A stretch of DNA of 64,000 nucleotides from Rhizobacter sp. GTDB lineage: Bacteria > Pseudomonadota > Gammaproteobacteria > Burkholderiales > Burkholderiaceae_C. The position numbers and the translations under genes were made by a program. The notes beneath the pieces are model-generated. The model made no database searches and was not told the DNA's origin. It worked only from the letters and a program-made list of their open reading frames with translations. The stretch is from assembly GCA_025355745.1 (NCBI GenBank), contig JANXZA010000072.1, forward strand, positions 12,850 to 76,849, read 5' to 3'. How positions within the stretch are numbered: position 1 is the stretch's first letter; the number at the start of each line of letters is the position of its first letter. This document shows, one piece after another, positions 1 to 64,000 of this stretch.

Positions 1-822
1 GAGGTGAGAAGGAGGGCGCGCGGAACCACGCACTTCACTCAGGATGCGCCGCGCGCGCAGGATCACCGGCGTGTCGATCATCTTGCCGTCGAGTGCCACG
101 GCCGCGCCCTGGCTGGCTGCGGCCGCCGCGACCACGCGCTCGGCCCAATCGACTTCGGCAGCGCTCGGGCTGAAGCTGGCGTTCACCACGCCGACCTGCT
201 TCGGGTGGATGCAGAGCTTGGCGCCGAAGCCCAGGCGGCGCGCGCGCTGCGCTTCGGACTCGACTTCGGCAAGGTCGTCGATCGACGTGCTCGGGCTGTC
301 GATCGGTGCGGCCAGGTTCGCGAGCTTCGAGCCGAGCACGAACTGCGAGCGGAAGAACAGCAGCTCGTCGAAGTTCGCGCGCAGGTTCAGGTCGAGCTGG
401 AAGTCGATCGCGCCGAAGGCCAGGCGCTGCACGTTCGGTGCCGCCGCGATGGCGCGCAACGCGTCGAAGCCGGCGGCCGATTCGATCAGCGGGATCAGCG
501 GCAGGTCGTGGCCGATCGCCGCGAGGTCGGCCACGCGCTCGGACTTGGCGAGCATCACCGCAGCCACGCCGGCGCTGCGGCACAGCGCCACGTCGTCCGC
601 GAACCACGGCGTGTCGGCGGCGTTGATGCGCACTGCCACCGGCCGGGCCGCGCTGAGCCACGCGCCAACCAACGCACGGGCCGCGTCCTTCTGGTCCGGC
701 GGCACCGCGTCTTCGAGATCGACGATCACCGCATCGGCGCCGCTGGCCAGCGCCTTGTCGAAGCGCTCGGGCCGGTTGCCGGGCACGAAGAGGTAAGACC
801 GAGGGAGCGCGCTCGGGCTCAT
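1..822 (-). CDS. CitE/HpcH family CoA ester lyase (citramalyl-CoA lyase-like), C-terminus runs off the window
   Basis: Not in the ORF track. Manual translation from ATG at 822 gives MSPSALPRSYLFVPGNRPERFDKA, and near position 1 GAAVALDGKMIDTPVILRARRIL; both are typical of CitE-family lyases. No stop before base 1. Confidence 0.88.
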   Translation of the reverse strand, partial: MSPSALPRSYLFVPGNRPERFDKALASGADAVIVDLEDAVPPDQKDAARALVGAWLSAARPVAVRINAADTPWFADDVALCRSAGVAAVMLAKSERVADLAAIGHDLPLIPLIESAAGFDALRAIAAAPNVQRLAFGAIDFQLDLNLRANFDELLFFRSQFVLGSKLANLAAPIDSPSTSIDDLAEVESEAQRARRLGFGAKLCIHPKQVGVVNASFSPSAAEVDWAERVVAAAAASQGAAVALDGKMIDTPVILRARRILSEVRGSARPPSHL

Positions 823-826
823 CGCA

Positions 827-2233
827 TCAACCCAGGAAGCGGGTGACGACCTTCGCGTCGGCCAGCGCCCAGGTGCGCGCGATCACGGCCTGCATCTCGG
901 CGCGCGTGGCGCCGTCGCGATAGAGCGCGAGCTGGATTGCCTTGGCTTCGAGTTCGGCGCGGCTCAACGTGTTGCCCGGGTCGCCCTTCGGTTCCAGCAC
1001 CTTGCCCTCGAGCTGGCGGCCATCGGCGGTCTCGACGACGACCTTGCCGATCCAGCGCGCCGGGTAGGCGCTGTCGACTTCGGCGTCGAGCCGCATCACG
1101 GTCTTGTCGTGCACAGCGCGAACGGCGGCGTCGCGGAAGTTGGCATCGAACTCGGCCAGCCCGGCGCGGCCGAAGACCGCGATCAGGCCGAGCACCGTGC
1201 CCATCGAGAACTTCGCCTGGTGCACCGTCTGCGGGTCGGTGACCGGGCCGAGCACATCGATCGCGGCCTGGTGCACTAACGCGGTGATTGAGCGGATGTC
1301 GCTCGCTGCCAGTTGATGCGCGGTCATCACTTGCGCCAGCGCATCGGCGGCCGGGTGCGTGTGGCGGCAGGCGGCGTGGAACTTGAACGAGGTTTCGATG
1401 AGCGCCCAGCGCGTTCCCAGGCCGTTGCTGAGCTTGCGCGGATCGGCATCGCTCGACATGCCGGCCGCCAGCCCTTGCGCGCCATCGAGGATGCGCTGCG
1501 CGCCGGTAAAGCCGTCCTTCGCGAGGTAGGCGGCGGTCAGGCCGGCGCCGGCCGCGTGCGCGGTGTGCAACTGCTTCGAGTCGGCCGCGTCGCGCAGGAA
1601 CTCCCACAGGCCGGCCGACTGGGTGCCAGCCGAGCCGAAGGCATGGCGCATCTGCGCGGCTTCGAGCCCGAGCAGGCGCCCGACGGCGGCCGCGGCGGCG
1701 AAGGTGCCGGCCGTGCCGGTGGTGTGAAAGATGCGGTAGTGGGATCGACCAAGGAACTCGCCGACGCGGATGCCGACCTCGTAGCCCGCCACGCTCGCCG
1801 CGATCAGCTCGCGCCCGGACGCACCGAGCGCCTGCGCGACCGCGAGCGCGGCCGGGAACACCACCGTGGCCGGGTGGAACACCGAGCCGTTGTGCACGTC
1901 GTCCTGCTCAGCCACATGCGAGGCGGCGGCGTTTGCGGTGGCTGCGACCAGCGGGCTGCTGTTGCGGCGGTGGATCAGCACTTCGCTCTGACCGGCGCGC
2001 TGACTTTCATCCTGCTCGCTCGGCCCCATTGCCTCCATGAAGCGCGTGATGGCCTCGACCGGCCTGGCGCCCTTGCCGGCCAGCGCCGAGCCGAACCAGT
2101 CGAGGAACAGGTCTTCGGTGCGGCGCACGACCGCGTCGGGCAAGTCCGCGAACTGCAGGCCGGCAGCGAAGTCGACGAGGCGACCGGTCGGGTCTTGCAG
2201 GGCTTCTGAATCGGCTGGATCAGGGTTGCTCAT
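827..2233 (-). CDS. MmgE/PrpD family protein
   Basis: Motifs ASHVAEQDDVHNGSVFHPA, FHTTGTAG, KFHAACRHTHPA and PKGDPGN. Start moved to ATG 2233, which follows a GAAGGAG RBS. Confidence 0.9.
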   Translation of the reverse strand: MSNPDPADSEALQDPTGRLVDFAAGLQFADLPDAVVRRTEDLFLDWFGSALAGKGARPVEAITRFMEAMGPSEQDESQRAGQSEVLIHRRNSSPLVAATANAAASHVAEQDDVHNGSVFHPATVVFPAALAVAQALGASGRELIAASVAGYEVGIRVGEFLGRSHYRIFHTTGTAGTFAAAAAVGRLLGLEAAQMRHAFGSAGTQSAGLWEFLRDAADSKQLHTAHAAGAGLTAAYLAKDGFTGAQRILDGAQGLAAGMSSDADPRKLSNGLGTRWALIETSFKFHAACRHTHPAADALAQVMTAHQLAASDIRSITALVHQAAIDVLGPVTDPQTVHQAKFSMGTVLGLIAVFGRAGLAEFDANFRDAAVRAVHDKTVMRLDAEVDSAYPARWIGKVVVETADGRQLEGKVLEPKGDPGNTLSRAELEAKAIQLALYRDGATRAEMQAVIARTWALADAKVVTRFLG

Positions 2234-2246
2234 CGCGTGGTCTCCT

Positions 2247-3437
2247 TCAAACGGCCGCATCGGCGTGCAGGCGCGCAATCTCGTCGGCGCCGTACCCCAG
2301 CTCGGCGAGGATCGCATCGGCATGCTGGCCGAGCGCCGGCACCGCGTCCATGCGGGCCTCGAAACTGTCGGGCATGCCGGGTGGGCGCAGCGCCGGCACC
2401 GGGCCGGCGGGCGTGTCGATCTGCACCCAGCGGTCGCGCGCCTTCAGTTGCGGGTGCGCCCAGACGTCGCTCATGGTGTTGACGCTGGCGTTCGCGATCT
2501 GCGCGCCATCGAGGCGCGCCACCAGCGCATCGAGGGTCAGGCTGGCGAAGGCGGCGGTGATGAGGGCTTTCAGCTGCGGCTTTGCGGCGACGCGTTTGGC
2601 GTTCGCGTTGAAGCGCTCGTCGCTCGCCAGGGCCGGCTGCAGCAGCACTTCGGCACAGAAGCGTTGCCACTCGCGTTCGTTCTGCAGGCCCAGCATCACG
2701 CTGCGGCCGTCGCCGGCCGTGAACGGGCCGTACGGGTAGATCGTGGCGTGGGCGGCGCCGGCGCGCGGTGGCGGCGCAGCGCCGTCGAACGCGTAGTAGA
2801 GCGGGTAGCTCATCCACTCGACCATGCTCTCGAGCATCGACACATCAATGCGGCAGCCCAGGCCGGTCTTGCCGCGTTGCATCAGCGCGGCCAGTATGTT
2901 CGAGTAGGCGTACATGCCGGCCGCGATATCGGCAATCGAGCAGCCTGCCTTGGCTGGCTCATCGGCTGAGCCGGTGATCGACAGGAAGCCGGCCTCGCTC
3001 TGGATCAGCAGGTCGTAGGCCTTCTTGTCGCGGTACGGGCCGGGCGCAGCCGGGTCGTCGCCATAGCCCGAGATGTCGCAGACGATGAGCTTCGGGTGCG
3101 CGGCGGCCAGCGCCTCGTACGACAAGCCCAGGCGCGCCGCCGCGCCGGGCGCGAGGTTCTGCACCAGCACATCGGCGTTCGCCAGCAGGCGCGCCAGCAC
3201 CTCGGGCGCGGCGGCGTGTTTCAGGTCGAGCGTCAGGCTCTCCTTCGAGCGATTGGTCCAGACGAAGTGCGACGCCAGGCCATGCACCCGCGTGTCGTAG
3301 GCGCGCGCGAAATCGCCGACACCGGGCCGCTCGACCTTGATGACGCGCGCGCCCAGGTCGGCCAGCTGACGGGTGCAGAACGGCGCGGCAATCGCATGTT
3401 CGAGCGTGACGACGGTGATGCCTTCAAGAGGGCGCAT
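2247..3437 (-). CDS. CaiB/BaiF class III CoA-transferase (itaconate CoA-transferase-like)
   Basis: RPLEGITVVTLEHAIAAPFCTRQLADLGARVIKVERPGVGDFAR, NRSKESLTLDLK, AYDLLIQ. Confidence 0.93.
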   Translation of the reverse strand: MRPLEGITVVTLEHAIAAPFCTRQLADLGARVIKVERPGVGDFARAYDTRVHGLASHFVWTNRSKESLTLDLKHAAAPEVLARLLANADVLVQNLAPGAAARLGLSYEALAAAHPKLIVCDISGYGDDPAAPGPYRDKKAYDLLIQSEAGFLSITGSADEPAKAGCSIADIAAGMYAYSNILAALMQRGKTGLGCRIDVSMLESMVEWMSYPLYYAFDGAAPPPRAGAAHATIYPYGPFTAGDGRSVMLGLQNEREWQRFCAEVLLQPALASDERFNANAKRVAAKPQLKALITAAFASLTLDALVARLDGAQIANASVNTMSDVWAHPQLKARDRWVQIDTPAGPVPALRPPGMPDSFEARMDAVPALGQHADAILAELGYGADEIARLHADAAV

Positions 3438-3503
3438 GTCTCGCTTTCAGGGGACTGAGTTTTTCGGGGCGCTCTTTGTCGCAAATCTTTCTTTTTCCCG
3501 AAG

Positions 3504-4676
3504 TTAGAACGACCTCGGCAAGCCCAGCACATGCTCGGCCACGTACGACAAGATCAGGTTGGTCGAGATCGGCGCCACCTGGTACAGCCGGGTCTCGCGG
3601 AACTTGCGCTCGACGTCGTATTCGTCGGCGAAACCAAAGCCGCCGTGGAACTGGATGCAGGCGTTCGCGGCCTCCCAGCTCGCCTTCGCGGCCAGGTACT
3701 TCGCCATGTTGGCTTGCGCGCCGCAAGGCTCGCGCGCATCGAACAAGCGGCACGCCTCCCAACGCATCAGGTCGGCGGCCTCGACCTCGATGTGGCTCTC
3801 GGCGATCGGGAACTGCACGCCCTGGTTCTGGCCGATCGGGCGGCCGAAGACGACGCGCTCGTTCGCGTACTTCGTCACCCGGTCGATGAACCAGCGGCCG
3901 TCGCCGATGCACTCGGCGGCGATCAGGGTGCGCTCGGCGTTCAGGCCGTCGAGGATGTACTTGAAACCCTGGCCTTCCTGGCCGATCAGGTTCCCGGCCG
4001 GAATCTCCAGGTTCTCGAAGAACAGCTCGTTGGTCTCGTGATTCACCATGTTCGGGATCGGCCGCACCGTCATGCCGGTGCGCTCGGCCAGGCGCAGATC
4101 GACCATGAAGATCGACATGCCTTCGCTCTTCTTCTTCACCTCGGCAAGCGCCGTGGTGCGGGCCAGCAGGATCATCCAGTCGGAGTGCTGGACGCGCGAG
4201 ATCCAGACCTTCTGGCCGTTCACCACATAGCGGTCGCCGCTGGCGCTGCGCACGGCGGTGGTCTTGATCTTGGTCGTGTCGGTGCCGGTGCTCGGCTCGG
4301 TCACGCCCATCGACTGGAGCCGCCATTCGCCGCTGGCGATGCGCGGCAGGTAGTGCTGCTTCTGCGCATCCGAGCCGTGGCGCAGCAAGGTGCCCATGTT
4401 GTACATCTGGCCGTGGCAGGCACCGGCGTTGCCGCCGCAGCGGTTGATCTCTTCCATCACGACGCTGGCCTCGGCCAGGCCCAGGCCCGAACCGCCGTAC
4501 TCGGTGGGGATCATCGCGGCCAGCCAGCCGGCCTTCGTCAACGCATCGACGAAGGCCACGGGGTAGCCGCGGGCGGCGTCGATCTTGCGGTGATACGCAT
4601 CGGGGAAATCGGCGCACAGGGCGCGCACGGCGTCGCGGATGTCTTGGTACGGGTCGGTGGGGGTGGTGGTCTTCAT
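3504..4676 (-). CDS. Acyl-CoA dehydrogenase (methylsuccinyl-CoA dehydrogenase-like by context)
   Basis: VTEPSTGTD, NGQKVWIS, LNAERTLIAAE, FGRPIGQNQGVQF, QFHGGFGFADEYDVER. Confidence 0.93.
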   Translation of the reverse strand: MKTTTPTDPYQDIRDAVRALCADFPDAYHRKIDAARGYPVAFVDALTKAGWLAAMIPTEYGGSGLGLAEASVVMEEINRCGGNAGACHGQMYNMGTLLRHGSDAQKQHYLPRIASGEWRLQSMGVTEPSTGTDTTKIKTTAVRSASGDRYVVNGQKVWISRVQHSDWMILLARTTALAEVKKKSEGMSIFMVDLRLAERTGMTVRPIPNMVNHETNELFFENLEIPAGNLIGQEGQGFKYILDGLNAERTLIAAECIGDGRWFIDRVTKYANERVVFGRPIGQNQGVQFPIAESHIEVEAADLMRWEACRLFDAREPCGAQANMAKYLAAKASWEAANACIQFHGGFGFADEYDVERKFRETRLYQVAPISTNLILSYVAEHVLGLPRSF

Positions 4677-4700
4677 GACGCGAATTCTGTGGGATCGGGG

Positions 4701-5588
4701 TCAGGCCAGCTCGGCGCGTGCCTGCATCGCCAGCGCGCCTTCAGGGTTGCAGGCCCACAAGGCGACGCCACCGCCGGCCTCGGTCGCCTCAAGCCGGCCG
4801 CACAGCGTGAACGGGTGGGTGTCGAACAAGGGGCTCGCGGCCTTGAACTCGAAGGCGCGGATGCGCGCCGCCGGCAGCTCGCGGCGCACCAGGTCGATCA
4901 GCAAGGTGGCGATCAGCGGGCCGTGCACGATCAGGCCGGGATAGCCTTCCACCTCGGTTGCATACGGGCGGTCGTAGTGGATGCGGTGGCCGTTGAAGGT
5001 GAGTGCCGAATAGCGAAACAGCAGGACCGGGTCGGGTGTGATGCGGCGGCTGAAGCCGGCATCGGTCGGGGCCTGCAACGGCGCAGGAACCACTGCGTCC
5101 GCGACTTTCGAGCCCACGGGGTGGTCGCGGTAGACGATGTCGTGCTCCTCGGTCAGCGCCAGGCCGGCGGCGCTGGTGATCTCGTGGCGCACCGTGACGA
5201 AGACGAGCGCGCCGCTGCGGCCGGTCTTCGCATCGACCTTGGTGATGGTCGACGTGCGCAGCATCTCGTCGCCGACGTTCAGGGCGTGGTGGAACGTCAG
5301 CCTGCCGCCTGCCCACATGCGGCGCGGCAGCGCCACCGGCGGCAGGAAGCCGCCGCGCTGGGCGTGGCCGTCGGCGCCGATCTCGCTCTGGCGCGCGACG
5401 GGCAGGAAGAACAGCCAGTGCGCCAGCGGCTCCATCGGCGTGCCGGGAAGGGGCTCGGCATCGGCCCGGTCCAGCGTGGCCGCAAGACCGGCCAGCGGCG
5501 CGGCGGTGACGGTATCGACGCGCCGCTCGCTGCGGCCGACCCACTCGCGCAAGTGGTCGAACGAGGTGGCAGTGGGCAAGGTGATCAT
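4701..5588 (-). CDS. Double-hotdog MaoC/HTD2-type hydratase (itaconyl-CoA / mesaconyl-C4-CoA hydratase-like)
   Basis: DGHAQRGGFLPPVALPRRMWAGG, LFRYSALTFNGHRIHYD, GYPGLIVHGPL. Confidence 0.88.
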   Translation of the reverse strand: MITLPTATSFDHLREWVGRSERRVDTVTAAPLAGLAATLDRADAEPLPGTPMEPLAHWLFFLPVARQSEIGADGHAQRGGFLPPVALPRRMWAGGRLTFHHALNVGDEMLRTSTITKVDAKTGRSGALVFVTVRHEITSAAGLALTEEHDIVYRDHPVGSKVADAVVPAPLQAPTDAGFSRRITPDPVLLFRYSALTFNGHRIHYDRPYATEVEGYPGLIVHGPLIATLLIDLVRRELPAARIRAFEFKAASPLFDTHPFTLCGRLEATEAGGGVALWACNPEGALAMQARAELA

Positions 5589-5616
5589 GACGCGAGCTTG
5601 CCCGGTCGAACCCGAG

Positions 5617-5660
5617 CCGGCAATTCGCGATTCATGAACCCGCTCTTCGGTGCGTGCGAA
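5617..5660. promoter_or_regulatory. Putative LysR double box (two TTCG-N7-[C/T]GAA sites) overlapping a candidate leftward -35 (TTGCCG)
   Basis: TTCGCGATTCATGAA (5624-5638) and TTCGGTGCGTGCGAA (5646-5660) both fit T-N11-A and lie between the divergent hydratase and LysR genes. 30/43 nt match 19874-19916. Confidence 0.55.
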
Positions 5661-5687
5661 CGGGCGCTGCGGCGGGTTGGAAATTCG

Positions 5688-5798
5688 AACTCACGCACCG
5701 CCGAGGCATGGAGTACGCAGAGTTGCGCAGAGTGAATTCAAAAAAAGTTTCTTGCTCTGCGGTCCTCTGCGTACTCCGCGCCTCTGCGGTGGTGAGTT
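5688..5798. repeat. ~110-bp long palindromic element, family A (AACTCAC...GTGAGTT), copy 1
   Basis: Arms CACCGCCGAGGC..GCAGAG and CTCTGC..GCCTCTGCGGTG flank an AT-rich loop; the same termini occur at 6822 and 21058. Confidence 0.85.
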
Positions 5799-5869
5799 GG
5801 CTCTCGGCACAGGGATCACCTACGCCACGCATAGACTCACGGCCTTGCAGCGAGGAGCCCCCGGACCCC

Positions 5870-6781
5870 ATGGCGATGCACTTCGATCTGGTCGACCTGC
5901 GCCTGCTGGTGCGGGTCGCCGAGGCCAATAGCCTGACGCGTGGCGCCGAGCTGGTGCACATGGCCGTGCCGACTGCCAGCACGCGCGTCAAGAACATCGA
6001 AGACAGCATCGGCACCAAGCTGTTCTACCGCACCAGCCAGGGCGTGACGCTGACGCCGCCGGGCCAGGCCTTCGTGCACCACGCGCGCCTGGTGCTGGCG
6101 CAGCTCGAACACCTGAGCGGCGATTTGCAGGAGTACGCGAAGGGCATCAAGGGCCACCTGCGGGTCTTCGCCAACACCACCGCGCTGGGCGAGTTTCTGC
6201 CGCCGGTGTTGCGCACCTATCTGCTGACCCACCCGGACGTGAACATCGACCTGCGCGAGCGCCTCAGCCACGACATCGTGCGCGCCGTGTCCGAGGGCCA
6301 GACCGACATCGGCATCGTCGCCGGCACGGTCCGCACCGAGAACCTCGAAGTAATCCCGTACCGCCGCGACCGGCTCGTGCTGGTGGTGCCGAGCGGGCAC
6401 GCGATGGCCGGGCTGGCGTCGGTCGACTTTGCCGACACGCTGGCGCTGGACCACATCGGCCTGCACGAGGCGAGCGCGATCCACGCCTTCCTGCGCCAGA
6501 TCTGCCACGGCCTGCACCGCAGCCTGCGGCTGCGCATCCAGGTCGGCAACTTCGAAGCCGCCTGCCGCATGATCGAAGCGACCGTGGGCGTGGGCGTGCT
6601 GCCCGAATCCGCAGCGCGCCGCCATGCGCAGACGATGGCGATCCGGATCGTGCCGTTGCGCGATGAGTGGTCGGACCGCGCGATGCACATCTGCGTGCGC
6701 AGCCTGCAGGCGCTGCCGGCGTTTGCCCGCGATCTGGTCGCGCTGCTGGTGGAAGACGCGAAGGCCGCGCCTGCCGATTGA
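5870..6781 (+). CDS. LysR family transcriptional regulator
   Basis: MHFDLVDLRLLVRVAEANSLTRGAELVHMAVPTASTRVKNIEDSIGTKLFYR (HTH) plus substrate-binding domain. GAGGAG RBS precedes ATG 5870 (alternative 5876). Confidence 0.95.
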   Translation: MAMHFDLVDLRLLVRVAEANSLTRGAELVHMAVPTASTRVKNIEDSIGTKLFYRTSQGVTLTPPGQAFVHHARLVLAQLEHLSGDLQEYAKGIKGHLRVFANTTALGEFLPPVLRTYLLTHPDVNIDLRERLSHDIVRAVSEGQTDIGIVAGTVRTENLEVIPYRRDRLVLVVPSGHAMAGLASVDFADTLALDHIGLHEASAIHAFLRQICHGLHRSLRLRIQVGNFEAACRMIEATVGVGVLPESAARRHAQTMAIRIVPLRDEWSDRAMHICVRSLQALPAFARDLVALLVEDAKAAPAD

Positions 6782-6821
6782 TCGCGCGGCGTGCCGTCGC
6801 CGTGCCTTCAAAAACAAGAGC

Positions 6822-6924
6822 CAACTCACACACCGCAGAGGCGCAGAGAACGCAGAGGCCCGCAGAGTGAATTCATCAAGAATGACTTCTCTGCGTTCTC
6901 TGCGTTCTCTGCGTTGGTGAGTTG
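6822..6924. repeat. Family A palindromic element, copy 2, followed by a GAGTT microsatellite
   Basis: CAACTCACACACCGCAGAGGCGCAGAG...CTCTGCGTTCTCTGCGTTGGTGAGTTG, located between convergent genes. Confidence 0.85.
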
Positions 6925-6950
6925 AATTGAGTTGAGTTGAGTTCGAACTC

Positions 6951-8780
6951 TCAAGCAACCTTGCGCGGCGCAGTGGAAAACTCCATCTTGTACGCCAGCC
7001 ACCAGATCACGAACACGCCGAGCGTCCACCAGATGATCTGCCAGGCCCAGAGCGACGGAATGCCGAGCTTCCACGCGGCAATGCCCGCGCCGGGCGCACC
7101 GAAGAGGTCGTTGCCGAGCACGGCGCCAGGGCCGATCGCGAAGAACATCCAGCCCAGCATCAGGGCCCAGACCGCTGGCCGCATTGCCTGCTTGGACGCC
7201 GGCAGCCCGGCGCGTTCGCGCAGGTAGCGGTGGAAGCCGTCGCGGTGGCGCCGGCCCGCACCGCCGCGCGTGGCCAGCGAGACCACGGCGCAGGTCAGCA
7301 GGTTGCAGAAGATGCCCCAGCCGGCGGAGTGGATCGTCCAAGGCCAGCGGCCCCAGGGCAGCTCGAAGCCGAAGAAGTGCGCGACCGCCGCACCGACCGG
7401 CTCGGTCAACAGCACCGCGACCAGGCCGACGCACAGGCCCAGCGTGGCCGCTGGACGCGACACCCACGGCAGCCAGCACACGCCCGCCAGCACTGGCCAC
7501 AACTGCAGCGCGAAGGCCAGCGCCAGGCCGCCGAGGCGCACCTGCGCCACCGGCGTGAAGGTGGCCATCAGCAGCGCGGCGATGAAGATCAGCGCCATCG
7601 TGGCGCGGGCGATGCGGCGCTGCGCACGGTCGTCGGCGGCTGGGCGAAAAAAGCGCTTCCAGACATCGAGCGTGACCATCGTCGCCGTGGTCGAGACACA
7701 GCCCGCAGCCGCCATCTGCACCGCCGCGATGACGCCGATCGCCAGCAGGGCCGACAGCCAGGGTTGGCGCGGCGCCAGCGCCAGGAGGGCGGCGGTGGTG
7801 GCGTCCACCGGGGGCGCGTCGGGCCGCAGCAGCCCCCCCAGGCCATAGGCGGTGGCGAAGAACAACAACACCAGCCCGACGATGGCGCCCGTCGCCCACA
7901 CCTGCTGCGCCGCGAAGCCCCGCGTGTCGCGGCAACTGAAGCCGAGCATGCTGAACGAGGGCGAGGCCTGCAGGCCCATCAGTGCGAACGAATAGGTCAG
8001 GATCATCGCTGCGGTCCAGAGGCCGCCGGCCGGCGCCTGCTTGCCCAGGCCGGCGGTGAACTGGATCACGCCGGGGATCTCGAACAGGCTTGGCGCCGCA
8101 GCCGGGCCAGGCGCGGCGAGCCGGGCCAGTGCGGCATTGAAGGCGCCGAAGCCACCGATTTGCGCGTAGGCCAGGCAACCCAGGCCGACCATGCCGGCCA
8201 GCAACAGCAGGCATTGCAGCGCCGCCATGGAAGCAACGCCGCGCAGGCCGCCGAGGAAGGCGCAGACGAAGATGGCGAAGCCCAGCACCCACATCGCAGG
8301 AATGGCACCGACCGCGCCGTGCGTCAGGGTCTGGAGCAACTGGCCGCCGGCGGCGAGTTGCAGGCCGACGAACGGAATCGCGAAGACCAGCGCGATCAGC
8401 ACCGTCAACAGGCGGATCAGTTCACCCTGGTAGTAGTCGGCGAACATCGCGCCGGGCGTCGTGTAGCCGAAGCGCTGGCCGAGCAGCCATTGGCGCTTCA
8501 GGAACAGGATGCCGGCGAGCGGAATGACGATGGCCGCCAGCGCGACTTCACCGTAGGCGAAGCCGCCGAGTTGCAGCAGCGACGGGTGGCCGAGCACGAT
8601 CCAGCCGCTCAGCGACAGCGCCGTGGCCGACAGCACGAAAACCCAGGCCGGCGTTTGCCGGCCGGCCAGGAAAAAGTCGGCTGCGGTGCTTGATCTGCGG
8701 CCCGCCGCTACCGCCCAGTAGAGGCAGAAGGCGAGCAGCAAGGCGCCGAACGCGAGCAGCCAAACGACGTCTTGCGACAA
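6951..8780 (-). CDS. Sodium:solute symporter (SSS) family transporter
   Basis: About 13 hydrophobic segments; AADFFLAGRQTPAWV, ATALSLSGW, GYTTPGAMFADYY. TTG start after a GGAGA RBS. Confidence 0.88.
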   Translation of the reverse strand: MSQDVVWLLAFGALLLAFCLYWAVAAGRRSSTAADFFLAGRQTPAWVFVLSATALSLSGWIVLGHPSLLQLGGFAYGEVALAAIVIPLAGILFLKRQWLLGQRFGYTTPGAMFADYYQGELIRLLTVLIALVFAIPFVGLQLAAGGQLLQTLTHGAVGAIPAMWVLGFAIFVCAFLGGLRGVASMAALQCLLLLAGMVGLGCLAYAQIGGFGAFNAALARLAAPGPAAAPSLFEIPGVIQFTAGLGKQAPAGGLWTAAMILTYSFALMGLQASPSFSMLGFSCRDTRGFAAQQVWATGAIVGLVLLFFATAYGLGGLLRPDAPPVDATTAALLALAPRQPWLSALLAIGVIAAVQMAAAGCVSTTATMVTLDVWKRFFRPAADDRAQRRIARATMALIFIAALLMATFTPVAQVRLGGLALAFALQLWPVLAGVCWLPWVSRPAATLGLCVGLVAVLLTEPVGAAVAHFFGFELPWGRWPWTIHSAGWGIFCNLLTCAVVSLATRGGAGRRHRDGFHRYLRERAGLPASKQAMRPAVWALMLGWMFFAIGPGAVLGNDLFGAPGAGIAAWKLGIPSLWAWQIIWWTLGVFVIWWLAYKMEFSTAPRKVA

Positions 8781-8838
8781 GGATGTCTCCAGGTTGCGGT
8801 TCGGCAGGCCGGCGGGCGCGGTGGCGGGACGCGGCGAC

Positions 8839-9267
8839 CTAACGCTTGCGCACGCGGTCCAGCAGGTCGATCGAACCGCGCACGCCGTGGTGGGCCACCA
8901 GGTAGAACGCGAAGCAGGCGAACAGCAGGCTGAAGCCCGCCAGGCCGATCGCGATGTTCACGCTCTCGAAGTGCGGCAGGACCAGCCAGCTGAGCACAAA
9001 GCCGAGCACCGAGACGATGAAGGCGATAAAGCCCAGCGCGACCTCGCCTTTCGAGAAGCGGGTGCGAAACAGGTGGTTGATGACGACGTGGGCACCGAAC
9101 GCTGCGGCCAGCAGCGCGAAGCCGAACAGGCCGGCGAGCAGATCGGACGCGCTGAAGCCCGTCAGCGTGAAGCACAGGCCGAACGAGCCGAAGAATGCCC
9201 AGTTCGTCGTCACCGCGAGGCGGCGCTCGCCGAGCGGATCAGCCGTTCGAGGATCGTCCTGGTTCAT
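8839..9267 (-). CDS. Small 4-TM hypothetical membrane protein
   Basis: Four hydrophobic helices in 142 aa; starts 14 bp after the flotillin stop; coding-like codon usage. Confidence 0.75.
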   Translation of the reverse strand: MNQDDPRTADPLGERRLAVTTNWAFFGSFGLCFTLTGFSASDLLAGLFGFALLAAAFGAHVVINHLFRTRFSKGEVALGFIAFIVSVLGFVLSWLVLPHFESVNIAIGLAGFSLLFACFAFYLVAHHGVRGSIDLLDRVRKR

Positions 9268-9281
9268 CGCGTGCGCTCTCG

Positions 9282-10979
9282 TCAATGACGTTCAGCGTCG
9301 TTCGAATCGGGATACTCGCCGACCGGAAAGATCGTCAACCCGCCGGTCGAGGTCATCGCGCTCGGCGACATGCCGATCTCGCGCAGCAACCCGTCCACGA
9401 ACGGCACCTGGGCCCGATAGCGCAGCGCCGAATTGACGGCCTGATCGGCGAGGCTGCCGACTCGCTTGCCGCTGCCACCACCACCATCGCCCGCCCCGGC
9501 GCCCTCCCCCTGACCCTGCGCCACCGCCCCGCTCAAGCCCGGCAGCCCGTCGACCTGAAGAATCTTGATCGAGTCGATCTTCTCCATCGGCTTCACGCTC
9601 TCGCGGATGATGCTCGGCAGGCTGCGGATCAGGTCTTCCTGCAGCGCGCTGCGCCGGCTGGCTTCGGAGCGCATGTTCTCGGCCTCGTTCAGCTTGCGCC
9701 GGCCTTCGGCGTCGATTTCGTAGCGCACCTTCGCGGCTTCGGCCGCAGCCACCTGCGCCTGCGCCCGGTCGCCCGCCGCCCGCAACTCGGCCGCCGCGCC
9801 GGTGGTGAGCTTGATCGCGTCGCGCTCGGCGTGCTGCGAGGCTTCCACCAGGTCGATCAGCTTGCGGCGCTCGGCGATGGCCGTGTCGCGCACCGTGTTG
9901 ACGCGCTCGGTGGCCTCGACCGCATCGGCCCGCGCGACCTCGGCTGCCGTCTGCGCCTCCGACTGGGCACGCGACTTCTGCGCCACCGCGATGACGCGCT
10001 CCTGTTCCTCCAGTTCGAGGGCGCGGCGGCGCCTGATCTCCAGGGTCTGCAAGTCCTGCTCGCGCAGCAGTTGCTCCGATTCGACCGCCCGCTCCTGCTT
10101 GATGCGCGACTTCTCGATCTCTTCCTTGACGCGGATCTGCGCGGCCTCGATGTCGTGGTCGCGGTCGGTCTTCTCGCGTGCGATCTCGGCGCGCTGCTGG
10201 GCCCGGCGCATCGCGATCTCGCGCTCCTGGGCCATGCGCGCGTACTCGCCTTCCTGATCGATCGCCAGGCCGAGCTTCTCGGACTCGAGGTTCTTCGCGC
10301 GGATCGCGATCTGCGTGTCCTTCTCGATGTCGTTGCGCTTCTTCTTGCGCGTCTCGATCTCCTCGGTCAGGCGGGTCAGGCCTTCGGCGTCAAAGGCGTT
10401 CGACGGGTTGAACTGCTTCATGTCGGCCTGGTCGACGCTGGTCAGCGACACCGCTTCCAGCTCCAGGCCGTTCTCGGTCATGGTGTGGGCGACCAGCTCG
10501 CGCACGCCGCGCACATAGGCGCTGCGGCCTTCGTGGATCTGCTCCATCGTCATGTTGGCTGCGGTGGCGCCCATCGCATCGACGAAGCGGCCCTGCACCA
10601 GCTCGCGCAGCTTCTCGGGGTCGAGCGTGCGGGTGCCCAGGGTGCGCGCGGCAGCGGCCACGCTTTGCGGGTTCGGGATGACGCGCACGAAGAACTCGAC
10701 GATCACCTCGATGCGCATCCGGTTCTTCGTGATCAGCGACTTGTCGCCGGCGCGTCGCACCTCGATGCGCAAGGTGTTCATGCTGACCTCGGCCACGTCG
10801 TGCACGATCGGCAGCACGAACGCGCCGCCGCCCATCACCACCTTTTCGCCGCCCCAGCCGGTGCGCACGAACGACAGGTCCTTCGACGAATGCCGGTACA
10901 GCCAGTGCAGCAGGTACACGACCACCGCCACGACGATCGCCAGCAAGACAATGATTGCAATGATGTCCGCGCCATTCAT
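9282..10979 (-). CDS. Flotillin / SPFH (band 7) family protein
   Basis: N-terminal TM anchor, then FVRTGWGGEKVVMGGGAFVLP, MNTLRIEVRR, FNPSNAFDAEGLTRL and a long EA/ER-rich coiled coil. GAGGAG RBS before ATG 10979. Confidence 0.93.
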   Translation of the reverse strand: MNGADIIAIIVLLAIVVAVVVYLLHWLYRHSSKDLSFVRTGWGGEKVVMGGGAFVLPIVHDVAEVSMNTLRIEVRRAGDKSLITKNRMRIEVIVEFFVRVIPNPQSVAAAARTLGTRTLDPEKLRELVQGRFVDAMGATAANMTMEQIHEGRSAYVRGVRELVAHTMTENGLELEAVSLTSVDQADMKQFNPSNAFDAEGLTRLTEEIETRKKKRNDIEKDTQIAIRAKNLESEKLGLAIDQEGEYARMAQEREIAMRRAQQRAEIAREKTDRDHDIEAAQIRVKEEIEKSRIKQERAVESEQLLREQDLQTLEIRRRRALELEEQERVIAVAQKSRAQSEAQTAAEVARADAVEATERVNTVRDTAIAERRKLIDLVEASQHAERDAIKLTTGAAAELRAAGDRAQAQVAAAEAAKVRYEIDAEGRRKLNEAENMRSEASRRSALQEDLIRSLPSIIRESVKPMEKIDSIKILQVDGLPGLSGAVAQGQGEGAGAGDGGGGSGKRVGSLADQAVNSALRYRAQVPFVDGLLREIGMSPSAMTSTGGLTIFPVGEYPDSNDAERH

Positions 10980-11034
10980 GCTCTGCTCCTCGTTCAAGAA
11001 TTCAATGCCGGATTGATGCCGGCTCACTGCCGGT

Positions 11035-11739
11035 TCAATGGCTCGCCGTGCCCGCTTCCCGCATCCCCACCGCCAGGAACGTCAGGCCGAATGCGACCAG
11101 GTTGACGAGGTCGGCGAGGTTGTAGGTGGTGTGCAGATAGCGCAGCTCGGTCGGCCCGGTGAAGGCGGCGATGAAGAAGCACAGCGGGTAGATCGCCCAG
11201 CCGATCGTCATGATCAGGCGCAGCCAGAAGTAGCCCTGCTGCACGGCTTCGCTGCCATGCCGCGCGCTGCGCTCGCTGAGCTTGCCGAAGAAGACTTCGC
11301 CCAGGATGTAGAGCCACATGGCCAGCGAGATCAGGAAGCCCAGCGTCGGGTGCATCAACTGCGTCTCGCCCATGAAGCGCGCCAGCACCAGCAGCACCGC
11401 AGCCACCAGCAGGCGCCAGAACACGCCCACCGGCACCGGCGCGAACGCGCGCACGAAGAAATAGACGGCCACCACCTGCAGCGGCAGCGTCAGGAACCAG
11501 CCGACGTAGCGGTGAATCATCGTCAGCTGGCCGGTCGCCAGCCACACATCGGTGGCCAGCATGTAATGCGCGGCCGAGATCAGCGTGGCGATGCCGGCGA
11601 GCGCGATCGGCAGCTTCCAGCGCCGCTGCACCCAGGCCGTGCCGGCGAGCAGCAGCACGGTGGCCGCGAACGTGGCGATCATGAGCAGCACGAAGGTGCC
11701 GCTGGCGATGTCTTGCGCTCCGAGTAACTTGACGATCAT
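11035..11739 (-). CDS. Proteorhodopsin-family opsin lacking the retinal-binding lysine (flotillin-associated rhodopsin-like)
   Basis: 7 TM. AAHY, HRYVGWFLTLPLQ, GWAIYP and YNLADLVNLVAFGL align with the proteorhodopsin motifs FWHY, FRYIDWLLTVPLL, GWAIYP and YNLADFVNKILFGL; K is replaced by L and D by G. Confidence 0.9.
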   Translation of the reverse strand: MIVKLLGAQDIASGTFVLLMIATFAATVLLLAGTAWVQRRWKLPIALAGIATLISAAHYMLATDVWLATGQLTMIHRYVGWFLTLPLQVVAVYFFVRAFAPVPVGVFWRLLVAAVLLVLARFMGETQLMHPTLGFLISLAMWLYILGEVFFGKLSERSARHGSEAVQQGYFWLRLIMTIGWAIYPLCFFIAAFTGPTELRYLHTTYNLADLVNLVAFGLTFLAVGMREAGTASH

Positions 11740-11755
11740 GTCCCGGCCTCTTGAT

Positions 11756-13177
11756 CTAGATTTGCGTTCGGATGTGCGGCGACCTGGCGTAGAGCGCCAC
11801 CATCGGCAGGATCAGCAGCCCGAACACGAACTGCTGCCACTCGAACTTCAGGCCGATGCCGACCAGGAACGAGGTCAGCACCTGCAGCACCAGCACGCCG
11901 ATGACGGTGAAGCCGTAGCCGCCGTAGCCGCCGAGCAGCGAGGTGCCGCCCATCACCACCGCCGCCAGTGTCATGAACAAGTACGGGTTGCCCACGCCGA
12001 TGAAGCCGCCCCCGCTCCAGCCGAGCAGCAAGGCGCCGGTGAGGGCCGCCACGGCGCCGCTCACCATGTAGGCGCCGACCCAATAGCGGCGCTCGGAGAT
12101 CATCAGCCGCGCCGCCGACAGGCGATTCCCGCCGAGCGCATAGAGGTGGCGCCCATAGACGCTGTTCTTCAGCCCGTAGACCAGCAGCGCGGCCAGGCCG
12201 ATCCAGATCAGGATCACCGGCGGCAGCGGCAGGCCGAAGGTGCGGCCGTTCATCGCGGCGAGGTTGCGCAGCCAGTCGGGTACGCTGCCGAAGACATTGC
12301 CGCTGTAGGCGCTGCCGATGCTGGTGAGAATCTGCGTCAGGCCGGAGATCGCGAAGCCGATGCCGAGTGTCAGGATCAGGGCTTGGCCTTGCAGCCGAAA
12401 GCTCAGCAGACCGTTGATGAAACCCACCAGCGCGCCGAGCGCGATGATCAGCAGCACTGCGATCCAGCCCGGCACGCCCAGGCCGATCAGGTACAGCAGG
12501 CCGACGTTCGACGAGCCGATCACGAACGGAATCGACAGGTCCAGCCCGCCAAGCAGCGCGACCAGCGTCTGGCCCACGCAGGCCAGGCCGAGGAACGACG
12601 CGAAGACCAGCATCGACTTGATGTTCGTCGTCGAGGCGAAGCCCTCGACCGTGAACGAGCCGATCGCGAACAGTGCGGCCAGCACCGTCAGGCCGATGAA
12701 GGCGCTGCGGTTGCCCTCGAACACCTTGCTGACCTTGACGGCAAAGACCAGCAGCGCGGCGACCACCAACAACGCGATGACGTTGCCCAGCGTGAAGAAG
12801 GCCGTGGCCGTGACCGAGGCGATCAGGAACACCGCGAGCAGGATCAGCAAGGCGATCAACAGGGCGCGATTGCGCAGCAGGAATTGCTTGAAGGCGGCGC
12901 GCGCACCGGGCCGCTCGCTGGCATCCGGCGCACCCGCTGATTCGGCCGCTGCCGTTGGCTCACGGGACGACCCACCGGACGGCTCACCCATCGCCCCCGG
13001 CAGTGCGAACGAATTCCAGGCCCAGACCACCAGCGCGAAGGTGGCGGCGGTGTAGAAGATGACGTTCTGCGCAGGCTGGGATTGCCACAGGCCCAGGATC
13101 AAGCCGAGCCCGGCGACGAGCCCGGCCGTCGCCAGGCCGACCCATTTGCGCAGCGCGAAGGAAGCGGTATCACGCAT
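11756..13177 (-). CDS. Sugar-type (RbsC-like) ABC permease with N-terminal extra membrane region
   Basis: GQTLVALLGGLDLS, YGRHLYALGGNRLSAARLMI, LAAVVMGGTSLLGGYG; about 150 extra N-terminal residues. Confidence 0.88.
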   Translation of the reverse strand: MRDTASFALRKWVGLATAGLVAGLGLILGLWQSQPAQNVIFYTAATFALVVWAWNSFALPGAMGEPSGGSSREPTAAAESAGAPDASERPGARAAFKQFLLRNRALLIALLILLAVFLIASVTATAFFTLGNVIALLVVAALLVFAVKVSKVFEGNRSAFIGLTVLAALFAIGSFTVEGFASTTNIKSMLVFASFLGLACVGQTLVALLGGLDLSIPFVIGSSNVGLLYLIGLGVPGWIAVLLIIALGALVGFINGLLSFRLQGQALILTLGIGFAISGLTQILTSIGSAYSGNVFGSVPDWLRNLAAMNGRTFGLPLPPVILIWIGLAALLVYGLKNSVYGRHLYALGGNRLSAARLMISERRYWVGAYMVSGAVAALTGALLLGWSGGGFIGVGNPYLFMTLAAVVMGGTSLLGGYGGYGFTVIGVLVLQVLTSFLVGIGLKFEWQQFVFGLLILPMVALYARSPHIRTQI

Positions 13178-14549
13178 GGCTCAGCAGCCAGACACCGAGC
13201 ACGATGACGGCGGCAAACCCGCCGTAGAGCACCGGCGTCATCGTGCGGGCACGCGTCTGCGAGACGGTGACGCGCAGGAACAGCAGCAGCGCGAGCAGTA
13301 GCAGCGCGGCCAGCGCGGTGGTGCGTTGCAGCGCGGTCAATGAGAACGAGGCGCCCGCCGAGGGCGCATCGAAGATGAACGAATCGACCGGACGCGCGGT
13401 GGCGCGCGGCGCTTGCGTCTGCGTCTGTGTCTGCGCCTGCTTCTGCGTCTGCGGCGCATCGAGCGCGACCCTTTCGGCCGGCGGGTACTTCGCATAGTCG
13501 TGCTTGGCATGCAGCATGACCCCTGCGAACAGCAGCGACAGCACGACGAAGACGAGGAACGGCGACAGCCGTCGCGCATGCCGCTGCACATGCGGCAGCG
13601 CCACCGTCAACAGCAGCGACAGCACCAGGATGACGCCGTAGGCCAGGTCGGTGACGAAGCCCTGCACCATGCCGAAGTTGAAGGTCGCGAGCACATAGCC
13701 GATCAGGAACAGGTTCAAGGCGCCGAGCAGCGAGCCGATCACCCCGCCGCGCCCACCGGCCAGGCTGGTGCCACCGAGCACCAGCGCGGTCACGGCGATC
13801 AGCGTGTAGGTCGTGCCCTGCGTCGGGTCGCCCGAGCCGATCAGCGCGGTGTAGCAAAGCGCGGCCAGGCCGATGAAGGCGCCCGAGATGCAGTGCGCGC
13901 CGATGCGCACGATGCTGATGCGAACGCCGCTGGTGTAGGCGGCGCGCTCGTCCGACCCCATCAGGCGCAGGTGGCCGTAGAACGCGCTGCGCGTGAAGAG
14001 CAGCCACGCGGCGGTGCACACGACCAGAATCAGCAGCACCGGCGACAGCAGGGTGTCGCCCAGGCCCCAGGGCAGCATCCATTCCGGTGCCGAGCCGCCC
14101 GGCCGGGGGAGGATCACGAGGTTGATGCCGGACAGCGCGAGGTAGCCGCTCAGCGCCACGATGATGGGCTGCACGCGCACGAAGATGATCACCAGCGCCA
14201 TCAGCAACTGATACGCCACTCCCACCGCGATGACGTAGGCGAACACCGCCAGCGGCGAGGTAACGAGGTCCAGGCCGCTGAACTGCACCAGCGTCACGTT
14301 GATGAAGCCGAGCAAGGGGCCGACCGAAAGATCGACAGTGCCGCGCCCGGCCATCGCCGTGGCCATCAAGCCGTAGGTGGCCAGCACCAGCGGCGCGGTC
14401 ACGAGCACCGCGCTGCCGATGCCGGCGCTGGAGATCAGGCTCGGGCCGCGCAGCACGGCGACGATCAGCAACGCGAACAGCATCAGGATCGGCACCAGCA
14501 GGTAAGTGCTGGTCGCCGTGGAGGGCAGGTGGACGCGCGCGTCGGCCAT
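13170..14549 (-). CDS. Sugar-type (RbsC-like) ABC permease with C-terminal extra membrane region
   Basis: GTVDLSVG, LRLMGSDERAAYTSGV, VTALVLGGTSLAGGRGG; about 130-aa C-terminal extension with a QTQTQ linker; overlaps the next gene by 8 bp. Confidence 0.88.
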   Translation of the reverse strand: MADARVHLPSTATSTYLLVPILMLFALLIVAVLRGPSLISSAGIGSAVLVTAPLVLATYGLMATAMAGRGTVDLSVGPLLGFINVTLVQFSGLDLVTSPLAVFAYVIAVGVAYQLLMALVIIFVRVQPIIVALSGYLALSGINLVILPRPGGSAPEWMLPWGLGDTLLSPVLLILVVCTAAWLLFTRSAFYGHLRLMGSDERAAYTSGVRISIVRIGAHCISGAFIGLAALCYTALIGSGDPTQGTTYTLIAVTALVLGGTSLAGGRGGVIGSLLGALNLFLIGYVLATFNFGMVQGFVTDLAYGVILVLSLLLTVALPHVQRHARRLSPFLVFVVLSLLFAGVMLHAKHDYAKYPPAERVALDAPQTQKQAQTQTQTQAPRATARPVDSFIFDAPSAGASFSLTALQRTTALAALLLLALLLFLRVTVSQTRARTMTPVLYGGFAAVIVLGVWLLSHA

Positions 14550-14621
14550 GGGGTGGCGATGCTGGGTTCAGGTCGGCGGGGTGGCGGGCAAGTGGCGCGT
14601 GGGTGTCAGCTCACCTGCGGC

Positions 14622-15686
14622 CTAGCGCCGCGCGCGGCTGCCGCGTCCCGCGTCGACGTCGAGCACGCGCACCGAACCCCGGTCGGTGCCGGCGGGAGTC
14701 GGGCTCCTGTACGAAGGCGATTCGGCACTGGCGGTGGCCCGGCCTTGCGTTGCGCGCTCGGCGCCGCGACCGGGCTCATCACGGCCCGTGTCGCGGCCGC
14801 TGTCACGTCCCGCGCGCTCCGTCGATCGCCCGGCTTCGCGATCCGACTGCACGATCTTCTTCAACACCGGCATCAAGTATTCCTTGAACAGCTCCGGGTT
14901 CTCGGACATCGGGAAATGACCGATGTTTTCCATGATGATGCACTCCGAGTTCTTGACCTTGTCGGCCGTCTGCTGCGTCATCTCGGGCGTGCAGGCGAAG
15001 TCGTAGACGCCGGTCATGAAGTAGATCGGAACGCGCCCGGAGATCTTCCGGCACAGCTCGCGGTAGTCGTGGTCGACGCTGTAGAAATGCAGGTCGCCCT
15101 TGAACACGCCGGGGCCGCCCTGCGCATAGAACCACCAGGTTTCCCAGCGGTAGTCGTTCGGGCTTTGCGGCGCCATCAGGCCGAAGGTGGCCGTGGCGCA
15201 GACCTCGCCGCCATGGATGTGCGGGTGCATCAACGGGTCGATCCACCAGCCCGGCGAATGGTCGCAGGCCTCGATCGCGATCAGCGCCGAGACTTCGTCT
15301 TCATAGTGCAGCGCCAGCGGCAGGCAGACGTTGCCGCCCATCGAGCTGCCCATGATGACGGGCTTTTTCAGCTCCAGCGCGCGGCAGAACGCCATCACGA
15401 ACTCGGCATAGAACTTGGAGGTGAGCTTGTATTCCTCTTCTTCCTTGTAGAAGTCGCCCGGCGGGTTCGATTTGCCGTGGCGTGGCAGGTCGAACGCGAT
15501 GACGTGAAAATTCTTCGCGATCTCCGCATCGCAGAGTTGATGCCGCCACTCGCGCCCGTCGGTGCCTGCGGTGTGCAGGCACACGAGCGGAATGCCCTGG
15601 CCGTTTTCCTCGTAGTAGGTGCGGTAGGTTTCGCCTTCGCACTGCACATAGACGTAGCGCCCAACGATCGGGTCGAACTTGGCCAT
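14622..15686 (-). CDS. Alpha/beta hydrolase with low-complexity C-terminal tail
   Basis: LVCLHTAG, AFDLPRHGKS, GSSMGG nucleophile elbow, GHFPMSENP. AAAGGA RBS before ATG 15686. Confidence 0.9.
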   Translation of the reverse strand: MAKFDPIVGRYVYVQCEGETYRTYYEENGQGIPLVCLHTAGTDGREWRHQLCDAEIAKNFHVIAFDLPRHGKSNPPGDFYKEEEEYKLTSKFYAEFVMAFCRALELKKPVIMGSSMGGNVCLPLALHYEDEVSALIAIEACDHSPGWWIDPLMHPHIHGGEVCATATFGLMAPQSPNDYRWETWWFYAQGGPGVFKGDLHFYSVDHDYRELCRKISGRVPIYFMTGVYDFACTPEMTQQTADKVKNSECIIMENIGHFPMSENPELFKEYLMPVLKKIVQSDREAGRSTERAGRDSGRDTGRDEPGRGAERATQGRATASAESPSYRSPTPAGTDRGSVRVLDVDAGRGSRARR

Positions 15687-15749
15687 TTTCGGATTCCTTT
15701 TGAGGGGTGACGGGCGGCGGGTGGCAGGCAGCAAGGCTGGGCCGGCGCG

Positions 15750-16154
15750 TCAGACTTCGCGCATCACCGCGAGCATCCAGGACAGCGCGCGCAGGTTCTG
15801 CCAGAACGGCTTGGTGTCGCCTTCGATCTTCAGCCTGCCGTGCAGCGGGTGGGCCATGGCCCAGATGTCGTTGTACATGGGCGGCGGCATCGGCTGCACG
15901 AAGCGGCTCCACGATCCCGCCGGGGCCCGCAATGCAAACTGCCAGCCCATCATGTTCGCGCTCACGCCTTCCGAGACCTGCTGGATGCGGCCCTCGCGCA
16001 CCACGACCAGGTAGTCCCGGTCGTCGATGCCGACGACGAAATTGACGCTGAAGAAGCGGCCGATGACGCGCAGCACGCGGTCGTCGTTGACCTTGTTGGC
16101 CCAGGATTCGAACCAGTCAAGGTCCAGCGGAGCCGATGCGGTGTACCGAGTCAT
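15750..16154 (-). CDS. Hypothetical protein, possibly SCP2/sterol-carrier-like fold
   Basis: 134 aa; the pattern FVVGID..YLVVVREGRI..WQFALRA..W..GRLKIEGD..F resembles SCP2-like domains (by eye). Confidence 0.6.
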   Translation of the reverse strand: MTRYTASAPLDLDWFESWANKVNDDRVLRVIGRFFSVNFVVGIDDRDYLVVVREGRIQQVSEGVSANMMGWQFALRAPAGSWSRFVQPMPPPMYNDIWAMAHPLHGRLKIEGDTKPFWQNLRALSWMLAVMREV

Positions 16155-16194
16155 GGTCTGGGTTCCTCAGTGGGGGTCGGTCGATTCCCTATTC

Positions 16195-16234
16195 CTCCCC
16201 CTCTCCCGCTCGCGGGAGAGGGTTGGGGCGAGGG
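16195..16234. repeat. REP-like hairpin, family B (CCCTCTCCC...GGGAGAGGG)
   Basis: CCCTCTCCCGCTCGCGGGAGAGGGTTGGGGCGAGGG; a related copy in the opposite orientation lies at 23824-23885. Confidence 0.7.
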
Positions 16235-16270
16235 CGGTTGGTGGCGCAAACATACTGCTGATCGTTTCCG

Positions 16271-18487
16271 TCACGCGGTCGGCAACGGCTGCGAGGCCGG
16301 CCCGTAGAGGCCGGTCAGGCTCGCGGTCTTGATCGTCATCGGCAACACCGCAGTGACGAAATCAACGTAGTTCGCCGTCTCCGCAAGCTGCAGCGTCTCG
16401 CACTTCAATGCGTACAACGTGAAGACGTAACGGTGCGCCGCGTCGGGCGGCCACGGCCCGCCGTAGCCTTTGCCGAAACCGGGAACGGCGAAGGTCACGA
16501 AGTCGCTGTTCAGCTCCTTCATGCCGGGCGGCAGCAGGCTCTTCGCACCGGCCCCTTCGACAAGCTTGCGCGTGCCGGCCGGAATGTCGTGCGCCAGCCA
16601 GTGGGCGAAGGCGCGCGGGAAGTTGAAGTGCGCCGGAAGGTCGGGGTCGGTGATGGCGAGCGCAAAGCTTTTCGTCCCCTTCGGCGGGTGCTCCCACAGG
16701 ATCGGCGGGGAGACGCGGTTGTGTTCGGCGTAGCGCGCGGGAATGCGCGCACCTTCGTCGAACGCGGGTGACCACAGCTCGAACAGGCCGTCGGCGAGGG
16801 GCTCGTCAGCCGGTGCTTTTGGCGGCGTCGAGTCCGCCGTGGCCGGGCCGCTGGCTGCCGGCGGCGAAGCGCCGTGCGGCCGGGCAGCGTGCGCGCCGCG
16901 CGCCTGGCCGAACATCGCCTGCAGCACCGCTGCGGGGTGAACCGCAGCGCCCGTCAGTTCCTCGAAGATGCCGCCGCCGCGGAACACCAGCACACGCTCG
17001 CACAGACCGACCAGTTCCTCAATCTCGCTGGACAAGTAGACGACCGATTTGCCGGTCGCCGCGAAGTCCGTCAGGTACTGGTACAGATCGCTCTTGGCGC
17101 TGACGTCGACGCCGCGTGCCGGATCGTTGAGCACCAGAATCGTCGGGTTCAGCGCGAACGCGCGGCCGATCAGCACCTTCTGCTGGTTGCCGCCTGAAAG
17201 CGACGTTATGCGGTCGCTGCGGTCGCCCATGCGAACCGCGAGTTTGCGCGCCTCCCAGTCGAACACGCTGCCCAGTGCGGCCCAGTCGAGGATCTTCAGC
17301 TTGCCGGCCCGGCTGCTGCTGCGGTAGCGCGGCAGCAGCAGGTTCTCGAAGATGCCCAGGTTCGGGAAAATGCCTTCGCGCTTGCGGTCGCCAGACACAT
17401 ACGACACGCCGCAGTCGGCCGCGTCGGCCAGGCTGCGCACCGGCACGAAGCCCAGGCCCGGGTGCAACACCGTCGGCGCGCCATGAGCGGCACGGTCCAC
17501 TCCCGCCAGGATGCGCACGAACTCGCTCTGGCCCTGGCCGTCGAGACCGGCGATGCCGAGAATCTCGCCGCGATGCAGGTGGAACGACACGTCCGGCCCG
17601 CCCGGCCAGACCTTCAGGCCGGCGGCCTGCATCAGCAGCTCGGGTGCGTGTACTGCGGCGTCGGTGGCGGCGCGCGCCGCATGGGCGGCCCCGCCTGCCG
17701 CGGTCGGAACCTGGACCTGGGCGCTGGCCCTGCCCGTCATGAGCTGCAACAGGTTCTTTTCGGTGATCTGCTGGCGCTCCAGCACGCCGACATCGCGCCC
17801 GTCGCGCAGCACCGTGGCGCGATCGGAGATCTCGATCAACTCAGCAATGCGGTGCGTGACGATGATGATGGCCGAGCCTTCATCCCGAAGCTGGCGCAGC
17901 TTGGCGAACAGGCGCTGTGTCGAGTCGAGATCGAGCGCCGCCGACGATTCGTCGAGGATCAGCGCGCGCGGCTTGCACAGCAGCGCGCGGCCGATCGTGA
18001 TCCATTGCTTCAGGCCGAGCGGCAGGGTGCCGACGAGCGTGCCGGGGTCGATCGGCAGGCCGGTCAGCTCAAGCATCAGGGCCTGGGCGGCCGCCACCTT
18101 GGCGCGCTGCGGCATGGCACGCGAGAACAGGGCATCGGCACCGAGGAAGAGGTTGTCGACGACCGAGCTTTCGTCGGCCACCATCACCTCCTGGAAGACA
18201 GTGGCGATGCCGACCTGACGCGCCTCGTGCGGCGAGGTCGGCGTGTGGCCGAAGACCAGCACCTGGCCGCTGTCGGGTGGCAGCACGCCCGACAGCACTT
18301 TGGCCAGGGTGCTCTTGCCGCAGCCGTTACCGCCGACGATGGCGTGGATCTCGCCGCGCGAGGCGCTGAAACTGCAGCCGTCCAGCGCCTTCGTCACCCC
18401 GAAGGTCTTGCGCACGCCGACCACGAAAATGTCGCGCGGCGCGGCCGTTCGTGGGGCTTCGCGTTCAAGCGCCGGAGTGTCGAGCAT
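16271..18487 (-). CDS. Sugar ABC ATP-binding protein (tandem NBD) fused to a C-terminal YbhB/YbcL (PEBP) domain
   Basis: Walker A GGNGCGKST, LILDESSAALD and LSGGNQQK, then an Ala/Pro linker and FELWSPAF..GARIP..SPPILW..PKGTKSFALAITDPD..FAHW..YGGPWPP..HRYVFTLYAL. Start uncertain (18487 chosen). Confidence 0.88.
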   Translation of the reverse strand: MLDTPALEREAPRTAAPRDIFVVGVRKTFGVTKALDGCSFSASRGEIHAIVGGNGCGKSTLAKVLSGVLPPDSGQVLVFGHTPTSPHEARQVGIATVFQEVMVADESSVVDNLFLGADALFSRAMPQRAKVAAAQALMLELTGLPIDPGTLVGTLPLGLKQWITIGRALLCKPRALILDESSAALDLDSTQRLFAKLRQLRDEGSAIIIVTHRIAELIEISDRATVLRDGRDVGVLERQQITEKNLLQLMTGRASAQVQVPTAAGGAAHAARAATDAAVHAPELLMQAAGLKVWPGGPDVSFHLHRGEILGIAGLDGQGQSEFVRILAGVDRAAHGAPTVLHPGLGFVPVRSLADAADCGVSYVSGDRKREGIFPNLGIFENLLLPRYRSSSRAGKLKILDWAALGSVFDWEARKLAVRMGDRSDRITSLSGGNQQKVLIGRAFALNPTILVLNDPARGVDVSAKSDLYQYLTDFAATGKSVVYLSSEIEELVGLCERVLVFRGGGIFEELTGAAVHPAAVLQAMFGQARGAHAARPHGASPPAASGPATADSTPPKAPADEPLADGLFELWSPAFDEGARIPARYAEHNRVSPPILWEHPPKGTKSFALAITDPDLPAHFNFPRAFAHWLAHDIPAGTRKLVEGAGAKSLLPPGMKELNSDFVTFAVPGFGKGYGGPWPPDAAHRYVFTLYALKCETLQLAETANYVDFVTAVLPMTIKTASLTGLYGPASQPLPTA

Positions 18488-18616
18488 GGTCAAGGCCGAC
18501 GAATCAAGCGTGGAGCGTTCGCGTGTGCGGGCGGGCGGATCAGGGCTGGCAGCGGCGACGGGTTGTGAGGCCGGTCGTGGGCGCAAAGCGCAGCAACTCA
18601 CCGCACAAATTCACCG

Positions 18617-19807
18617 TCACGGCTTGAACTTCTCCGGGTCGGCCGGGCGCAGGAAAAAGGCGTCGAGCTTGGCGGTGCTGGCCCAACGGTTGATGCCGAT
18701 GCTGAGCCACTTGTCGGAGTCTTCGCTGCAGTCGGCGGGCACGGATTTCTCGATGTCTGCGTAGGTCAGCTTGACCGGCTCGACCAGCACCGACTGGACC
18801 TTCGGGCCCTGGCCCTGCAACGTGCGCATCATGATGTTCCAGGCCAGCTCCATGTCGTCGGCGGGCGGCCAGGCCTGGATCGCGGCGCTGATGTACTTCG
18901 GGTTCTTGCGCCAGTAGCACAGTGCGCCGAGTTCACCACCGACCGTGATCGGGACCATCTTGCGCCCCGATTGCTTGAGCGCGCGCAAGCCGCCGAGTTC
19001 GGACGCTGACTGGATCACGACGCCGTTCAATTCGCCCGGGTTGGTGGCGAGCCACTTCTGCACCTCGGCCTGCGCAACCTGATCGGTCCACATGCCGGCG
19101 ACGCTGCCGACGACCTTGATGCCGGGGTATTTCGCCAGGGCCGCTTTCACGCCCCGGTCTTGCGAGTCGGACGCCGACGTGCCGGGGATGCCCTCGACCA
19201 CCAGCACATTGCCCTTCTTGCCGATTTCTTCGGCCATCCAGGTGCCGAGCTGGAAGCCGCCGAGCTGGAAGTTGGCCGACGAGTTGACGGCATATGGCGA
19301 GGTCAAATAGCCGGTCGCCGAGAAGGTCGGGATGCCCTTGTCGTACGCGACCTTGACGGTCTGGTTCAGCGCCGTCGGGTTCGAGCAGCAGACGATGATC
19401 GCGTCCACGCCCTGGTCGATGAGCTGGCGCATCTGCTGGATCTGCGTCGCGTCCTTCAGGTTCGACTGCGTGATGATCACTTCCTTGATCAGGCCGAGCT
19501 TTTTCCACTTCGGAATCAGCTCGTTCTGCAACCGGTCCATCACCGCCGCGCGCCAGGTGTTGCCGGCGTAGGAACTGGCATAGCCGATGGTCCACGGCGG
19601 GCCTTTCTTGGGCTTCCAGTCGCGGTACGCGCTGGGGCCGAGCGGCTGGGCCGGGTCCATCATGTCGCCTGAGTACAGGCGGGTGCGAACGTCGGCCGGA
19701 AGCTCGTCGACGCCGGTGGCGAACGCTGCGCCCGACGCGCCAGCCACCAGCCCGGCCAGCGCCAAGGCCCTGACACCGCGACGTTGTTGCATGCGAAGTT
19801 GGTTCAT
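18617..19807 (-). CDS. Sugar-type ABC periplasmic substrate-binding protein
   Basis: RRG..ALALAGLVAGASGAAFA signal; IGYASSYAGNTWR, QIQQMRQLIDQGVDAIIV, VEGIPGTS..DR. GGGAG RBS. Confidence 0.9.
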   Translation of the reverse strand: MNQLRMQQRRGVRALALAGLVAGASGAAFATGVDELPADVRTRLYSGDMMDPAQPLGPSAYRDWKPKKGPPWTIGYASSYAGNTWRAAVMDRLQNELIPKWKKLGLIKEVIITQSNLKDATQIQQMRQLIDQGVDAIIVCCSNPTALNQTVKVAYDKGIPTFSATGYLTSPYAVNSSANFQLGGFQLGTWMAEEIGKKGNVLVVEGIPGTSASDSQDRGVKAALAKYPGIKVVGSVAGMWTDQVAQAEVQKWLATNPGELNGVVIQSASELGGLRALKQSGRKMVPITVGGELGALCYWRKNPKYISAAIQAWPPADDMELAWNIMMRTLQGQGPKVQSVLVEPVKLTYADIEKSVPADCSEDSDKWLSIGINRWASTAKLDAFFLRPADPEKFKP

Positions 19808-19873
19808 GTCATCTCCCGGGCTTTTGTGAAGGCGTCTTTGCGCCTGCATTCATGTTCGGGCAACCCTGCCGAT

Positions 19874-19916
19874 CCGGCAATTTCCAATTTTCGAACCCCG
19901 CCTTCGGCAATTGCGA
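19874..19916. promoter_or_regulatory. Second copy of the putative LysR double-box motif
   Basis: CCGGCAATT-N10-GAACCC-N4-TTCGG-N4-TGCGA, with the same spacing and orientation as 5617-5659. Confidence 0.5.
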
Positions 19917-19985
19917 TGCCCTTCGGTTGCGCCGGCGGCACGAGCGCGGCGCAGGCAGAATCGGTGACCACCCACGGAGATTCGC

Positions 19986-21029
19986 ATGGCCCCTCGCCGC
20001 AACCAACCCTTTCGCTTCTCAGCGCTGCGCCGCCGGCTCGGCCTGGCCGCCGGCCTGCTCGCTGCGGCGCCGTTTGCGCTGGCCCAGACCGGCGCGCCGG
20101 TCGTCATCAAGTTCAGCCATGTGGTGGCGCCCGACACGCCGAAGGGCAAGGCCTCGGAGCGCTTCAAGCAGCTGGCCGAGGAACGCAGCAAGGGCCGCGT
20201 GAAGGTCGAGGTCTACCCGAACAGCCAGCTCTACAAGGACAAGGAGGAACTCGAAGCGCTGCAGCTCGGCTCGGTGCAGATGCTGGCGCCGTCGCTGGCC
20301 AAGTTCGGCCCGCTCGGCGTGAAGGAGTTCGAGGTCTTCGACCTGCCGTTCATCTTCAAGGACACACCGTCGTTTCGCGCCGTCACCGATGGGCCGGTGG
20401 GCAAGGCGATGCTGGCCAAGCTCGACGCCAAGGGCATCACTGGCCTGGCCTACTGGGACAACGGCTTCGACGTGATGAGCGCGAACCGGCCGCTGCACCA
20501 GGTGGCCGACTTCAAGGGCCTGAAGATGCGCATCCAGAGCTCGAAGGTGCTCGACGCGAACATGCGCTCACTCGGCGCGATCCCGCAGGTGATGGCGTTC
20601 TCGGAGCTGTACCAGGCGCTGCAGTCGGGCGTGGTCGACGGGATGGAGAACACCGCCTCGAACGTCTACACGCAGAAGGTCTACGAGGTGCAAAAGCACG
20701 TCACGGTGTCGAACCACGGCCACATCGCGTATGCGGTGGTGGTGAACAAGAAGTTCTGGGACGGCCTGGCGCCCGACCTGCGCGCCATCCTCGAAGGCGC
20801 GATGAAGGACGCGACGACCTACGCGAACGCGATCGCCGAGACCGAGAACGCGCAGGCGCTGGACAAGATCAAGGCGAGCGGCAAGAGCACGGTCTACACG
20901 CTGACGCCGGCCGAGACCGCCGAGTGGAAGAAGGCGATGTTCAGCGTCCACAAGGACATGGAAGTGCGCGTCGGCCGCGACACGATCCAGGCGGTTTACA
21001 AGGCGGCGGGGTTCGTGGCGCCGAAGTAG
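19986..21029 (+). CDS. dctP: TRAP transporter substrate-binding protein DctP (C4-dicarboxylate type)
   Basis: VIKFSHVVAPDTPKGKA, VEVYPNSQLYKDKEELEALQLG, DFKGLKMRIQSS, ALQSGVVDGMEN. Confidence 0.93.
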   Translation: MAPRRNQPFRFSALRRRLGLAAGLLAAAPFALAQTGAPVVIKFSHVVAPDTPKGKASERFKQLAEERSKGRVKVEVYPNSQLYKDKEELEALQLGSVQMLAPSLAKFGPLGVKEFEVFDLPFIFKDTPSFRAVTDGPVGKAMLAKLDAKGITGLAYWDNGFDVMSANRPLHQVADFKGLKMRIQSSKVLDANMRSLGAIPQVMAFSELYQALQSGVVDGMENTASNVYTQKVYEVQKHVTVSNHGHIAYAVVVNKKFWDGLAPDLRAILEGAMKDATTYANAIAETENAQALDKIKASGKSTVYTLTPAETAEWKKAMFSVHKDMEVRVGRDTIQAVYKAAGFVAPK

Positions 21030-21057
21030 CGCGGACGGGCACTGGGGAAACCAAGAT

Positions 21058-21174
21058 CCAACTCACTCACCGCAGAGGCGCAGAGGACGCGGAGTTAACG
21101 CAGAGTAAGAAGGAATGCAATTGGATTTCTCTGCGCAACTCTGCGCTCTCTGCGCCTCTGCGGTGGTGAGTTGG
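21058..21174. repeat. Family A palindromic element, copy 3
   Basis: CCAACTCACTCACCGCAGAGGCGCAGAG...CTCTGCGCCTCTGCGGTGGTGAGTTGG, located between convergent genes. Confidence 0.88.
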
Positions 21175-21239
21175 CGTTCAGGTGCCCCGCTCAGATCGAT
21201 CGAAAAACGCTCGGGCCGAGACCCGCGCCGCCGCCGCCG

Positions 21240-21923
21240 CTAAAGTGCTGCACGGCCCTGCACGATCTCGATGCGGCGGCGCAGGCGCTGCGCCTCGTCG
21301 CTGGCACCCGCCAGTTCGGCGCGCTTCAACTGCACGCCCAGCCACGCCAGCAGCGGGCGGCGCCAGCCTTGCATCGAGGCAGTGTCGATGGCGACGGCGA
21401 TGACTTGCGGATCGGCGCGGCCCGCTTCGAACAGCACGCCGGCGGCGACCAGCCGCGACAGCGGATCGGCGATGGAGCCCAGCGCGGCCACGTTCGCTGC
21501 GTCGCCAGAAGCGCCCGCCGCCACGCCGCGTTGCGCCTCGGGCAGCAGGCCGATGTCCTGGGCTTGAACCCGCGCGGCCAGGTAGTCGGCGTAGGCGCGT
21601 TCGGGTGCGGGCACATCGGCGCGCAACGCCTCGAAGCCGGCGCAGGGCTGGAACACCAGGCTCCCCACCTGCGCGGCACAGTGCGCGAGTTCGATGCGGG
21701 CCAGCAGGTCGGTGCGGCCGGTACGGGCGATCTCGCTGCGGGCGCGCTGCAGTTCTTGCGCTTCGATGCGTGCATCGCCGCTCAGATAAGCCGTTAGGGC
21801 ACGCTCGCTCGCGGTCCTCGCGTTCATCTGCCAGTCGGGTGGCGGCGGGTGGCTGGCGCAGCCGGCGATGGATGCGAGCCCGGCGGCCGCCACTGCGGCG
21901 AGAAAACACGTTGCGGGCTTCAT
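21240..21923 (-). CDS. Putative lipoprotein associated with MCE protein
   Basis: MKPATCFLAAVAAAGLASIAGC lipobox; ATGA overlap with the upstream MlaD-family gene. Confidence 0.75.
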   Translation of the reverse strand: MKPATCFLAAVAAAGLASIAGCASHPPPPDWQMNARTASERALTAYLSGDARIEAQELQRARSEIARTGRTDLLARIELAHCAAQVGSLVFQPCAGFEALRADVPAPERAYADYLAARVQAQDIGLLPEAQRGVAAGASGDAANVAALGSIADPLSRLVAAGVLFEAGRADPQVIAVAIDTASMQGWRRPLLAWLGVQLKRAELAGASDEAQRLRRRIEIVQGRAAL

Positions 21924-22903
21924 CACGGCAATTTCAGGGTCGTGTCGCGCGCGAACGGCCACTTGCGGTTCACCTCGTTGATGAGCTGATCGACATTGCG
22001 CAAGCTGGTCTCCACTTCGGCGCGCAGACTGCCCAGGTCGGCGGTGGCAACCCGCGCGTTCGCACCGACGGCGCGCGCCTCTTCGAGCACCGCATCGACC
22101 TTGACGAGGCTGGCGCGCGCCTCGTTCAACATTGCGCTCAGTTGCACGACCGTGGTGCGGGCCTCGCGCAGCACGCCCTGGTCGCCGAAAACCTGCGCAT
22201 CGGCCTTGACGGCCAGGCCATCGACGCGCGCCAGCAAGGCGTTGACGCGGTCGAGCGCGACGCTGAGCTTCTGCGCTTCGGTGTCGCCGCCGAACAGTGC
22301 GCCCATCGCCCCGCCCGGGCCCTTGAGCTTGTCGGTGAAGGCCTGCAGATTGGCCAGGCTGGTGTTGATCGGCGCCTCTGGCGCGCTCAGCGCGCCCAGG
22401 TTCTGCACCAGTTGGCGAGCATCGGCCAGCAGCTTCGGGACTTCGGCGCTGGCGTCGCCGCGCAGCGCCGTGCGCACCGCGCCGTCAGGCAACGGCGGGT
22501 CGGCCAGGATGCCGCTGTAAGCGCGGATGTTGGTGCCGCCCACAAGCCCGCGCACGAGCGTGAAGACGCTGGAGGTGCGCAGCCAGCGCGCGTCTTTCAG
22601 CGGCACATCGACGAGGATGCGGACGTTGCCGTCGGCGCCGAGTTCGGTGCTGCGCACCCGCCCGATCGGGAAGCCGGCGAAGGTCACGTCCATGCCGACG
22701 ACCACGCCTTCCGAGTCGTCGGTCAGCAGCACCAGTTGCTGCGTGGCCTCGAACGCGCCGCGTGCATAACTCAGGTACAGCACGGCACCGACCACCAGCG
22801 CCAGCAGGCCGATCAGCAGCAGCGCGGCCTTGAACTGCAGATGGTCGGGAACGGCCGTGGTGGCTGGTGCGGCCGGCAAGGGGGGCGGGGGTTCGTCCTG
22901 CAT
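21923..22903 (-). CDS. MlaD/MCE family protein
   Basis: N-terminal TM; DDSEGVVVGMDVTFAGFPIGRV MCE domain, then a helical region. Confidence 0.88.
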   Translation of the reverse strand: MQDEPPPPLPAAPATTAVPDHLQFKAALLLIGLLALVVGAVLYLSYARGAFEATQQLVLLTDDSEGVVVGMDVTFAGFPIGRVRSTELGADGNVRILVDVPLKDARWLRTSSVFTLVRGLVGGTNIRAYSGILADPPLPDGAVRTALRGDASAEVPKLLADARQLVQNLGALSAPEAPINTSLANLQAFTDKLKGPGGAMGALFGGDTEAQKLSVALDRVNALLARVDGLAVKADAQVFGDQGVLREARTTVVQLSAMLNEARASLVKVDAVLEEARAVGANARVATADLGSLRAEVETSLRNVDQLINEVNRKWPFARDTTLKLP

Positions 22904-22910
22904 TACGGCA

Positions 22911-23753
22911 TCAATGGTAGTTGCCCAGCAGCGAGGCCACTTCGATCAGCAGGATCACGCTGAATAGGCGCACCAGGCTGCTCAGCTCGGCGCTGGCGGC
23001 GCTGCCTGCGCCTGCGCTCTTACCCGCAGTCGCACCCGCGCCATCGCCGCGCAGCGCCGCCGCGACCGGGATCAGCGCCACGGCCAGGCTGAAGAACAGC
23101 GTCTTCAGCGCGAAGATCAAGGCCACGCCAGGGTTGAAGATCTGCCCGAGCGTGCGCGTGAAGCCGGCGAAGGCCGAAGTCCGAAAACCGTACACCGACA
23201 GATAGGCCAGCCCCATCGCGATGAAGCAGCTCACCGCCGCCAGCATCACGACGGCGAAGCTGCCCGCCACCACGCGCGGCAGCAGCTCGCGGCGGATCGG
23301 GTCGATGCCAGCGCGCTGCATCGCCTCGAACTCGCCGCGCGCGCGCAACTGCGCCAGCTCGGTGGCGCTGGGCAGGGTGCAGCGCATCGCCACGAACAGC
23401 GCGGTGCCGAGCGGAATCAGCTCCAGCACCAGCACCCGCACCACCAGCTGCAATGCGTACTGCGACAGGCCGTAGCTGAGGGCCGTGACGACGACGATGC
23501 GGATCAGCACCAGGCTGATCAACGCGGCCAGCGCCGCGAACCACGGCAGCACCGGCACCGTGCCGAGGTAGAGGTGGCGCGCCAGCGCGGCGCGGTTGTC
23601 GCGCTCGTAGCTCGACGGCGACAAGGCCAGCACGCCGAGCAGCGCGCCGGTGTGCAACACCTGCCACCAGCTCACCGACCAGCGCGCGCCGGCCCGGCCC
23701 GCGCCCCGGCTGGCATCGCCAAGCACCGCCTGCCAGGTCCGGGTGGGGATCAT
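22911..23753 (-). CDS. MlaE-family permease
   Basis: LVLELIPLGTALFVA..ELAQLRARGEFEAMQRAGIDP..LLPRVVAG. Start set at ATG 23753; the track ORF extension to 24710 is treated as spurious. Confidence 0.82.
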   Translation of the reverse strand: MIPTRTWQAVLGDASRGAGRAGARWSVSWWQVLHTGALLGVLALSPSSYERDNRAALARHLYLGTVPVLPWFAALAALISLVLIRIVVVTALSYGLSQYALQLVVRVLVLELIPLGTALFVAMRCTLPSATELAQLRARGEFEAMQRAGIDPIRRELLPRVVAGSFAVVMLAAVSCFIAMGLAYLSVYGFRTSAFAGFTRTLGQIFNPGVALIFALKTLFFSLAVALIPVAAALRGDGAGATAGKSAGAGSAASAELSSLVRLFSVILLIEVASLLGNYH

Positions 23754-23823
23754 GGCGGAATGATAGGGGTGGGGGCTGCGCAAGGCCGCTCCACTGTCTT
23801 CGGGAACAATGCGTGCGGCCTCG

Positions 23824-23885
23824 CCCTCACCCCAGCCCTGTCTCCCAGGGCCACGAAGGGGCCACTTTGTGACCCTGGGAGAGGG
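23824..23885. repeat. REP-like hairpin, family B, with enlarged loop
   Basis: CCCTCACCCCAGCCCTGTCTCCCAGGG...CCCTGGGAGAGGG. Confidence 0.65.
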
Positions 23886-23927
23886 AGAAGAGCAAGTCCC
23901 CCCATACCTACCCACGCACCCACCGCC

Positions 23928-24638
23928 TTGCCTGCCTTCCTGCACCGCCGTACCGTCTGGCTGCCGACCTTGTGGGGCTGGGCTGCGATCCTCAGCGCCA
24001 TCGTGATGTCGATCGTGGCGCTGGCCTTCGCGGCCGACGCCTGGCTGGCGCCGAACCGGCCTGCCGAAGGCACCGGCGGCGCGGGTGCCAGCGTGCTGAT
24101 CGTCGAAGGCTGGCTCGAGGGCCCCGACCTGGACCAGGCGGTCATGGCATTCCGGCGCGGCCGCTACGAACGCATCGTCACCACCGGCGGCCCGATCGAC
24201 GCGTGGTTCGGCGTGCCGGCCTCGCGCAACTTTGCCGAGCGAGGTGCGGCCTACCTGAAGACGCACGGTCTGGCCGATGTGCAGATCGACGCCGTCGCCG
24301 CGCCGGCTTCGGCGCAGGACCGGACCTTCCTGAGTGCCGTCATGGTGCGCGAATGGGCGCAGCGTTCCGGCGTGGCGCTGAGTGCGGTCGACCTGTTCTC
24401 GGCCGGCGTCCACGCGCGTCGCTCGCGCCTGCTGTTCCGGATGGCGTTCGGCCCGGGCGTGACGGTCGGCGTGCTGGCGTCGCGGCCGCCGGACTTCGAC
24501 GCCCGCCACTGGTGGCGCAGCAGCGCTGGCACCAAGGCCGTGATGGGCGAGACCTTGAGCCTGGCCTGGACGACGTGCTGCTTCTGGCCGCCTGCGCCCG
24601 GCTCGCACGAGGAGCGCTGGGCCGTGCCGGCGCGTTGA
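23928..24638 (+). CDS. YdcF/ElyC-like (DUF218) protein
   Basis: N-terminal TM, LIVEGW, IVTTGGP, DRTFLSA, GVHARRSRLLF. Start uncertain (TTG 23928). Confidence 0.72.
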   Translation: MPAFLHRRTVWLPTLWGWAAILSAIVMSIVALAFAADAWLAPNRPAEGTGGAGASVLIVEGWLEGPDLDQAVMAFRRGRYERIVTTGGPIDAWFGVPASRNFAERGAAYLKTHGLADVQIDAVAAPASAQDRTFLSAVMVREWAQRSGVALSAVDLFSAGVHARRSRLLFRMAFGPGVTVGVLASRPPDFDARHWWRSSAGTKAVMGETLSLAWTTCCFWPPAPGSHEERWAVPAR

Positions 24639-24725
24639 CTCGGCCGCAGGCGCCGGACCGGGCACCGAACCGGCTGGCCGGCTCGGTATGCTGCGCCTGC
24701 CGTCACCCACCCCAATGGAGCTTTC

Positions 24726-25919
24726 ATGGCAGACGCAAGCGCCCCCGCGAAATCAGGCAAGGTCGTGATCCGCCACATCGGCTTGCTGCTGTCGGGCGAC
24801 ATCGACCGGCCGGTCCTCGATGCCGACACGATCGTCGCGCACGACGGCCTGATCACGGCCGTCGGCTTCGAGGCCGACTGCGACATCAGCGCGCCCACCA
24901 CCTTGATCGATGCGCGCGGCACCTGCGTCGCGCCCGGTCTGATCGACAGCCATGTGCACCCGGTGTTCGGTGACTGGACGCCGCGCCAGAGCCAGCTCGG
25001 CTGGATCGAATCGACCCTGCACGGCGGCGTGACGACGATGATCTCGGCCGGCGAAGTGCACCTGCCGGGCCGGCCGAAAGACATCGTCGGCCTGAAGGCG
25101 CTGGCGATCACCGCACAGCGCGCCTTCGACAACTTCCGCCCGGCCGGCGTGAAGGTGCTGGCCGGTGCGCCGATCGTCGAACACGGCATGGTCGAGAGCG
25201 ACTTCAAGGAGCTGGCCGCAGCCGGCGTGAGCCTGCTGGGCGAGATCGGCCTGGGCTCGGTGAAGGCCGGCGCCGAAGCCGCGCAGATGGTCAAGTGGGC
25301 GCGCAAGTACGGCATCCAGAGCACCATCCACACCGGCGGCCCGTCGATCCCCGGCTCGGGCCTGATCGACAAGGACGTGGTGCTCGAGGCCGACGCCGAC
25401 ATCATCGGCCACATCAACGGCGGCCACACCTCGTTGCCCGAGCAGCACGTGTGCGAGCTGTGCGAGAAGAGCGCCCGCGCGATCGAGATCGTCCACAACG
25501 GCAACGAGCGCGTGGCGATCGCGGCGGCGAAGATGGCAATGCAGCTGAAGTGCCCGCACCGCGTGATCCTGGGCACCGACTCACCCGCCGGCTCGGGCGT
25601 GCAGCCGCTCGGCATCCTGCGCCTGGTGGCGATGTTGGCGAGCCTGGCGAACCTGCCGGCCGAGCTGGTGTTCTGCTTTGCCACCGGCAACACGGCGCGC
25701 ATCCGCAAGCTGAACTGCGGGCTGATCGAAGTCGGCCGCGACGCCGACTTCGTCTTCATGGACCGGGCCCAGCACAGCGCCGGCCGCACCCTGCTGGAAA
25801 GCGTGGAGCTTGGCGACATTCCGGGTGTCGGCATGGTGATGATCGACGGCATCGTGCGCTGCGGGCGCAGCCGCAACACTCCGCCGGCAACCGAGCTGCC
25901 GGTGGTGGTCGGGGGGTGA
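24726..25919 (+). CDS. Enamidase-like amidohydrolase
   Basis: IGLLLSGDIDRPVLDADTI, PGLIDSHVHP, IHTGG, GHINGG, GTDSPAGSG (binuclear metal ligands); resembles the nicotinate-pathway enamidase family. Confidence 0.8.
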   Translation: MADASAPAKSGKVVIRHIGLLLSGDIDRPVLDADTIVAHDGLITAVGFEADCDISAPTTLIDARGTCVAPGLIDSHVHPVFGDWTPRQSQLGWIESTLHGGVTTMISAGEVHLPGRPKDIVGLKALAITAQRAFDNFRPAGVKVLAGAPIVEHGMVESDFKELAAAGVSLLGEIGLGSVKAGAEAAQMVKWARKYGIQSTIHTGGPSIPGSGLIDKDVVLEADADIIGHINGGHTSLPEQHVCELCEKSARAIEIVHNGNERVAIAAAKMAMQLKCPHRVILGTDSPAGSGVQPLGILRLVAMLASLANLPAELVFCFATGNTARIRKLNCGLIEVGRDADFVFMDRAQHSAGRTLLESVELGDIPGVGMVMIDGIVRCGRSRNTPPATELPVVVGG

Positions 25920-25967
25920 TCCAATGCGGCCTTGCGGGCCACGCGCCCGTACCCACCGAGAGAACCC

Positions 25968-26477
25968 ATGACCACTGCCCTGTACACCGCCTCGATCCCC
26001 GTCTTCACGCAACTGCTGGGCGGCCTGAGCGCCGTGCTGACGAAGGCCGAGGCGCATGCGCAAGCCCGCAGCATCGAGCCGAACGCGCTGCTCCAGGCGC
26101 GCCTGTACCCGGACATGTTCCCGCTGCTGCGCCAGGCCCGCGTGGCCTGCGATTTTGCGAAGAGCGTGGCGGCCCGGTTGGCCGGTGTGGAGGTGCCGAA
26201 CTTCGAAGACGACGAGCAGACGTTTGCCGACCTGCAGGCGCGCATCGCCAAGACGCTGGCCTTCATCGCCAGCCTGACCCCGGCGCAGTTCGAAGGCAGC
26301 GAGACGCGCGAGATCGTGACCCAGGCCGGCACGCCGAAAGAGAAGCGCTTCAGCGGCCAGTCGTACCTGCTGAGCTACGGCCTGCCGCACTTCTTCTTCC
26401 ACGTGAGCACGGCCTACGGCATCCTGCGCCACAACGGCGTCGAGGTCGGGAAGAAGGACTACATCGGGGTGTATTGA
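25968..26477 (+). CDS. DUF1993 (DinB-like) family protein
   Basis: LQARLYPDMFPLLRQ, LPHFFFHVSTAYGILRHNGVEVGKKDYIG. Confidence 0.9.
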   Translation: MTTALYTASIPVFTQLLGGLSAVLTKAEAHAQARSIEPNALLQARLYPDMFPLLRQARVACDFAKSVAARLAGVEVPNFEDDEQTFADLQARIAKTLAFIASLTPAQFEGSETREIVTQAGTPKEKRFSGQSYLLSYGLPHFFFHVSTAYGILRHNGVEVGKKDYIGVY

Positions 26478-26503
26478 GCGTCCTCTAGACCGTAGCAAAC
26501 GCC

Positions 26504-26578
26504 CCGCTCACCCTGAGCCCTTCGACAAGGCTCAGGACAGGCTTGTCGAAGGGCTTCGACAGGCTCAGCCCGAACGGA
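26504..26578. repeat. REP-like nested palindrome, family C (CTGAGC..GTCGAAG / CTTCGAC..GCTCAG)
   Basis: CCGCTCACCCTGAGCCCTTCGACAAGGCTCAGGACAGGCTTGTCGAAGGGCTTCGACAGGCTCAGCCCGAACGG, located between convergent genes. Confidence 0.75.
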
Positions 26579-26597
26579 CATCGACTCATTCAGTGGG

Positions 26598-28691
26598 TCA
26601 TTCACCGGGAGTATCGAAACGGCTGCCCGTTTCCAGGTGATAGCGCTCGACCTTGCGATACAGCGTGCTGCGCGAAACCCCGAGCAAACGCGCCGCCTGC
26701 GCCAGATTGCCGTGCATGCTTTTCACCGCCCGCATGATGGCCTGGCGCTCGGTCTCTTCAAGACTTGAAGCCGGCGGGTTGAGCGCCGGGCTCGGGGTGC
26801 CGGGGTCGATGCCAGGATGCACTGCAGCGGCCCTGATTTCATCCGGCAGTTCGGTGCAGTCCACTTCGTCTTCATTCGAAGTGAGCAGCAGGCTTTCGAC
26901 GGTGTTGCGCAGCTCGCGCACATTACCGGGCCAGGCATAGGCCCGCAGCAGGGCCATCACCGCCGGGCCGAAGGTGCGGCCGGCGGTGACGTGACGCTCG
27001 GCCAGGCTGCGGTTGAAATGCTCGGTGAGAAGTTCGATGTCGGACACACGTTCGCGCAGCGCCGGCACGCGGATGGCGGTCACGCTGATGCGGTGGTAAA
27101 GGTCGCGGCGGAACCGCCCGGCCTCGACTTCCTTCAGCAGGTCGCGGTTCGTCATCGCCAGCAGCCGCACATCGACGCGGCGCGGCTTGGCTTCGCCGAG
27201 CCGGCAGACCACACCTTCCTCCAGGCAGCGCAGCAGGATCGGTTGCAGCTCAAGCGGCAGTTCGCCGATCTCGTCAAGGCACAGCGTGCCGCCATGGGCC
27301 AGCTCGAAGCGCCCGGCGCGGCCTTCGGCGGTGGCGCCGGTGTAGGCACCGCGCACATGACCGAAGAGTTCGCTGCCGATCAGCTCGCGCGACGTGGCGC
27401 CGCAATTGAAGGTGATGAACGGGCCGCTGCGCCGGGCCTCACCATGGATCGCGCGGGCAAAAAGTTCCTTGCCGACACCGGTCTCGCCCTGAATCAACAC
27501 CCCGACCCGCCGGCGGCTGAGCAGCTGCGCGCGATCGATGGCAACCCGCAACGCCTTGCTGTGGCCGAGCAGGTTGGCGAAGTCGCTGCGCGACGGGTCG
27601 ATCTCCGACTCGCCCCCGCCACTGCCGGCGCCGGCGCCGCTGCCTGAGCCGGTGCCACTGCCCGTGCCAGCGCTGGCACGGGCAGTGGCGGCATCGACCA
27701 GGGACTGCACCGGCATCACGTTGCCCGGCCGCTTCGGCACCACCAGCAAGGCGCCGATCGCCCTGCCAGCAACCCTGACCGGGTGCAGCCATTCCGGGCG
27801 CAGCGCCTCAGGCAGATGGCGTGCCCACTCTTGCGGGTCACGCTGCGGGTCGAGGCCGGGCGGGCAGGTGCCCAGACGCCATTCCAGACTTGGCAGGCTG
27901 CCGCTGACGTGGATAAGCCGGGCATTGGAGTCGAGCACCAGCATCCCCGCCGTGGTGCTGGAAGCGTTGAACTTGATGCTGGCTTCGAGCAACTGCACAT
28001 GCTCGCGACTGGCCCTTTCGGCCAGCATCGCTTCCATCTGGCGCGCGGCCGTCAGGGCCAGCACCAGGTTGCCGCGCTGGTAGGTAGAAGGTGGCCCGGA
28101 AATGTCGATCACGCCCAGCACCCGTTCCGTGCCGGGCAGGAACACCGGCGAGGCGGCGCAGGTCCAGCGCTTGATGCCCTCGCCGAAGTGTTCGGCGGCG
28201 TGCACCTGCACTGGCTGGCGGGTTGCCAGCGCGGTACCGATGCCGTTCGTGCCGACCACGCTCTCGTGCCATTGGCCGCCCTCGACGAGGTGCACATCCT
28301 GGGCCGCTTCAAGCGTGTGCATGTCGCCGGCCACTTCGAGCACGACGCCGTTCGGGTCGGTCAACAGCAGGATCGAGCCCGAGCGTGCGAGCAAATGTGC
28401 CGTCGTCAGGAACAGCCCTTGCGCGGCCCAGAGCAGGTCCTGGTTGTTGCGGCGCAGGGCCGCCAGGGCGTCGCCGCCGGTCACCAGCGGGGCCAGCCGG
28501 GTGCGCGGCTCGACACCGGCGCGCAGGCTGCGTTGCCATGACGACAGCACGAGCTTGGACACCGCTGTGGCGGCCAGCGGCGCCCCAGTGACGAAGTTTT
28601 CCCAGGCCATCATGACCTGGCGTTCGACCGTCGACTCCATCACGAGAACGGAGGCACTGACGGGGTTCCGGGCGGCTTGCGGCGCTCCCAT
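26598..28691 (-). CDS. Sigma-54-dependent activator, GAF-AAA+-Fis HTH (AcoR/PrmR/MimR-like)
   Basis: [12 protein letters not shown], Walker [15 protein letters not shown] loop, [19 protein letters not shown]-terminal [20 protein letters not shown]. Start uncertain (28691 or 28724). Confidence 0.93.
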
Positions 28692-28827
28692 GGTGTGGTT
28701 CGGATGGATGGATGTCTCCCTCAATGCCGCACGCCGCGCTCAGTGCGCGCCGCCGCCATCGCCATCGTCAAATGAGCTGGCCATCTAACGAGGCCAGTGC
28801 ACACTGCTGTCTAGTTTTGTCCTCGGA

Positions 28828-30243
28828 TTATGTCTTTGAAACAGAGTCAACTGGCGCATCTTGCAACGGGTAATGCAACGGCGCAATCGCCACCCAGGCC
28901 AGCAAGGCGCTGCACAGCATGGCGGTCAGGCCGACCGCGATACGCCCCACCCCTGCACCGGCCGGCGCGAGCGCCTGCATCACAAGCCAGCCGTTCAGCC
29001 CGACGATCAGCACAGCCGCCGCGCAGGCCAGTCGACGCAGCCAGCGCGGACTGATGAATTCGCCCATGATGCGGCGCGAGCTGGTGAAGCGGATCAGCGG
29101 CACGATGGCGAACGGCAACTGCAGGCTCAGCACCACCTGGCTCATCACCAGCAACTGCAGCACGCCGGTCTCGCCCGAGTACAAGAGCACGCCGACGGCT
29201 GGAACGATGGCCAGTGCGCGGGTCAGCAGGCGGCGCTTGATCGGGCTCATGCGCAACTGCACAAAGCCTTCCATCACGACCTGCCCGGCCAGCGTTCCGG
29301 TGATGGTGGAACTCTGCCCCGCCGCAAGCAACGCAACTGCGAACGCGGTCGATGCGAGCGCGGTGCCGAGCGCCGGCGTGAGCAATTCGTGCGCCTGACG
29401 CAGCTCGGTCACCACCACGCCGTGGGCGAAGAAGGTCGAGGCCGACAGCGCCAGGATGGCGGCGTTGATGATGAAGGCGATGTTCAGCGCCAGTGCCGTG
29501 TCGAGCAGGTTGTAGCGGATCGCCTCGCGCTTGCCCGCGGCGGTTGGCTCGATGCGCCGCGTCTGCACCAGCGATGAATGCAGGTACAGGTTGTGCGGCA
29601 TCACCGTCGCCCCCAGGATGCCCACGGCCACCAGCAGGCTGGCCGCGTCCAGCCTCGGCACGAAGCCGCCGGCCACGTCGCCCCACACCGGCCGCGCCAG
29701 CACCAGCTCGATCGCCATGCAGGCGCCGATGGTCAGCACCAGCACCGCGACGATCGCTTCGAGCTTTCTTACGCCGTAGTGCTGCAGCGCCAGGATGAGC
29801 ATCACGTCCAGGCCGGTGACCAGCGCGCCCCAGGCCAGCGGCAGACCGAACAGCAGGTTCAGCGCGATCGCGCTGCCGAGCAGCTCGGCCAGGTCGCAGG
29901 CGATGATCGCCACTTCGCACAGCAGCCACAGCGCCATCGCCACCGGCCAGGCGTAGTGGGCGCGGCAGGCTTGCGCCAGGTCGACGCGCCCGGCAATGCC
30001 GAGCCGCGCGGCCAGGCTTTGCAGCACCATCGCGATCAGGTTCGACGCCAGCAGCACCCACATCAGCTGGTAGCCGAAGCGCGCCCCGCCTTCGAGGTCG
30101 GTGGCCCAGTTGCCGGGATCCATGTAGCCGACGCTGATCATCGCCGCCGGCCCGGCGAAGCCGAGCACGCGCCAGCGCCCGGGCGCGTCCATGCGCCCGG
30201 GCACATGCAGGCGCATGTCGACCGTGTGCTCCAGGTTCGTCAC
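28828..30243 (-). CDS. mntH: Nramp family divalent metal transporter
   Basis: SVGYMDPGNWATD and GATVMPHNLYLHS Nramp signatures. Confidence 0.93.
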   Translation of the reverse strand: MTNLEHTVDMRLHVPGRMDAPGRWRVLGFAGPAAMISVGYMDPGNWATDLEGGARFGYQLMWVLLASNLIAMVLQSLAARLGIAGRVDLAQACRAHYAWPVAMALWLLCEVAIIACDLAELLGSAIALNLLFGLPLAWGALVTGLDVMLILALQHYGVRKLEAIVAVLVLTIGACMAIELVLARPVWGDVAGGFVPRLDAASLLVAVGILGATVMPHNLYLHSSLVQTRRIEPTAAGKREAIRYNLLDTALALNIAFIINAAILALSASTFFAHGVVVTELRQAHELLTPALGTALASTAFAVALLAAGQSSTITGTLAGQVVMEGFVQLRMSPIKRRLLTRALAIVPAVGVLLYSGETGVLQLLVMSQVVLSLQLPFAIVPLIRFTSSRRIMGEFISPRWLRRLACAAAVLIVGLNGWLVMQALAPAGAGVGRIAVGLTAMLCSALLAWVAIAPLHYPLQDAPVDSVSKT

Positions 30244-30265
30244 CGGCGCGGCCCCGCAGGCTGCG

Positions 30266-30406
30266 TCAACGCAGCACCTGCAACATCACCTCGTTGACCA
30301 GGATCGCGACGCCGCCGGCGCTGATGAGCAGGCCCACCAGGCGCCGCAAGCGCCTGCCTTGCGGCGTTCCTTGCGGCGTTTCCTGCGGCCGCTCCGGCTG
30401 CTTCAC
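30266..30406 (-). CDS. Putative 46-aa single-TM small protein (not in ORF track)
   Basis: GTG start overlaps the groEL TGA (GTGA). Translation MKQPERPQETPQGTPQGRRLRRLVGLLISAGGVAILVNEVMLQVLR; GC3-rich codons; ends 22 bp before mntH. Confidence 0.55.
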   Translation of the reverse strand: MKQPERPQETPQGTPQGRRLRRLVGLLISAGGVAILVNEVMLQVLR

Positions 30407-32040
30407 TTGCGCCCCAGCAGTTCGGCCCCGCCGCCCAATGCCGGGCCGGCGGTCGGGTCGATGTGGTCGGGCTTCTTCGCAATCAGCGTCTGCGTGGTCA
30501 GGATCAGCCCGGCCACCGACGCTGCATTGCGCACCGCGCTGTAGCTCACCTTCACCGGGTCGATGATGCCGGCGGCAACGAGGTCGACGAAGCGCCCGCT
30601 GCGCGCATCCAGCCCGACACCGACCTTCGCATCGAGCGTCTTGCGCAGCGCCACCAGCGGGTCCAGCCCGCAGTTCGCGGCGATGTGGTGCAGCGGCTGG
30701 TGCAGTGCCCGCTGCAGCAGCTTCACGCCTTGCTGCACGTGGCCTTCGGTGCGCGAAGACAGGTCGTCGAGCTCGCTCGCCACCCGCAACAGCGCCAGCC
30801 CGCCGCCCGGCACCACGCCCTCGGCGATGGCCGCGCGCGCCGCGTTGATCGCGTCTTCGATCAGGTGCAGCCGGCGCTTCTGCTCGACCGGCGTGGCGCC
30901 GCCGGCGAGCAGCACCGCCGTGCCGCCGGAGAGCTTGGACAGGCGCTCCTTGATCTTGTCGCGCTCGATGTTCTCGGGCGCGAGCTCATGCTGACGCTGC
31001 ACCTGAACGCGGCGCGCATTGATCAGGTCCGGGTCGCCGTTGCCGGCGGTGATCACGGTCTGGTTCGACGAAATACGCACCTGCCGCGCACTGCCCAGAT
31101 CGCGCAGCTGCACGCCCGCGATGCTGCCGCCCAGGTCGCGCGCAATCACCCGCCCGCCGGTCAGGATCGCCAGGTCTTCGAGCGCCGCCTTGCGCCAGTG
31201 GCCGTACTCGGGCGGGTGGATCGCTGCCACCACCGGGCCGCCCTTGTCGCGCCAGGTCAGCAGGCCGATCACGCAGACCGGCGCCACCTCTTCGGCGATC
31301 ACCAGCAAGGGCCGCTTCGAGTCGGCCACCAGCGTGATGATCGCGCCCAGTTCGTCCTGCGTCATCAGGCGCTGGTCGGTCATCAGGATGTAGGGGTTGT
31401 CGAGCACCACCTGCATCTTTTCGACGTCGGTGATCATGTGATGCGACAGGTAGCCGCGGTCGAACGCCATGCCGTCGACGATGTCGAGCAGGGTCTCGAC
31501 CGTGCTGCCGTATTCGACATCGACGATGCCGTCGGCGCCGACCCGTTCCAGCGCCTCGGCCACCAGCAGCCCGGTCGGGTCGTCGTTGGCCGCCACCATC
31601 GCCACCGCGCGCAACTCGACCCCGCCGCTCAAGGGCCGGGCGCTGCGCTTCAGCGCCGCGATCACCTCGGTTACCGCCAGCTCCAGCCCCTCGACCAGCT
31701 CGACCGGGCTGGCGCCCTTGGCCAGGCAGGCCAGGCCGTCCTGCACCAGCGCGTCGGCCAGCACGGTGGCCGTGGTGGTGCCGTCGCCGGCAACCATGTT
31801 GGTCTGCTTCGACACCTCGCGCAGCACTTGCGCGCCCATGTTCTCGAACGGGTCCTCGAGCTCGATCTCGGCCGCGATGCTGGCGCCGTCGCGCGAGATC
31901 ATCGGCGTGCCGATCGGCCGGTCGATGATGGCGTTCAGGCCGCGCGGGCCGAGCGTGCCGCGCACCGCACGGGCCATCTTCGCAACGCCTCGGCCGAGCG
32001 CCTGGCGGGCATCGTCGTCGTGCAGCATGATGTTGGGCAT
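30403..32040 (-). CDS. groEL: Monooxygenase-associated GroEL-like chaperonin (PrmG/MimG/MmoG type)
   Basis: GTLGPRGLN, AGDGTTTATVLA, GMAFDRGYLS, EGVVPGGG; divergent, lacks the GGM tail, no groES adjacent. Confidence 0.92.
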   Translation of the reverse strand: MPNIMLHDDDARQALGRGVAKMARAVRGTLGPRGLNAIIDRPIGTPMISRDGASIAAEIELEDPFENMGAQVLREVSKQTNMVAGDGTTTATVLADALVQDGLACLAKGASPVELVEGLELAVTEVIAALKRSARPLSGGVELRAVAMVAANDDPTGLLVAEALERVGADGIVDVEYGSTVETLLDIVDGMAFDRGYLSHHMITDVEKMQVVLDNPYILMTDQRLMTQDELGAIITLVADSKRPLLVIAEEVAPVCVIGLLTWRDKGGPVVAAIHPPEYGHWRKAALEDLAILTGGRVIARDLGGSIAGVQLRDLGSARQVRISSNQTVITAGNGDPDLINARRVQVQRQHELAPENIERDKIKERLSKLSGGTAVLLAGGATPVEQKRRLHLIEDAINAARAAIAEGVVPGGGLALLRVASELDDLSSRTEGHVQQGVKLLQRALHQPLHHIAANCGLDPLVALRKTLDAKVGVGLDARSGRFVDLVAAGIIDPVKVSYSAVRNAASVAGLILTTQTLIAKKPDHIDPTAGPALGGGAELLGRK

Positions 32041-32067
32041 GGGGAAGGTCTCCTCTGGCGTGGTGGG

Positions 32068-32877
32068 TCAGCGCGCGTGCGCTTCCGGGTGCGTTACCTT
32101 GGCCGCTCGTGCGGACGTTTCTATCGGCCGGCGCACGATGTGGATCGGCTGCACACCAGCCTCGCCGTAGCGCACGGCGAGCAAGCCGCGGCAGAGCACG
32201 CCGTTGAACTCGGCGTTCACGGCCACGCGGCGCAGATCGCGCACATGGCCGGGCAGGGCTTCGGCGCTGATGGCGCGGCCGTCGATGTCGACGAAGGCCT
32301 CGGCGCCGCCGCCCACCAGGTCGCGCCGTTCGAGATAGCGCTCGACCAGGCGCTCGCCCTCGGCATCGAGCGCCAGCGTCGGCAAGGCTTCGGTGTCGAG
32401 TGCGACCACCGCTGCGGCAGTGCGCCCGGCATCGAGCAAATGCTGCAGCAAGGCCGCCTGACGGCGCTGAAACGCCTTCAGCAGGAAGGTGCGACGCAGC
32501 GATTCGAGGTCGCCTTCGGAATCACTGCCGAAGGTCGCCTGAAAGCCGTTGCCGTCGGCCACGCCGCGGTTGATGGCCTCGGCGTACATGTGTTCGCCCA
32601 GCTGTACCTGCACCCGGGTCACCCACGCCAGGCGCTTGACTGCGCGGCGCATGTCATCGGCCATCAGGAACGCGAAGTTGGCGGCGCACCAATAGGTCGG
32701 CAGGCGAAAGCCGATCCGCACCTCGCCGTTGCGCGCGCCGTCGAACAACTCGACTTCGGTGACGAAGCCGAGCTCCGTCACCGACTCATCCAGCTCCGGG
32801 TCGACCACCGTCGCCAGGCAGGCCTGCACCTGCTCGGCACGGTTCGAGGGGTCGAGCCTGACGCGCACCGGGGCCAT
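32068..32877 (-). CDS. DUF59 / MIP18-like metal-sulfur cluster assembly protein
   Basis: VVDPELDESVTELGFV, FRLPTYWCAANFAFLM; such genes usually accompany prm clusters. Confidence 0.85.
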   Translation of the reverse strand: MAPVRVRLDPSNRAEQVQACLATVVDPELDESVTELGFVTEVELFDGARNGEVRIGFRLPTYWCAANFAFLMADDMRRAVKRLAWVTRVQVQLGEHMYAEAINRGVADGNGFQATFGSDSEGDLESLRRTFLLKAFQRRQAALLQHLLDAGRTAAAVVALDTEALPTLALDAEGERLVERYLERRDLVGGGAEAFVDIDGRAISAEALPGHVRDLRRVAVNAEFNGVLCRGLLAVRYGEAGVQPIHIVRRPIETSARAAKVTHPEAHAR

Positions 32878-32882
32878 GGCGT

Positions 32883-33914
32883 TCAGGCCGGCACCGCGAC
32901 GCGGGCCGCTGCCGGCTCCTTGGCGAGCAGGCGCTTCTGCGCGGCGATGTCGATGTCGTAGAGCCGCGCTGCGTTCAAGCCGAGGATCTTCTTCTTCGCT
33001 TCCAGATCGAGCACCGCGCCGGTCTCGGCCACGATGTCGGCCGGCAGCTCGAAGGCCATGAAGGCCTTGACCAGCCAGTCAGGGGTCCAGATGCCGTAGT
33101 CGCTGCCGTAGAGCAGCTTGTCCGGCCCGAGCCACATCAGCAGTTGCGACAACACATGGGCGAAGTACTTCGGCTGCTTCTGGATGAAGGGCAACGCCAC
33201 CGCCAGGCCGCCGTAGACGTTCGTCTCCTGCGTCGCGATCCAGCAGAAGTCGTCCAGGCGCGGCAGGCCGCAGTGTTCGACGATGAAGTTCAGGCCCTGG
33301 AAGTTCGTCGCGGCGATGTCGATGTCGGCCACGTCGAAGGCGTCGCGGTCGAGCGGCAGGATCGTCGGGCCCTTGTGCACGTGGATGTTCTTCACGCCGA
33401 GCTTTTCGGCCAGCGCCAGGTACTTCTCGGCCCACGGATCACTCAGCTTGTAGCCCCGGCTCGCGCCCTTCCACTCGGCCGTGTAGAGCTTCACGCCTTT
33501 CAGCTTGTGGGTGGCCACCAGCTCCTCGAACTTGGCCAGGCCGGCGGCCTCGTCGCGCGGGTCGAAGGCACCGTTCAGGATGAAGCGGTTCGGGTGCTTG
33601 GCCTTCAGCACCGCGTTCTGCTCGGTGGTGTTGAAGCCGTTGACGTAGAAGTCGGTCAGGTAGGTGGGCTGGAAGATCGCCATGTCGTCCGGGCCATCGA
33701 CGAACAGGTCTTGATACAGCTGCTCGCCGCCGTACTGGTCGAACTTCTCGCGCGTCCAGAGCTTTTCCTTCGGGCTCAGGAACGAGTGGTACGCAAAGAA
33801 GCAGTTGATGAATTGCTCGCCATGCAGATTCTTCTGGTTCGCCTTGGTGGCGTTCCAGTTGTGCACGTGGCCGTCGATGACGAAGATCTCTTCGCCGGAT
33901 GCAGTTTTGAACAT
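32883..33914 (-). CDS. Amidohydrolase_2 family protein associated with propane monooxygenase
   Basis: IDGHVH, HVHKGP, VEHCG, LYGSDY. Confidence 0.88.
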   Translation of the reverse strand: MFKTASGEEIFVIDGHVHNWNATKANQKNLHGEQFINCFFAYHSFLSPKEKLWTREKFDQYGGEQLYQDLFVDGPDDMAIFQPTYLTDFYVNGFNTTEQNAVLKAKHPNRFILNGAFDPRDEAAGLAKFEELVATHKLKGVKLYTAEWKGASRGYKLSDPWAEKYLALAEKLGVKNIHVHKGPTILPLDRDAFDVADIDIAATNFQGLNFIVEHCGLPRLDDFCWIATQETNVYGGLAVALPFIQKQPKYFAHVLSQLLMWLGPDKLLYGSDYGIWTPDWLVKAFMAFELPADIVAETGAVLDLEAKKKILGLNAARLYDIDIAAQKRLLAKEPAAARVAVPA

Positions 33915-33928
33915 GGTGCGTCCCGTCC

Positions 33929-34291
33929 TTATGCGTAAGCGACGTAAGCCATCGCAGCGTTCATGTCACCGAACAGAATCACGGTGTTCTCGTCGATCGT
34001 GACCATGCGGCCGTAGTGGGTCGAGGTGGCGATCTCGAACAACTGGGCCGTCATTTCGCGGCCGAGTTCCTCGCCGATCTCGTCCATCCTGAACTCGATC
34101 TGGCCGTCGCCGTCGATGCGGATCATCGCCGGCATGTAGGTCACGCGGATGCCGGGCTTGGTGGCCATCAGTTCGGCGATGGCGCGCGCTTCGACGCTGT
34201 CGTTCATCGTCACGCCGCATTGGTGCGAGACGGTGCCCTTGAACTCCAGGTCCTTGAAGGCCTTGAAGATGTTGTCGGTGTGGTCAGACAT
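33929..34291 (-). CDS. prmD: Monooxygenase coupling/effector protein (MmoB/DmpM family)
   Basis: SHQCGVTMNDSVEA..PAMIRIDG..FEIATSTHYGRM; GGAGG RBS before ATG 34291. Confidence 0.9.
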   Translation of the reverse strand: MSDHTDNIFKAFKDLEFKGTVSHQCGVTMNDSVEARAIAELMATKPGIRVTYMPAMIRIDGDGQIEFRMDEIGEELGREMTAQLFEIATSTHYGRMVTIDENTVILFGDMNAAMAYVAYA

Positions 34292-34316
34292 GGTGCTTCC
34301 TCCGGGTGATGTGGTG

Positions 34317-35438
34317 TCAGGCGCTGATCGAGGCGGGCAGGTCGAGGCCGAGTTGGCTTGCGATGTTGCGCATGCGATCGACCGACGCGGCATAGGCATC
34401 GGTAAAGTGCGCCACCTTGGTGTGCGGCAGCGACCAGATCGGCTGCAGGTTCTTCGCTGCCGCCACGGCCAGGTCGCCGTAGGTCTTGAGCCAGCGGTTG
34501 AACAGCGCGGTGTTGTGCGCCGCGTGCACCGGGTCGCTGACCAGCATGTGCAGCATCTCGACCGTGTTCGCCAGGTTGCGCTGGTAGTCGCCCTCGGCCG
34601 ACGAAACCACGGTGGGCGTGATGAAGTCGTTTTGCGAGGCTGCCGCCTGCATCACGAAGCCGCTGCGGAACAGCTCGCCGACGAGCGGCTCGAACACGAT
34701 GTTGATGGCGAAGTATTTCTCGAGGAAATCTTCGGCGCCGCCGATGGTCTCGACCAACTGGCGCGTCGGCTGCCAGATCGGGTCTTCCATCCAATGCGTC
34801 TTGCCGACTTCGGCGTCGAAGCCGGGAATGTCCAGACCGATGTCGCCGAGGTACAAGGTCAGGTCTTGCGAGAAGCGGAACTTGTACGACGAGTTCGTCA
34901 GGATGGTCGAGTTGACCATCTGCGTGTAGCCGTAGCGCTGCGCGTGCATCAGCGAGGTGGCCAGGCCGAACTCGGCATGCTTGTAGGCGCCGAGGTGCTT
35001 TTCCAGCACCTTCACCCAGGCCTTGTCGAAGCGGCCGGGTGCGCCCGAGCGGCGGCCGTTCTCGACCGCCTGCGCGATCATTCCGCAGATCGTCGACTGG
35101 CGCTGGTAGTGGGTGCGCTCCCATTCTTCATCGACCGCGCGGTAGGCGTGCCAGTCGCTCGACAAGGCGGCCGTCCACTTCTCTGAATACGTCGGCGTGC
35201 CGTCGGCGAACGCGATGATCCAGTCTTGCAGCAGGTAGCGCTTCGGGTCGGGCTGGACGTCGAGCGTCATGTCCTCGTAGTGCGTCGCCTTGCGGCCCTT
35301 CGGCGTGTAGTAGTTGTACTTGCGGCTGTCCGAACCGGCAAACTTGGCCGCGCCGGCAGCGCCTGAATTCAGCTCGGTGTAGGCGACAGTTGGGGGCAGG
35401 GCGGCGGTGGCTTTGACGGGGGCGGTAGCAGTGGTCAT
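34317..35438 (-). CDS. prmC: Soluble di-iron monooxygenase hydroxylase small (beta) subunit
   Basis: THYEDMTLDVQPDP, WERTHYQRQS, IVFEPLVGELFRSGF; position in prmABCD order. Confidence 0.9.
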   Translation of the reverse strand: MTTATAPVKATAALPPTVAYTELNSGAAGAAKFAGSDSRKYNYYTPKGRKATHYEDMTLDVQPDPKRYLLQDWIIAFADGTPTYSEKWTAALSSDWHAYRAVDEEWERTHYQRQSTICGMIAQAVENGRRSGAPGRFDKAWVKVLEKHLGAYKHAEFGLATSLMHAQRYGYTQMVNSTILTNSSYKFRFSQDLTLYLGDIGLDIPGFDAEVGKTHWMEDPIWQPTRQLVETIGGAEDFLEKYFAINIVFEPLVGELFRSGFVMQAAASQNDFITPTVVSSAEGDYQRNLANTVEMLHMLVSDPVHAAHNTALFNRWLKTYGDLAVAAAKNLQPIWSLPHTKVAHFTDAYAASVDRMRNIASQLGLDLPASISA

Positions 35439-35456
35439 CGGGTTGTCTCCTCAGGG

Positions 35457-36524
35457 TCAATGAACGAGATTTGGCGTGCTCGCGCTCGCCGGCGTGAACT
35501 TGTCTACATACGTGTGGTCAAGGGCGATGCCCAGGCGCCGCAGCACCGGCAGCACCGCGTCAATCATGGGTGGCGGCCCGCAGGTATAGGCGTCGAGTTC
35601 ACCGGGCAGGGCCTGTTCGCGCAGGATGCGCTCGACCGCCTCGTGGACGAAGCCGGTCTCGCCGCTCCAGGCATCGGCTTCGGTCGCCTGCGACAGCACC
35701 GGAATGAATTCAAAATCGACGAGCTTCGCAGCCACAGCTGCAAACTCGGCGAGAAAGAACAGGTCCTTGCGGGTGCGCGCGCCGTAGAAGAACCGGATCG
35801 GCCGCTGCTCGCCGCTTTCAATGTGGTCTTGCAGGATCGCCCAGAGCGGCGACATGCCCGAGCCACCACCGACCAGAACCATCGGCCCGGCACGCCCCTC
35901 GCGGCGAAAGCACATGCCGAACGGGCCTTTCAGGGTGACGGCCGTGCCAGGTGTCAATGTGCTGTCGATCAGCGAGGAAAACGCGCCGTCGGGGTACTTG
36001 CGGATGATGAATTGCAGCGTCTTCGGCGTGCTCTGGGTGCTGGCCATCGAGTACGAGCGGGCCACGATGGAAGCTCCACTCGGCACGCCGATCTCCACGA
36101 ACTGGCCGGCCCAGAATTTCATCGGCCGCTCGAGCTGCACCTCAAGCAGCCGCGTGTCGTGGGTCAGGGAGGTCACGGCGCTGAGCACGCCATCGAACGT
36201 CTTCACCGCGATGGCGCGACGCATCAGGTCTTCGTCGAAGTTCAGCAACTCGATCGTCACGTCGCTGAAGGCATAGCTGCGACACAGCAGGATGTGGCCG
36301 GTCTCGCGCTCGTAGTCGGCCAGCGCGAAGGTCGAGTAGTCCTGGACCTCGATGTCGCCGTCGACCAGCAAACATTTGCAGCTGCTGCACTGGCCTTCGC
36401 GACAGCCGTGCGGCACGGCAATGCCCTGGCGAAAAGCGGCGTCCAGCAGCCATTCGCCTTCCTCGACCTCCATTTCCACACCGACCGGTTCGAACCGCAC
36501 GGTGTGGACCGTCTTCTCAGACAT
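35457..36524 (-). CDS. prmB: Monooxygenase reductase (2Fe-2S / FAD / NAD)
   Basis: CREGQCSSCK..C ferredoxin, RSYSMAS, GGGSGMSP, YTCGPPPM. Confidence 0.93.
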   Translation of the reverse strand: MSEKTVHTVRFEPVGVEMEVEEGEWLLDAAFRQGIAVPHGCREGQCSSCKCLLVDGDIEVQDYSTFALADYERETGHILLCRSYAFSDVTIELLNFDEDLMRRAIAVKTFDGVLSAVTSLTHDTRLLEVQLERPMKFWAGQFVEIGVPSGASIVARSYSMASTQSTPKTLQFIIRKYPDGAFSSLIDSTLTPGTAVTLKGPFGMCFRREGRAGPMVLVGGGSGMSPLWAILQDHIESGEQRPIRFFYGARTRKDLFFLAEFAAVAAKLVDFEFIPVLSQATEADAWSGETGFVHEAVERILREQALPGELDAYTCGPPPMIDAVLPVLRRLGIALDHTYVDKFTPASASTPNLVH

Positions 36525-36586
36525 GACTGTCCCTTGTCTAGTGCTGGATGCTTGTTGTCGTTTCTTGTCGTCGCCGGTGGCCGCCG

Positions 36587-36605
36587 CCGACCCGAAGGGG
36601 GTCGG
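36587..36605. other. GC-rich intercistronic stem-loop between prmA and prmB
   Basis: CCGACCC-GAAGG-GGGTCGG perfect 7-bp stem, extendable; no U-tract, so more likely an mRNA stabiliser than a terminator. Confidence 0.4.
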
Positions 36606-36635
36606 GGGCGGCGTCGGCAGTGACGAACGCGCGGG

Positions 36636-38303
36636 TCAGATCGGGTTGATCTTGAAGCCCTTGCGGTACTCGATCGCAGCCGCTTCGCGACCCTCAGGCG
36701 TCAACGCGCGGAAACCGATCAGCGGGCTACCCAGCGTGAAGCCCTTCACGTGGTCAAGCGTCCACATGTGCTTGTCGTCAAAGCGCAGGTGCGGTTGCGA
36801 GATCAGCGTCTTGCCGTCGGCGCGAACGAAGCCCAGGTCTTTGATGGCGTCGGCCAGGTCCCAGCCGTGGTAGCAATCCTCCCACTCGCGGCGCCCGCTG
36901 AAGCGGCCCATCGCCGGGGTGGCACGGCCCTCGTACTCGGCCGCGAAGGCGACCTTGTGGGTCCAGCGGCAGACTTCGGAACAGTAGGTGAAGGTCTTGC
37001 CATCCACCTCGTCGTAGCAGAAGTCTTCGCGGATCAGACAGGGCACCATGCAGCTCCAGCAACGGTGCGGATAGGCGTAGCCGCACTCCTGGTCGAACAG
37101 GATGTTGGTCTGACCCGGCACGCTCTTGCGCTCGTACCACTTCCAGTAGTCGCCGAACTCGGCGTACCAGCCCGGGTACTTGTGCTCGAACCACTCGAAG
37201 TCCTTGTCTTTCTGGGATTCGATGCGCCAGAAGTTGACCGGCCAGCCGACCGAGAAGAACTGCGCCGTCTTGTGCACATAGTTCTTCTTGACGATCCGGT
37301 CCCAGGCCGCCCCGACGTCGTCGTGGTGGATCTTCACGCCGTACTTTTCGAGCGGCAGCATGTAGGTGCGGTAATAGTCTTCGTAGATCCAGCGGTGCCA
37401 GAGTTCGGCGTACGACTCCTTGTTTTTGTCGCGGTCCGTGGTGCCGTACTCGACGAAGGTGCCGATGGCTGCATCGACGATCGCGTGGTTCTGCCAGAAC
37501 GCGTAGCGCAGGTCGCGCTCGAGCAGAAGGTGGTTGCTCGGGTCGTTGACGAGCGACATCAGCAGCGAGTGGCCATTGCCGATGTGGCGCGATTCGTCTG
37601 ACTGGACCGACAGGAACACGGTGGACAGCGCGTAGTCGCCGTTGCGCGCGGCTTCCGAGGGCATCGCGACGAACAGCGTGTTCGTGAACGCAGTTTCGGC
37701 CACCACCGTCAGGTAGACGTTGGCCGCGGTGATCGCGTCACCGGTCAGGAAACCTTCGGCGAACTGGCGGCCGATGGTGGTTGCGTAGCACTTGCCGAAG
37801 GCGGCTTCGGTGATGTCGAAGCCGGCCGGGTCGATGTAGTTTTCCATGTACCACTTCTTCAGGTTCATCTGAATCGTGGAGTGACGGAATTCATCGACCA
37901 TCTGCATCGTGAAGCCGGTGCGCAACTCTTCACCCGGGGCGAGCCGGGCGACCATCGCCATCGAGCGCGCGGCCGAGATTTCGGGGAAGGGAATGATCGC
38001 CAGGAACAGCTTCATCCACTCGACCCAGCGCGGTTGGGTGTTGCGGAACATGTCGCCGCGCAGCGCGGCGTCGAGTGCGCCGTAGACGCGGTTGTCCTTT
38101 TCTTCCTGCATCGGGAAGTAGGAGCGCAGCACCTGTTTCATCGGGTCGCGCGGGGCCTTGCCGATCTTGTAATCGGTCGGAAAGGTCATCGCCTCTTGCA
38201 CATAACTCGGCTGCCAGCCGAGGTCGGCAATGCGACGCGTCGCCTCGCCGATGTTGATCCCCTTTTGCGAGGTGATCTTGTTGAGTGTCAAACCAACAGA
38301 CAT
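36636..38303 (-). CDS. prmA: Soluble di-iron monooxygenase hydroxylase large (alpha) subunit, propane-2-monooxygenase group
   Basis: PEISAARS and two ExxH motifs (DEFRH, DESRH); NYIDPAGFD; GGAGAG RBS. Confidence 0.93.
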   Translation of the reverse strand: MSVGLTLNKITSQKGINIGEATRRIADLGWQPSYVQEAMTFPTDYKIGKAPRDPMKQVLRSYFPMQEEKDNRVYGALDAALRGDMFRNTQPRWVEWMKLFLAIIPFPEISAARSMAMVARLAPGEELRTGFTMQMVDEFRHSTIQMNLKKWYMENYIDPAGFDITEAAFGKCYATTIGRQFAEGFLTGDAITAANVYLTVVAETAFTNTLFVAMPSEAARNGDYALSTVFLSVQSDESRHIGNGHSLLMSLVNDPSNHLLLERDLRYAFWQNHAIVDAAIGTFVEYGTTDRDKNKESYAELWHRWIYEDYYRTYMLPLEKYGVKIHHDDVGAAWDRIVKKNYVHKTAQFFSVGWPVNFWRIESQKDKDFEWFEHKYPGWYAEFGDYWKWYERKSVPGQTNILFDQECGYAYPHRCWSCMVPCLIREDFCYDEVDGKTFTYCSEVCRWTHKVAFAAEYEGRATPAMGRFSGRREWEDCYHGWDLADAIKDLGFVRADGKTLISQPHLRFDDKHMWTLDHVKGFTLGSPLIGFRALTPEGREAAAIEYRKGFKINPI

Positions 38304-38413
38304 GGAAACTCTCCTTTGCTTGGTCAGTTAAATCGTGGCATCCAGCCGCTCGGGCCGTGACGGCGACGCCGCCCCGCCTCTGCGATCACGGGCTTGCGCC
38401 CTGTTGCTTGAGT

Positions 38414-38429
38414 AGCTATTCGCGTGCCA
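38414..38429 (-). promoter_or_regulatory. Sigma-54 (-24/-12) promoter of prmA
   Basis: Minus strand TGGCACGCGAATAGCT: GG/GC correctly spaced, one mismatch to TGGCAC-N5-TTGC, about 110 bp upstream of prmA. Confidence 0.75.
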
Positions 38430-38480
38430 TTGCTCCAAATCCCTAGAGCCGCCAATGCGTGCCCCGCGAACCGGTTCCGG

Positions 38481-38553
38481 TGTCGCAATGGGCGATCCGG
38501 CAGCGTCTTGTTTTAGGACGCTTCGCGGTGTCACCGCGTCCGATCGTGAGACG
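38481..38553. promoter_or_regulatory. Candidate upstream activator boxes (GTC-N9-GAC, 17 bp)
   Basis: CGTCTTGTTTTAGGACG (38504-38520) and CGTCCGATCGTGAGACG (38537-38553), plus a TGTCGCA half site at 38481. Confidence 0.55.
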
Positions 38554-38599
38554 CTTGCAGGCGTGGTCGGGCGGGTGGTGGCAGCCACGGCGCGGGCGC

Positions 38600-38902
38600 T
38601 CACGACAAGATGATTGACGCGCCGGCAGCGGCCGCAGGAGGCGCAGTTGCCGTCGCGGCGTTGGCACTCGCATGGGCCGCGCGTTGGCGGGCTTCACCTT
38701 CGGCAATGAAGCGTGCGGCGAGCACCAGCGCGCCCATCGAGAAGTCTTTGCCATGGGCGGCGGTCATCGCGCTGGCGATGTCGGCGAGCTGCTTGAAGAA
38801 CGCGTCCTTGCTGGCGGATTCGGCGTCGGCGCCAGCGCCAGCGCTCAAATCTTTTAAGTCATTCATATCATTCGGCTCATTCATGTCACGTGCCTGATTC
38901 AT
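38600..38902 (-). CDS. Small hypothetical protein in the monooxygenase accessory operon
   Basis: KDAFFKQLADIASAMTAAHGKDFSMGALVLAARFIAEG; ATGA overlap with the WD40 gene. Start could be one of several Met codons. Confidence 0.7.
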   Translation of the reverse strand: MNQARDMNEPNDMNDLKDLSAGAGADAESASKDAFFKQLADIASAMTAAHGKDFSMGALVLAARFIAEGEARQRAAHASANAATATAPPAAAAGASIILS

Positions 38903-40056
38903 CGCATGGCCCTTTCGGTTGTTTCAGAACCCGTGCGAGCGGGGCTGCGCACGGCAAAGAGCGGGTCCGGCAGTTCGACCCAGCCGAACACGCCGTCCTG
39001 GGTTCCAAAGGCGAGCCGGCTGCCGTCACCCGACCAGGCCAGCGCGTTCACCGCACCACCGCCCGAACCCTTGATGAACAGGCCTTCGTCGCTGCCCGGG
39101 CGGCACAGCATCACCGCGCCGTTGCCGTAGCCGGCCGCGATCAGCGACTGCTTCGGATGGCAACTGACGCAGTTCACCGGCGTCTGGCTCGGGATGCCGC
39201 ACTCGAGCGGCGAGCCGGCCGCGCCGGGCGGGTCGAACCCCCAGCACACCGGCCGGGTGCCGCCGCTGGTGGCAAGGTAGCGACCGTCGTGCGAGAACGA
39301 CAGCGACAGCGGCTGGCCCGGGTAGCCGCCCATTTCGATGTCGCCACCATCGGCGACGCGCCAGCCGTGCAGCGCGTTCTCCTGCATGCCGGTGACGAGG
39401 TAGCGGCCATCGTCGCTCCACGCCAGCGCGCGGTGGTAGCCCGGCCACACGAGCCGGCGAGGCAGCGCCGCGCTGGCCCACAGCGTGACCCCGCCACTGT
39501 GCGCTGCGGCCAGGCAGCTGCTGTCGCGGCTGAAGGCGAGTGCGGTGGCCGGCGCCGGCAGTTCGATGCTGTCGGTGCTGACCGAGCGGTCCTTGTTGTC
39601 GGCGCCCAGCGTCGTCATGCGGTGCAGGTTGCGGCCGCTGGCATACGCGCGCACGCCCATCCTGCTGCATGCCAGCGCATCGATCCAGGCACCGGGCAGA
39701 TCGGCCAGCACGACCGGGTTGCCGATGCGCGGCACATGGACCACGCGGCCATCGTCGCCCCCGGTGATGAAGCCGCCGCTGGCATCGCCGACCACCGTCA
39801 GGCAACTGCCTTGATGGCAATTGACTCGCACCGGCCGAGGCGGCGGCGACTCTGCTGCCACCACCGCCACGCCACCGCCCGGTTTGGGCTCGACGCGCGG
39901 GCCGCCGCGCCACTTCGCATTCGCTACGGCGAGGTGGCCGTCGCCGAGCGCGAAGCCGACCATGCCGCTCTCGACGCCCCAGGCCAGCGCGACCACCGGC
40001 GCGCCGAATTCCCAGCTCGCACCGAGCAGCGACAACAAGGATGCCGGCGCGTTCAT
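38899..40056 (-). CDS. WD40 repeat (beta-propeller) protein
   Basis: Repeated ALAFS/ALAWS..DG.. and GxDDG blades; overlaps cobW. Confidence 0.85.
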
Positions 40057-41135
40057 GCTGTGGTCTCCAAAGTAGCAAGCTGATCAACCACATCAACCTG
40101 AACAACCTGAACATCCTGATCAACTTGACAAAACGCCAGCTCGCTGCGCAGTTCGTCGGCGTCGAGATGGCGGCCGATGAAGACGAGCCGCGACTCCCTG
40201 GCTTCGCCTTCGGCCCAGGCGCGGTCCAGGCCGCTGTCAACGGTCATGTGGACGGCCTGAAACACGAAGCGCCGGTCCTGGCCTTCAAAGGCGACGATGC
40301 CTTTGGCGCGCAGCAGGTCGGCACCGCGTTCGGTGACAAGGCGCTGCAGCCACGGCATGAAGCGGCTGCGTTCGAGCGGGCGCGAGAAGCTGATCGACAC
40401 GCTGCTCAGGCCCTGGCTGTGGCGGCCTGCGTCGGCCGCGCGGTAGACGTGTGATCGCGGCCCGGCCGGCGCGGCGCCGAGGCCAAGGCCAAAGCCGCCA
40501 CCGGGCGAAGCCATGCGCAGCCGGCTGATGTCGAACGCGCCCCGGTCGAGCAAATGCTCAAGCCCGATCTCGCCCTGCGCCGAGCGCCGCAGCTCGGTCG
40601 TCGGGTTCAGCGCGTGGGCTGCGCGCTCGGCCTCGAACAGCATTTCCGCGCTGGCCAGGTCGGCCTTGTTCAGCAACACCAGATCGGCCTGCGCGAGCTG
40701 TACGCCGGCCTCGGGCTGGCTGCGCAACTGCGCCGGCAGGTGCCGCGCGTCGGCCACGCAGATCACACTGTCGAGCCGCGTGTGCTGGCGCAGCAGGTCG
40801 TCGAAATAGAAGGTCTGCACCACCGGCGCTGGGTCGGCCAGGCCGCTGGTCTCGATCACGATGCCGTCGAAGCGGCCGGCGCGGCGCACCAGGTTGCTGG
40901 CGACGCGCAGCAGGTCGCCGCGCAGCTTGCAACAGACGCAGCCGTTGTTCAGTTCGTAGACCTCTTCCTCGGCGCCGATGACGAGCGCGCCGTCGATGCC
41001 GAGTTCACCGTACTCATTGACGATGACCGCATAGCGCTTGCCCGCCGCGCCGCGCAGCAGGCGATTCAGCAAGGTGGTCTTGCCGGCGCCGAGGAAGCCG
41101 GTCAGCACCGTGACCGGGATCGGAACGGAGGCCAT
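40053..41135 (-). CDS. CobW/COG0523 GTP-binding metallochaperone
   Basis: [43 protein letters not shown]-terminal domain. Confidence 0.93.
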
Positions 41136-41168
41136 GGCGGCGGTTTCAGTTGCTCACGGAATCAAGGA

Positions 41169-42212
41169 TCACGGGATCAGCACGGCGCGGCCCTTGATCT
41201 TGCCGTGATGCAGGTCGAGCAGCGCCTGGTTCGCGTCTTTCAGCCGGTACTCGCGCGTTGCCAGGTGCACCAGGCCGCGGTCGGCCAGCGCCATCAGCTC
41301 GACCAGCTCGGGGTAGGTGCCGACGAGGTTGCCGATGATGCTTTTCTCGCTCGTGATCATGTCCATCGACGGCAGCTCGATCTTGCCGCCATAGCCGACG
41401 ATGTAGTAGCTGCCGCCGTTGCGCGTCATCGCCAGGCCCTTGGCGATGGCATCGCCCTCGCCGACGAAATCGATCACCGCCTCAGCACCCTTGCCGCGGG
41501 TGAGTTCGAGCACCTGCGCCACTTCATTGCCGTCGGCCTTGACCAGGTGGTGGGCGCCGCATTCCTTGGCGAGCTGCAAGGCCAGGTCGGAGCGGTCGAC
41601 GATGATGATCTCGGCCGCACACAGCGCGGCCAGCACCTGGATGCCGATGTGGCCGAGGCCACCGGCGCCGATTACCACCGCGTACTCGCCCGGCAGCAGG
41701 TGGCGCGATGCCTTCTTCGCGGCGCGGTAGGCGGTCAGGCCGGCGTCGGTGTAGGGCGCCACGTCCTTCGGTGCCAGCGTCTTCGGCAGCTTGATCAGCG
41801 AGCGCTGGCCGGTGCGCAGGTACTCGGCATAACCGCCGTCGGCGTTGATGCCGGGGAAGCGGCTGTCTTCGGCATGCATGTCGTTGCCGCGCCGGCACGC
41901 AAGGCAGTGGCCGCTGGTGACGAGCGGGTGGCAGATGACGGCGTCGCCGACCTTCAGGCCGGTGACGGCCGAGCCCATCGCCTCGACCCAGCCGGCGTTC
42001 TCGTGGCCCATGATGTAGGGCAGCTTGACCTCGACCTTGTCGCTCCAGATGCCTTCGACCACGTGCAGGTCGGTGCGGCACACGCCGGCCCCGCCGATGC
42101 GAACGATCACATCGGTCGGGCTTTCGATCTTCGGGTCGGCCACGTCTTCGTAGTGGACGAAGGCGGCGCTGCTCAGCGTCTTGTCGTACTGGTGCAGTAC
42201 TGCGGCTTTCAT
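41169..42212 (-). CDS. Zn-dependent NAD(H) alcohol dehydrogenase
   Basis: CRTDLH, GHENAG, GAGGLGH; Asp (VDRS) after the Rossmann strand suggests NAD specificity. Confidence 0.93.
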   Translation of the reverse strand: MKAAVLHQYDKTLSSAAFVHYEDVADPKIESPTDVIVRIGGAGVCRTDLHVVEGIWSDKVEVKLPYIMGHENAGWVEAMGSAVTGLKVGDAVICHPLVTSGHCLACRRGNDMHAEDSRFPGINADGGYAEYLRTGQRSLIKLPKTLAPKDVAPYTDAGLTAYRAAKKASRHLLPGEYAVVIGAGGLGHIGIQVLAALCAAEIIIVDRSDLALQLAKECGAHHLVKADGNEVAQVLELTRGKGAEAVIDFVGEGDAIAKGLAMTRNGGSYYIVGYGGKIELPSMDMITSEKSIIGNLVGTYPELVELMALADRGLVHLATREYRLKDANQALLDLHHGKIKGRAVLIP

Positions 42213-42281
42213 GGCTCTGCTCCCGGCGGTTGCATGACGCCCGAACGGGCCACGTTGCCCGGCGTCTGTGCAACTCATTAC

Positions 42282-42296
42282 GCAACCGGCGTGCCG
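42282..42296 (-). promoter_or_regulatory. Sigma-54 (-24/-12) promoter of the adh-cobW-WD40 operon
   Basis: Minus strand CGGCACGCCGGTTGC matches YGGCAC-N5-TTGC, about 70 bp upstream of adh. Confidence 0.8.
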
Positions 42297-42324
42297 CTCC
42301 CCGCCCGGTTTGCCCGGTGCCGCT

Positions 42325-42337
42325 CAAGCCCTTGATT
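42325..42337 (-). promoter_or_regulatory. IHF binding site
   Basis: AATCAAGGGCTTG matches WATCAANNNNTTR exactly; lies between the sigma-54 promoter and the activator box. Confidence 0.65.
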
Positions 42338-42394
42338 TGAAAGGGCTGGCGGACAACGGTGGGGGTTTTTCCGAGGCTGTGCAGCGACCCTGGG

Positions 42395-42411
42395 TGTCGC
42401 AGGATCGGACG
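42395..42411. promoter_or_regulatory. Candidate upstream activator box
   Basis: TGTCGCAGGATCGGACG; its reverse complement CGTCCGATCCTGCGACA matches 38537-38553 at 14/17 positions. Confidence 0.6.
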
Positions 42412-42520
42412 CTTTTTCGAGGCGGACACCCCGAGTGCGCGACCCGAACCGGCACCGCGTTATCCCTTGCCGATCCGGCCTTGTCGGCTCGGGCGCAAAG
42501 AAGCGCCGCTCGCGGCGTTC

Positions 42521-42800
42521 TCAGTCCGCGCGCCAACACGCCGGGCGAGCGTCCACGGCCGTCACCGTGATCGAACAATTGGCCAGCTCCAGCGCTGTGA
42601 CGCAGGAGCCGGTGAGGTGGCGCACCGGCGTCACGTCGGTGCCGTGCATCACCTTCGGCGCGGCGTAGACCATGCCGTACAGCCCCGGCGTCGGCGTATC
42701 GCCGAAGCCGGTGCCAAGCACGATCACCGGCTGGCCGCGCCGCAGCGCCAGGCCCTGAGGGATCGCGCCTGTGAGCCGGGCGGCGATGCGACCCGATGAG
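42521..42800 (-). pseudogene. Remnant resembling the C-terminus of dihydroxyacetone kinase subunit K (DhaK)
   Basis: PVIVLGTGFGDTPTPGLYGMV..VRHLTGSCVTALELANCSITVT resembles the DhaK C-terminal pattern LVNGxGGTPxxELY..LVGxYxTSLEMxGxSIT; no N-terminal part or clear start. Confidence 0.5.
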
Positions 42801-42874
42801 CACGTTCGGCGCTGAACCCCACGGCAACCCGGGTTCGCGCCGGCGGGAAGCCGACAACCGATTTGATCGGTGCG

Positions 42875-43528
42875 CTACCCGCGCAGCCGCGCGACCATGA
42901 ACGCTGCCGCTTGAGTCAAGTGGGCGCGCACCAGGGTCTCAGCGCGGTCGCCTGCGCCGTCGATGATGGCGCCGAGGATTTCCGCGTGCTGGATCCAGAT
43001 GTCGCGCGGCGTCTCGTCGCGGGTCAGCACTTCGCCCATCACGCGCTGCGTGCAGGTCAGGTACGGAGCCAGCGTCGGCGCCATCAGCGGATTGCCCGAC
43101 AGCAAATTGATGACCGCGTGGAATTGCATGTCCGCAGCGATCATCTTCGGCACCGAGCCGCTGGCCACCGCCTTGCGGCCGGCCTCGATCAGCGCCGGCC
43201 CCAGCGCTGCGGCGCGCTTTGCGTTGCGTTCGGCGGCGAGCCGGCATGCCAGCCCTTCGATCACGGCGCGCAGGTCGTACATGTGGCGCACGTATTCCGG
43301 GTCCAGCGGCGCAACGATCAGCCGGCGGCCGGGCGCGTCGCGCAGCACTCCCTGGTTGAGCAGCACCGTCAGCGCTTGCTGGACCGGTTGGCGCGACACG
43401 CCCAGCGTGTGGGCCAGCGACGTCTGGACGAGGCGGTCGCCCGGCGCGAGCCGGCCCGAGGTGATCCCGTTCAGGATGGCGGCGTGCACCTGCTCGACGA
43501 GGCTGGGCGGGGCGGGCAGCGCCTTCAT
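42875..43528 (-). CDS. GntR (FCD) family transcriptional regulator, paralog 1
   Basis: SLVEQVHAAILNGITSGRLAPGDRL..LGVSRQPVQQAL wHTH plus FCD domain. Confidence 0.93.
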   Translation of the reverse strand: MKALPAPPSLVEQVHAAILNGITSGRLAPGDRLVQTSLAHTLGVSRQPVQQALTVLLNQGVLRDAPGRRLIVAPLDPEYVRHMYDLRAVIEGLACRLAAERNAKRAAALGPALIEAGRKAVASGSVPKMIAADMQFHAVINLLSGNPLMAPTLAPYLTCTQRVMGEVLTRDETPRDIWIQHAEILGAIIDGAGDRAETLVRAHLTQAAAFMVARLRG

Positions 43529-43656
43529 GGTGTCACTTTCGATCGAAACCAAACGGCGCTGACACAGCCAGCGCCCAGGCACGCCGCGATCACGCGGATC
43601 ACAGCATGCAGGAAACCGGCGCGGCGTCACAGTCGGGATAACACTGACTACAGAAC

Positions 43657-43668
43657 TCTGAATTCAGA
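43657..43668. promoter_or_regulatory. Palindromic operator TCTGAATTCAGA
   Basis: Perfect 12-bp palindrome in the gntR/Rieske divergent region; recurs at 54274 and 54317. Confidence 0.65.
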
Positions 43669-43789
43669 CTACATTGGATCGGGAGGTGCAATGTCACAGG
43701 TGCTTGCCGGGCGAACCGCAAGCCGATCCGTTGAAACGGGGTCGCACCAACCCGCCCTGCCATTCGCCCGCCCGACCCGAGACGCGACC

Positions 43790-44374
43790 ATGCCCTCACG
43801 AAACCCCTGCAGTTGCAACGGCGAGATCCCCTTCGACGCGGGCCGACGCAAGGTCATCCAGATCGGCGCCGCCGGCTTTGTCTCGCCCTGGGCACTGGCA
43901 CCGAGCCTCGCCCTTGCCAAGCCGATGGTCGGCGACCGCCTGGTCGAGGACGATGCCGAAGGCACGCCGGCGCCGCTGCGCGCCTCGGACCTGCGTCCTG
44001 GCAAGCCATTACTCGCCTTCCCGTTCGACGCCATCAAGGGCGAGGTGCGCAGCGACTCGCGTCTGAACAAGATCGTGCTGATGCGCTTCGCCGAGGCCGA
44101 CATGAACGCCGAAACCCGCGCCCGCTCGGCCGGTGGCGTGGTGGCGTTTTCGGCCATCTGCACGCACCAGGGCTGCGACGTGAAGACCTGGCTGCCGAAG
44201 GAGCAGGCGCTGGTCTGCTTCTGCCACTCGACCAAGTTCCTGCTGCTCGAAGGCGGCAGCGTGGCCAGCGGCCCGGCGCTGCGCTCCCTGCCCTCTCTGC
44301 CCTTGTCACTCGACGGCGATCAGCTCGTGATCGCCGGGCCTTTCAGTGCGCCTGCGGGTGGCACGACGGCTTGA
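43790..44374 (+). CDS. Rieske 2Fe-2S protein with Tat-like signal
   Basis: GRRKVIQIGAAG signal; CTHQGC...CFCHSTKF Rieske ligands; GPALRSLP. Confidence 0.9.
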   Translation: MPSRNPCSCNGEIPFDAGRRKVIQIGAAGFVSPWALAPSLALAKPMVGDRLVEDDAEGTPAPLRASDLRPGKPLLAFPFDAIKGEVRSDSRLNKIVLMRFAEADMNAETRARSAGGVVAFSAICTHQGCDVKTWLPKEQALVCFCHSTKFLLLEGGSVASGPALRSLPSLPLSLDGDQLVIAGPFSAPAGGTTA

Positions 44375-44412
44375 CCTTTTCGTTTGCCCCACCACCCCAA
44401 GGAGATGAACCC

Positions 44413-46146
44413 ATGAAGTTTCTGTTGAACCGAATTGCAGTCGGTATCGCCGCCGCACTCCCCTGCATCGCAGCCCAGGCCGCACCGGCGACCTACTCGC
44501 CCGTCACCGACGCGCGGCTGAGCAACCCCGAGCCGGCCAACTGGCTGCAGTACCGCGGCAACTACGCGGGCTGGGGCTACAGCGCGCTGGACAAGGTCAC
44601 CAGCAAGAACGTTGACAAGCTGACGCTGGCCTGGGCGTTTGCGACCGGCCAGACCGACGGCCACCAATCGCCGCCGGTGGTCAACAACGGCTACATGTAT
44701 GTCACCACGCCGGGCTCGCAGGTGATCGCCCTCGACGCCAAGACCGGTGCGGAGCTGTGGCGCTACAAAAAGGACGTGTCGGCCGAGATGCTGCAGCTGC
44801 ACCCGACGAATCGCGGCGTGGCGCTGTACGGCGACAAGGTCTACGTGGCCACGGTCGACTGCTTCCTCGTGGCGCTCGACGCGAAGACCGGCAAGGTCGC
44901 CTGGATCAAGCCCGTCGGCGACTGGAAGGCACTGCAATACATGACGCTCGCGCCGCTGGCGGCCAAGGGCAAGATCATGGTCGGTTCTTCCGGCGGCGAG
45001 ACCGGTGTGCGTGGCTTCGTCGCAGCCTACGACGCAGAGACTGGCGCGGAGGCTTGGCGCACTTACACCACGGCCGCACCTGGCGATGTCGGCGGCGACT
45101 CCTGGCCCGGCGACACCCACAAGAATGGCGGCGGCAGCATCTGGATCACCGGCACCTACGACCCGGCTGCCAACCTCGCCTACTGGGGCACCGGCAACCC
45201 GGCGCCGTGGCCGACCGAAGAGCGCAAGGGCGACAACCTGTACACCACCTCGACGATCGCACTCGACGTCGACACCGGCAAGATCAAGGGCCACCACCAG
45301 TACACGCCGAACGATGCCTGGGACTGGGACGAGGTCTCGGCGCCGCTGCTGATCGATACCGAAATCAAGGGCCGCAAGGTCAAGGCGGCCGTGCATGCCG
45401 GGCGCAACGGCTACCTCTGGATGCTGGAGCGCAAGGACGGCCCGATCGGCTTCATCGACGCCGTCTCCTACGTCAACAACAACGTCTTCGCGTCGGTCGA
45501 CAAGGTCACCGGCCGGCCGACCTACAACCTCGACAAGCGCCCCGGCGTCGGCAAAGGCAATGTGACCTTCTGCCCGTCGCTTTGGGGCGGCAAGGACTGG
45601 GTGCCGGAAGCCTGGAACCCAAAGACCGGCCTGTTCTACATCCCCGCCAACAACAACCTGTGCTCGGAATTGCCCGAGCCCGAGGCCCTCAAATACAAGA
45701 AGGGTGACCTCTACATCGGCTACCCGATCGACAAGGTGCTGGGCGGCCTGAAGTATCAGGACGGCAAGGCCCCGGCGACGATCGGCGAGTTGCAGGCCTG
45801 GGACCTGAAGACCGGCAAGCTGGCCTGGGTGCACAAGTTCCCGACCTTCAACTGGGGCCCACTGCTGACCACCGGCGGCAACCTGGTGTTCGCCGGCGGC
45901 ACCAACGACCGCATGTTCCGTGCCTTCGACGCTACCAACGGCAAGGTGCTGTGGGAAACCGCCACGCCGTCGGGTGTGACCGGCGTGCCGAGTTCATTCG
46001 AAATCGACGGCGAGCAGTACGTGGCCGTGCAGTCCGGCTGGGGCGTCGATGCCCAGCGCATGCAGGCCGGCATCGACACCTTGTCGGGCAAGGTCACCGG
46101 CGTGCCGCAGGGCGGCTCGGTGATGGTCTACAAGCTCTCGAAGTGA
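44413..46146 (+). CDS. Periplasmic PQQ-dependent dehydrogenase (methanol/ethanol family fold)
   Basis: Sec signal; WLQYRGNYAGWGYSAL, HQSPPVV, ALDAKTG repeats, GGETGVRG, YWGTGNP, GDNLY, DAWDWD; GGAG RBS. Confidence 0.93.
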   Translation: MKFLLNRIAVGIAAALPCIAAQAAPATYSPVTDARLSNPEPANWLQYRGNYAGWGYSALDKVTSKNVDKLTLAWAFATGQTDGHQSPPVVNNGYMYVTTPGSQVIALDAKTGAELWRYKKDVSAEMLQLHPTNRGVALYGDKVYVATVDCFLVALDAKTGKVAWIKPVGDWKALQYMTLAPLAAKGKIMVGSSGGETGVRGFVAAYDAETGAEAWRTYTTAAPGDVGGDSWPGDTHKNGGGSIWITGTYDPAANLAYWGTGNPAPWPTEERKGDNLYTTSTIALDVDTGKIKGHHQYTPNDAWDWDEVSAPLLIDTEIKGRKVKAAVHAGRNGYLWMLERKDGPIGFIDAVSYVNNNVFASVDKVTGRPTYNLDKRPGVGKGNVTFCPSLWGGKDWVPEAWNPKTGLFYIPANNNLCSELPEPEALKYKKGDLYIGYPIDKVLGGLKYQDGKAPATIGELQAWDLKTGKLAWVHKFPTFNWGPLLTTGGNLVFAGGTNDRMFRAFDATNGKVLWETATPSGVTGVPSSFEIDGEQYVAVQSGWGVDAQRMQAGIDTLSGKVTGVPQGGSVMVYKLSK

Positions 46147-46202
46147 AGTGAAGTGAAGCGGGGCGGCCGGCACACACCGTGCGGCCGCGAGCTGCCGCCC
46201 TG

Positions 46203-47198
46203 CTACACCAGCAGGGCGACCGCCGCCGAGAAGCTCAGGAAGGCGAGTGCGGTGCTGACCAGGACGATGCGGGCAATGCGCCCCGCATCGGCACCGAAAC
46301 GCTCCGCCAGCATCGGCACATTGCTGGCGCTGGGCAGTGCCGCCACCAGGGCCAGCACCGTCGCGGCGAAGCCGTCCAGCGGTGCCCCCAGCGCGATCGC
46401 GAGCCGGCCGGTGCCCAGCACCAGGGCCGGGTGCACGATCAGCTTGTAAAACACGATCAGCGGTACGTCGTTGCGGCGCAGCGCAGTCGTTGCGGATGCG
46501 GTTGCGGATGCGGTCAGTGCGGCCTGCATTGACGAGCGCGCGAGCATCGCGCCGAGCGCGAACAGCGCGACCGGCGACGCGGCATCGGCCAGCATCGCCA
46601 CCGGCCGCATCAGCACGCCCGGCACGCTCATGCTCGTGGCCGATACGACGCAGCCCAAACCGATCGACCAGGGCAGCGGGTTGGCGGCCATTCCCTTCAG
46701 CGCGTTCAGCACCGCCCGACTCGAGCGGTGCGCCTGGCCTGTGGCCGCCCCTGACCCGCGTCGCGACAGCGCGATGCACAGGGACGAGGTGATCACCATG
46801 TCGACGGCCAACGCCACGATGGCGGGGGCCGCAGCCCGATCGCCCAGCAGCCCGACCAGCAGCGGCACGCCCATGAAGCCCGAGTTCGGGAAGGCCGCCA
46901 CCAGCGCGCCGAACGAAGCGTCGTTCCAACCCACCCGGCCGGTGCGTGTCGTGATCACGCACAGGCCCACCATCAGCAGGGCGCACAGCAGGTAGGTGCC
47001 GAAGATGCTCGGGTCGAGCATGCGCGCGATCGGCGTTGCGGCGCCGAAGCGGAACAGCATGCAGGGCAGGGCGAAATACAGCACGAACAGATTCAGCCCC
47101 GGGATCGACTCCAGCGGCAGCCAGCCGCAGCGCGCGACGGCATAGCCGCACAACACCAGCGCGAAGAATGGAAAGGTGATCTCGAGGATGTGCAGCAT
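46203..47198 (-). CDS. AEC (auxin efflux carrier) family transporter
   Basis: FVLYFALPCMLF, FPNSGFMGVPL, ALPSASNV; about 10 TM. Confidence 0.9.
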   Translation of the reverse strand: MLHILEITFPFFALVLCGYAVARCGWLPLESIPGLNLFVLYFALPCMLFRFGAATPIARMLDPSIFGTYLLCALLMVGLCVITTRTGRVGWNDASFGALVAAFPNSGFMGVPLLVGLLGDRAAAPAIVALAVDMVITSSLCIALSRRGSGAATGQAHRSSRAVLNALKGMAANPLPWSIGLGCVVSATSMSVPGVLMRPVAMLADAASPVALFALGAMLARSSMQAALTASATASATTALRRNDVPLIVFYKLIVHPALVLGTGRLAIALGAPLDGFAATVLALVAALPSASNVPMLAERFGADAGRIARIVLVSTALAFLSFSAAVALLV

Positions 47199-47208
47199 TC
47201 GCCTAGAT

Positions 47209-47261
47209 CAAGGTCACCAAGGTCACCGACGTCACCAACGTCAACACCGTCAACACCGTCA
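47209..47261. repeat. Degenerate 9-bp tandem repeat filling the intergenic gap
   Basis: CAAGGTCAC CAAGGTCAC CGACGTCAC CAACGTCAA CACCGTCAA CACCGTCA. Confidence 0.7.
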
Positions 47262-48305
47262 GCGGTCGCCCAGGCTGCTCGAACCCGCAGCCTGAACCCG
47301 CTGCGCCTGGCGCCAGCCGGCCTCGGCAATCGGCTGCGCCTGCTGCCCCGTGCGTTCAGCGTCGGCGCTGGCCGCGCTGCCCTGGCGCGCTCGCGCCAGG
47401 ATGCCCTGCAGGATCGCCGCCATCCGGAACATGTTGAATGCCAGGTAGTAGTCCCAGTGCGGCAGGCTGGCGCGGCCGGTGCGCTTGCAGTAGGCGGCCA
47501 GGTAAGCGTCTTCCGAGGGGATGCCGAGGGCGGCGAGTTCGTGCCCCTTCAGGCCGCGGAACTCCGTCGGCGTGACGCGCCAGGCCATGCCGTGGTAGGC
47601 CAGATCGACGAGCGGGTGGCCGAGCGTGGAGAGTTCCCAGTCGAGCACCGCCAGCACCCGCGCTTCGGTCGGGTGGAAGATCAGGTTGTCGATGCGGAAG
47701 TCGCCGTGCACGAGCGCGGTTTCGTCGCCCTCGGGGCGGTTCGCCGGCAGCCAATCGATCAGCCGCTCCATCGCGTCGATGCGCCCGGTTTCGCTGGCGC
47801 GGTACTGGCGCGTCCAGCGCTCAATCTGGCGCGCCAGGTAGTTCTGCGGCCGGCCGTAATCGGCCAGGCCCAGCGCTTGCACATCGACACCGTGCAGCGC
47901 GGCGATGACGCGGTTCATCTCGGCGTAGACCGCGCCGCGCTCGGGGTTCGTCAGGCCGGGCAGCGCGGGGTCGGCGAAGACGCGGCCCTCGATGAAGTCC
48001 ATCACGTAGAACGGCGAGCCGATGACCGCCGGGTCTTCGCACAGCGCGTGCATGCGCGGCACCGGCACGCCGCTGCCGGCGAGCGCGGCCATCACGCGGT
48101 ACTCGCGCTCGATGGCGTGTGCCGAGGCCAGCAGCACCCCCGGCGGCTTGCGGCGCAGCACCCAGCGGTGTTCGCCGGCGCTGACCCGGTAGGTCGGGTT
48201 CGACTGGCCGCCGATGAGCTGCGCCACCTGCAGCGGGCCATGGAAGTCAGTGACATGGCGGCGCAGGTAGGTCGCCAGGGCCTCTACGGGCAGCAGTTCG
48301 ATCAC
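47259..48305 (-). CDS. APH/phosphotransferase family protein (ACAD10/11 N-terminal-like)
   Basis: GGQSNPTY, LRRKPPG, HAIEREY, HGDFRIDN, VLDWELSTLG; GTG start overlaps the upstream stop. Confidence 0.92.
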   Translation of the reverse strand: MIELLPVEALATYLRRHVTDFHGPLQVAQLIGGQSNPTYRVSAGEHRWVLRRKPPGVLLASAHAIEREYRVMAALAGSGVPVPRMHALCEDPAVIGSPFYVMDFIEGRVFADPALPGLTNPERGAVYAEMNRVIAALHGVDVQALGLADYGRPQNYLARQIERWTRQYRASETGRIDAMERLIDWLPANRPEGDETALVHGDFRIDNLIFHPTEARVLAVLDWELSTLGHPLVDLAYHGMAWRVTPTEFRGLKGHELAALGIPSEDAYLAAYCKRTGRASLPHWDYYLAFNMFRMAAILQGILARARQGSAASADAERTGQQAQPIAEAGWRQAQRVQAAGSSSLGDR

Positions 48306-49489
48306 GGCGGCGCGGCCGCCGGCCGCGCGCCCTTCAGGATGCGCTTGGCCAGGCTCCAGCGGTGCACCTCGGACGGGCCGTCGTAGATGCGGAAGGCGCG
48401 CATGTCGGCAAAGATGCGCGCCACCACCGTCTCGCCGGTCACGCCCTGGCCGCCGAGGATCTGCACACAGCGGTCGGCGACGCGCCAGACCGCCTCGGAG
48501 ACGACGACCTTGGCGCGGCTCGACTCGTGCAGCGCGAGCTGGCCCTGGTCGAGCACCCAGGCGCAGTGCTGCACCGTCAGGCGCGCAATGTGCAGGTCCA
48601 TCTCGTTGTCGGCCAGCATGAAGCCCACGCCTTCGTGCTCGCCGATCGGCCGGCCGAAGGCGAGCCGGCGGCGCGCGTAGTCGAGCGCCACGTCGTGGGC
48701 ACGGCGCGCCGCGCCAAGCCAGCGCATGCAGTGCGTCAGCCGCGCGGGCGACAGCCGCACCTGCGCGTACCGGAAGCCCTGGCCCAGCTCGCCGAGGATG
48801 GCCGAGGCGGGCACCCGCAGGCCTTCGAAGCGCAGCACGCCGTGCCCGCCGGGAAAGCAGGTGTCGAGCGTGTCCATGTTGCGTTCCAGCGTGATGCCGG
48901 GCGTGCCCATGTCGGCCAAGAACATGGTCGCACCGACGTCGGGCACCTTGGCCATGATGATGGCGAGCGCTGCGCCGTCGGCGCCGGTGATGAACCACTT
49001 GTGGCCGTTGATGACGTAGTGGCCGTCGGCAGCGTCGAGCACGGCGGTGGTCGTCATCATCGACGGGTCGCTGCCGGCGCCCGGCGCCGGCTCGGTCATG
49101 CAGAAACAGGAGCGGATGCGCCCTTCGGCCATCGGCCGCAGCCACTGCTCCTTCTGCTGCGCCGTGGCCACGGCCTCGAGCAAATGCATATTGCCTTCGT
49201 CGGGCGCGAAAATGTTCAGCGCCACCGGGCCGAGCATCGAGTAGCCAGCCTCCTCGAACGCCACCGCGCGGCCGATGTGCGACAGGCCGAGGCCACCGTA
49301 CTCGGCCGCCGCGTGCGGCGACAGCAGCCCGGCGCGCCGCGCCTTGTCGACGAGCGCCTCGCGCAGCGCTTCTTCCGGGCCGTGCGCGCCCTGGCGCGGA
49401 TCGGCTTCGAAGGGCATCACCTCGTCGGCGATGAAACGCTTGATGCGGGCCTGCAGTTCGATCAGTTCGGGTGTCAGCGTGAAGTCCAT
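48302..49489 (-). CDS. Acyl-CoA dehydrogenase
   Basis: FCMTEPAPGAGSD, INGHKWFITGA, RLSPARLTHCMRW, FRIYDGPSEVH. Confidence 0.93.
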   Translation of the reverse strand: MDFTLTPELIELQARIKRFIADEVMPFEADPRQGAHGPEEALREALVDKARRAGLLSPHAAAEYGGLGLSHIGRAVAFEEAGYSMLGPVALNIFAPDEGNMHLLEAVATAQQKEQWLRPMAEGRIRSCFCMTEPAPGAGSDPSMMTTTAVLDAADGHYVINGHKWFITGADGAALAIIMAKVPDVGATMFLADMGTPGITLERNMDTLDTCFPGGHGVLRFEGLRVPASAILGELGQGFRYAQVRLSPARLTHCMRWLGAARRAHDVALDYARRRLAFGRPIGEHEGVGFMLADNEMDLHIARLTVQHCAWVLDQGQLALHESSRAKVVVSEAVWRVADRCVQILGGQGVTGETVVARIFADMRAFRIYDGPSEVHRWSLAKRILKGARPAAAPP

Positions 49490-49520
49490 GGTCTCGGTCT
49501 GAATCTCGGTTCGGGGCGGC

Positions 49521-51254
49521 TCAGCTTTGCCGCCATTTGTGCTCGGCTTCGTCCCAAGCGCCCAGTGCCTGCAGGTCGGGCACCCAGGCCAGGCCGGACT
49601 TGGCGTCGGAGGATACGGCCTCGGGCGTGACCAGAACGTCGAGCAGCGCCGGCCGCCCGGCACGAACCACGGCCAGCGCGCGCTGGATCGCACCCGGCAG
49701 GTCCTCGGCGCGCTCGACGCGTTCGGCGTGCAGGCCGAAGGCGCGCGCCATCGCGGCGTGGTCGGCAAACTGCAGCCGCGTTCCCACCACCTTGCCGTGG
49801 GTCTCCTGCTGGTCGCGCACCTCGATCGCCCAACTGCCGTTGTTGGCGACCACGATCAGCACCGGCGCCTTGTGGCGCGCGGCGGTGTCGATCTCCATCG
49901 CGTTGAAGCCGAACGCGCCGTCGCCGGTGGCCACGACCACGGTGCGGTCCGGGCAGGCCAGGCTGGCCGCCACGCCGAACGGCGTGCCGATGCCGATGCA
50001 GCCCAGCGAGCCGGGGTCGAGATAACTCGTGGCGGGCAGGCCGACCCGCGCGAAGCTGAGGAAGTCGCCGCCATCGGCGACCAGGATGGCGTCGCGCGGC
50101 AAGGCCTCGCGCAGCGCGGCCAGCAGCCGGTTGGGGTGCATCAGGCCGTCACGGCCGGGCGCCGCCTGGGCCATCGAAGTGACCAGCTTGTCGGCGCGCG
50201 CCTGGTGCTTGGCGCGGGTGCTGCGTGCCCACTCGATGTCGGTGGCCGGGGCGCGGTCAGCGCCGCGTTCGAGGATGGCTTCGAGCGCTGCGGCCGGGCT
50301 GGCGTAGATCTCGGCCGCGCCGCGCCGGTTGTCGCGCAGCTCGGCAGCGCAGTCGGCGATGCGCACGAAGCGCGCGCCGCCGAACACCGCCGGCGAGCCA
50401 TAGGCAAGCTGGAAGTCGAGCCGGCGGCCGACCGTGACCACCACGTCGGCCTCGCTCATCACCGAGCCGCGCATCGCCGCCACCACCGATGGGTGGTCTT
50501 CGGGCACCAGGCCTCGGCTCTCGCCGGTGTCGAGGTAGAGCGCGTTCAGACGCCCGAGCAGGCGCTGCAGTGGCGCCCCTGCCGCGCGCGCGCCACGGCC
50601 GGAGATGAACAGCGGTCGGCGCGCCGACCAGAGCAGCTCGACCGCCTCGTCGATGGCCGCCGGATCGGGCAGCAGGCTGCGCTTGGGCCGTGGCGCCATC
50701 AGCTCCGGCAGTTGCACCGCACGCGAGACTTCGGCGCGCAGCGTGTCGACCGGGAAGTCGAGGTACACCGGGCCCGGCTCGCCAGCGTGGCCGAGCGCGC
50801 GCGCCACGGCTTCGTCCAGCTCCTGCAGCGCCAGGTCGGGCTCGCGCACGGTGCGGGCGTAGCGCGTCAGCGGGCGCACGAAGTCGGTGTGGACCATGTC
50901 CTGCAGCGCGCCGCGGTTCTCCTGCGCGCGCGGCGGCGTGCCCGAGAGCACCAGCACCGGCGCCTTGGCCACGTGCGCATTTGCAATGCCGGTCATCGCG
51001 TTGGTGACACCGGGGCCGGCAGTGACCAGCGCCACGCCGAGGCCGCCAGTGAGTTCGGCATGGGCGTGCGCCATGTAGACGGCGGCGCGCTCATCACGCA
51101 CGTCGATGATGCGGATGCCTTCGGCGTCGAGCCGCATCCAGATCGGCATGATGTGGCCACCGCACAGGCCGAACACGCGGTCGACGCCGCGCGCCTTCAG
51201 AAAGCGCGCCACCAGCGCGGCGGTGCAGGTGTCGGAAACGGTGGGGCTGCTCAT
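49521..51254 (-). CDS. ThDP-dependent enzyme, IlvBL/2-hydroxyacyl-CoA lyase-like
   Basis: LCGGHI, RDERAA, AGPG, VADGGDF, GDGAFGF..NN ThDP motif. Confidence 0.85.
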   Translation of the reverse strand: MSSPTVSDTCTAALVARFLKARGVDRVFGLCGGHIMPIWMRLDAEGIRIIDVRDERAAVYMAHAHAELTGGLGVALVTAGPGVTNAMTGIANAHVAKAPVLVLSGTPPRAQENRGALQDMVHTDFVRPLTRYARTVREPDLALQELDEAVARALGHAGEPGPVYLDFPVDTLRAEVSRAVQLPELMAPRPKRSLLPDPAAIDEAVELLWSARRPLFISGRGARAAGAPLQRLLGRLNALYLDTGESRGLVPEDHPSVVAAMRGSVMSEADVVVTVGRRLDFQLAYGSPAVFGGARFVRIADCAAELRDNRRGAAEIYASPAAALEAILERGADRAPATDIEWARSTRAKHQARADKLVTSMAQAAPGRDGLMHPNRLLAALREALPRDAILVADGGDFLSFARVGLPATSYLDPGSLGCIGIGTPFGVAASLACPDRTVVVATGDGAFGFNAMEIDTAARHKAPVLIVVANNGSWAIEVRDQQETHGKVVGTRLQFADHAAMARAFGLHAERVERAEDLPGAIQRALAVVRAGRPALLDVLVTPEAVSSDAKSGLAWVPDLQALGAWDEAEHKWRQS

Positions 51255-51308
51255 GAAGTGGCGCCTTGCAAGAATTCAGAAAGAGCCGGGGTTCAGGGAA
51301 CCCGGGAG

Positions 51309-53195
51309 TCAAAGAAAGCCGGTGGAAATCCACGGCACGGCCGTGACGATGGCCAGCCCTACCAGCAGCGCCAGCACATAGCCGACGATCGGCTTCATGC
51401 CGTCCTTCGGGTCGACGCGGCCGATGGCGCAGGCGGCGTAGTAGCCCACGCCGAAGGGCGGCGCGAACAAGCCCACGCCCATCGCCAACACGACGACCAT
51501 CGCGTAATGCACCTCGTGGACGCCGACCTGGCGGGCGATCGGGAACAGCAGCGGCCCGAACAGCACGATGGCCGGGATGCCTTCGAGCACGCTGCCCAGC
51601 ACGATGAAAGCCACCACGGACACGAACAGGAACATCGGCACGCCACCGGGCAGCGCGCCCATCGCCGCCGCCAGGCTGTTGGAGAAGCCCGACTGCGTCA
51701 GCGACCAGGCCATGGCCGTGGCGGTGCCGATGATGAACAGAATGGCGCCCGACAGCGCGGCGGTTTCCACCAGCATCGGAAACATGCGGTTCCACTTCGT
51801 CTGGCGGTAGATCAGCAGCCCGGCGATCAGCGCGTAGGCGATGCCCAGGGTCGAGACCTCGGTGGCCGTGGCCACGCCGTACACGACGGCGGCGCGGATC
51901 ACGAATGGCAGCGCGACGGCGGGCAGTGCGACCAGCAGGGCCTGGCCGATCTGGCGGCCGGTGGCGCGCTTCACCTGCGACAGGTCTTCGTGGCGATAGC
52001 GCCAGCCGATCACGGCGCACAGCGCCAGCCCCATCACCACGCCGGGCAGCATGCCGCCGGTGAAGAGCGCGGCGATCGAGACGCCGGTCACCGAGCCGAT
52101 GGTGATGAGCACCAGGCTGGGCGGGATGGTCTCGGTCTGCGCGCCGCTGGTGGCCAGCAGTGCCACCAGGTCGCCGGGCTTGGCACCGCGCTGGCGCATT
52201 TCGGGGAACAGCACCGGGGCGACGGCGGCCATGTCGGCCACCTTCGAGCCCGAGATGCCCGACACCAGGTACATCGCGCCGATCAGCACATACGACAGCC
52301 CGCCGCGCACATGGCCGATCAGGCTGGCCAGGAACGTGACCATGGCGCGCGCCATGCCGGTGGCCTCGATCAACAGGCCGAGGAAGACGAACAGCGGCAC
52401 CGCCAGCAGGATGATGTGCGACATGCCCTCGTCCATGCGGCCGACGATCACGCCGACCGGCAGCGTCGTCGTCAGCGCCAGAAAGCCGAACGTGGCCAGG
52501 CCGAAGGACACCGCGATCGGCACGCCGATCAGCACCGTGAAGGCGGTGACGCCGACGAAGAAGATCACCAGATTGAGCTTGCCCAGGCCCGGCAGCAGCG
52601 GCTGCAGCAGCCACAGCAGCAGGCCGACCGCGATGACCGCTCCGACTGCGGCGCCGGCCTGCCGCCAGTCGGCAGTCTTGAACAGGCGCAGCAGCGACAT
52701 CAGCGCCATCAAGCCCAGCCCCACGGGCAACGCAGCGGCACGCCAGGCGGCCGAAATGTCGAGTGCTGGCGTGGTCACCGCCGCTTCTTCGAGCACGTGC
52801 TCATAGGCCGGCCACAGGTTGAGCAGCAGGAAGGCCAGTGCGGCGGCGATGGCCACGGTGTCGAGGAAGGCGCGCAACTTCGGCGAGGCCTTCGCCACCA
52901 GCGCCGTCATGCGCATGTGCTCGCCGTGGCGGAAGGCCACCACGGCCCCCAGGCTGACGAGCCACAGGAACAGCAGCGAGGCGACTTCGTCGGTCCAGAC
53001 CAGCGGCAGGTGGAGAAAGTAGCGCGAGACCACGCCCATGAACAGGATCACGATTTCGGCCACGATCAGCGTGGCTGCGATCGCCTCGATGGCGCCGCCC
53101 AGGCGGCGGTCCAGCGCCAGCACCCAGACGTTCGTGCTGCTGGGGCCGGCGCTCGGCGGCATCTCGCTGCGCAGGGGTTGCGACGGGGCGCGCAT
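51309..53195 (-). CDS. TRAP transporter fused small+large permease (DctQM)
   Basis: WTDEVASLLFLW..HMRM (DctQ) followed by ISGSKVADMAA, IPPS, FAPPFG (DctM). Start approximate. Confidence 0.92.
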   Translation of the reverse strand: MRAPSQPLRSEMPPSAGPSSTNVWVLALDRRLGGAIEAIAATLIVAEIVILFMGVVSRYFLHLPLVWTDEVASLLFLWLVSLGAVVAFRHGEHMRMTALVAKASPKLRAFLDTVAIAAALAFLLLNLWPAYEHVLEEAAVTTPALDISAAWRAAALPVGLGLMALMSLLRLFKTADWRQAGAAVGAVIAVGLLLWLLQPLLPGLGKLNLVIFFVGVTAFTVLIGVPIAVSFGLATFGFLALTTTLPVGVIVGRMDEGMSHIILLAVPLFVFLGLLIEATGMARAMVTFLASLIGHVRGGLSYVLIGAMYLVSGISGSKVADMAAVAPVLFPEMRQRGAKPGDLVALLATSGAQTETIPPSLVLITIGSVTGVSIAALFTGGMLPGVVMGLALCAVIGWRYRHEDLSQVKRATGRQIGQALLVALPAVALPFVIRAAVVYGVATATEVSTLGIAYALIAGLLIYRQTKWNRMFPMLVETAALSGAILFIIGTATAMAWSLTQSGFSNSLAAAMGALPGGVPMFLFVSVVAFIVLGSVLEGIPAIVLFGPLLFPIARQVGVHEVHYAMVVVLAMGVGLFAPPFGVGYYAACAIGRVDPKDGMKPIVGYVLALLVGLAIVTAVPWISTGFL

Positions 53196-53200
53196 GGGCG

Positions 53201-54214
53201 TCAGGCGATTTCGCCGGCGTACTGCTGCAACAGGCCCCAGGGCTCGGCGCCGAACTTTTCCTTCGCCTGGCTGTAGAAGCCGCCGCTGCTGAGAACGCGC
53301 CGGAAGGCAGTGTTGTCGACGGTGTTGAAGACGAGGCCCTTGCCCTCGAGCAGCTTTTGCAGGTCGACGTTGGCGCGGGCGATATCGTCACGCTGCTTGC
53401 GAGCCGCGCCGTTCATGTGCTTGGTGATCACTTGCTGCATATCACCCGGCAGCGATTTCCATGCCTTCCCGCCAGCCAGGAACCAGAAGCCGTCCCAGGA
53501 ATGATTGGTCAGCGAACAGAACTTCTGGACCTCGAAGAACTTGGCCGACTCGATCAGTGCCAGCGGATTTTCTTGCCCGTCGGCCACCTTGGTTTGCAGC
53601 GCTTGATACGCCTCGGCCAGCGGCAGGCTCACCGGCGCGGCGCCCAGCGTCTTGAACATCTGCACCCACAGCGGCACGACCGGCACGCGGATCTTGAAGT
53701 TCTTCAGGTCGTCGGGCGTGTTGATGGGCTTGGTGCTGGTGGTGATCTGGCGGAAGCCGTTGTCCCACACTGTGGCGAAGGGCACGACATTGATCTTCTC
53801 GATGGCCGCGCGAATGTGGTTGCCCACCGCACCGTCCATCGCGGCCCAGACCTTGTCGTAGCCGGAAAACGCGAAGCCCACTCCGGTGATCGACGTGACC
53901 GGGACCAGGGTCGACATCACCGTGCCGGGGAAGGTGGCCAGTTCGAGGGCGCCGGAGCGAATCTGCGACATCATGTCCGCGTCACCGCCCAACTGGTTGT
54001 TGGGGAACAGCTCGATCGCCACGCGGCCGCCGGTCTCGGTCGAGATTGCCGCGATTGCTTCCTTCAAGCGCACGTTCACCGAGTGCGTCACCGGCAGGTC
54101 GTTGCCCAGCTTGAGCTTGAACTCGGGCGCCTTGACCTGCGCCAGCGACAGGCCGGGCAGCGCCGCACCGGCGAATGCGCCGGTGGCGAGGAAATGTCTG
54201 CGGGTGAAGGTCAT
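53201..54214 (-). CDS. TRAP transporter substrate-binding protein (DctP family), Tat-like signal
   Basis: MTFTRRHFL, FPNNQLGGD, WDNGFRQIT, KIRVP, ADGQENP. Confidence 0.92.
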   Translation of the reverse strand: MTFTRRHFLATGAFAGAALPGLSLAQVKAPEFKLKLGNDLPVTHSVNVRLKEAIAAISTETGGRVAIELFPNNQLGGDADMMSQIRSGALELATFPGTVMSTLVPVTSITGVGFAFSGYDKVWAAMDGAVGNHIRAAIEKINVVPFATVWDNGFRQITTSTKPINTPDDLKNFKIRVPVVPLWVQMFKTLGAAPVSLPLAEAYQALQTKVADGQENPLALIESAKFFEVQKFCSLTNHSWDGFWFLAGGKAWKSLPGDMQQVITKHMNGAARKQRDDIARANVDLQKLLEGKGLVFNTVDNTAFRRVLSSGGFYSQAKEKFGAEPWGLLQQYAGEIA

Positions 54215-54273
54215 CTTCGTCTCCTGGAGGGGGTCGTGCGGAAGGGTGTCGATCGGGAATAGCCGTATAGTAT

Positions 54274-54332
54274 TCTGAATTCAGAGTGCTAATATCAGGG
54301 CTATCCCTAGTCGAACTCTGAATTCAGAGTTC
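54274..54332. promoter_or_regulatory. Two palindromic operators in the TRAP / CoA-ligase divergent promoter
   Basis: TCTGAATTCAGA at 54274-54285 and a perfect 20-bp GAACTCTGAATTCAGAGTTC at 54313-54332. Confidence 0.75.
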
Positions 54333-54383
54333 TAACATTAACTCATCTGCGGCGCTCTGCAACGCCCCTGAAGGAGACCTCCC

Positions 54384-55946
54384 ATGAACCATCTGCTGAC
54401 CGTGGCCGACGCTGTGGCAGCGCATGCACGCCTGCAGCCGCAGAAGGTCGGCGCCCGCGATTCGCGGCGCGCGCTGACCTTCGCCCAGTGGCACGAACGC
54501 GCCAGCCGGCTGGCCAACGGCCTGCTCGCGCTGGGTCTGGTGAAGGGCGACCGCGTGGCGCTGCTGGCCTACAACTGCATCGAGTGGATGGAGATGTATG
54601 CCGCCCTGGCGCGCGCCGGTCTGGTGGCGGTGCCGATCAATTTCCGGCTCACCGCGCCGGAGATCGCCTACATCGCCACGCACTGCGAGGCGCGTGCCTT
54701 CATCGTGCAGCAGGAACTGCTCGATCACGTCGATTCGATCCGCCCCGATCTGACCATTGAGCCCCACGCGTACATCAACATCGGCGCCGCGGCTGCCCCC
54801 GGCTGGCAAGGCTACGAGGCACTGATTGAAGGCGCCGGCACGCAAGACCCGCCGCAGGCCGTTCTACCGGCCGACCCGTGCGCGCTGATGTACACCTCGG
54901 GCACGACCGGGCGACCGAAGGGCGCCATCCGCAGCCACGAAGGCAACACGCTGATCGCACTGGCGACGGCGCTGGAGATGGGCTTCACGCGCCATGACAC
55001 GGCGCTGCTGGTGATGCCGATGTGCCATGCCAACTCGCTGTACTTCAGCCACACCTTCGTTCACCTGGGCGCCACCTGCGTGATCGACGACCGCAAGAGC
55101 TTTGACCCCGAGGCGCTGCTGGCCACGCTGGCGCGCGAGAAGGTGACCTTCACCTCGCTGGTGCCGACCCACTACATCATGATGCTGGGCCTGCCCGAAG
55201 CCACCAAGGCGCGGTACGACGTGAGCGCAGTCGAAAAGCTGATGATCTCCTCGGCCCCGGCGCGCAAGGACACGAAACTCGCGATCCTGGAGCACTTCCG
55301 CAATGGCCGGCTTTACGAGTTGTACGGCTCCACCGAAGCCGGCTGGGTGACCTTGCTGCACCCCGAAGAGCAGATCGACAGGCTCGGTTCGGTGGGGCGC
55401 GAATGGGCCGGCTCCGGCGCCATCCGCATGCTTGACCCACAAGGCCACGAAGTGCCGGACGGCGAGGTCGGCGAGCTGCACTCGCGCACGCCCTACGTCT
55501 TCGACGGCTACTGGAAGGACGCGCAGAAGACGGCCGAATGCTTTCGCGACGGCTGGTGCTCGGTGGGCGACATGGCGCGCCGCGGCGAAGGCGGCTACAT
55601 CACGCTGGTGGATCGCAAGAGCAATATGATCATCAGCGGCGGCGAGAACATCTATCCGTCCGAGGTCGAAAGCATCTTTGGCGCGCACCCGCAGATCAAG
55701 GATGTGGCCATCATCGGCCTGCCGCACGAGAAGTGGGGCGAGGCCGTGCAGGCCGTCATCGTGCTCCACCTCGGGCAACAGGCCACGGCCGCACAAATGC
55801 TGGATTGGTGCCGCGGCCGCATGGCGGGCTACAAGCGCCCGCAGTCGGTGGTCTTCATCGCCGACCACGACATGCCGCGCACCGCCACCGGCAAGATCCT
55901 GCATCGCGTGTTGCGCGACCGGCTGAGCATGCAGGCCCTGAGTTGA
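54384..55946 (+). CDS. AMP-dependent acyl-CoA synthetase
   Basis: YTSGTTGRPKG, YGSTEAG, VGDMA, DRKSNMIISGGENIYP, GKIL; AGGAG RBS. Confidence 0.94.
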   Translation: MNHLLTVADAVAAHARLQPQKVGARDSRRALTFAQWHERASRLANGLLALGLVKGDRVALLAYNCIEWMEMYAALARAGLVAVPINFRLTAPEIAYIATHCEARAFIVQQELLDHVDSIRPDLTIEPHAYINIGAAAAPGWQGYEALIEGAGTQDPPQAVLPADPCALMYTSGTTGRPKGAIRSHEGNTLIALATALEMGFTRHDTALLVMPMCHANSLYFSHTFVHLGATCVIDDRKSFDPEALLATLAREKVTFTSLVPTHYIMMLGLPEATKARYDVSAVEKLMISSAPARKDTKLAILEHFRNGRLYELYGSTEAGWVTLLHPEEQIDRLGSVGREWAGSGAIRMLDPQGHEVPDGEVGELHSRTPYVFDGYWKDAQKTAECFRDGWCSVGDMARRGEGGYITLVDRKSNMIISGGENIYPSEVESIFGAHPQIKDVAIIGLPHEKWGEAVQAVIVLHLGQQATAAQMLDWCRGRMAGYKRPQSVVFIADHDMPRTATGKILHRVLRDRLSMQALS

Positions 55947-56037
55947 CGGGCATCCGCCGGCCTCGCGCCTCAGCCTTCCCCGACGGCGCGAGAATGTGCT
56001 CTTGTTTCTTTCAACGATCTGCAACGACCGGCGAAGC

Positions 56038-56730
56038 ATGAAGGCCCTTACGACCCAGCCCAACCTCGTGGAGCAAGTCCGCGATGCGGTGCTCGACGAA
56101 ATCACCTCCGGTCACCTGGCGCCGGGCGAGCGCATCATCCAGGAGCAGATCGCGCAGGCGCTGGGCGTGTCGCGCCAGCCGGTCCAGCAAGCGCTGATGC
56201 TGCTGCGCAACCAGGGTGTGCTGCACGACGCGCCGGGCCGCGGCCTGCTCGTCGCGTCGCTGGACCCGGAGCATGTGGGCCACATGTACGACATGCGCGC
56301 GGTGATTGAAGGCCTGGCCTGCCGCCGCGCGGCGCAAACCGGCGCCGAACGCGCCGCCAAGCTCGGGCCGGCATTGATCGAAGCCGGGCGCAAGGCTGTG
56401 GCCAGCGGCTCGGTCGCGAAGATGATTGCCGCCGACATGAAGTTCCACGAATTTCTCTACGCGCTGTCGGGCAATCCGCTGGTCGGGCCGGCACTTGCGA
56501 CGCACCTGACCTACACGCAGCGGGTGATGGGCGAGGTGCTGCTGCGCGACGAGAAGCCGCGCAACATCTGGGACCAGCATGCCGAGATCCTCGACGCGAT
56601 CTGTCGCCAGGACGCGCAGCGTGCCGAGGCTCTGGTGCGCCAGCACATCACGCAGGCATCGGGCTTCATGGTGTCAAGGTTGCGCGGTGATGCGGCCGGC
56701 GCGCCTGGTGCAGCCGGTGCAGCCGGATAA
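56038..56730 (+). CDS. GntR (FCD) family transcriptional regulator, paralog 2
   Basis: NLVEQVRDAVLDEITSGHLAPGERI..LGVSRQPVQQAL; long identical stretches shared with 42875-43528 (e.g. LGPALIEAGRKAVASGSV, TQRVMGEVL). Confidence 0.93.
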   Translation: MKALTTQPNLVEQVRDAVLDEITSGHLAPGERIIQEQIAQALGVSRQPVQQALMLLRNQGVLHDAPGRGLLVASLDPEHVGHMYDMRAVIEGLACRRAAQTGAERAAKLGPALIEAGRKAVASGSVAKMIAADMKFHEFLYALSGNPLVGPALATHLTYTQRVMGEVLLRDEKPRNIWDQHAEILDAICRQDAQRAEALVRQHITQASGFMVSRLRGDAAGAPGAAGAAG

Positions 56731-56817
56731 CCAACGGCTGCAGCGTCGCTTCAGTGCGAACCTGCCGCAGCTTGAGGCGGCAACGTCGATGCCAGATGCG
56801 AATTCGCACCCCGTCGT

Positions 56818-58005
56818 TCAGCTGTCCACCTTGAAGACCTGCCGAAGATAGGCTAGAAAGGTGTCGTCGTCGCACAGCAGCTTGCCCGGGCTGTCGGACA
56901 ACTTCGCCACCGGCTGGCGGTTTGCGTGCGTCAGCTTCATCACGATGTGCAGCGTGCGCAGCCCCATGTCGTTGGTCAGGTTGGTGCCGATGCCGAAGCC
57001 GCACTGGGTGCGGTCGGCGAAGTGTTGGTACAGCGCAATTGAGCGCTCGAAGTCGAGCCCGTCGGAGAACACCAGCCGCTTCGTGTGGGCGTCGATGCGC
57101 AGCTTCTCGTAGTGCGCCAGCGCCTTCTCGCCCCACAGCACCGGGTCGCCCGAGTCGTGCCGCAGGCCGTCGAAGAGCTTGGCGAAGTAGAGGTCGAAGT
57201 CGGCCAGGAAGGCGTCCATGCCGACCACGTCGGTGAGCGCGGTGCCGAGGTCGCCGCGGTATTCCTGAACCCAGTCTTCCAACGCGGCGCGCTGGAAGTC
57301 GCGCAGCCGAACGCCCAGCGTCTGGTAGGTCTGCAGGTACTCGTGGGCCATCGTGCCGATCGGCACCAGGTCGAGATCGCGGGCGTAGAGCACGTTCGAG
57401 CAGCCTTTGAAGAACTGCGGTACCTCGCGCTTGAAGGTGGCCACCACCTCGCGCTGCCAGTCGCCCGAGAAACGCCGGCGCACGCCGAAGTCGAAGAACT
57501 CGAACGGGTGGCGCAGCGCCGGCGTGGTCGCGAACCGGTTCAGGTGCTCGATCTTCGCGGCCAGCCGCTGCCGGCCCTCGCGCAGCGCGGCGGTCTGGTC
57601 GAAGCGCCGGAAGTAGAGCTCGTTGACGATCGCCAGAACATAGATCTCGAACGCCATCACATGCACCTGCGGGCCACTGGCGATGATCTCGAGTTGGTCG
57701 CCGACCGCGCGCGCGCTGATGAACTCGCGCTGGAAATGGAAGATGCGCAGGAAGTCGATGAAGTCCGACTTCATGAAGCGCCAACTGCCGAGGTAGGCCA
57801 GTTCGTCGGCGCGAAAACTCAATCCGCACAGGTGATCGAATTGCGCGTTGACCTCGTCCACCAGTTGCGCCAGCGGGTAGGTCGGCTCGTTGCGGCAGAC
57901 GAAGGTGTACTCGGCCTGCGTCTGCGGGTGCCGGTGCAGCATCGTCTGCCACATCGTGAACTTGTAGAGGTCGGTGTCGAGCAGGCTGTGGATGACGGGT
58001 TGCAT
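56818..58005 (-). CDS. pncB: Nicotinate phosphoribosyltransferase
   Basis: [47 protein letters not shown]. Confidence 0.96.
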
Positions 58006-58317
58006 CGTTCGTGTCTCGCGCGCGGAGGGCGTGGGCGGGGCACGGTGCAGCAGGGCAGGCCGCGCGCACCGCGTGGCCTGCATTCTCGCGCCGGTTCAAG
58101 CGGGCGGCGTTGCGCGCGAGCGCCAGAGTGCGATCAACTCGAACAGCCCACGCAGCAAGGCGGCGCCGAGTGCGAAGGGGCGCAATGGCAGCCGGCAGTG
58201 ATGGTGGATCAGGTTCATGGCGCCCGAACGTAGCTGGTCACGGTGACATTGGCGTGTCGTTTCGGTGACCGGTATTCAGCGCGGCACATCCGCAACCGCA
58301 GCACGGCGCCACGACCT

Positions 58318-59433
58318 ATGCTTGACGCCCCTGACAGCCACAGCACCGAGCGAGTGAACCTGCCCGAACTGAGCGAGCTGCAGCGCATCGTTGCCGATGG
58401 GGGCGCGCACCTGCAACAGCGCCTGATGTGCGAGGTGAGCGGCAGCGCGGCGCCGGGCGCGCCGCGCCTGCCGGTGCTCGCCATCACGCTCGGCAACCCG
58501 AGCCCGGAGGTGCCCGCCGTCGGCTTCTTCGGCGGCGTGCACGGGCTGGAGCGGATCGGCGCCGAAGTCGTGATCGCGCACCTGGCGAGCCTGGTGATGC
58601 GGCTGCGCTGGGACAGCAGCCTGCACCGCCAGCTCGAGTCGCTGCGCCTGGTCTTCATGCCGATCGTCAACCCCGGCGGGATGGCACGCGCCACCCGCGC
58701 GAACCCGAACGGCGTCGACCTGATGCGCAATGCGCCGGTGCAGGCCAGCGAGCCGGTGCCGTTCGGGGTTGGCGGCCAGCGCCGCAGCGCGCGTCTGCCG
58801 TGGTACCGCGGCGCGGCCGGCGCGCCGATGGAAGCCGAGAACCTGGCCGTGTGCCAGGTGGTGGAGGAAGAACTCCTGACGCGCGAGTTCAGCATGGTGG
58901 TCGACTGCCATTCCGGCTTCGGCACGCGCGACCGGGTCTGGTTTCCGCATGCGCACACGGCGCGGCCGATCGCGCACCTGGCGGAGGTGTATGCGTTCAA
59001 CCAGATCCTCGACCAGACGCATCCGCAGCACCGCTATGTGGTCGAGCCGCAGAGCCGGCAGTACCTGGCCCACGGCGACCTGTGGGACCACTTGTACCTG
59101 CGCTCGCTGACGCCCTGCGCAACCCGGCCGCAACGCACTTTCCTGCCGCTGACGCTGGAGATGGGCTCCTGGCTGTGGGTCAAGAAGAACCCGCGCCAGC
59201 TGTTCGCGCGCGGCGGGCTCTTCAACCCCTTGATCGAACACCGGCGCCAGCGCGTGCTGCGCCGCCATGGAGCGTGGCTCGACTTCGTGATGCGCGCCGC
59301 GCTCAGCCACCGCCGCTGGGCGCCGCAGGGCGCGGCACGGGCCGAGGCGCACGAGCGCGCGCTGGCGCGCTGGTACTGCGGCGGGTCGCTGGCACCGGCA
59401 CAAGCCGAAGGCCGACCATGGAACGGCGCGTGA
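58318..59433 (+). CDS. M14 family zinc carboxypeptidase-like protein
   Basis: GGVHGLE (HxxE), NPGG, NGVDLMRN, DCHSG, TLEMG. Confidence 0.88.
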   Translation: MLDAPDSHSTERVNLPELSELQRIVADGGAHLQQRLMCEVSGSAAPGAPRLPVLAITLGNPSPEVPAVGFFGGVHGLERIGAEVVIAHLASLVMRLRWDSSLHRQLESLRLVFMPIVNPGGMARATRANPNGVDLMRNAPVQASEPVPFGVGGQRRSARLPWYRGAAGAPMEAENLAVCQVVEEELLTREFSMVVDCHSGFGTRDRVWFPHAHTARPIAHLAEVYAFNQILDQTHPQHRYVVEPQSRQYLAHGDLWDHLYLRSLTPCATRPQRTFLPLTLEMGSWLWVKKNPRQLFARGGLFNPLIEHRRQRVLRRHGAWLDFVMRAALSHRRWAPQGAARAEAHERALARWYCGGSLAPAQAEGRPWNGA

Positions 59434-59444
59434 TGCGTGTCGAG

Positions 59445-59503
59445 TCAATTGCACCGAGTGAAACGCGCCGAGTGAAACGCGCCGAGTGAAAGCGGCCAAT
59501 TGA
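59445..59503. repeat. 3 x 14-bp tandem repeat bracketed by TCAATTG/CAATTGA
   Basis: CCGAGTGAAACGCG x2 plus CCGAGTGAAAGCGG at 59454-59495. Confidence 0.75.
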
Positions 59504-60351
59504 CCGGCCCGACCTGGATCCTGCTGCGCGGCCTGACGCGCGAACGGCGCCACTGGGGCAGCTTCGCGCAGACCTTTGCCGACGTGGTTCCGGCGGCCCG
59601 CGTGATCGCGCTCGACCTGCCCGGCAACGGCGCACTGTTCCGCCAGGCGAGCCCCTTGAACGTGGCCGACATGGCCCGGCACTGCCGGCGCGAACTGCAG
59701 CGCCTCGACGTGGCGCCGCCCTACCACCTGCTGGCGATGTCGCTCGGCGCGGTGGTCGCGACCGCGTGGGCCGCCCGCCACCCGCAGGAGCTGGCGGGTG
59801 CCGTGCTCATCAACACCAGCATGCGCCCGTTCAGCCCGCCGCAGCAGCGTTTGCGCCCGCGCAACCTGGGGCCGCTGCTGCGGTTGCTGCTCGCGGCGCC
59901 AGGCTCGCTCGAACGCGAGGAAACCGTGCTGCGCCTGACCAGCAACTTGCCGCAGCGCGATGCCGCTGTGCCCGCGCTGACGACGCTACCCGCGCCGACC
60001 GCGCTACCCGCGCCGACCGCGCTGACCGCCCTGATCACCGAATGGCCTGCGTGGCAGCGCGAGTGCCCGGTCTCGCGTGCCAACGCGCTGCGCCAGCTGT
60101 GGGCGGCCGCGCGCTGGCGGGCGCCGCACGCGCGGCCCGCCGTGGCGCTGCTGCTGCTGACGAGCACCGCCGATGCGCTGGTCGACACGCGCTGCTCGGT
60201 GCAGCTCGCGCGGCACTGGGGCTGCCCACTCGCGAGCCACCCGTGGGCCGGCCACGACCTGCCGCTCGACGACGCGCCATGGGTTGCCGAACAGGTGCGC
60301 GCGTGGCTGGCGAGCCAGCCGCAGCGCGATGCGGCGCTCATCCATACTTGA
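59500..60351 (+). CDS. Alpha/beta hydrolase
   Basis: WILLRGLTRE..HW, DLPGNG, AMSLGA elbow, GHDLPLDD; TTG start. Confidence 0.85.
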   Translation: MTGPTWILLRGLTRERRHWGSFAQTFADVVPAARVIALDLPGNGALFRQASPLNVADMARHCRRELQRLDVAPPYHLLAMSLGAVVATAWAARHPQELAGAVLINTSMRPFSPPQQRLRPRNLGPLLRLLLAAPGSLEREETVLRLTSNLPQRDAAVPALTTLPAPTALPAPTALTALITEWPAWQRECPVSRANALRQLWAAARWRAPHARPAVALLLLTSTADALVDTRCSVQLARHWGCPLASHPWAGHDLPLDDAPWVAEQVRAWLASQPQRDAALIHT

Positions 60352-60377
60352 CCCCTTGCCCGCGTGGACCGATCGAC

Positions 60378-62522
60378 ATGAAACCCATCGCCCTCGGTGC
60401 CTGCCTGTGCGCCAGCCTGCTGACCGCCTGCGTTCAGGCGCCCGTCGCCGAACGCGCGCCCGAGGCCCGGGCGGAAGCCGAAGCCGAAGCCGGCGCCATC
60501 CTGCGCGGCGTCGTGCCCGGCTTCGGTGGCGCGACGGTCTGCATCGACAGCAACCGCAATGCCCGCTGCGACGCCGGCGAGCCGAGCACCGTCAGCGATG
60601 GCAACGGCGGCTTCGAACTGCCCGGCAGCGGCCCGCTCGTCGCCGAAGCCACCGGCGATGCGCGCAGCCGCAGCGCCAGCGGCTCGAGCGCCATCGTGCT
60701 GCGTGCGCCGGCCGCTTTCAGTGGCGGCAGCCGGCCGGTGCTGAGCCCGGTGTCGACCGAGCTGGTGGCCTTGATGGACGCCAACGGCGGCTCGTTCTCG
60801 GCTGCCAGCGCCACCCTGGCCAACCGGCTGCGCGTGCCGATGGCGCAGTTGCTCGCCGACCCCGCGAAAGTGGCCGACCCGCAGATGCGCGGCGCCCTGC
60901 AGGCCGAGAACACGCTGCTGCTGCCGCGCATCGCCGCCGCCGTGGCGCAGGCCGGGCTGCGCGGCGACCGCGTCCAGGCACTGCGCGACCGGCTCGGGCT
61001 CGACAGCATCGACACGCTGGTCGTGATCTATGCCGAGAACCGCAGCTTCGACACGATGTACGGCCTGTTCCCCGGCGCCGACGGCATCCCCGGCCGCAAC
61101 CCGGCCTCGACTGGCAGCGCCTACCCGCAGCGCGATTTCGATGGCAGCGTGCTGGCCACCTTGCCACCGGTCTGGGGCGGTGTCAGCGGCCCGAACCAGC
61201 CGCCGACGTTGACGCAGTTGCAGACCGCCGGGATGCCGAACCGCATGTTCCAGATCGACGACCCGAAGGGCTTCAACGGCAGCGGCGTGACGGTGGGCGC
61301 CGACGTGACCACGCGCGATCTGGTGCACCGCTACTACAGCAACATGGCGCAGATCAACGGCGGGCGCAACGACGGCTTCGCGGCCTGGTCCGACGCCGGC
61401 GCGCTGAGCATGGGCTACTACGACGGCAGCGGCTCACGGCTGTGGGCGCTGGCGCAGCAGTACACGCTGGCCGACCACTTCTTCATGGGCGCGTTCGGTG
61501 GCTCGTTCCTGAACCACCAGTACCTGGTCTGCGCCTGCGCGCCGACCTATCCGAACGCCGATGCGCCCGACTCGCCGGCGAAGGACTCGGTGACGCTGAT
61601 CGAGACCGACGCCCAAGGCCGCTTCAAGCGCTTCGTGCCGGCCGACACGATGCCGGCCTCGGTGCTCGCAGGCCCGCCGCGCCACAAGCGCGACGGCGCG
61701 CTGACCCCGGCCGACGCGAGCGGCATGTTCCACGCCGTGAACACGATGCAGGCGGCCTACCAGCCGAGCTTCGTGGCCCCGGCGGCCGGCGCCGATGCGC
61801 GCTACGCCGACCCGGCCAAAGCCAGCACCTTGCCACCCCAAACCCAGGCCACGATCGGCGACCGGCTGGCCGCGAAGGGCGTGGCCTGGGCCTGGTATGC
61901 CGGCGCCTGGGCGGCGGCCAGCGCCGGCACGCCCGAGGCGCGCGCCATCATCTACGGTGGCAAGCCGCAGTTCCAGCCGCACCACCAGCCCTTCAACTAC
62001 TACGCCGGGTTCGACCCGGCCACGCAGGCCGCAGCACGCCGCCAGCACCTGCGCGATTTCGACCGCGCCTTTCTCGCCGACGCCGGCGCCGGCCGGCTGC
62101 CCGCCGTCACCTTCTACAAGCCGCAGGGGAATCTGAACCAGCACGCCGGCTATGCCAACCTGACTGAGGGCGACGCCCACATCGCCGATGTGATCCTGGC
62201 CCTGCAACGCAGCCCGCAGTGGGCCCGCATGCTGATCGTCGTCACCTATGACGAGAACGGCGGCTTCTACGACCACGCCGCCGTTCCGGCCGGCGACCGC
62301 TGGGGGCCGGGCACGCGCATCCCGGCCCTCATCGTCTCGCCGTTCGCGCGCCGCAGCTTCATCGACAAGACGCCGTATGACACCGGTTCGATCCTGCGCT
62401 TCATCACGCACCGCTGGTCGCTGGCGCCGCTGCCCGGCATCATCGAGCGCGACGCCGCGCTGCTGCGCAACGGCGAGGCGCCGATGGGTGACCTGAGCGC
62501 GGCGTTGACGTTCCCGCGTTGA
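60378..62522 (+). CDS. acpA: Lipoprotein acid phosphatase (AcpA/phosphoesterase family) with extra N-terminal domain
   Basis: LTAC lipobox; IYAENRSFD, DLVHRYY, GGSFLNHQ, NQHAGY, TYDENGGFYDH, WGPGTRIP. Confidence 0.88.
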   Translation: MKPIALGACLCASLLTACVQAPVAERAPEARAEAEAEAGAILRGVVPGFGGATVCIDSNRNARCDAGEPSTVSDGNGGFELPGSGPLVAEATGDARSRSASGSSAIVLRAPAAFSGGSRPVLSPVSTELVALMDANGGSFSAASATLANRLRVPMAQLLADPAKVADPQMRGALQAENTLLLPRIAAAVAQAGLRGDRVQALRDRLGLDSIDTLVVIYAENRSFDTMYGLFPGADGIPGRNPASTGSAYPQRDFDGSVLATLPPVWGGVSGPNQPPTLTQLQTAGMPNRMFQIDDPKGFNGSGVTVGADVTTRDLVHRYYSNMAQINGGRNDGFAAWSDAGALSMGYYDGSGSRLWALAQQYTLADHFFMGAFGGSFLNHQYLVCACAPTYPNADAPDSPAKDSVTLIETDAQGRFKRFVPADTMPASVLAGPPRHKRDGALTPADASGMFHAVNTMQAAYQPSFVAPAAGADARYADPAKASTLPPQTQATIGDRLAAKGVAWAWYAGAWAAASAGTPEARAIIYGGKPQFQPHHQPFNYYAGFDPATQAAARRQHLRDFDRAFLADAGAGRLPAVTFYKPQGNLNQHAGYANLTEGDAHIADVILALQRSPQWARMLIVVTYDENGGFYDHAAVPAGDRWGPGTRIPALIVSPFARRSFIDKTPYDTGSILRFITHRWSLAPLPGIIERDAALLRNGEAPMGDLSAALTFPR

Positions 62523-62601
62523 TGCTGCCCAACGGTCCGCCGCGCGATCCGCAAGCAATCTTAAGACCGCCCGAACTCAATCTCACCCAAGGAGCGACCC
62601 C

Positions 62602-63036
62602 ATGACCCGCGCCATCGTTTTCTTTCTCGTGCTGGTGTTTGTTGGCCTGTTCGCGCTGATCAACTGGACCGTCTTCAGCGCCCTCACGTCGCTGTCGCTC
62701 GGCTTCACCACCGTGCAGGCGCCGCTCGGCCTGATCATGCTGGGGCTGATCGCCTTCCTGTGCGTGCTGTTCACCGTCTGGGTGATCTCGCTGCAGGCAA
62801 ACTCGCTGATGGACGCGCGCCGCCAGACCAAGGAATTGCAGGCCCAGCGCGACCTCGCCGACAAGGCCGAGGCCTCGCGCTTCACTGAGCTGCGCAGCGA
62901 ACTGCTGGCCCGGCTCGACCGGCTGCAGCGCGAGTCGGCCCTGATGCTGGAACAAAGCGGCAACGCGGTCGCCGCGCACATCGGCCAACTCGAAGACCGG
63001 CTCGAACGGGCCCGGCTGCTGGCGCCGGGCCCCTGA
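62602..63036 (+). CDS. Small membrane protein, LapA/DUF1049-like with C-terminal coiled coil
   Basis: Two TM segments, SLSLG..APLGLIMLG; AAGGAG RBS. Confidence 0.7.
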   Translation: MTRAIVFFLVLVFVGLFALINWTVFSALTSLSLGFTTVQAPLGLIMLGLIAFLCVLFTVWVISLQANSLMDARRQTKELQAQRDLADKAEASRFTELRSELLARLDRLQRESALMLEQSGNAVAAHIGQLEDRLERARLLAPGP

Positions 63037-63069
63037 CTTCAGGCTGAATCCAGGCCGAGCTTTATCCGG

Positions 63070-64000
63070 TCAAGGGCAGGCCGGGTACTTGGCCTGGAAC
63101 GCGGCGCGAACGGCGGGCGGGGTGTAGTCCTCGGCGCTCGGCGTGTTCTTCGTGAAGGTGCAGCCGTAGGTCGGCGAGGCGATGGTGGCGGCGGTCGTCA
63201 CGTCGTCACCGGCCGGCCTCGGGCCACCCGCTTCCCACTTGATCATGTCGTCGAACGCGGTCGTGGCCTCGGCGGCGGTGAACGCGCAGTGGCCGACGTC
63301 GCGGATCGCGCGCTGCACCAGCCACTTGTCGGTGCCCTTGGCCTTGGTGCGGGCGGCGTACACCTGCTCCATCTTGAACGGCACGAACAGGTCGCCCAGG
63401 GTGTGGATCGAAACCACCGGGATGCTGATGTCACCGGCGGTCAGCGGGATCCAGCGCAGGCCGTCGCGGCGCAGCCGGTTCGCGTCGGCGGTGGGCGTGA
63501 TCTTGAACGCGCTGTTGTTGAACGCGGTGTCCAGGCCGGTGTTCGCCGCGCTCGATGCATCGACCTTGTAGAACAGCGAGCTGGTGTCGAGGACGTTACC
63601 GGTCAGGATGCCGCTGATCGTGCCGTCGCCACCGAGCGAGGCCCAGATGTTGCCCTGGTTGCCGGCGTTCGACCAGCCTTCGGCGTAGAACGGCCGGGCC
63701 CCGCCGCTCAGGTTCTGCACCACGTTCTTCAGCTTGTCGCCCTGCGCGTTGCTGACGGTCGGGTAGGTCGTCCACAGTGCCGCCTGGATCGCCGGCACGA
63801 GGGTGGCGAAGTCGGTAATCGGGAACTTCGCCATCGGGAACCCGGCGAGCTGCTGGGCCGCGATCTGGTAGCCGGAAAAGTAGTTGAAGAGTTCGTTGTC
63901 GCCGAGCACACCGCACATCGGCACGGCGCCCGCGTACTTCATCTTGTTGACGGCGTAGGTCTGGGCTTCGGCATCGATGGCGGCGGCCGTGATGTGGCCG
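63070..64000 (-). CDS. Alpha/beta-hydrolase-fold protein, N-terminus outside the window
   Basis: GHITAAA..YAGAVPMCG, PVVSIHTLGDLFVP, GHCAFT; the reading frame stays open to the window edge. Confidence 0.7.
   Translation of the reverse strand, partial: GHITAAAIDAEAQTYAVNKMKYAGAVPMCGVLGDNELFNYFSGYQIAAQQLAGFPMAKFPITDFATLVPAIQAALWTTYPTVSNAQGDKLKNVVQNLSGGARPFYAEGWSNAGNQGNIWASLGGDGTISGILTGNVLDTSSLFYKVDASSAANTGLDTAFNNSAFKITPTADANRLRRDGLRWIPLTAGDISIPVVSIHTLGDLFVPFKMEQVYAARTKAKGTDKWLVQRAIRDVGHCAFTAAEATTAFDDMIKWEAGGPRPAGDDVTTAATIASPTYGCTFTKNTPSAEDYTPPAVRAAFQAKYPACP

What the first reader, a model, noticed from the sequence alone, without database searches (positions are those of the whole stretch)
5617..19916. 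The same 43-bp promoter motif precedes the itaconate-type operon and the opsin/ABC operon
Seen: 5617-5659 and 19874-19916 share CCGGCAATT-N10-GAACCC-N4-TTCGG-N4-TGCGA (30/43 identical by hand count). Both have the same orientation relative to a leftward operon, two T-N11-A boxes 22 bp apart, and TTGCCG on the minus strand as a candidate -35. Known: LysR regulators typically use paired recognition and activation boxes. Inference: the LysR at 5870 may co-regulate the opsin/flotillin operon, which would hint at a C5-dicarboxylate-related substrate. Alternatively the second copy controls the divergent dctP.
Basis: partly seen in the sequence, partly recalled or inferred. Interest (0 to 1): 0.62.

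Follow-up and report, generated by a model that had tools for sequence, protein, structure and literature searches.

The report
Shared LysR operator before two operons
The same promoter-plus-operator module precedes an itaconate-type CoA operon and a distant ABC-transporter/opsin/flotillin operon. Comparison with other genomes indicates one LysR regulator controls both, which gives the odd transporter operon a functional context.

Summary
Sites 5617-5659 and 19874-19916 share 30 of 43 bases, in the same register relative to a leftward operon. No shuffle of the two regions reaches that (0 of 2000). Window-wide the chance is about 0.05. The motif occurs only twice in the 4.5-Mb genome.

Site 1 is the conserved promoter and operator of the Ich-type operon: -35 TTGCCG, 17 bp, -10 CAAGCT, and two T-N11-A dyads 22 bp apart.

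A weight matrix built only from such operators in other genomes ranks site 2 first and site 1 second among 9 million positions. Site 2 is conserved with its -35/-10 spacing upstream of the binding-protein gene in four genomes.

In metagenomes, orthologues of this transporter operon lie directly divergent from orthologues of this LysR. Others lie directly behind Ich/PrpD or Ict/Ccl genes, several with the same motif.

The co-regulation reading is therefore supported, though only computationally. dctP may also be served: in a sister genome its orthologue is divergent from a second Ich-type operator.

This is an ordinary LysR-type design. Its value is the link it gives to an unusual operon.

The parts
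5617..5659 (-). Site 1 as reported: operator plus -35 of the Ich-type operon promoter
   Evidence: 30/43 identical to site 2. Conserved in G021, G041, L019, L020, L022, G020, G005 and G008 upstream of Ich orthologues.
5595..5600 (-). -10-like hexamer CAAGCT of the Ich operon. It ends 6 nt before the ATG at 5588, so a leaderless mRNA is predicted.
   Evidence: GAGCTTGC is conserved, with a 17-bp spacer to TTGCCR, in G000, G021, L020, L022, G020, G005 and G008. It is a weak match to the consensus; the sigma-70 scan finds nothing at 9/12.
5618..5623 (-). -35-like hexamer TTGCCG of the Ich operon
   Evidence: Conserved as TTGCCR with fixed 17-bp spacing to CAAGCT.
5624..5638 (.). Proximal dyad TTCGCGATTCATGAA (T-N11-A), centre about -43 of the predicted start site
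   Evidence: It aligns with TTCGCATTTGTGAAA, the best-conserved block upstream of LysR orthologues in Delftia-, Acidovorax- and Alicycliphilus-type loci.
5646..5660 (.). Distal dyad TTCGGTGCGTGCGAA (TTCG-N7-CGAA), centre about -65
   Evidence: TTCG lies 22 bp from the first TTCG in 14 of the 15 aligned operators; L094 has TTTC at that place. TTCG-N7-CGAA or -TTAA is kept in L017-L022, G008 and G021 site 3.
1..5588 (-). Target operon A. It encodes a MaoC-like hydratase (Ich-like, 4701-5588), an acyl-CoA dehydrogenase, a family III CoA-transferase, an MmgE/PrpD protein and an HpcH/CitE-like lyase (runs off the window).
   Evidence: Pfam. NCBIfam matches lie below the equivalog cut-offs; RipC_Ccl scores 170 bits against 375.
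5870..6781 (+). LysR-type regulator, the proposed binder of both sites
   Evidence: HTH_1 plus LysR_substrate domains. It is the only copy of its kind in the genome; the next paralogue is 40% identical. Orthologues are divergent from SBP operons in L125, L128, L175 and L177.
5689..5797 (.). REP/MITE-like palindromic element inserted between the operator and the lysR promoter; approximate bounds. It is not part of the operator.
   Evidence: Absent at this place in G021, G041 and L019. The core CTCTGCGGTGGTGAG occurs about 120 times in the genome.
19874..19916 (-). Site 2 as reported: operator plus -35 of the SBP/ABC/opsin/flotillin operon promoter
   Evidence: Rank 1 of 9.03 million positions with a matrix from foreign Ich-type operators. 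Conserved in G021, G041 and G020.
19852..19857 (-). -10-like hexamer GAACAT of operon B
   Evidence: GAACAT, AAGTAT, GAGTAT and GAACAT occur at a fixed 17 bp from the -35 in G000, G021, G041 and G020. L125 has GAACAA.
19875..19880 (-). -35-like hexamer TTGCCG of operon B
   Evidence: TTGCCG, TTGCTT, TTGCCT and TTGCCT in the four genomes.
19881..19895 (.). Proximal dyad TTTCCAATTTTCGAA, centre about -43. Its left arm is degenerate.
   Evidence: Same register as the site 1 dyad. The right arm (T/C/G)GAA and the ATT core are conserved in four genomes and in L125, L150, L163, L164, L173 and L196.
19903..19917 (.). Distal dyad TTCGGCAATTGCGAT, centre about -65 for operon B and about -58 for dctP
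   Evidence: The left arm CTTCGGC is invariant in four genomes; the right arm is good only in G000. Read on the minus strand, it gives the top hit of the matrix built without the G000 clade.
6951..19807 (-). Target operon B. It encodes an SBP (Peripla_BP_4, 18617-19807), an ABC ATPase fused to PEBP, a 134-aa protein, an alpha/beta hydrolase, two permeases, a rhodopsin-like protein, a flotillin, a DUF3040-like protein and an SSF symporter.
   Evidence: Pfam. The ATG at 19807 with a GGGAGA ribosome site is read.
19986..21029 (+). Orphan dctP (TRAP solute-binding protein), divergent from operon B; a possible second beneficiary of site 2
   Evidence: Pfam DctP. There are no dctQM genes beside it. 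The G021 orthologue is divergent from an Ich-type operator.

Best explanation
Sites 1 and 2 are two copies of one promoter-operator module bound by the LysR-type regulator encoded at 5870-6781.

Read in the direction of the leftward operon, each module has four elements. A distal T-N11-A dyad sits near -65. A proximal dyad sits 22 bp closer, near -43. It abuts a weak -35 (TTGCCG), which lies 17 bp from a weak -10 (CAAGCT for the Ich operon, GAACAT for the transporter operon).

By analogy with other LysR-type activators, a tetramer would occupy both dyads. On binding an inducer, presumably a C5-dicarboxylate or its CoA-pathway intermediate, it would recruit RNA polymerase to these poor promoters. 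One signal would then switch on both the catabolic CoA operon and the SBP/ABC/hydrolase/opsin/flotillin/SSF operon.

Shown here: the sequence match, its rarity, conservation of both modules, and recurrent gene linkage of regulator, pathway and transporter.

Inferred: the start sites, binding by this protein, activation rather than repression, and the identity of the inducer.
For: 1. The match is 30/43, is unique in the genome and is beyond shuffles.

2. Upstream regions of LysR orthologues (74-98% identical) in several genera share TTCG-N18-TTCG with a TTCGCATTTGTGAAA-like dyad. This identifies site 1 as the family's operator.

3. A matrix made only from operators of other genomes (L020, L022, G020 left and right) ranks site 2 first (29.1 bits) and site 1 second (24.8). 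Background starts at 22.0, over 9.03 million positions.

4. The pattern GCARTT-N4-WWT-N3-RAA-N7-TTCG has 9 hits in 35 genomes of the genus and 0 hits for the reversed control. Six hits lie at Ich-type promoters and three at SBP-operon promoters.

5. Site 2 with its -35 and -10 is a conserved block in G000, G021, G041 and G020. It is about 81% identical between G000 and G020 (my count), while both flanks diverge or carry indels.

6. The order Ich operon, LysR, tail of operon B is conserved in G000, G021, G041 and L019.

7. In metagenome contigs the reciprocal-best orthologue of this LysR is directly divergent from the SBP operon in L125, L128, L175 and L177. L125 carries GGAATTCGCATTTTTTGAACCCCGCCTTTTG with a canonical TTCG arm.

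8. Thirteen of 55 loci with at least 1 kb of upstream flank have Ict-Ccl, Ich/PrpD or the LysR orthologue directly upstream. L150, L163, L164, L173 and L196 carry the motif in the same register; in four of them (all but L196, whose flank is too short to show a neighbour) it lies in the gap between PrpD and the SBP gene.
Against: - There is no experimental binding, start-site or expression evidence.
- In G000 the LysR gene is 13 kb from site 2, not divergent from it.
- The promoter-proximal half-site of site 2 reads TTTC (TTGC or TTGG in relatives). Ich-type operators have TTCG, or TTCA in one case.
- The right arm of the distal dyad is not conserved in G021, G041 or G020.
- With GCAATT left out of the matrix, neither site stands out in the plus orientation.
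- The pattern was written knowing both sites, so its hits at site 2 orthologues are partly circular.
- Fourteen of 55 orthologous SBP operons are paired with a LacI-type regulator instead. The regulatory link is therefore lineage-specific.
- Both promoters fall below the sigma-70 scan threshold.
Confidence: 0.68

Rival explanations
1. Site 2 is a LysR operator, but its main or additional target is the divergent dctP at 19986. The TRAP binding protein would belong to the dicarboxylate regulon, and the transporter/opsin operon would be affected only incidentally or not at all.
For: - In G021 the closest dctP orthologue (83%) is divergent from a degenerate second Ich-Ict cluster with an Ich-type operator between them. 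Its right flank (MlaD) is syntenic with G000.
- The matrix built without the G000 clade gives its top genome hit on the minus strand of 19890-19921. That places the better dyad on the dctP side.
- The good right arm of the distal dyad is specific to G000, the only genome where dctP is adjacent.
Against: - Site 2 is conserved with the SBP promoter in G021, G041 and G020, where no dctP lies next to it.
- The inverted match scores poorly in those genomes: 0.1, 8.1 and -3.9 bits.
- The distance from the dyads to the likely dctP -10 (CAGAAT, 19956-19961) gives centres near -58 and -80. This differs from the geometry in G021 and from the family's -43/-65.
- In metagenomes the LysR orthologue pairs with the SBP operon, not with dctP.
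Confidence: 0.3
2. Site 2 is a real, conserved promoter region but is bound by another factor, such as a different LysR-type paralogue or an unrelated regulator. The likeness to site 1 would then reflect common descent of a promoter module or similar promoter architecture, without shared control.
For: - The proximal half-site lacks the CG kept in nearly all Ich-type operators.
- The invariant stretch GAACCCCGYCTTCGGC includes spacer bases that a LysR dyad would not need.
- A second LysR (40% identical) with a CoA-transferase paralogue exists on C207.
- SBP orthologues elsewhere use LacI-type or other operators.
Against: - No close paralogue of the regulator exists in G000 or G021.
- Orthologues of this very LysR, reciprocal best by a wide margin, are the divergent neighbours of SBP operons in four lineages.
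- The motif upstream of distant SBP genes has the same TTCG-N7-TTAA distal dyad as the Ich-type operators of G008 and G021.
Confidence: 0.17
3. The resemblance is a chance match between two AT-richer promoter regions of a GC-rich genome.
For: - Window-wide, shuffled intergenic sets reach 30/43 in 2 of 40 trials.
- Site 1 has another 30/43 hit in the genome.
- One unrelated pair in the window reaches 31/43.
Against: - 0 of 2000 shuffles of the specific pair reach 30/43.
- Matrices built from foreign sequences rank the two sites 1 and 2 genome-wide.
- The motif is conserved in orthologous promoters and recurs with LysR, Ich and PrpD neighbours.
Confidence: 0.04

Closest known systems
Classical LysR-type (LTTR) promoter architecture: recognition site with a T-N11-A dyad near -65 and an activation site near -40, as in BenM/CatM, CbbR and OccR (from general knowledge and the LTTR review PMC11495319 listed; not read in detail)
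   Same: Two T-N11-A dyads lie two helical turns apart, abutting a weak -35. The regulator gene is divergent from one target. One regulator serves more than one operon through similar sites, as BenM and CatM do.
   Different: Here the promoter-proximal dyad, not the distal one, is the best conserved across genera. The second target is 13 kb away and convergent with the regulator gene. Binding was not tested.
Itaconate-responsive LysR regulators with itaconate degradation genes: Yersinia ItcR with ripABC, and the Pseudomonas aeruginosa PA0877 / PA0878-PA0883 cluster (from memory of Sasikaran et al. 2014 and Hanko et al. 2018; the latter is cited in PMC7057948, and is not held)
   Same: A LysR gene is divergent from an operon with a MaoC-like hydratase, acyl-CoA dehydrogenase, family III CoA-transferase, MmgE/PrpD and a CitE/HpcH-like lyase. 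This is the gene content of the Pseudomonas-type cluster.
   Different: Orthology to those regulators and enzymes was not tested. The NCBIfam RipC_Ccl match is far below its cut-off. No ABC transporter, opsin or flotillin operon is, to my knowledge, part of the described itaconate regulons.
CUT2-family sugar ABC importers under LacI-type repressors (RbsB-, XylF- and YtfQ-like)
   Same: The SBP is Peripla_BP_4 with BPD_transp_2 permeases and a tandem ATPase. Fourteen of 55 orthologous loci have a divergent LacI-type gene.
   Different: In this clade the LacI gene is absent and a LysR-type operator sits at the promoter. The operon also carries a PEBP fusion, a hydrolase, a rhodopsin-like protein, a flotillin and an SSF symporter.

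Membership tests
LysR-type regulator operator (recognition and activation site pair) | T-N11-A inverted-repeat box or boxes | tested here: met
   Site 1 has TTCG-N7-TGAA and TTCG-N7-CGAA. Site 2 has TTTC-N7-CGAA and TTCG-N7-CGAT. In each site the boxes are 22 bp apart.
LysR-type regulator operator (recognition and activation site pair) | Boxes centred near -65 and near -40 of the regulated start site, abutting the -35 | tested here: inconclusive
   Centres fall at about -43 and -65 if the conserved hexamers TTGCCG-N17-CAAGCT/GAACAT are the promoters. Start sites are not mapped and the consensus scan finds no promoter.
LysR-type regulator operator (recognition and activation site pair) | Cognate LysR gene adjacent to, and usually divergent from, the target | tested here: met
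   Site 1 is divergent from the LysR at 5870. At site 2 the LysR is not adjacent in G000 (13 kb away). Its orthologue is directly divergent from the SBP operon in L125, L128, L175 and L177.
LysR-type regulator operator (recognition and activation site pair) | Motif conserved upstream of orthologous targets and rare elsewhere | tested here: met
   There are 9 hits in 35 genomes, all at Ich-type or SBP promoters, and 0 control hits.
LysR-type regulator operator (recognition and activation site pair) | Physical binding by the regulator and an inducer-dependent change of transcription | not testable with these tools
   This needs EMSA or footprinting and expression data.
Itaconate degradation cluster (Ict, Ich, Ccl) | CoA-transferase, itaconyl-CoA-hydratase-type MaoC protein and citramalyl-CoA-lyase-type HpcH/CitE protein in one operon | tested here: met
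   Pfam CoA_transf_3, FAS1_DH_region/MaoC-like and HpcH_HpaI, plus Acyl-CoA_dh and MmgE/PrpD.
Itaconate degradation cluster (Ict, Ich, Ccl) | Proteins reach curated equivalog thresholds for the named enzymes | tested here: not met
   RipC_Ccl scores 170 bits against a cut-off of 375. The CoA-transferase is closest to the succinate-glutarate and succinyl-CoA:mesaconate models, both far below cut-off. The hydratase has no NCBIfam hit. 'Itaconate-type' is therefore a resemblance, not an assignment.
Interspersed repeat (REP/MITE) as the source of the similarity | Many copies in the genome | tested here: not met
   The motif has 2 copies. The true REP-like family (about 120 copies) is a different sequence, lying beside site 1 rather than in it.

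The most novel reading that the evidence does not exclude
The sugar-type CUT2 ABC importer with its fused PEBP domain, alpha/beta hydrolase, lysine-less rhodopsin-like protein, flotillin and SSF symporter is an inducible uptake and processing module. Its substrate would be itaconate-like C5-dicarboxylates, or an ester or conjugate of them that the hydrolase releases. In several Burkholderiales lineages it would belong to the same LysR regulon as the Ich/Ict/Ccl CoA pathway.
Probability: 0.35. Interest if true: 0.65.

Novelty: new member of a known kind. Interest (0 to 1): 0.5.

Why it matters
A LysR regulator with two similar operators is textbook biology. The value here is the link it provides.

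It ties an unusual and otherwise uninterpretable operon to a defined catabolic pathway and to a single, testable regulator. That operon combines a PEBP-fused ABC ATPase, a retinal-lysine-less opsin, a flotillin and an SSF symporter.

The link recurs as gene neighbourhood in independent lineages: LysR divergent from the SBP gene, and Ich-PrpD or Ict-Ccl directly upstream of it. The association is therefore unlikely to be an accident of one genome.

It also yields concrete reagents: two roughly 45-bp operators and a regulator for inducer screening. Finally, it suggests that a 'sugar-type' binding protein family may serve organic-acid catabolism.

Tried and rejected
- Raw 43-mer identity genome-wide. 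It is not decisive, because site 1 has another 30/43 hit.
- My first alignment of LysR upstream regions used the wrong strand for loci reported on the minus strand and was meaningless. I redid it.
- Sigma-54 and ECF-type readings (GAACC-N16-GCGA on the plus strand). I considered both by eye and dropped them. The GG/GC spacing is wrong, and the putative -10 is not conserved in G021, G041 or G020.
- LacI-type operator. The TTTGCAGAA/TTCTGCAAA repeats occur in L109, L110 and G013, which have a divergent LacI gene. They are absent from site 2.
- Repeat element. The strong repeats found are a separate REP-like family beside site 1, not the motif.
- Matrix without the GCAATT columns. It loses discrimination for both sites, so much of the signal lies in the -35-adjacent part.
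- Homology between the distal dyad of site 2 and the dctP-proximal dyad of G021:C106 (TTGGCAAACGCCGAT). It is suggestive by eye, but I could not establish it.
- RNA evidence for start sites.
- Hanko et al. 2018 on ItcR is not held.
- Searching the metagenome records for the LysR beyond the 2.5-kb flanks is not possible.
Full report
**The observation**

The two 43-mers are 30/43 identical without gaps. The match continues 5 bases to the left (CCGAnCCGGCAATT).

Shuffling the two intergenic regions never gives 30/43 (0 of 2000). An all-against-all comparison of shuffled intergenic segments of the whole window reaches 30 in 2 of 40 trials, so the look-elsewhere p is about 0.05. As a plain 43-mer search the result is borderline: site 1 has one other 30/43 hit in the genome.

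**Genes**

Left of site 1, on the minus strand, lie five genes. They encode a MaoC-like hydratase, an acyl-CoA dehydrogenase, a family III CoA-transferase, an MmgE/PrpD protein and an HpcH/CitE-like lyase. A LysR gene starts at 5870 on the plus strand.

Left of site 2, on the minus strand, lies a second operon. It encodes:
- a Peripla_BP_4 binding protein (ATG at 19807 with a GGGAGA ribosome site);
- a tandem ABC ATPase fused to a PEBP domain;
- a 134-aa protein and an alpha/beta hydrolase;
- two permeases;
- a bacteriorhodopsin-like protein, a flotillin, a DUF3040-like protein and an SSF symporter.

To the right of site 2 is an orphan dctP. NCBIfam places none of the pathway enzymes above an equivalog cut-off; RipC_Ccl scores 170 bits against 375. 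'Itaconate-type' is thus a resemblance in gene content, not an assignment.

**Site 1 is this LysR family's operator**

A scan of species genomes returned 80 loci with LysR orthologues 74-98% identical, from Rhizobacter/Methylibium-like and many Comamonadaceae-like Burkholderiales. Some have a divergent Ich operon (L017-L022). Others have a divergent family III CoA-transferase operon (Delftia-, Acidovorax- and Alicycliphilus-type loci).

In both groups the upstream region shares one register. A TTCGCATTTGTGAAA-like dyad is followed 22 bp later by a second TTCG. Site 1 fits this register.

In the Ich-type loci the element GAGCTTGC (the reverse of CAAGCT) and the hexamer TTGCCR keep a 17-bp spacing. 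This defines a weak, presumably activator-dependent promoter. The consensus promoter scan finds nothing there. In G000 and its nearest relatives CAAGCT ends 6 nt before the ATG at 5588, which predicts a leaderless mRNA.

Genome G020 has mirrored modules that drive the Ich operon and an SDR-aldDH-LysR operon.

**Site 2 belongs to the same class**

I built a weight matrix from orthologous operators that excluded the whole G000 clade. Its top hit among 9.03 million positions lies in the site 2 region, on the minus strand at 19890-19921.

A second matrix used only the Ich-type operators of other genomes (L020, L022, and the G020 left and right modules). Background starts at 22.0.

The pattern GCARTT-N4-WWT-N3-RAA-N7-TTCG was written with both sites in view. 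It has 9 hits in 35 genomes of the genus and none for the reversed control. Six hits are at Ich-type promoters (G000, G021 twice, G020, G005, G008). Three are at SBP-operon promoters.

**Conservation of site 2**

The SBP operon occurs in G021, G041 and G020 (SBP 90-95% identical). In each, a block running from the -10-like hexamer through CTTCGGC is conserved, with a fixed 17-bp spacer. The 5' UTR carries a 170-bp indel in G020, and the right flank is unrelated.

The inverted high score is specific to G000. The relatives score 0.1, 8.1 and -3.9 bits, because the right arm of the distal dyad is not conserved there.

**Gene linkage**

The order Ich operon, LysR, SSF end of operon B is shared by G000, G021, G041 and L019.

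A metagenome scan gave 80 loci with SBP orthologues 67-88% identical. In L125 (88%), L128, L175 and L177 the gene directly divergent from the SBP operon is a LysR. Its best match in G000 is the 5870 gene by a wide margin: 127 against 58, 206 against 83, and 365 against 159 bits. L125 carries GGAATTCGCATTTTTTGAACCCCGCCTTTTG, followed by a -35/-10 pair in the same geometry.

Among 55 loci with at least 1 kb of upstream flank:
- 6 have Ict-Ccl directly upstream on the same strand;
- 5 have PrpD and/or Ich directly upstream;
- 2 have the LysR orthologue;
- 14 have a divergent LacI-type gene.

Loci L150, L163, L164, L173 and L196 carry ATTnGTwTATyCyGAA-N7-CTTCG-N7-TTAA in the same orientation and register as site 2. 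In L150, L163, L164 and L173 it lies in the gap between PrpD and the SBP gene; the upstream flank of L196 is too short to show what precedes it. Its distal dyad is the one seen in the Ich-type operators of G008 and G021.

Genomes with a LacI neighbour (G013, G003, L109, L110) lack the motif.

**dctP**

dctP is adjacent to site 2 only in G000. In G021 its closest orthologue (83%) is divergent from a degenerate second Ich-Ict cluster, with an Ich-type operator in between. It is followed by the same MlaD gene as in G000.

The predicted geometry towards dctP puts the dyad centres near -58 and -80 of a CAGAAT -10. This fits the family pattern less well than the geometry towards the SBP operon (-43 and -65).

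**Weak points**

- Nothing was measured.
- The start sites are inferred from conserved hexamers that match the consensus poorly.
- The promoter-proximal half-site of site 2 reads TTTC (TTGC or TTGG in relatives) instead of TTCG.
- Much of the matrix signal lies in GCAATT, which overlaps the -35.
- The binding protein is of the sugar type.
- In many lineages the operon answers to a LacI-type regulator.

**Verdict**

The interpretation that one LysR controls both operons is supported at about 0.68. This is a known kind of regulatory design. Its interest lies in connecting an unusual transporter/opsin/flotillin operon to an itaconate-type CoA pathway.

Noticed in passing
window 5689-5797, 6825-6925, 21066-21172 (approximate): A palindromic REP/MITE-like element of about 110 bp, built of CGCAGAG/CTCTGCG repeats and ending in CCTCTGCGGTGGTGAGTTG. 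The core occurs about 120 times on 77 contigs. One copy lies between the operator and the lysR promoter and is absent there in G021, G041 and L019. It may have uncoupled LysR autoregulation in this strain.
   Followed up: partly
window 5588-5600: The conserved -10-like CAAGCT ends 6 nt before the ATG of the Ich-like gene, and no ribosome site is visible. This predicts a leaderless mRNA in G000, G021 and G041. L020 and G021:C106 have a leader of about 22-35 nt.
   Followed up: partly
genome contig C233:18236-18262, minus strand (outside the window): This is the only other genome hit to RTT-N4-WWT-N3-RAA-N7-TTCG, and it is also the 30/43 match to site 1. It is intergenic and followed by TGGCGC-N16-TACACT, upstream of a Peripla_BP_6 binding-protein gene. 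It may be a third operator of the same regulon.
   Followed up: partly
L113 (G021:C106) 1-1430: A second Ich-like gene (63% identical) is truncated and abuts the C-terminal part of an Ict-like gene, as if the dehydrogenase and the Ict N-terminus had been deleted. It is divergent from the dctP orthologue, with an Ich-type operator at 1280-1309.
   Followed up: partly
L108 (G020:C274) 5461-5638: Two mirrored operator/-35 modules sit in one intergenic region. One faces the Ich operon. The other (TTCGAGAAATACGAA-TTGCCG-N17-TAGATT) faces an SDR-aldehyde dehydrogenase-LysR operon. The same aldDH-LysR order occurs in L023 (Variovorax ginsengisoli) and L024.
   Followed up: partly
window 19986-22903: dctP is an orphan. 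No DctQ or DctM domains appear in the ORFs that follow it. It is followed by a REP-like element and a convergent MlaD-domain gene.
   Followed up: partly
L100, L101, L102 (dctP paralogues in G013, G020, G021): The paralogous dctP genes carry a palindrome AAATGTGGAAnTCCACAAnT about 24 bp upstream of a CAGAAT/GAGAAT -10. This looks like a CRP/FNR-type class II site. The window's dctP keeps the CAGAAT but not the palindrome.
   Followed up: no
L109, L110 and G013 (L015), upstream of SBP orthologues: Repeated TTTGCAGAA-N-TTCTGCAAA / ATGCAAAT boxes lie next to a divergent LacI-family gene. They are probably the LacI operators of the transporter operon in those lineages.
   Followed up: no
L128 489-797: In one metagenome lineage a small HiPIP-like gene (twin-arginine-type leader, CGNCQF motif) lies between the divergent LysR orthologue and the SBP gene.
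   Followed up: no
window about 32245 and about 47952: A 31/43 match between two stretches that I had treated as intergenic. Both are G+C-rich and look like unrecognised coding sequence. This is probably chance or codon-level similarity.
   Followed up: no
genome contig C207:4685-5500 and 11433-12551: A second LysR (40% identical to the 5870 protein) lies on the same contig as a family III CoA-transferase paralogue (47% identical to the Ict-like protein). This may be a parallel regulator-pathway pair.
   Followed up: no

What the first reader, a model, noticed from the sequence alone, without database searches (positions are those of the whole stretch)
11035..11739. Proteorhodopsin homolog with Lys->Leu at the Schiff-base site and a G-T-A motif
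Seen: aligned by eye to green proteorhodopsin, helix G YNLADFVNK becomes YNLADLVNL (K231 to L). Helix C RYIDWLLTVPLLICE becomes RYVGWFLTLPLQVVA (D97 to G, T101 kept, L105 to Q, E108 to A). His75, Arg94 and Asp227 equivalents are retained. No blh/crt retinal genes are in the window. Known: the Lys is needed for covalent retinal binding, and D97/E108 for proton pumping. Inference: not a light-driven pump; the retained R/H/D polar core may bind another ligand or gate ions.
Basis: partly seen in the sequence, partly recalled or inferred. Interest (0 to 1): 0.8.

Follow-up and report, generated by a model that had tools for sequence, protein, structure and literature searches.

The report
Lysine-less flotillin-associated rhodopsin (FArhodopsin)
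The gene is a real, well-conserved rhodopsin-fold membrane protein that has lost the lysine needed to hold retinal; it belongs to the already described flotillin-associated rhodopsins, which are light-blind and of unknown function.

Summary
ORF 11035-11739 (-) encodes a 234-aa proteorhodopsin-family protein with Leu at the Schiff-base lysine site and a G-T-A motif, and helix G contains no lysine. It is not an orphan. A flotillin gene follows on the same strand, and the best sequence and fold matches are the retinal-free FArhodopsin PsFAR (PDB 9r21). The surrounding 10-gene cluster shares flotillin, alpha/beta-hydrolase, SCP2-like and sodium:solute symporter genes with the SAR11 FAR cluster. 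Haro-Moreno et al. 2023 already described freshwater FArhodopsins with Q/T/L/R at the lysine site, so this is a new member of a known kind. The nearest relatives are Rhizobacter/Methylibium MAGs. The gene is under purifying selection (dN/dS 0.08-0.19, like its neighbours), so it is not a pseudogene. Points not found in the two FAR papers read here: an Arg (R121) in 188 of 189 relatives where proteorhodopsin has Gly and PsFAR has its retinal-blocking E120; a rare flotillin-linked relative that keeps Lys but already has this Arg; an R77/R214 swap in subclades; and the same cluster in the Tistlia consotensis genome assembly. Function remains inferred: a light-independent partner of flotillin in a transporter microdomain.

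The parts
11035..11739 (-). Lysine-less FArhodopsin gene (234 aa, 7 TM helices). ATG at 11739 is preceded by AAGAGG.
   Evidence: AF2 model has pLDDT 93.4 and pTM 0.90. Foldseek top hit is 9r21_A (PsFAR), TM 0.94.
11098..11100 (-). Codon 214, CTG = Leu, at the retinal Schiff-base lysine position (GPR K231, PsFAR K213).
   Evidence: The closest Gln-bearing relative (L003) has CAG, one base away.
11467..11511 (-). Helix C segment R77-A91: R77, G80 (GPR D97), T84 (T101), L85 (PsFAR H84), Q88 (L105), A91 (E108).
11377..11379 (-). Codon 121, CGC = Arg, on helix D. It aligns with PsFAR E120 (blocks the beta-ionone site) and with Gly in proteorhodopsins. It is Arg in 188 of 189 relatives.
9282..10979 (-). 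Flotillin gene (Band_7 + Flot domains). The likely start is ATG 10979 (GAGGAG upstream, 565 aa, 55-nt spacer). The mechanical ORF start is GTG 11027.
   Evidence: It is 51% identical to the SAR11 FAR-cluster flotillin.
8839..9285 (-). Small hydrophobic (apparently membrane) protein (about 142-148 aa, no family). It is conserved directly after the flotillin in most related loci long enough to show it.
6951..8780 (-). Sodium:solute symporter family transporter, the last gene of the cluster.
   Evidence: It is 35% identical to the SAR11 FAR-cluster SSF. Synteny.
11756..14549 (-). Two CUT2-type ABC permeases (BPD_transp_2), 11756-13177 and 13170-14549, immediately upstream of the rhodopsin.
14622..15734 (-). 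Alpha/beta-hydrolase, 51% identical to the SAR11 FAR-cluster hydrolase.
15750..16154 (-). 134-aa protein homologous to the SAR11 FAR-cluster protein annotated as SCP2 sterol-binding superfamily.
   Evidence: blastp E 1.4e-19, 26% identity. No Pfam hit.
16271..18601 (-). Double ABC ATPase fused to a C-terminal phosphatidylethanolamine-binding-protein (PEBP) domain.
   Evidence: The same fusion occurs in L007, L013 and L015.
18617..19849 (-). Periplasmic binding protein (Peripla_BP_4), the first gene of the cluster. A divergent DctP gene starts at 19986.

Best explanation
The gene encodes a lysine-less flotillin-associated rhodopsin (FArhodopsin). It is a proteorhodopsin-derived 7-TM protein that no longer binds retinal covalently and is neither a pump nor a photoreceptor. 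The chromophore site is disabled in three ways. There is no Schiff-base Lys (L214). The proton acceptor and donor are gone (G80, A91). A near-invariant Arg (R121) sits at the helix-D position where proteorhodopsins have the Gly that makes room for the beta-ionone ring, and where PsFAR has the retinal-blocking E120. The fold and much of the inner scaffold are kept under purifying selection (R77, W81, Q88, W181, Y184, P185, D210, N213). The protein is most likely made from one long operon with a dedicated flotillin, a small membrane protein, a sodium:solute symporter, a CUT2-type ABC importer, an SCP2-like protein and an alpha/beta-hydrolase. I infer that it acts independently of light as a structural or regulatory membrane partner of the flotillin, helping to build or tune a membrane microdomain that houses this uptake module. 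Shown here: identity, Lys loss, the substitutions, selection and conserved synteny. Inferred: absence of any retinal binding (by analogy with PsFAR), oligomerisation, interaction with flotillin and the microdomain role.
For: The best sequence hits among solved structures are PsFAR 9r23/9r21 (E 6e-47), ahead of proteorhodopsins. The best fold hit is 9r21_A with TM 0.94. A flotillin gene lies directly downstream, as in all 17 related loci with a relative at 41% identity or more. The flotillin (51%), hydrolase (51%), SSF (35%) and SCP2-like (E 1e-19) genes are homologous to the published SAR11 FAR cluster. N-termini of the 'freshwater unknown taxon' FArhodopsins in Table S4 (MSIKLLGATDVVSGTF...) resemble the query's MIVKLLGAQDIASGTF. 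Haro-Moreno 2023 reports Q/T/L/R at the Lys site in freshwater FARs. Among 189 relatives, position 214 is Q112 R38 L15 V15 E6 K2 I1 and position 121 is R in 188. PsFAR binds no retinal, and both H84 and E120 must be replaced to restore binding. dN/dS is 0.08-0.19 for the FAR against 0.08-0.21 for flotillin, permease and SSF. Gene spacings within the cluster are short, and terminator-like sites are no more frequent than chance.
Against: There is no experimental datum for this protein or for any lysine-less FAR. No FAR-flotillin contact has been shown, and Kovalev et al. found no obvious flotillin-binding adaptation in PsFAR. The PsFAR polyene blocker (H84, reported as aromatic in FARs) is absent here: L85 is aliphatic as in proteorhodopsin, so part of the pocket may remain open for some ligand. 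My crude NJ tree places the R121 clade apart from the marine FARs rather than as their demonstrated sister. Co-transcription is not shown, because no RNA runs were found.
Confidence: 0.6

Rival explanations
1. Ligand-binding opsin-fold receptor or carrier. The retained hydrophobic pocket plus the buried Arg (R121, or R214 in subclades) binds an anionic amphiphile such as a fatty acid or lipid. Occupancy regulates, or feeds, the neighbouring transporters and lipid-handling proteins.
For: Position 85 is aliphatic (V/M/L), as in retinal-binding proteorhodopsins, not the H/F blocker of marine FARs. Pocket-wall residues W81, W181, Y184, P185 and N213 are conserved. Apo-proteorhodopsin binds decanoate in the retinal pocket with its carboxylate salt-bridged to the Lys (PMC11322631). 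The cluster encodes SCP2-like, PEBP-domain and alpha/beta-hydrolase proteins.
Against: No coordinates were available, so pocket volume could not be measured, and R121 may simply fill the cavity as E120 does in PsFAR. There is no transducer gene in the cluster and no ligand data.
Confidence: 0.15
2. Light-independent phospholipid scramblase. The opsin fold itself flips lipids and, together with flotillin, shapes membrane domains.
For: A proteorhodopsin was reported to have retinal- and light-independent scramblase activity with physiological benefit (PMC10730872). The neighbours have a lipid theme.
Against: This rests purely on analogy, and no residue pattern diagnostic of scrambling was tested. 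It does not explain the invariant R121 or the D210-Arg constraint.
Confidence: 0.1
3. Regulatory subunit of a bona fide proteorhodopsin encoded elsewhere in the genome, forming a hetero-oligomer that tunes the pump. This is the hypothesis of Haro-Moreno et al. for marine FARs.
For: Marine FAR genomes always carried a DTE proteorhodopsin. The pentamer-forming fold is conserved.
Against: There is no rhodopsin paralog and no retinal or carotenoid gene in these 64 kb. Relatives occur in sediment, soil and glacier metagenomes. Whole-genome presence of a PR or blh could not be checked.
Confidence: 0.1
4. Decaying pseudogene, or a relic that is carried along passively.
For: It has lost every residue needed for the ancestral function. 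At long range it is the least conserved protein of the cluster (for example L014: FAR 56% against flotillin 74%).
Against: The reading frame is intact at 231-236 aa in most of the ~190 relatives. dN/dS is 0.08-0.19, equal to the neighbours. Thirty-six positions are 97% or more conserved, and gene order is conserved across Alpha- and Betaproteobacteria.
Confidence: 0.02

Closest known systems
Freshwater lysine-less FArhodopsins (Haro-Moreno et al. 2023, mSystems, PMC10308929)
   Same: Proteorhodopsin-family protein of about 234 aa without the N-terminal signal region. A flotillin gene lies immediately downstream on the same strand. The Lys site is Q/T/L/R, the FAR-cluster genes are shared, and the N-terminal sequence matches the Table S4 entries.
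   Different: That paper left these sequences as 'unknown taxon' from lake metagenomes. Here the nearest relatives are Rhizobacter/Methylibium MAGs (Burkholderiales, 68% GC), found mostly in stream or glacier sediment and soil metagenomes. The invariant R121, the linked ABC importer and the V/E variants at the Lys site are not mentioned there.
PsFAR, the marine Pseudothioglobus FArhodopsin (PDB 9r21; Kovalev et al. 2025 bioRxiv)
   Same: Best sequence hit (E 7e-47) and best fold hit (TM 0.94, 38% identity). Flotillin-linked. No donor carboxylate. A charged residue sits at the helix-D ionone position (E120 against R121).
   Different: PsFAR keeps K213 and D79 and blocks the polyene channel with H84, and it has F57 in place of the proteorhodopsin His. 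The window protein has L214, G80, an aliphatic L85, Arg instead of Glu at 121, and keeps the His (H58).
Green/blue proteorhodopsin proton pumps (GPR, Med12 BPR 4jq6)
   Same: Same fold, with 32-33% identity. R94, T101, D227, N230, W98, W197/Y200/P201 and H75 equivalents are retained, and Q at position 105 as in blue PR.
   Different: No K231, D97 or E108. Arg replaces the helix-D Gly. There is no signal peptide, and the genomic context differs.
Rh-noK (xanthorhodopsin-related lysine-less rhodopsins encoded in tandem with a proteorhodopsin gene)
   Same: Natural loss of the Schiff-base lysine with the fold preserved.
   Different: It is a different rhodopsin lineage: xanthorhodopsin 3ddl is only 19% identical in the fold search. 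The neighbours here are an ABC permease and a flotillin, not a proteorhodopsin. Rh-noK regains pumping with Lys restored alone (as cited). Here R121 predicts that a single L214K change would not suffice.

Membership tests
FArhodopsin (flotillin-associated rhodopsin) | Proteorhodopsin-family type-1 rhodopsin fold | tested here: met
   PF01036 E 2.9e-21. AF2 model with 7 TM helices and pLDDT 93.4. Top Foldseek hits are PsFAR and proteorhodopsins.
FArhodopsin (flotillin-associated rhodopsin) | Flotillin gene immediately downstream on the same strand | tested here: met
   Flot + Band_7 protein at 9282-10979/11027 (-), with a 7-55 nt spacer. It is 51% identical to the SAR11 FAR-cluster flotillin. 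The same tandem is seen in the 17 related loci with a relative at 41% identity or more.
FArhodopsin (flotillin-associated rhodopsin) | Non-DTE motif at BR positions 85/89/96 | tested here: met
   G80-T84-A91. Relatives have G/A/D/E - T/S - A/T/V at these positions.
FArhodopsin (flotillin-associated rhodopsin) | N-terminal truncation (about 23 aa, signal-peptide region) relative to proteorhodopsin | tested here: met
   Query residue 5 aligns to GPR residue 22. The protein is 234 aa, the same length as the SAR11 FAR.
FArhodopsin (flotillin-associated rhodopsin) | Shared FAR gene cluster (SCP2-like, alpha/beta-hydrolase, sodium:solute symporter) | tested here: met
   blastp against the Table S2 proteins: hydrolase 51%, SSF 35%, SCP2-like E 1e-19.
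FArhodopsin (flotillin-associated rhodopsin) | Placement inside the FAR clade in a rhodopsin phylogeny | tested here: inconclusive
   In the NJ/BLOSUM tree the R121 clade is monophyletic but not resolved as sister to the marine FARs. PsFAR is the top sequence and fold hit, and the N-termini match the published freshwater FARs.
FArhodopsin (flotillin-associated rhodopsin) | No retinal binding | not testable with these tools
   Inferred from the absent Lys and from R121 at the PsFAR E120 position. It needs expression with retinal.
FArhodopsin (flotillin-associated rhodopsin) | Co-occurs with a bona fide proteorhodopsin paralog in the same genome (marine members) | not testable with these tools
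   None is present in the 64-kb window.
Light-driven proton-pumping proteorhodopsin | Schiff-base lysine in helix G | tested here: not met
   L214 sits at the site, and helix G has no Lys.
Light-driven proton-pumping proteorhodopsin | Carboxylate proton acceptor (D97) and donor (E108) | tested here: not met
   G80 and A91.
Rh-noK | Xanthorhodopsin-related lineage | tested here: not met
   The nearest solved relatives are FAR and proteorhodopsin at 32-38% identity, whereas xanthorhodopsin 3ddl is at 19%.
Rh-noK | [quoted passage not shown] | tested here: not met
   The flanking genes are an ABC permease and a flotillin, and there is no second rhodopsin in the window.

The most novel reading that the evidence does not exclude
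The non-marine FArhodopsin branch has turned the old retinal pocket into a binding site for an anionic amphiphile such as a fatty acid or lipid. The channel stays lined by aliphatic and aromatic residues as in proteorhodopsin, and a buried, essentially invariant Arg (R121) supplies the charge that Lys supplies to decanoate in apo-proteorhodopsin. The protein would then be a light-blind, ligand-gated regulatory or lipid-handling subunit of a flotillin microdomain that controls the co-encoded ABC and SSF transporters.
Probability: 0.12. Interest if true: 0.75.

Novelty: new member of a known kind. Interest (0 to 1): 0.4.

Why it matters
FArhodopsins are widespread, conserved and, where tested, retinal-free, and their function is an open question. 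This window adds no new kind of system. It does show the lysine-less branch in a large-genome, high-GC betaproteobacterium from sediments, which is neither streamlined nor planktonic, and that weakens the idea that FARs are a twilight-zone add-on to proteorhodopsin. It also shows a fixed 8-10 gene module (ABC importer, FAR, flotillin, small membrane protein, SSF) conserved across Alpha- and Betaproteobacteria. It points to testable determinants: R121, the Arg77/Arg214 swap, and a natural Lys-bearing R121 intermediate. Finally, the Tistlia consotensis genome assembly carries the module; if a strain of that named species is available, genetics could be done there, although the 2025 structure paper states that all FAR hosts are uncultivated.

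Tried and rejected
- **Pseudogene:** rejected, because dN/dS is 0.08-0.19 and equal to the neighbours, with an intact length across the relatives.
- **A Lys elsewhere in helix G:** rejected, because the only Lys are at 4, 42 and 153.
- **Rh-noK membership:** rejected on lineage and context.
- **Representative-library search:** returned mostly fragments and added little beyond a few 35-50% outgroups.
- **NJ tree:** did not resolve whether the R121 clade is sister to the marine FARs. No maximum-likelihood tool was available.
- **NCBIfam:** has no model for this protein, and the only hit (AFWIR, E 0.024, 15 bits against a cutoff of 60) is noise.
- **Rfam on the window:** nothing.
- **Promoter and terminator scan of 6700-20100:** nothing above shuffled expectation.
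- **RNA-seq runs holding the gene:** none, so expression and co-transcription are unverified.
- **Pocket volume:** the AF2 tool returns no coordinates, so pocket volume and R121 contacts could not be measured.
- **Literature searches on Tistlia plus rhodopsin or flotillin:** found nothing.
- **PR/blh paralog elsewhere in the genome:** could not be checked.

Full report
**1. The observation**

The minus-strand ORF 11035-11739 encodes 234 aa. It matches Pfam Bac_rhodopsin with E 2.9e-21.

I aligned it to green proteorhodopsin (GPR). The GPR sequence was recalled from memory, and its canonical numbering for eight landmark residues checked out.

| GPR residue | Window residue |
|---|---|
| H75 | H58 |
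| R94 | R77 |
| D97 | G80 |
| T101 | T84 |
| L105 | Q88 |
| E108 | A91 |
| D227 | D210 |
| K231 | L214 |

- An independent, ungapped HMMER alignment to solved structures places L214 opposite K213 of PsFAR (YNLTDFLNK against YNLADLVNL).
- The protein has only three lysines (4, 42, 153). None lies in helix G, which is residues 199-233 in a confident AlphaFold2 model (pLDDT 93.4, pTM 0.90).
- The window holds no second rhodopsin.
- No carotenoid or retinal synthesis family appears among its called genes.

**2. What it is**

The best solved-structure sequence hits are 'flotillin-associated rhodopsin' 9r23/9r21 (E 6e-47). They rank ahead of Med12 and green/blue proteorhodopsins. The best fold match is also PsFAR 9r21_A (TM 0.94, 38% identity).

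The next gene downstream on the same strand (9282-11027) carries Band_7 and Flotillin domains.
- Its likely true start is ATG 10979, behind a GAGGAG motif.
- That start gives 565 aa, as called on an identical MAG contig.

The gene lies in a run of ten same-strand genes, in this order:

| Window coordinates (-) | Product |
|---|---|
| 18617-19849 | Periplasmic binding protein |
| 16271-18601 | Double ABC ATPase fused to a PEBP domain |
| 15750-16154 | 134-aa protein (SCP2-like by homology) |
| 14622-15734 | Alpha/beta-hydrolase |
| 13170-14549 and 11756-13177 | Two CUT2-type permeases |
| 11035-11739 | The rhodopsin |
| 9282-11027 | Flotillin |
| 8839-9285 | Small hydrophobic (apparently membrane) protein of about 145 aa |
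| 6951-8780 | Sodium:solute symporter |

I compared these with the protein sequences published for the SAR11 FAR cluster (Table S2 of Haro-Moreno et al. 2023). The blastp results were:
- flotillin 51% identical
- hydrolase 51% identical
- symporter 35% identical
- the 134-aa protein matches the SCP2-superfamily protein at E 1e-19
- the rhodopsins 33% identical, both 234 aa

The published paper states that most freshwater FArhodopsins lack the helix-G lysine and carry Gln, Thr, Leu or Arg instead. It also states that they always sit next to a flotillin when contigs are long enough. The N-termini of those 'freshwater unknown taxon' sequences in Table S4 (MSIKLLGATDVVSGTF, MNTKLLEATDVASGTF) resemble the query's MIVKLLGAQDIASGTF.

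The gene is therefore a member of an already described group.

**3. Host and distribution**

- The window is 68% GC.
- The closest genome records are Rhizobacter sp. and Methylibium sp. MAGs at 96-97% identity.
- The identical protein occurs on MAG contig JANXUH010000016 with the same ten genes.
- Runs holding the locus are sediment, freshwater-sediment, glacier, freshwater and soil metagenomes.
- No RNA run was found.

**4. Conservation and selection**

Nei-Gojobori dN/dS for the rhodopsin and three cluster neighbours, window against three relatives:

| Relative | Rhodopsin | Flotillin | Permease | Symporter |
|---|---|---|---|---|
| L001 | 0.084 | 0.077 | 0.108 | 0.212 |
| L002 | 0.103 | not computed | not computed | not computed |
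| L003 | 0.187 | 0.122 | not computed | 0.194 |
| L013 | 0.112 | 0.122 | 0.096 | 0.149 |

The rhodopsin values match those of its neighbours. The gene is maintained by selection and is not a pseudogene.

The rhodopsin-flotillin tandem is present in all 17 loci that encode a relative at 41% identity or more. The full module recurs in the following:
- a Rhodospirillales MAG (L004)
- a Rhodobacteraceae MAG (L005)
- a complete 6.8-Mb chromosome, CP070697.1 (L013)
- soil and other metagenomic contigs
- the Tistlia consotensis genome assembly GCA_900188055.1 (L017)

**5. The chromophore site across the clade**

I examined 189 full-length relatives from two homology searches.

*The lysine site (position 214)*
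- The counts are Q 112, R 38, L 15, V 15, E 6, K 2 and I 1.
- The window's Leu (CTG) is one base from the Gln codon (CAG) of its 85%-identical relative. Relatives at 94-95% identity also have Gln.
- Leu is therefore a recent, apparently neutral variant of a site whose only rule seems to be 'not Lys'.

*Position 121*
- It is Arg in 188 of 189 relatives.
- It aligns with E120 of PsFAR and with Gly in proteorhodopsins.
- Kovalev et al. showed that PsFAR binds no retinal. They also showed that both H84 (polyene channel) and E120 (beta-ionone site) must be replaced to restore binding.
- In the window protein the H84 equivalent is aliphatic (L85; V/M/L/I in the clade), as in proteorhodopsin. The block at the ionone end is therefore the conserved feature of this branch.

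*The Lys-bearing relatives*
- The two Lys-bearing relatives (P0305 and P0306; the locus of P0305, L004, was examined and is flotillin-linked) already have R121, with signature A-H-R-D-T-T-Q-A-R-D-K.
- This suggests that the pocket was plugged before the lysine became dispensable.

*Other conserved positions*
- R77, W81, Q88, W181, Y184, P185, D210 and N213 are conserved.

*The Arg77/Arg214 swap*
- Of 35 sequences lacking R77, 33 have Arg at 214. Of 154 with R77, only 5 do.
- Fisher p is 4e-29, not corrected for phylogeny.
- One buried Arg near D210 therefore seems to be required.

Neither FAR paper mentions R121 or the ABC module, and the 2023 paper gives no taxonomic assignment for these sequences.

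**6. Mechanism**

Shown:
- The protein cannot form a retinal Schiff base.
- It lacks the proton acceptor and donor.
- It keeps the fold.
- It is selected.
- It is fixed in gene order with a dedicated flotillin and transporters.

Inferred, at about 0.6 confidence: it is a light-independent partner of the flotillin in a membrane microdomain that houses or tunes the co-encoded uptake systems.

Rivals:
- **Ligand binding.** The partly preserved hydrophobic pocket plus R121 binds an anionic amphiphile. Apo-proteorhodopsin holds decanoate in the retinal pocket, and the cluster has SCP2-like, PEBP and hydrolase genes.
- **Lipid scramblase.** This rests on analogy with a proteorhodopsin reported to scramble lipids without light.
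- **Regulator of a proteorhodopsin encoded elsewhere.** This is the published hypothesis for marine FARs. It is untestable from 64 kb and less attractive for a sediment-dwelling heterotroph.
- **Pseudogene.** Refuted.

**7. Comparison and novelty**

It works like, and is a member of, the FArhodopsins. It differs from the one characterised member, PsFAR:

| Feature | Window protein | PsFAR |
|---|---|---|
| Schiff-base lysine | Absent (L214) | K213 |
| Counterion Asp | Absent (G80) | D79 |
| Helix-D ionone position | R121 | E120 |
| Polyene-channel position | Aliphatic L85 | H84 |
| Proteorhodopsin His | Kept (H58) | F57 |

It is not an Rh-noK, because the lineage differs and there is no tandem proteorhodopsin.

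My verdict is a new member of a known kind, with moderate interest. The main value is in the side results:
- R121
- the Lys-bearing intermediate
- the Arg swap
- the conserved ABC-FAR-flotillin-SSF module
- a named species (Tistlia consotensis) whose genome carries the module

**8. Limits**

- There are no model coordinates, so no pocket geometry.
- The tree is crude.
- There are no expression data.
- There is no whole-genome check for proteorhodopsin or blh.
- Operon structure is inferred only from short spacings and the lack of terminator signal above chance.

Noticed in passing
relatives P0313-P0373 (alignment); window positions R77 (11509-11511) and L214 (11098-11100): Arg swap in the clade. 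Of 35 relatives lacking the helix-C Arg (R77 replaced by H/Q/N), 33 have Arg at the former Schiff-base lysine site. Of 154 with R77, only 5 do (Fisher p 4e-29, not phylogeny-corrected). This suggests one buried Arg next to D210 is required.
   Followed up: partly
L004 9411-10088 (Rhodospirillales MAG CAZCBM010000008.1); proteins P0305, P0306: Two relatives keep the helix-G Lys (YNLGDLINK) and D80 but already carry R121; the examined locus (L004, P0305) is flotillin-linked with the full cluster. They are a natural intermediate and imply that the pocket-plugging Arg is older than the lysine loss.
   Followed up: partly
L017 (Tistlia consotensis GCA_900188055.1, FZNU01000020.1, 81623-102324): The genome assembly of a named alphaproteobacterial species carries the same module: binding protein, ABC, 2 permeases, FAR, flotillin, small protein, SSF, SCP2-like, hydrolase. 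The 2025 PsFAR paper says all FAR hosts are uncultivated. No paper in the library links Tistlia with rhodopsin.
   Followed up: partly
window 16271-18601 (-): The cluster's double ABC ATPase has a C-terminal phosphatidylethanolamine-binding-protein (PEBP, PF01161) domain. The fusion recurs in L007, L013 and L015 but is absent in L014, L016, L017 and L019.
   Followed up: partly
window 9282-11027 (-): The mechanical ORF start (GTG 11027) of the flotillin is probably wrong. ATG 10979 is preceded by GAGGAG, matches the N-terminus of the SAR11 flotillin (MNGADIIA... against MTKGADIIA...), and is the start called on the identical MAG contig (565 aa).
   Followed up: yes
L014, L005 and L016 compared with the window: At long evolutionary distance the rhodopsin is the least conserved protein of the cluster (for example L014: FAR 56%, flotillin 74%, binding protein 77%; L005: FAR 41%, binding protein 68%). 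Among close relatives its dN/dS equals that of its neighbours.
   Followed up: partly
window 26598-38303 (-): A soluble di-iron monooxygenase cluster: two Phenol_Hydrox subunits at 34317-35438 and 36636-38303, a Fer2/FAD/NAD reductase at 35457-36524, an amidohydrolase at 32883-33914, an FeS_assembly_P protein at 32068-32877 and a GroEL-like chaperonin at 30403-32040. An Nramp transporter (28828-30243) and a GAF/sigma-54 activator (26598-28724) lie next to it.
   Followed up: no
window 38899-46146: Alcohol-oxidation genes lie near the monooxygenase. They are a WD40 protein, a CobW-type GTPase, a Zn alcohol dehydrogenase (41169-42278), a GntR/FCD regulator and a PQQ-dependent dehydrogenase (43813-46146, +).
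   Followed up: no
window 24251-26332 (-): A 693-aa ORF with no Pfam hit and an unusually high second-position GC (0.68). It may be a low-complexity protein or a wrong-frame call.
   Followed up: no
window 59766-62522 (+): A 918-aa Phosphoesterase-family (PF04185) protein.
   Followed up: no

What the first reader, a model, noticed from the sequence alone, without database searches (positions are those of the whole stretch)
43790..46146. Rieske protein paired with an atypical PQQ dehydrogenase: no vicinal disulfide, but a D-x-D lanthanide-type motif
Seen: MLQLHPTNRG replaces the usual CCDxVNRG, so the Cys-Cys ring is absent. The metal-ligand equivalents E (GGETGVRG), N (GDNLY) and D-W-D are present. 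There is no heme-c domain and no cytochrome c gene nearby; an exported Rieske protein is directly upstream. Known: XoxF/ExaF/PedH use the extra Asp for Ln3+, and the disulfide assists electron transfer to cytochrome c; D-x-D alone is not diagnostic. Inference: a possibly lanthanide-dependent dehydrogenase that passes electrons to a dedicated Rieske carrier, i.e. a little-characterised periplasmic redox module.
Basis: partly seen in the sequence, partly recalled or inferred. Interest (0 to 1): 0.62.

Follow-up and report, generated by a model that had tools for sequence, protein, structure and literature searches.

The report
Rieske protein partnered with PQQ dehydrogenase
A periplasmic PQQ alcohol dehydrogenase that lacks its family's hallmark cysteine pair is encoded, here and in hundreds of other bacteria, directly after its own exported Rieske iron-sulfur protein, which probably takes its electrons where related enzymes use a cytochrome c; this has not been tested at the bench.

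Summary
Window 43790-44374 encodes a Tat-signal Rieske [2Fe-2S] protein. Window 44413-46146 encodes a Sec-signal PQQ dehydrogenase of the methanol/ethanol family. The PQQ and metal ligands are intact and the lanthanide-type Asp is present (D-W-D). The vicinal Cys-Cys is replaced (LQLHPTNRG, His invariant in the clade).

The pairing is not chance. All 77 related genome loci with upstream sequence carry the Rieske gene. Conversely, 22 of 23 Rieske-subfamily genes in sampled genomes sit directly upstream of such a dehydrogenase. In this genome, two of the three Cys-Cys-bearing paralogs are followed by a cytochrome c gene; this pair has none.

The clade is monophyletic and contains Methylobacterium aquaticum Adh4 and Adh6, the published but uncharacterised "PQQ-ADH type 6a". 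No paper found mentions the Rieske partner.

- Rieske pairing also occurs with a Cys-Cys-bearing relative, and a Cys-Cys-less sublineage uses a cytochrome c partner. Loss of the disulfide and the Rieske partner are therefore not strictly linked.
- Deep branches of the clade carry D-W-A (calcium type).

The operon shares a GntR operator with a 2-hydroxyacyl-CoA lyase, CoA ligase and TRAP transporter module. This suggests oxidation of a 1,2-diol such as 2-methylpropane-1,2-diol. Electron transfer, metal and substrate are all untested.

The parts
42875..43528 (-). Divergently transcribed GntR/FCD-family regulator (probable start ATG 43528, 217 aa)
   Evidence: Pfam GntR and FCD domains. Start read from the sequence. 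A homologous regulator (family f4) lies in 15 of 33 fully flanked related loci.
43657..43668 (.). Palindromic operator-like site TCTGAATTCAGA in the regulator/Rieske intergenic region
   Evidence: Three exact copies in the window against 0.04 expected. TGAATTCA lies within 400 bp upstream of the Rieske start in 49 of 84 related loci, against 4.5% of background windows.
43790..44374 (+). Tat-exported Rieske [2Fe-2S] protein, 194 aa (alternative in-frame start at 43691)
   Evidence: PF00355. 1NYK E 6e-29. RR present in 84/85 orthologs; cluster Cys and His present in 85/85.
44400..44405 (+). Shine-Dalgarno AAGGAG of the dehydrogenase gene; 38-nt spacer after the Rieske stop, with no terminator-like site in the spacer
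   Evidence: Sequence. The two terminator-like hits of the scan (43555-43575 and 43863-43875) both lie outside the spacer.
44413..46146 (+). Periplasmic PQQ dehydrogenase, 577 aa. His-type (no Cys-Cys; LQLHPTNRG at residues 127-135), Glu196, Asn275, Asp304-Trp-Asp306
   Evidence: TIGR03075 557 bits. PedH alignment. Clade invariants. Tree.
46203..47198 (-). AEC/Mem_trans family transporter, a recurrent neighbour of the pair
   Evidence: Pfam PF03547. Family f7 in 14 related loci. Same arrangement in pAZKH.
49521..51254 (-). 2-hydroxyacyl-CoA lyase (ThDP enzyme), context of the same regulon
   Evidence: NF058623 809 bits against a cutoff of 600. PDB 7PT1 E 3e-177. Family f3 in 34 related loci.
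51309..54214 (-). TRAP transporter: fused DctQM (51309-53195) and DctP (53201-54214)
   Evidence: Pfam and NCBIfam.
54274..54328 (.). Two further copies of the TCTGAATTCAGA palindrome (54274-54285 and 54317-54328), between dctP and the CoA ligase gene
54384..55946 (+). AMP-forming acyl-CoA ligase, the most frequent neighbour of the pair
   Evidence: Pfam AMP-binding. Family f1 in 49 related loci, often directly upstream of the Rieske gene.
55996..56730 (+). Second GntR/FCD regulator
   Evidence: Pfam.

Best explanation
The two genes form an operon for a periplasmic two-protein dehydrogenase system.

The dehydrogenase is exported by Sec and takes up PQQ and a metal in the periplasm, probably a lanthanide in this member. 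It oxidises an alcohol or diol, which leaves PQQH2.

The Rieske protein is exported folded by Tat, and its signal peptide is probably cleaved. It acts as the dedicated one-electron acceptor of PQQH2, the role played by cytochrome cL, XoxG, ExaB or PedF for related enzymes. It then passes the electrons to the general periplasmic carriers and a terminal oxidase.

[quoted passage not shown] Their 2-hydroxy acids would be activated to CoA esters and cleaved to formyl-CoA plus a ketone or aldehyde.

Shown here: gene anatomy, export signals, intact cofactor ligands, conserved and reciprocal synteny, the shared operator, and the presence of pqq genes.
Inferred: electron transfer to the Rieske cluster, the metal, the substrate, and the downstream acceptor.
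For: (1) Synteny. All 77 genome loci with upstream sequence carry the Rieske gene upstream on the same strand. One has a 2.7-kb insert. Three further loci start at a contig edge. The same holds in Bradyrhizobium, Ideonella and Massilia, Azoarcus pAZKH and M. aquaticum.

(2) Reciprocity. Of 23 strong Rieske-subfamily hits in about 440 sampled genomes of the order, 22 lie directly upstream of a dehydrogenase of this clade, down to 48-50% identity.

(3) Co-divergence. Mantel r 0.82, 0 of 999 permutations as high.

(4) Both proteins are exported, and the Rieske ligands and disulfide cysteines are invariant.

(5) No CxxCH gene family occurs in more than 3 of 83 related loci.

(6) Internal control. 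The XoxF-like and ExaF-like paralogs of this genome each have a cytochrome c gene immediately downstream.

(7) In a sister sublineage, the gene in the same upstream position encodes a cytochrome c-containing protein, and in one representative it is fused to the dehydrogenase. That position therefore encodes the redox partner.

(8) PQQ supply. pqqE scores 510 bits, and pqqB/C/D-like ORFs lie next to it.

(9) Regulon. The shared palindrome, a 2-hydroxyacyl-CoA lyase equivalog, and the analogous actinobacterial cluster with MPD and aldehyde dehydrogenases (PMC7176365).

(10) From general knowledge: disulfide-bearing Rieske clusters have midpoint potentials well above that of PQQ/PQQH2, so transfer would be downhill.
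Against: - There is no biochemical or genetic evidence for electron transfer. Operon conservation also fits a non-redox structural subunit or a maturation role.
- No Rieske-dehydrogenase fusion was found among 150 family representatives.
- No complex model could be made with the tools at hand.
- Cys-Cys-less enzymes with a cytochrome c partner exist. The missing disulfide does not by itself point to a Rieske acceptor.
- One orphan Rieske gene exists (G370).
- No downstream acceptor is identified.
- The substrate inference rests on neighbourhood alone. This window lacks the aldehyde dehydrogenase gene that follows the pair in 15 of 33 fully flanked loci.
- The CoA ligase here is of the FadD type, not visibly the known 2-hydroxyisobutyrate ligase.
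Confidence: 0.6

Rival explanations
1. The Rieske protein is a tightly bound second subunit of the dehydrogenase. It would be needed for stability, folding or cofactor and metal loading (comparable to MxaI or to maturation factors) and would not be the physiological electron outlet. Electrons would still leave to a cytochrome c encoded elsewhere.
For: Strict synteny and co-divergence fit any obligate partnership equally well. A Cys-Cys-less sublineage uses cytochrome c. The genome encodes periplasmic cytochromes c.
Against: All four cluster ligands and the disulfide cysteines are invariant in 85/85 orthologs. That argues for a working redox cluster. No conserved cytochrome c gene lies nearby. 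In the sister sublineage, the same gene position holds a redox protein.
Confidence: 0.15
2. The Rieske protein serves another enzyme of the regulon, or acts as a redox sensor or protector (for example, reductive reactivation of an over-oxidised cofactor). It would be linked to the dehydrogenase by co-regulation only.
For: Some loci carry other periplasmic or membrane oxidoreductases nearby, such as Mo-hydroxylase plus Fer2 genes in Bradyrhizobium (family f14 in 7 loci).
Against: Those other enzymes are sporadic, whereas the dehydrogenase is the constant neighbour. The Rieske gene always comes directly before the dehydrogenase gene on the same strand.
Confidence: 0.1
3. The dehydrogenase is calcium-dependent, or promiscuous in its metal, despite the D-x-D motif, and it is a general ethanol-type dehydrogenase rather than a diol enzyme.
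For: Deep members of the same Rieske-paired clade carry D-W-A (L092, L093, M. aquaticum 144 kb copy). The extra Asp is necessary in known lanthanide enzymes but has not been proven sufficient. Nearest solved relatives are ethanol dehydrogenases.
Against: D304-W-D306 is invariant in the 20 close relatives aligned. The organism has three further D-x-D paralogs, including a XoxF-like one. In M. aquaticum, only XoxF1 and ExaF were reported to support growth on methanol or ethanol; no growth was reported for strains keeping only adh4 or adh6 (PMC7356819).
Confidence: 0.3

Closest known systems
[quoted passage not shown] 2014 classification, as used for Methylobacterium aquaticum 22A Adh4/Adh6 in PMC7356819 and group G7 in PMC8561711)
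   Same: The only two homologs on plasmid pMaq22A_1p, where adh4 and adh6 lie, are 64% and 51% identical to the window protein. Both carry the His-type motif in place of Cys-Cys, and each is preceded by a Rieske gene. PMC8561711 notes that Cys-Cys is missing in some members of this group.
   Different: The published work gives no function, no partner and no mention of a Rieske gene. It states that the family has not been characterised. I could not read the original classification paper, which is not held, and I made no tree with its reference sequences.
Lanthanide-dependent type I quinoprotein alcohol dehydrogenases PedH/ExaF with cytochrome c550 (PedF/ExaB), and XoxF with XoxG
   Same: Eight-bladed PQQ propeller family. 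Same Glu, Asn, catalytic Asp and extra lanthanide Asp. Periplasmic. A partner redox protein is encoded beside the enzyme.
   Different: A separate, well-supported clade. Only 35-36% identical to the XoxF-like and ExaF-like paralogs of the same genome. No vicinal disulfide. The adjacent partner is a Rieske [2Fe-2S] protein rather than a c-type cytochrome.
Arsenite oxidase AioAB
   Same: A periplasmic dehydrogenase whose electrons leave through a Tat-signal, disulfide-bearing Rieske protein to soluble carriers. This is the best functional analogy for a Rieske protein working outside a bc complex.
   Different: No homology of the catalytic subunit. The Rieske protein scores far below the AioB model (32 bits against a cutoff of 95.65). 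Here the catalytic protein has its own Sec signal, so it is not co-exported with the Rieske protein by Tat.
Rieske subunits of bc-type complexes (Thermus thermophilus Rieske protein, actinobacterial QcrA C-terminal domain)
   Same: Closest sequence relatives (E 6e-29 to 1NYK). Same ligand and disulfide motifs and the same Pro loop (GPA). These proteins are natural oxidants of quinols.
   Different: No cytochrome b or c1 genes beside it. It is probably a cleaved, soluble protein. Ser/Thr-Lys-Phe follows CxCH, where bc1 proteins have Ser-x-Tyr. It scores below every NCBIfam Rieske equivalog cutoff.
Actinobacterial lyase-HCL cluster for 2-methylpropane-1,2-diol and 2-hydroxyisobutyrate degradation (Actinomycetospora chiangmaiensis, PMC7176365)
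   Same: A 2-hydroxyacyl-CoA lyase equivalog (809 bits; 7PT1 E 3e-177). A CoA ligase, an alcohol-oxidising step, an aldehyde dehydrogenase in many related loci, and a GntR regulator. A soluble diiron monooxygenase cluster lies next door in this window.
   Different: The alcohol step there is the two-subunit MpdB; here it would be the periplasmic PQQ enzyme plus Rieske protein. The ligase is of another subfamily. The substrate link is inferred from neighbourhood only.

Membership tests
PQQ-dependent dehydrogenase, methanol/ethanol family (TIGR03075) | Whole-protein HMM score above the curated cutoff | tested here: met
   556.9 bits against a cutoff of 480.05.
PQQ-dependent dehydrogenase, methanol/ethanol family (TIGR03075) | PQQ and metal ligands (Glu, Asn, catalytic Asp, Arg, stacking Trp) conserved | tested here: met
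   Residue-by-residue alignment with PedH 6ZCV. These positions are invariant in 20 clade members.
PQQ-dependent dehydrogenase, methanol/ethanol family (TIGR03075) | Vicinal Cys-Cys disulfide over PQQ | tested here: not met
   LQLHPTNRG aligns with PedH RPCCDVINRG. The His-type motif runs through the whole clade.
PQQ-dependent dehydrogenase, methanol/ethanol family (TIGR03075) | PQQ available in the organism | tested here: met
   pqqE at 509.8 bits against a cutoff of 381. Contiguous pqqB/C/D-like ORFs, recognised by eye only.
Lanthanide-dependent alcohol/methanol dehydrogenases (XoxF, ExaF, PedH) | Additional Asp two residues after the catalytic Asp | tested here: met
   D304-W-D306 aligns with the D-F-D of PedH and is invariant in close relatives. 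Deeper Rieske-paired members have D-W-A.
Lanthanide-dependent alcohol/methanol dehydrogenases (XoxF, ExaF, PedH) | Placement inside the XoxF or ExaF/PedH clades | tested here: not met
   The His-type clade is separate (SH-aLRT 100) from the branches holding this genome's XoxF-like and ExaF-like paralogs.
Lanthanide-dependent alcohol/methanol dehydrogenases (XoxF, ExaF, PedH) | Dedicated c-type cytochrome partner encoded beside the enzyme | tested here: not met
   None near the pair here and none conserved across 83 loci.
Lanthanide-dependent alcohol/methanol dehydrogenases (XoxF, ExaF, PedH) | Activity and metal content dependent on lanthanides | not testable with these tools
   Requires purified enzyme and metal analysis.
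PQQ-ADH type 6a | Groups with named type 6a proteins (M. aquaticum 22A Adh4 and Adh6) | tested here: met
   The only two strong homologs on pMaq22A_1p are 64% and 51% identical, are His-type, and each is preceded by a Rieske gene. Mapping to adh4 and adh6 rests on the paper's statement that these are the two MDH-like genes on 1p. No tree was made with the original reference set.
bc1/b6f-type (disulfide-bearing) Rieske proteins | CxH...CxxH ligands plus the two disulfide cysteines and the Pro loop | tested here: met
   CTHQGC...CFCH...GPA, conserved in 85/85 orthologs.
bc1/b6f-type (disulfide-bearing) Rieske proteins | Subunit of a cytochrome bc complex (adjacent cytochrome b and c1 genes; equivalog HMM cutoffs) | tested here: not met
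   Neighbours are a GntR regulator and the PQQ enzyme. All NCBIfam Rieske equivalogs score far below cutoff.
Arsenite oxidase small subunit AioB | TIGR02694 cutoff and an adjacent molybdopterin large subunit | tested here: not met
   32.3 bits against a cutoff of 95.65. No AioA-like gene is present.
2-hydroxyacyl-CoA lyase pathway for 2-hydroxyisobutyrate and 2-methylpropane-1,2-diol | Lyase equivalog in the same regulon | tested here: met
   NF058623 809 bits against a cutoff of 600. Shared palindrome.
2-hydroxyacyl-CoA lyase pathway for 2-hydroxyisobutyrate and 2-methylpropane-1,2-diol | The dehydrogenase acts on 2-methylpropane-1,2-diol or related diols | not testable with these tools
   Inferred from neighbourhood only.

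The most novel reading that the evidence does not exclude
A Rieske protein oxidises an enzyme-bound quinol cofactor (PQQH2) directly, by proton-coupled electron transfer through its exposed histidine ligand, as Rieske proteins do with ubiquinol at the Qo site. Replacing the Cys-Cys ring with the invariant Leu-His would open the PQQ face for this docking. The system would then be a previously unrecognised, widespread respiratory entry point: a lanthanide/PQQ enzyme passing electrons to an iron-sulfur protein. It would feed a proteobacterial alpha-oxidation-type route for tertiary and branched diols.
Probability: 0.3. Interest if true: 0.8.

Novelty: new variant of a known kind. Interest (0 to 1): 0.66.

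Why it matters
The known physiological acceptors of PQQ dehydrogenases are c-type cytochromes (separate or fused), ubiquinone or cupredoxins. A dedicated Rieske iron-sulfur acceptor would be a new electron outlet for this enzyme class.

It would also give a function-level handle on "PQQ-ADH type 6a". That family occurs in about 4% of sampled genomes of this order and in Alphaproteobacteria, and it is explicitly described as uncharacterised.

It bears on three further questions:
- what the vicinal disulfide of quinoproteins is for;
- how far lanthanide enzymes reach beyond methylotrophy;
- how Proteobacteria may degrade tertiary diols and 2-hydroxyisobutyrate (products of fuel oxygenates and isobutene) through a 2-hydroxyacyl-CoA lyase.

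Tractable hosts with the pair exist, for example M. aquaticum 22A, where adh4 and adh6 mutants have already been made, as well as Azoarcus sp. KH32C, Aromatoleum evansii and Leptothrix discophora.

Tried and rejected
- Fusion search. I looked for natural Rieske-dehydrogenase fusions among 150 family representatives at 50% clustering and found none. N- or C-terminal extensions carry CxxCH motifs instead.
- Literature. Seven full-text searches were run, four of them combining PQQ or quinoprotein terms with Rieske, disulfide or type 6a. They gave no paper on the pairing. The Keltjens et al. 2014 classification paper is not held.
- Complex modelling. Structure prediction takes one chain only and returns no coordinates, so I did not use it. 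Neither the geometry of His130 relative to PQQ nor a docking model could be assessed.
- Idea that loss of Cys-Cys defines the Rieske partnership. Rejected, because P0134 (Cys-Cys present) has a Rieske gene upstream and P0124/P0125 (no Cys-Cys) have a cytochrome c partner.
- Idea that the Rieske gene belongs to an oxygenase or to a bc1 operon. Rejected on its Tat signal, bc-type motifs and neighbours.
- Monooxygenase subgroup. A PDB search with the neighbouring diiron monooxygenase alpha subunit returned only methane monooxygenases, so its subgroup was not settled.
- Errors made and corrected. I first took 44410 as the dehydrogenase start; the true start is ATG 44413, so residue numbers are one too high. 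I scanned the wrong strand of L007 for pqq genes and corrected this. My crude GC3-based gene caller merged or missed some genes, so the Rieske counts come from tblastn, not from it.
Full report
**Anatomy**

The window is about 68% G+C. Translation confirms two co-directional genes.

The first gene, 43790-44374, encodes a 194-aa protein.
- It has a twin-arginine signal: GRRKVIQIGAAGFVSPWALAPSLALA|KP.
- It has the Rieske motifs CTHQGC...CFCH, i.e. both Cys/His ligand pairs plus the two cysteines that form the disulfide in bc-type Rieske proteins.
- Pfam finds PF00355.
- NCBIfam gives only sub-threshold matches, to actinobacterial QcrA, AioB and PetC.
- The best solved relative is the Thermus thermophilus Rieske protein (1NYK/3FOU), E 6e-29 over residues 47-190.
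- An in-frame ATG at 43691, behind a better Shine-Dalgarno sequence (GGGAGG), would add 33 residues to the signal's n-region. Gene callers gave 193-197 aa for most orthologs.

After a 38-nt spacer without a terminator-like site, an AAGGAG box precedes ATG 44413. I first used 44410, so residue numbers are one too high.

The second gene, 44413-46146, encodes 577 aa.
- It has a Sec signal: ...CIAAQA|AP.
- It scores 557 bits on TIGR03075 (PQQ-dependent dehydrogenase, methanol/ethanol family; cutoff 480).
- It matches PedH of Pseudomonas putida (6ZCV) with E 1e-102.
- Against PedH, Glu196, Asn275, the catalytic Asp304, the lanthanide-type Asp306, the PQQ-binding Arg and the stacking Trp are all in place.
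- PedH RPCCDVINRG aligns with LQL-HPTNRG, so there is no vicinal disulfide.
- There is no haem c domain.

**Is the pairing more than chance?**

Homologs that are 71-96% identical are numerous.

Forward test. A scan of one genome per species gave 352 relatives, and 80 loci were fetched.
- By tblastn, every locus with sequence upstream of the dehydrogenase carries the Rieske gene upstream on the same strand: 77 of 77.
- In 76 it lies directly upstream; in L041 it is 2.7 kb away.
- The remaining three loci begin at a contig edge.
- The taxa include Rhodoferax, Polaromonas, Leptothrix, Methylibium, Aromatoleum, Zoogloea, Massilia, Limnohabitans and Polynucleobacter. Bradyrhizobium and Ideonella were found through exact-protein look-ups.

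Reverse test. I searched the Rieske protein against 41 relatives and 400 evenly drawn genomes of the order. I then searched the dehydrogenase in the genomes that gave hits.
- Of 23 strong Rieske hits, 22 lie directly upstream of a dehydrogenase of this clade. This includes partners only 48-60% identical to the window enzyme.
- One of the 22 precedes a frameshifted dehydrogenase.
- One hit (G370) is an orphan.

Other observations.
- The module is accessory. It is present in 6 of 25 genomes of the genus (5 of 24 relatives plus this genome) and in about 4% of the order.
- Pairwise identities of the two proteins correlate over 85 pairs (Mantel r 0.82, 0 of 999 permutations as high).
- The Rieske protein diverges faster: mean identity 49% against 74%.
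- In the Rieske family, the twin arginine (84/85), all cluster Cys and His (85/85), the disulfide Cys (85/85) and the GPA loop (85/85) are conserved.

**Cytochrome c**

Among the called genes of 83 related loci, no CxxCH-containing family occurs in more than three loci.

The window's own genome gives an internal control. It has three further PQQ-ADH paralogs, all with Cys-Cys and D-x-D.
- The XoxF-like paralog is followed by a small signal-peptide cytochrome c (C22:18143-18553, CDRCH).
- The ExaF-like paralog is followed by a binding-protein/cytochrome c fusion (C199:49741-50958, CSHCH).
- No adjacent cytochrome c gene was seen for the third paralog (C199:52010-53620).
- Nothing comparable lies within 5 kb of the Rieske pair.

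PQQ can be made. pqqE scores 510 bits against a cutoff of 381. pqqB-, pqqC- and pqqD-like ORFs adjoin it; I recognised these by eye, not by HMM. In Bradyrhizobium, a pqqA gene lies within the cluster.

I searched 1.8 billion cluster representatives and built a tree of 129 sequences.
- The tree shows a monophyletic "His-type" clade (SH-aLRT 100). Its members have H-[PDNEVY]-T-[NSK]-R-G where others have Cys-Cys.
- The clade is separate from the branches holding the XoxF-like and ExaF-like paralogs.
- Its sister group (P0130, P0133) has Cys-Cys, and one of the two has a fused N-terminal cytochrome c.

1. P0134 is a Cys-Cys-bearing enzyme that branches just outside this group. It also has a Tat-signal Rieske gene directly upstream. 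The Rieske partnership is therefore wider, and probably older, than the loss of the disulfide.

2. A sublineage inside the His-type clade with acidic, Gln/Asp-rich proteins (possibly halophilic) lacks a Rieske gene.
- In P0124, the gene in the same upstream position encodes a beta-propeller protein that ends in a cytochrome c domain.
- In P0125, the equivalent protein is fused to the dehydrogenase.
- This shows that a Cys-Cys-less enzyme can work with cytochrome c. It also shows that the upstream gene slot encodes the redox partner.

3. The deepest Rieske-paired branch (L092, L093) has D-W-A, the calcium-type signature. Lanthanide use, if real, is a property of the window's subclade only.

**Relation to published classes**

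A protein search of plasmids found the pair in two well-known records.
- Azoarcus sp. KH32C pAZKH carries GntR, ThDP enzyme, AMP ligase, AEC transporter, Rieske, PQQ-DH, aldA, further genes, and then formate dehydrogenase genes.
- Methylobacterium aquaticum 22A pMaq22A_1p also carries it.

The M. aquaticum plasmid holds exactly two strong homologs.
- One is 64% identical, with QLHPTNRG and D-W-D.
- The other is 51% identical, with AFHYTNRG and D-W-A.
- Each is preceded by a Rieske gene.

The only two MDH-like genes on that plasmid are adh4 and adh6. They are classified as "PQQ-ADH type 6a", a family said there to be uncharacterised (PMC7356819). In that study, only XoxF1 and ExaF were reported to support growth on methanol or ethanol. 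PMC8561711 notes that Cys-Cys is missing in some members of this group. None of the four papers that mention type 6a mentions a Rieske protein, and no other search found the pairing.

Earlier notes of this scan report the same pairing in many other genomes. I treat those as leads only. The tests above were run independently here.

**Pathway context**

I clustered the neighbour proteins of 83 loci. The recurrent neighbours are:
- an AMP-forming acyl-CoA ligase (49 loci, often directly upstream of the Rieske gene);
- a ThDP enzyme (34 loci);
- a GntR/FCD regulator (34 loci);
- an aldehyde dehydrogenase directly downstream (21 loci);
- AEC and TRAP transporters.

The window's ThDP enzyme (49521-51254) is an equivalog of actinobacterial 2-hydroxyacyl-CoA lyase: NF058623 scores 809 bits against a cutoff of 600, and PDB 7PT1 matches at E 3e-177.

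The palindrome TCTGAATTCAGA occurs three times in the window against 0.04 expected.
- One copy lies in front of the Rieske gene.
- Two copies lie in front of the ligase/TRAP divergent promoter.
- Its core lies within 400 bp upstream of the Rieske start in 49 of 84 loci, against 4.5% of background windows. Elsewhere it lies upstream of the ligase gene that heads the operon.

In Actinomycetospora, the lyase cluster contains the ligase, the diol dehydrogenase MpdB with a small subunit, and the aldehyde dehydrogenase MpdC. It converts 2-methylpropane-1,2-diol through 2-hydroxyisobutyrate to acetone and formyl-CoA. Acetone then goes to a Mim-type diiron monooxygenase (PMC7176365).

The window has a diiron monooxygenase alpha subunit with CobW, WD40 and Zn-ADH genes immediately upstream. 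I did not determine its subgroup.

By analogy, I infer that the Rieske/PQQ pair is the periplasmic diol- or alcohol-oxidising entry step of a proteobacterial version of this route. This rests on neighbourhood only. The ligase here is FadD-like, and this window lacks the downstream aldehyde dehydrogenase.

**Mechanism proposed**

Shown by the sequence data:
- two separately exported proteins (Sec for the apo-dehydrogenase, Tat for the cluster-bearing Rieske protein);
- intact cofactor sites in both;
- an obligate genomic partnership.

Inferred:
- After substrate oxidation, PQQH2 is re-oxidised in two one-electron steps by the Rieske cluster.
- The Rieske protein then reduces soluble cytochromes c, cupredoxins or an oxidase. 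None of these is encoded in the module.

From general knowledge, disulfide-bearing Rieske clusters have potentials well above the PQQ couple, and Rieske proteins are natural quinol oxidants. The sequence after CxCH is Ser/Thr-Lys-Phe, which keeps the Ser-type hydroxyl but lacks the Tyr of bc1 proteins. That suggests an intermediate potential.

The closest functional analogy is arsenite oxidase, whose Rieske subunit carries electrons out of a periplasmic dehydrogenase. Unlike arsenite oxidase, the catalytic protein here has its own signal peptide.

**Verdict**

- The disulfide argument is weakened.
- The lanthanide call is plausible for this subclade only.

This is a new variant of a known enzyme kind, not described in the literature I could search.

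Noticed in passing
window 43790-43850; orthologs in L003, L005, L009, L015, L016, L020 and others: The n-region of the Rieske Tat signal, just before the twin arginine, often carries a Cys-x-Cys or Cys-Gly-Cys-Cys motif (CSC here; CGCC, CTC, CAC elsewhere). This is frequent but not universal. It could be a codon-composition effect or a cytoplasmic recognition or metal-binding feature.
   Followed up: partly
L068 2606-3151 and 18 other loci (Oxalobacteraceae, Limnohabitans), directly downstream of the dehydrogenase: A conserved secreted protein of about 181 aa with an HExxH-like FHECAHA motif. It has no NCBIfam match and replaces the aldehyde dehydrogenase at that position.
   Followed up: partly
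L090 4404-5930; P0125 residues 1-510: In a sublineage with acidic, Gln/Asp-rich proteins (possibly halophilic), the partner is a 508-aa protein without Pfam hits. It has a beta-propeller-like N-terminal part, a Gln/Asp-rich linker and a C-terminal cytochrome c domain. It is fused to the dehydrogenase in one representative.
   Followed up: partly
G000 contigs C199:47990-49732, C199:51770-53680, C22:~16230-17966: The genome carries three further PQQ alcohol or methanol dehydrogenase paralogs. All have Cys-Cys and the lanthanide-type D-x-D. A quinoprotein-associated SoxYZ-like carrier gene lies near pqqE.
   Followed up: partly
window 38899-40056 (-): A WD40-repeat protein in the monooxygenase-side cluster (adh-cobW-WD40) contains a single CVSCH motif. 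Its meaning is unknown.
   Followed up: no
window 47259-49768 (-): A phosphotransferase (APH-family) ORF and an acyl-CoA dehydrogenase ORF overlap in different frames. As listed, both ORFs are too long at their 5' ends. The same APH plus acyl-CoA dehydrogenase plus AEC transporter trio recurs near the pair in Ideonella and Massilia.
   Followed up: no
L097 (G370:C13:131000-140000): One genome has a second Rieske gene followed by a dehydrogenase broken into several frames, likely a decaying copy. It also has an orphan Rieske gene of the same subfamily elsewhere (L096).
   Followed up: partly
L107 (Azoarcus sp. KH32C plasmid pAZKH 303183-319478): The full module lies on a 738-kb plasmid next to formate dehydrogenase genes. 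This fits formyl-CoA/formate as a pathway product and shows that the module is mobile.
   Followed up: no
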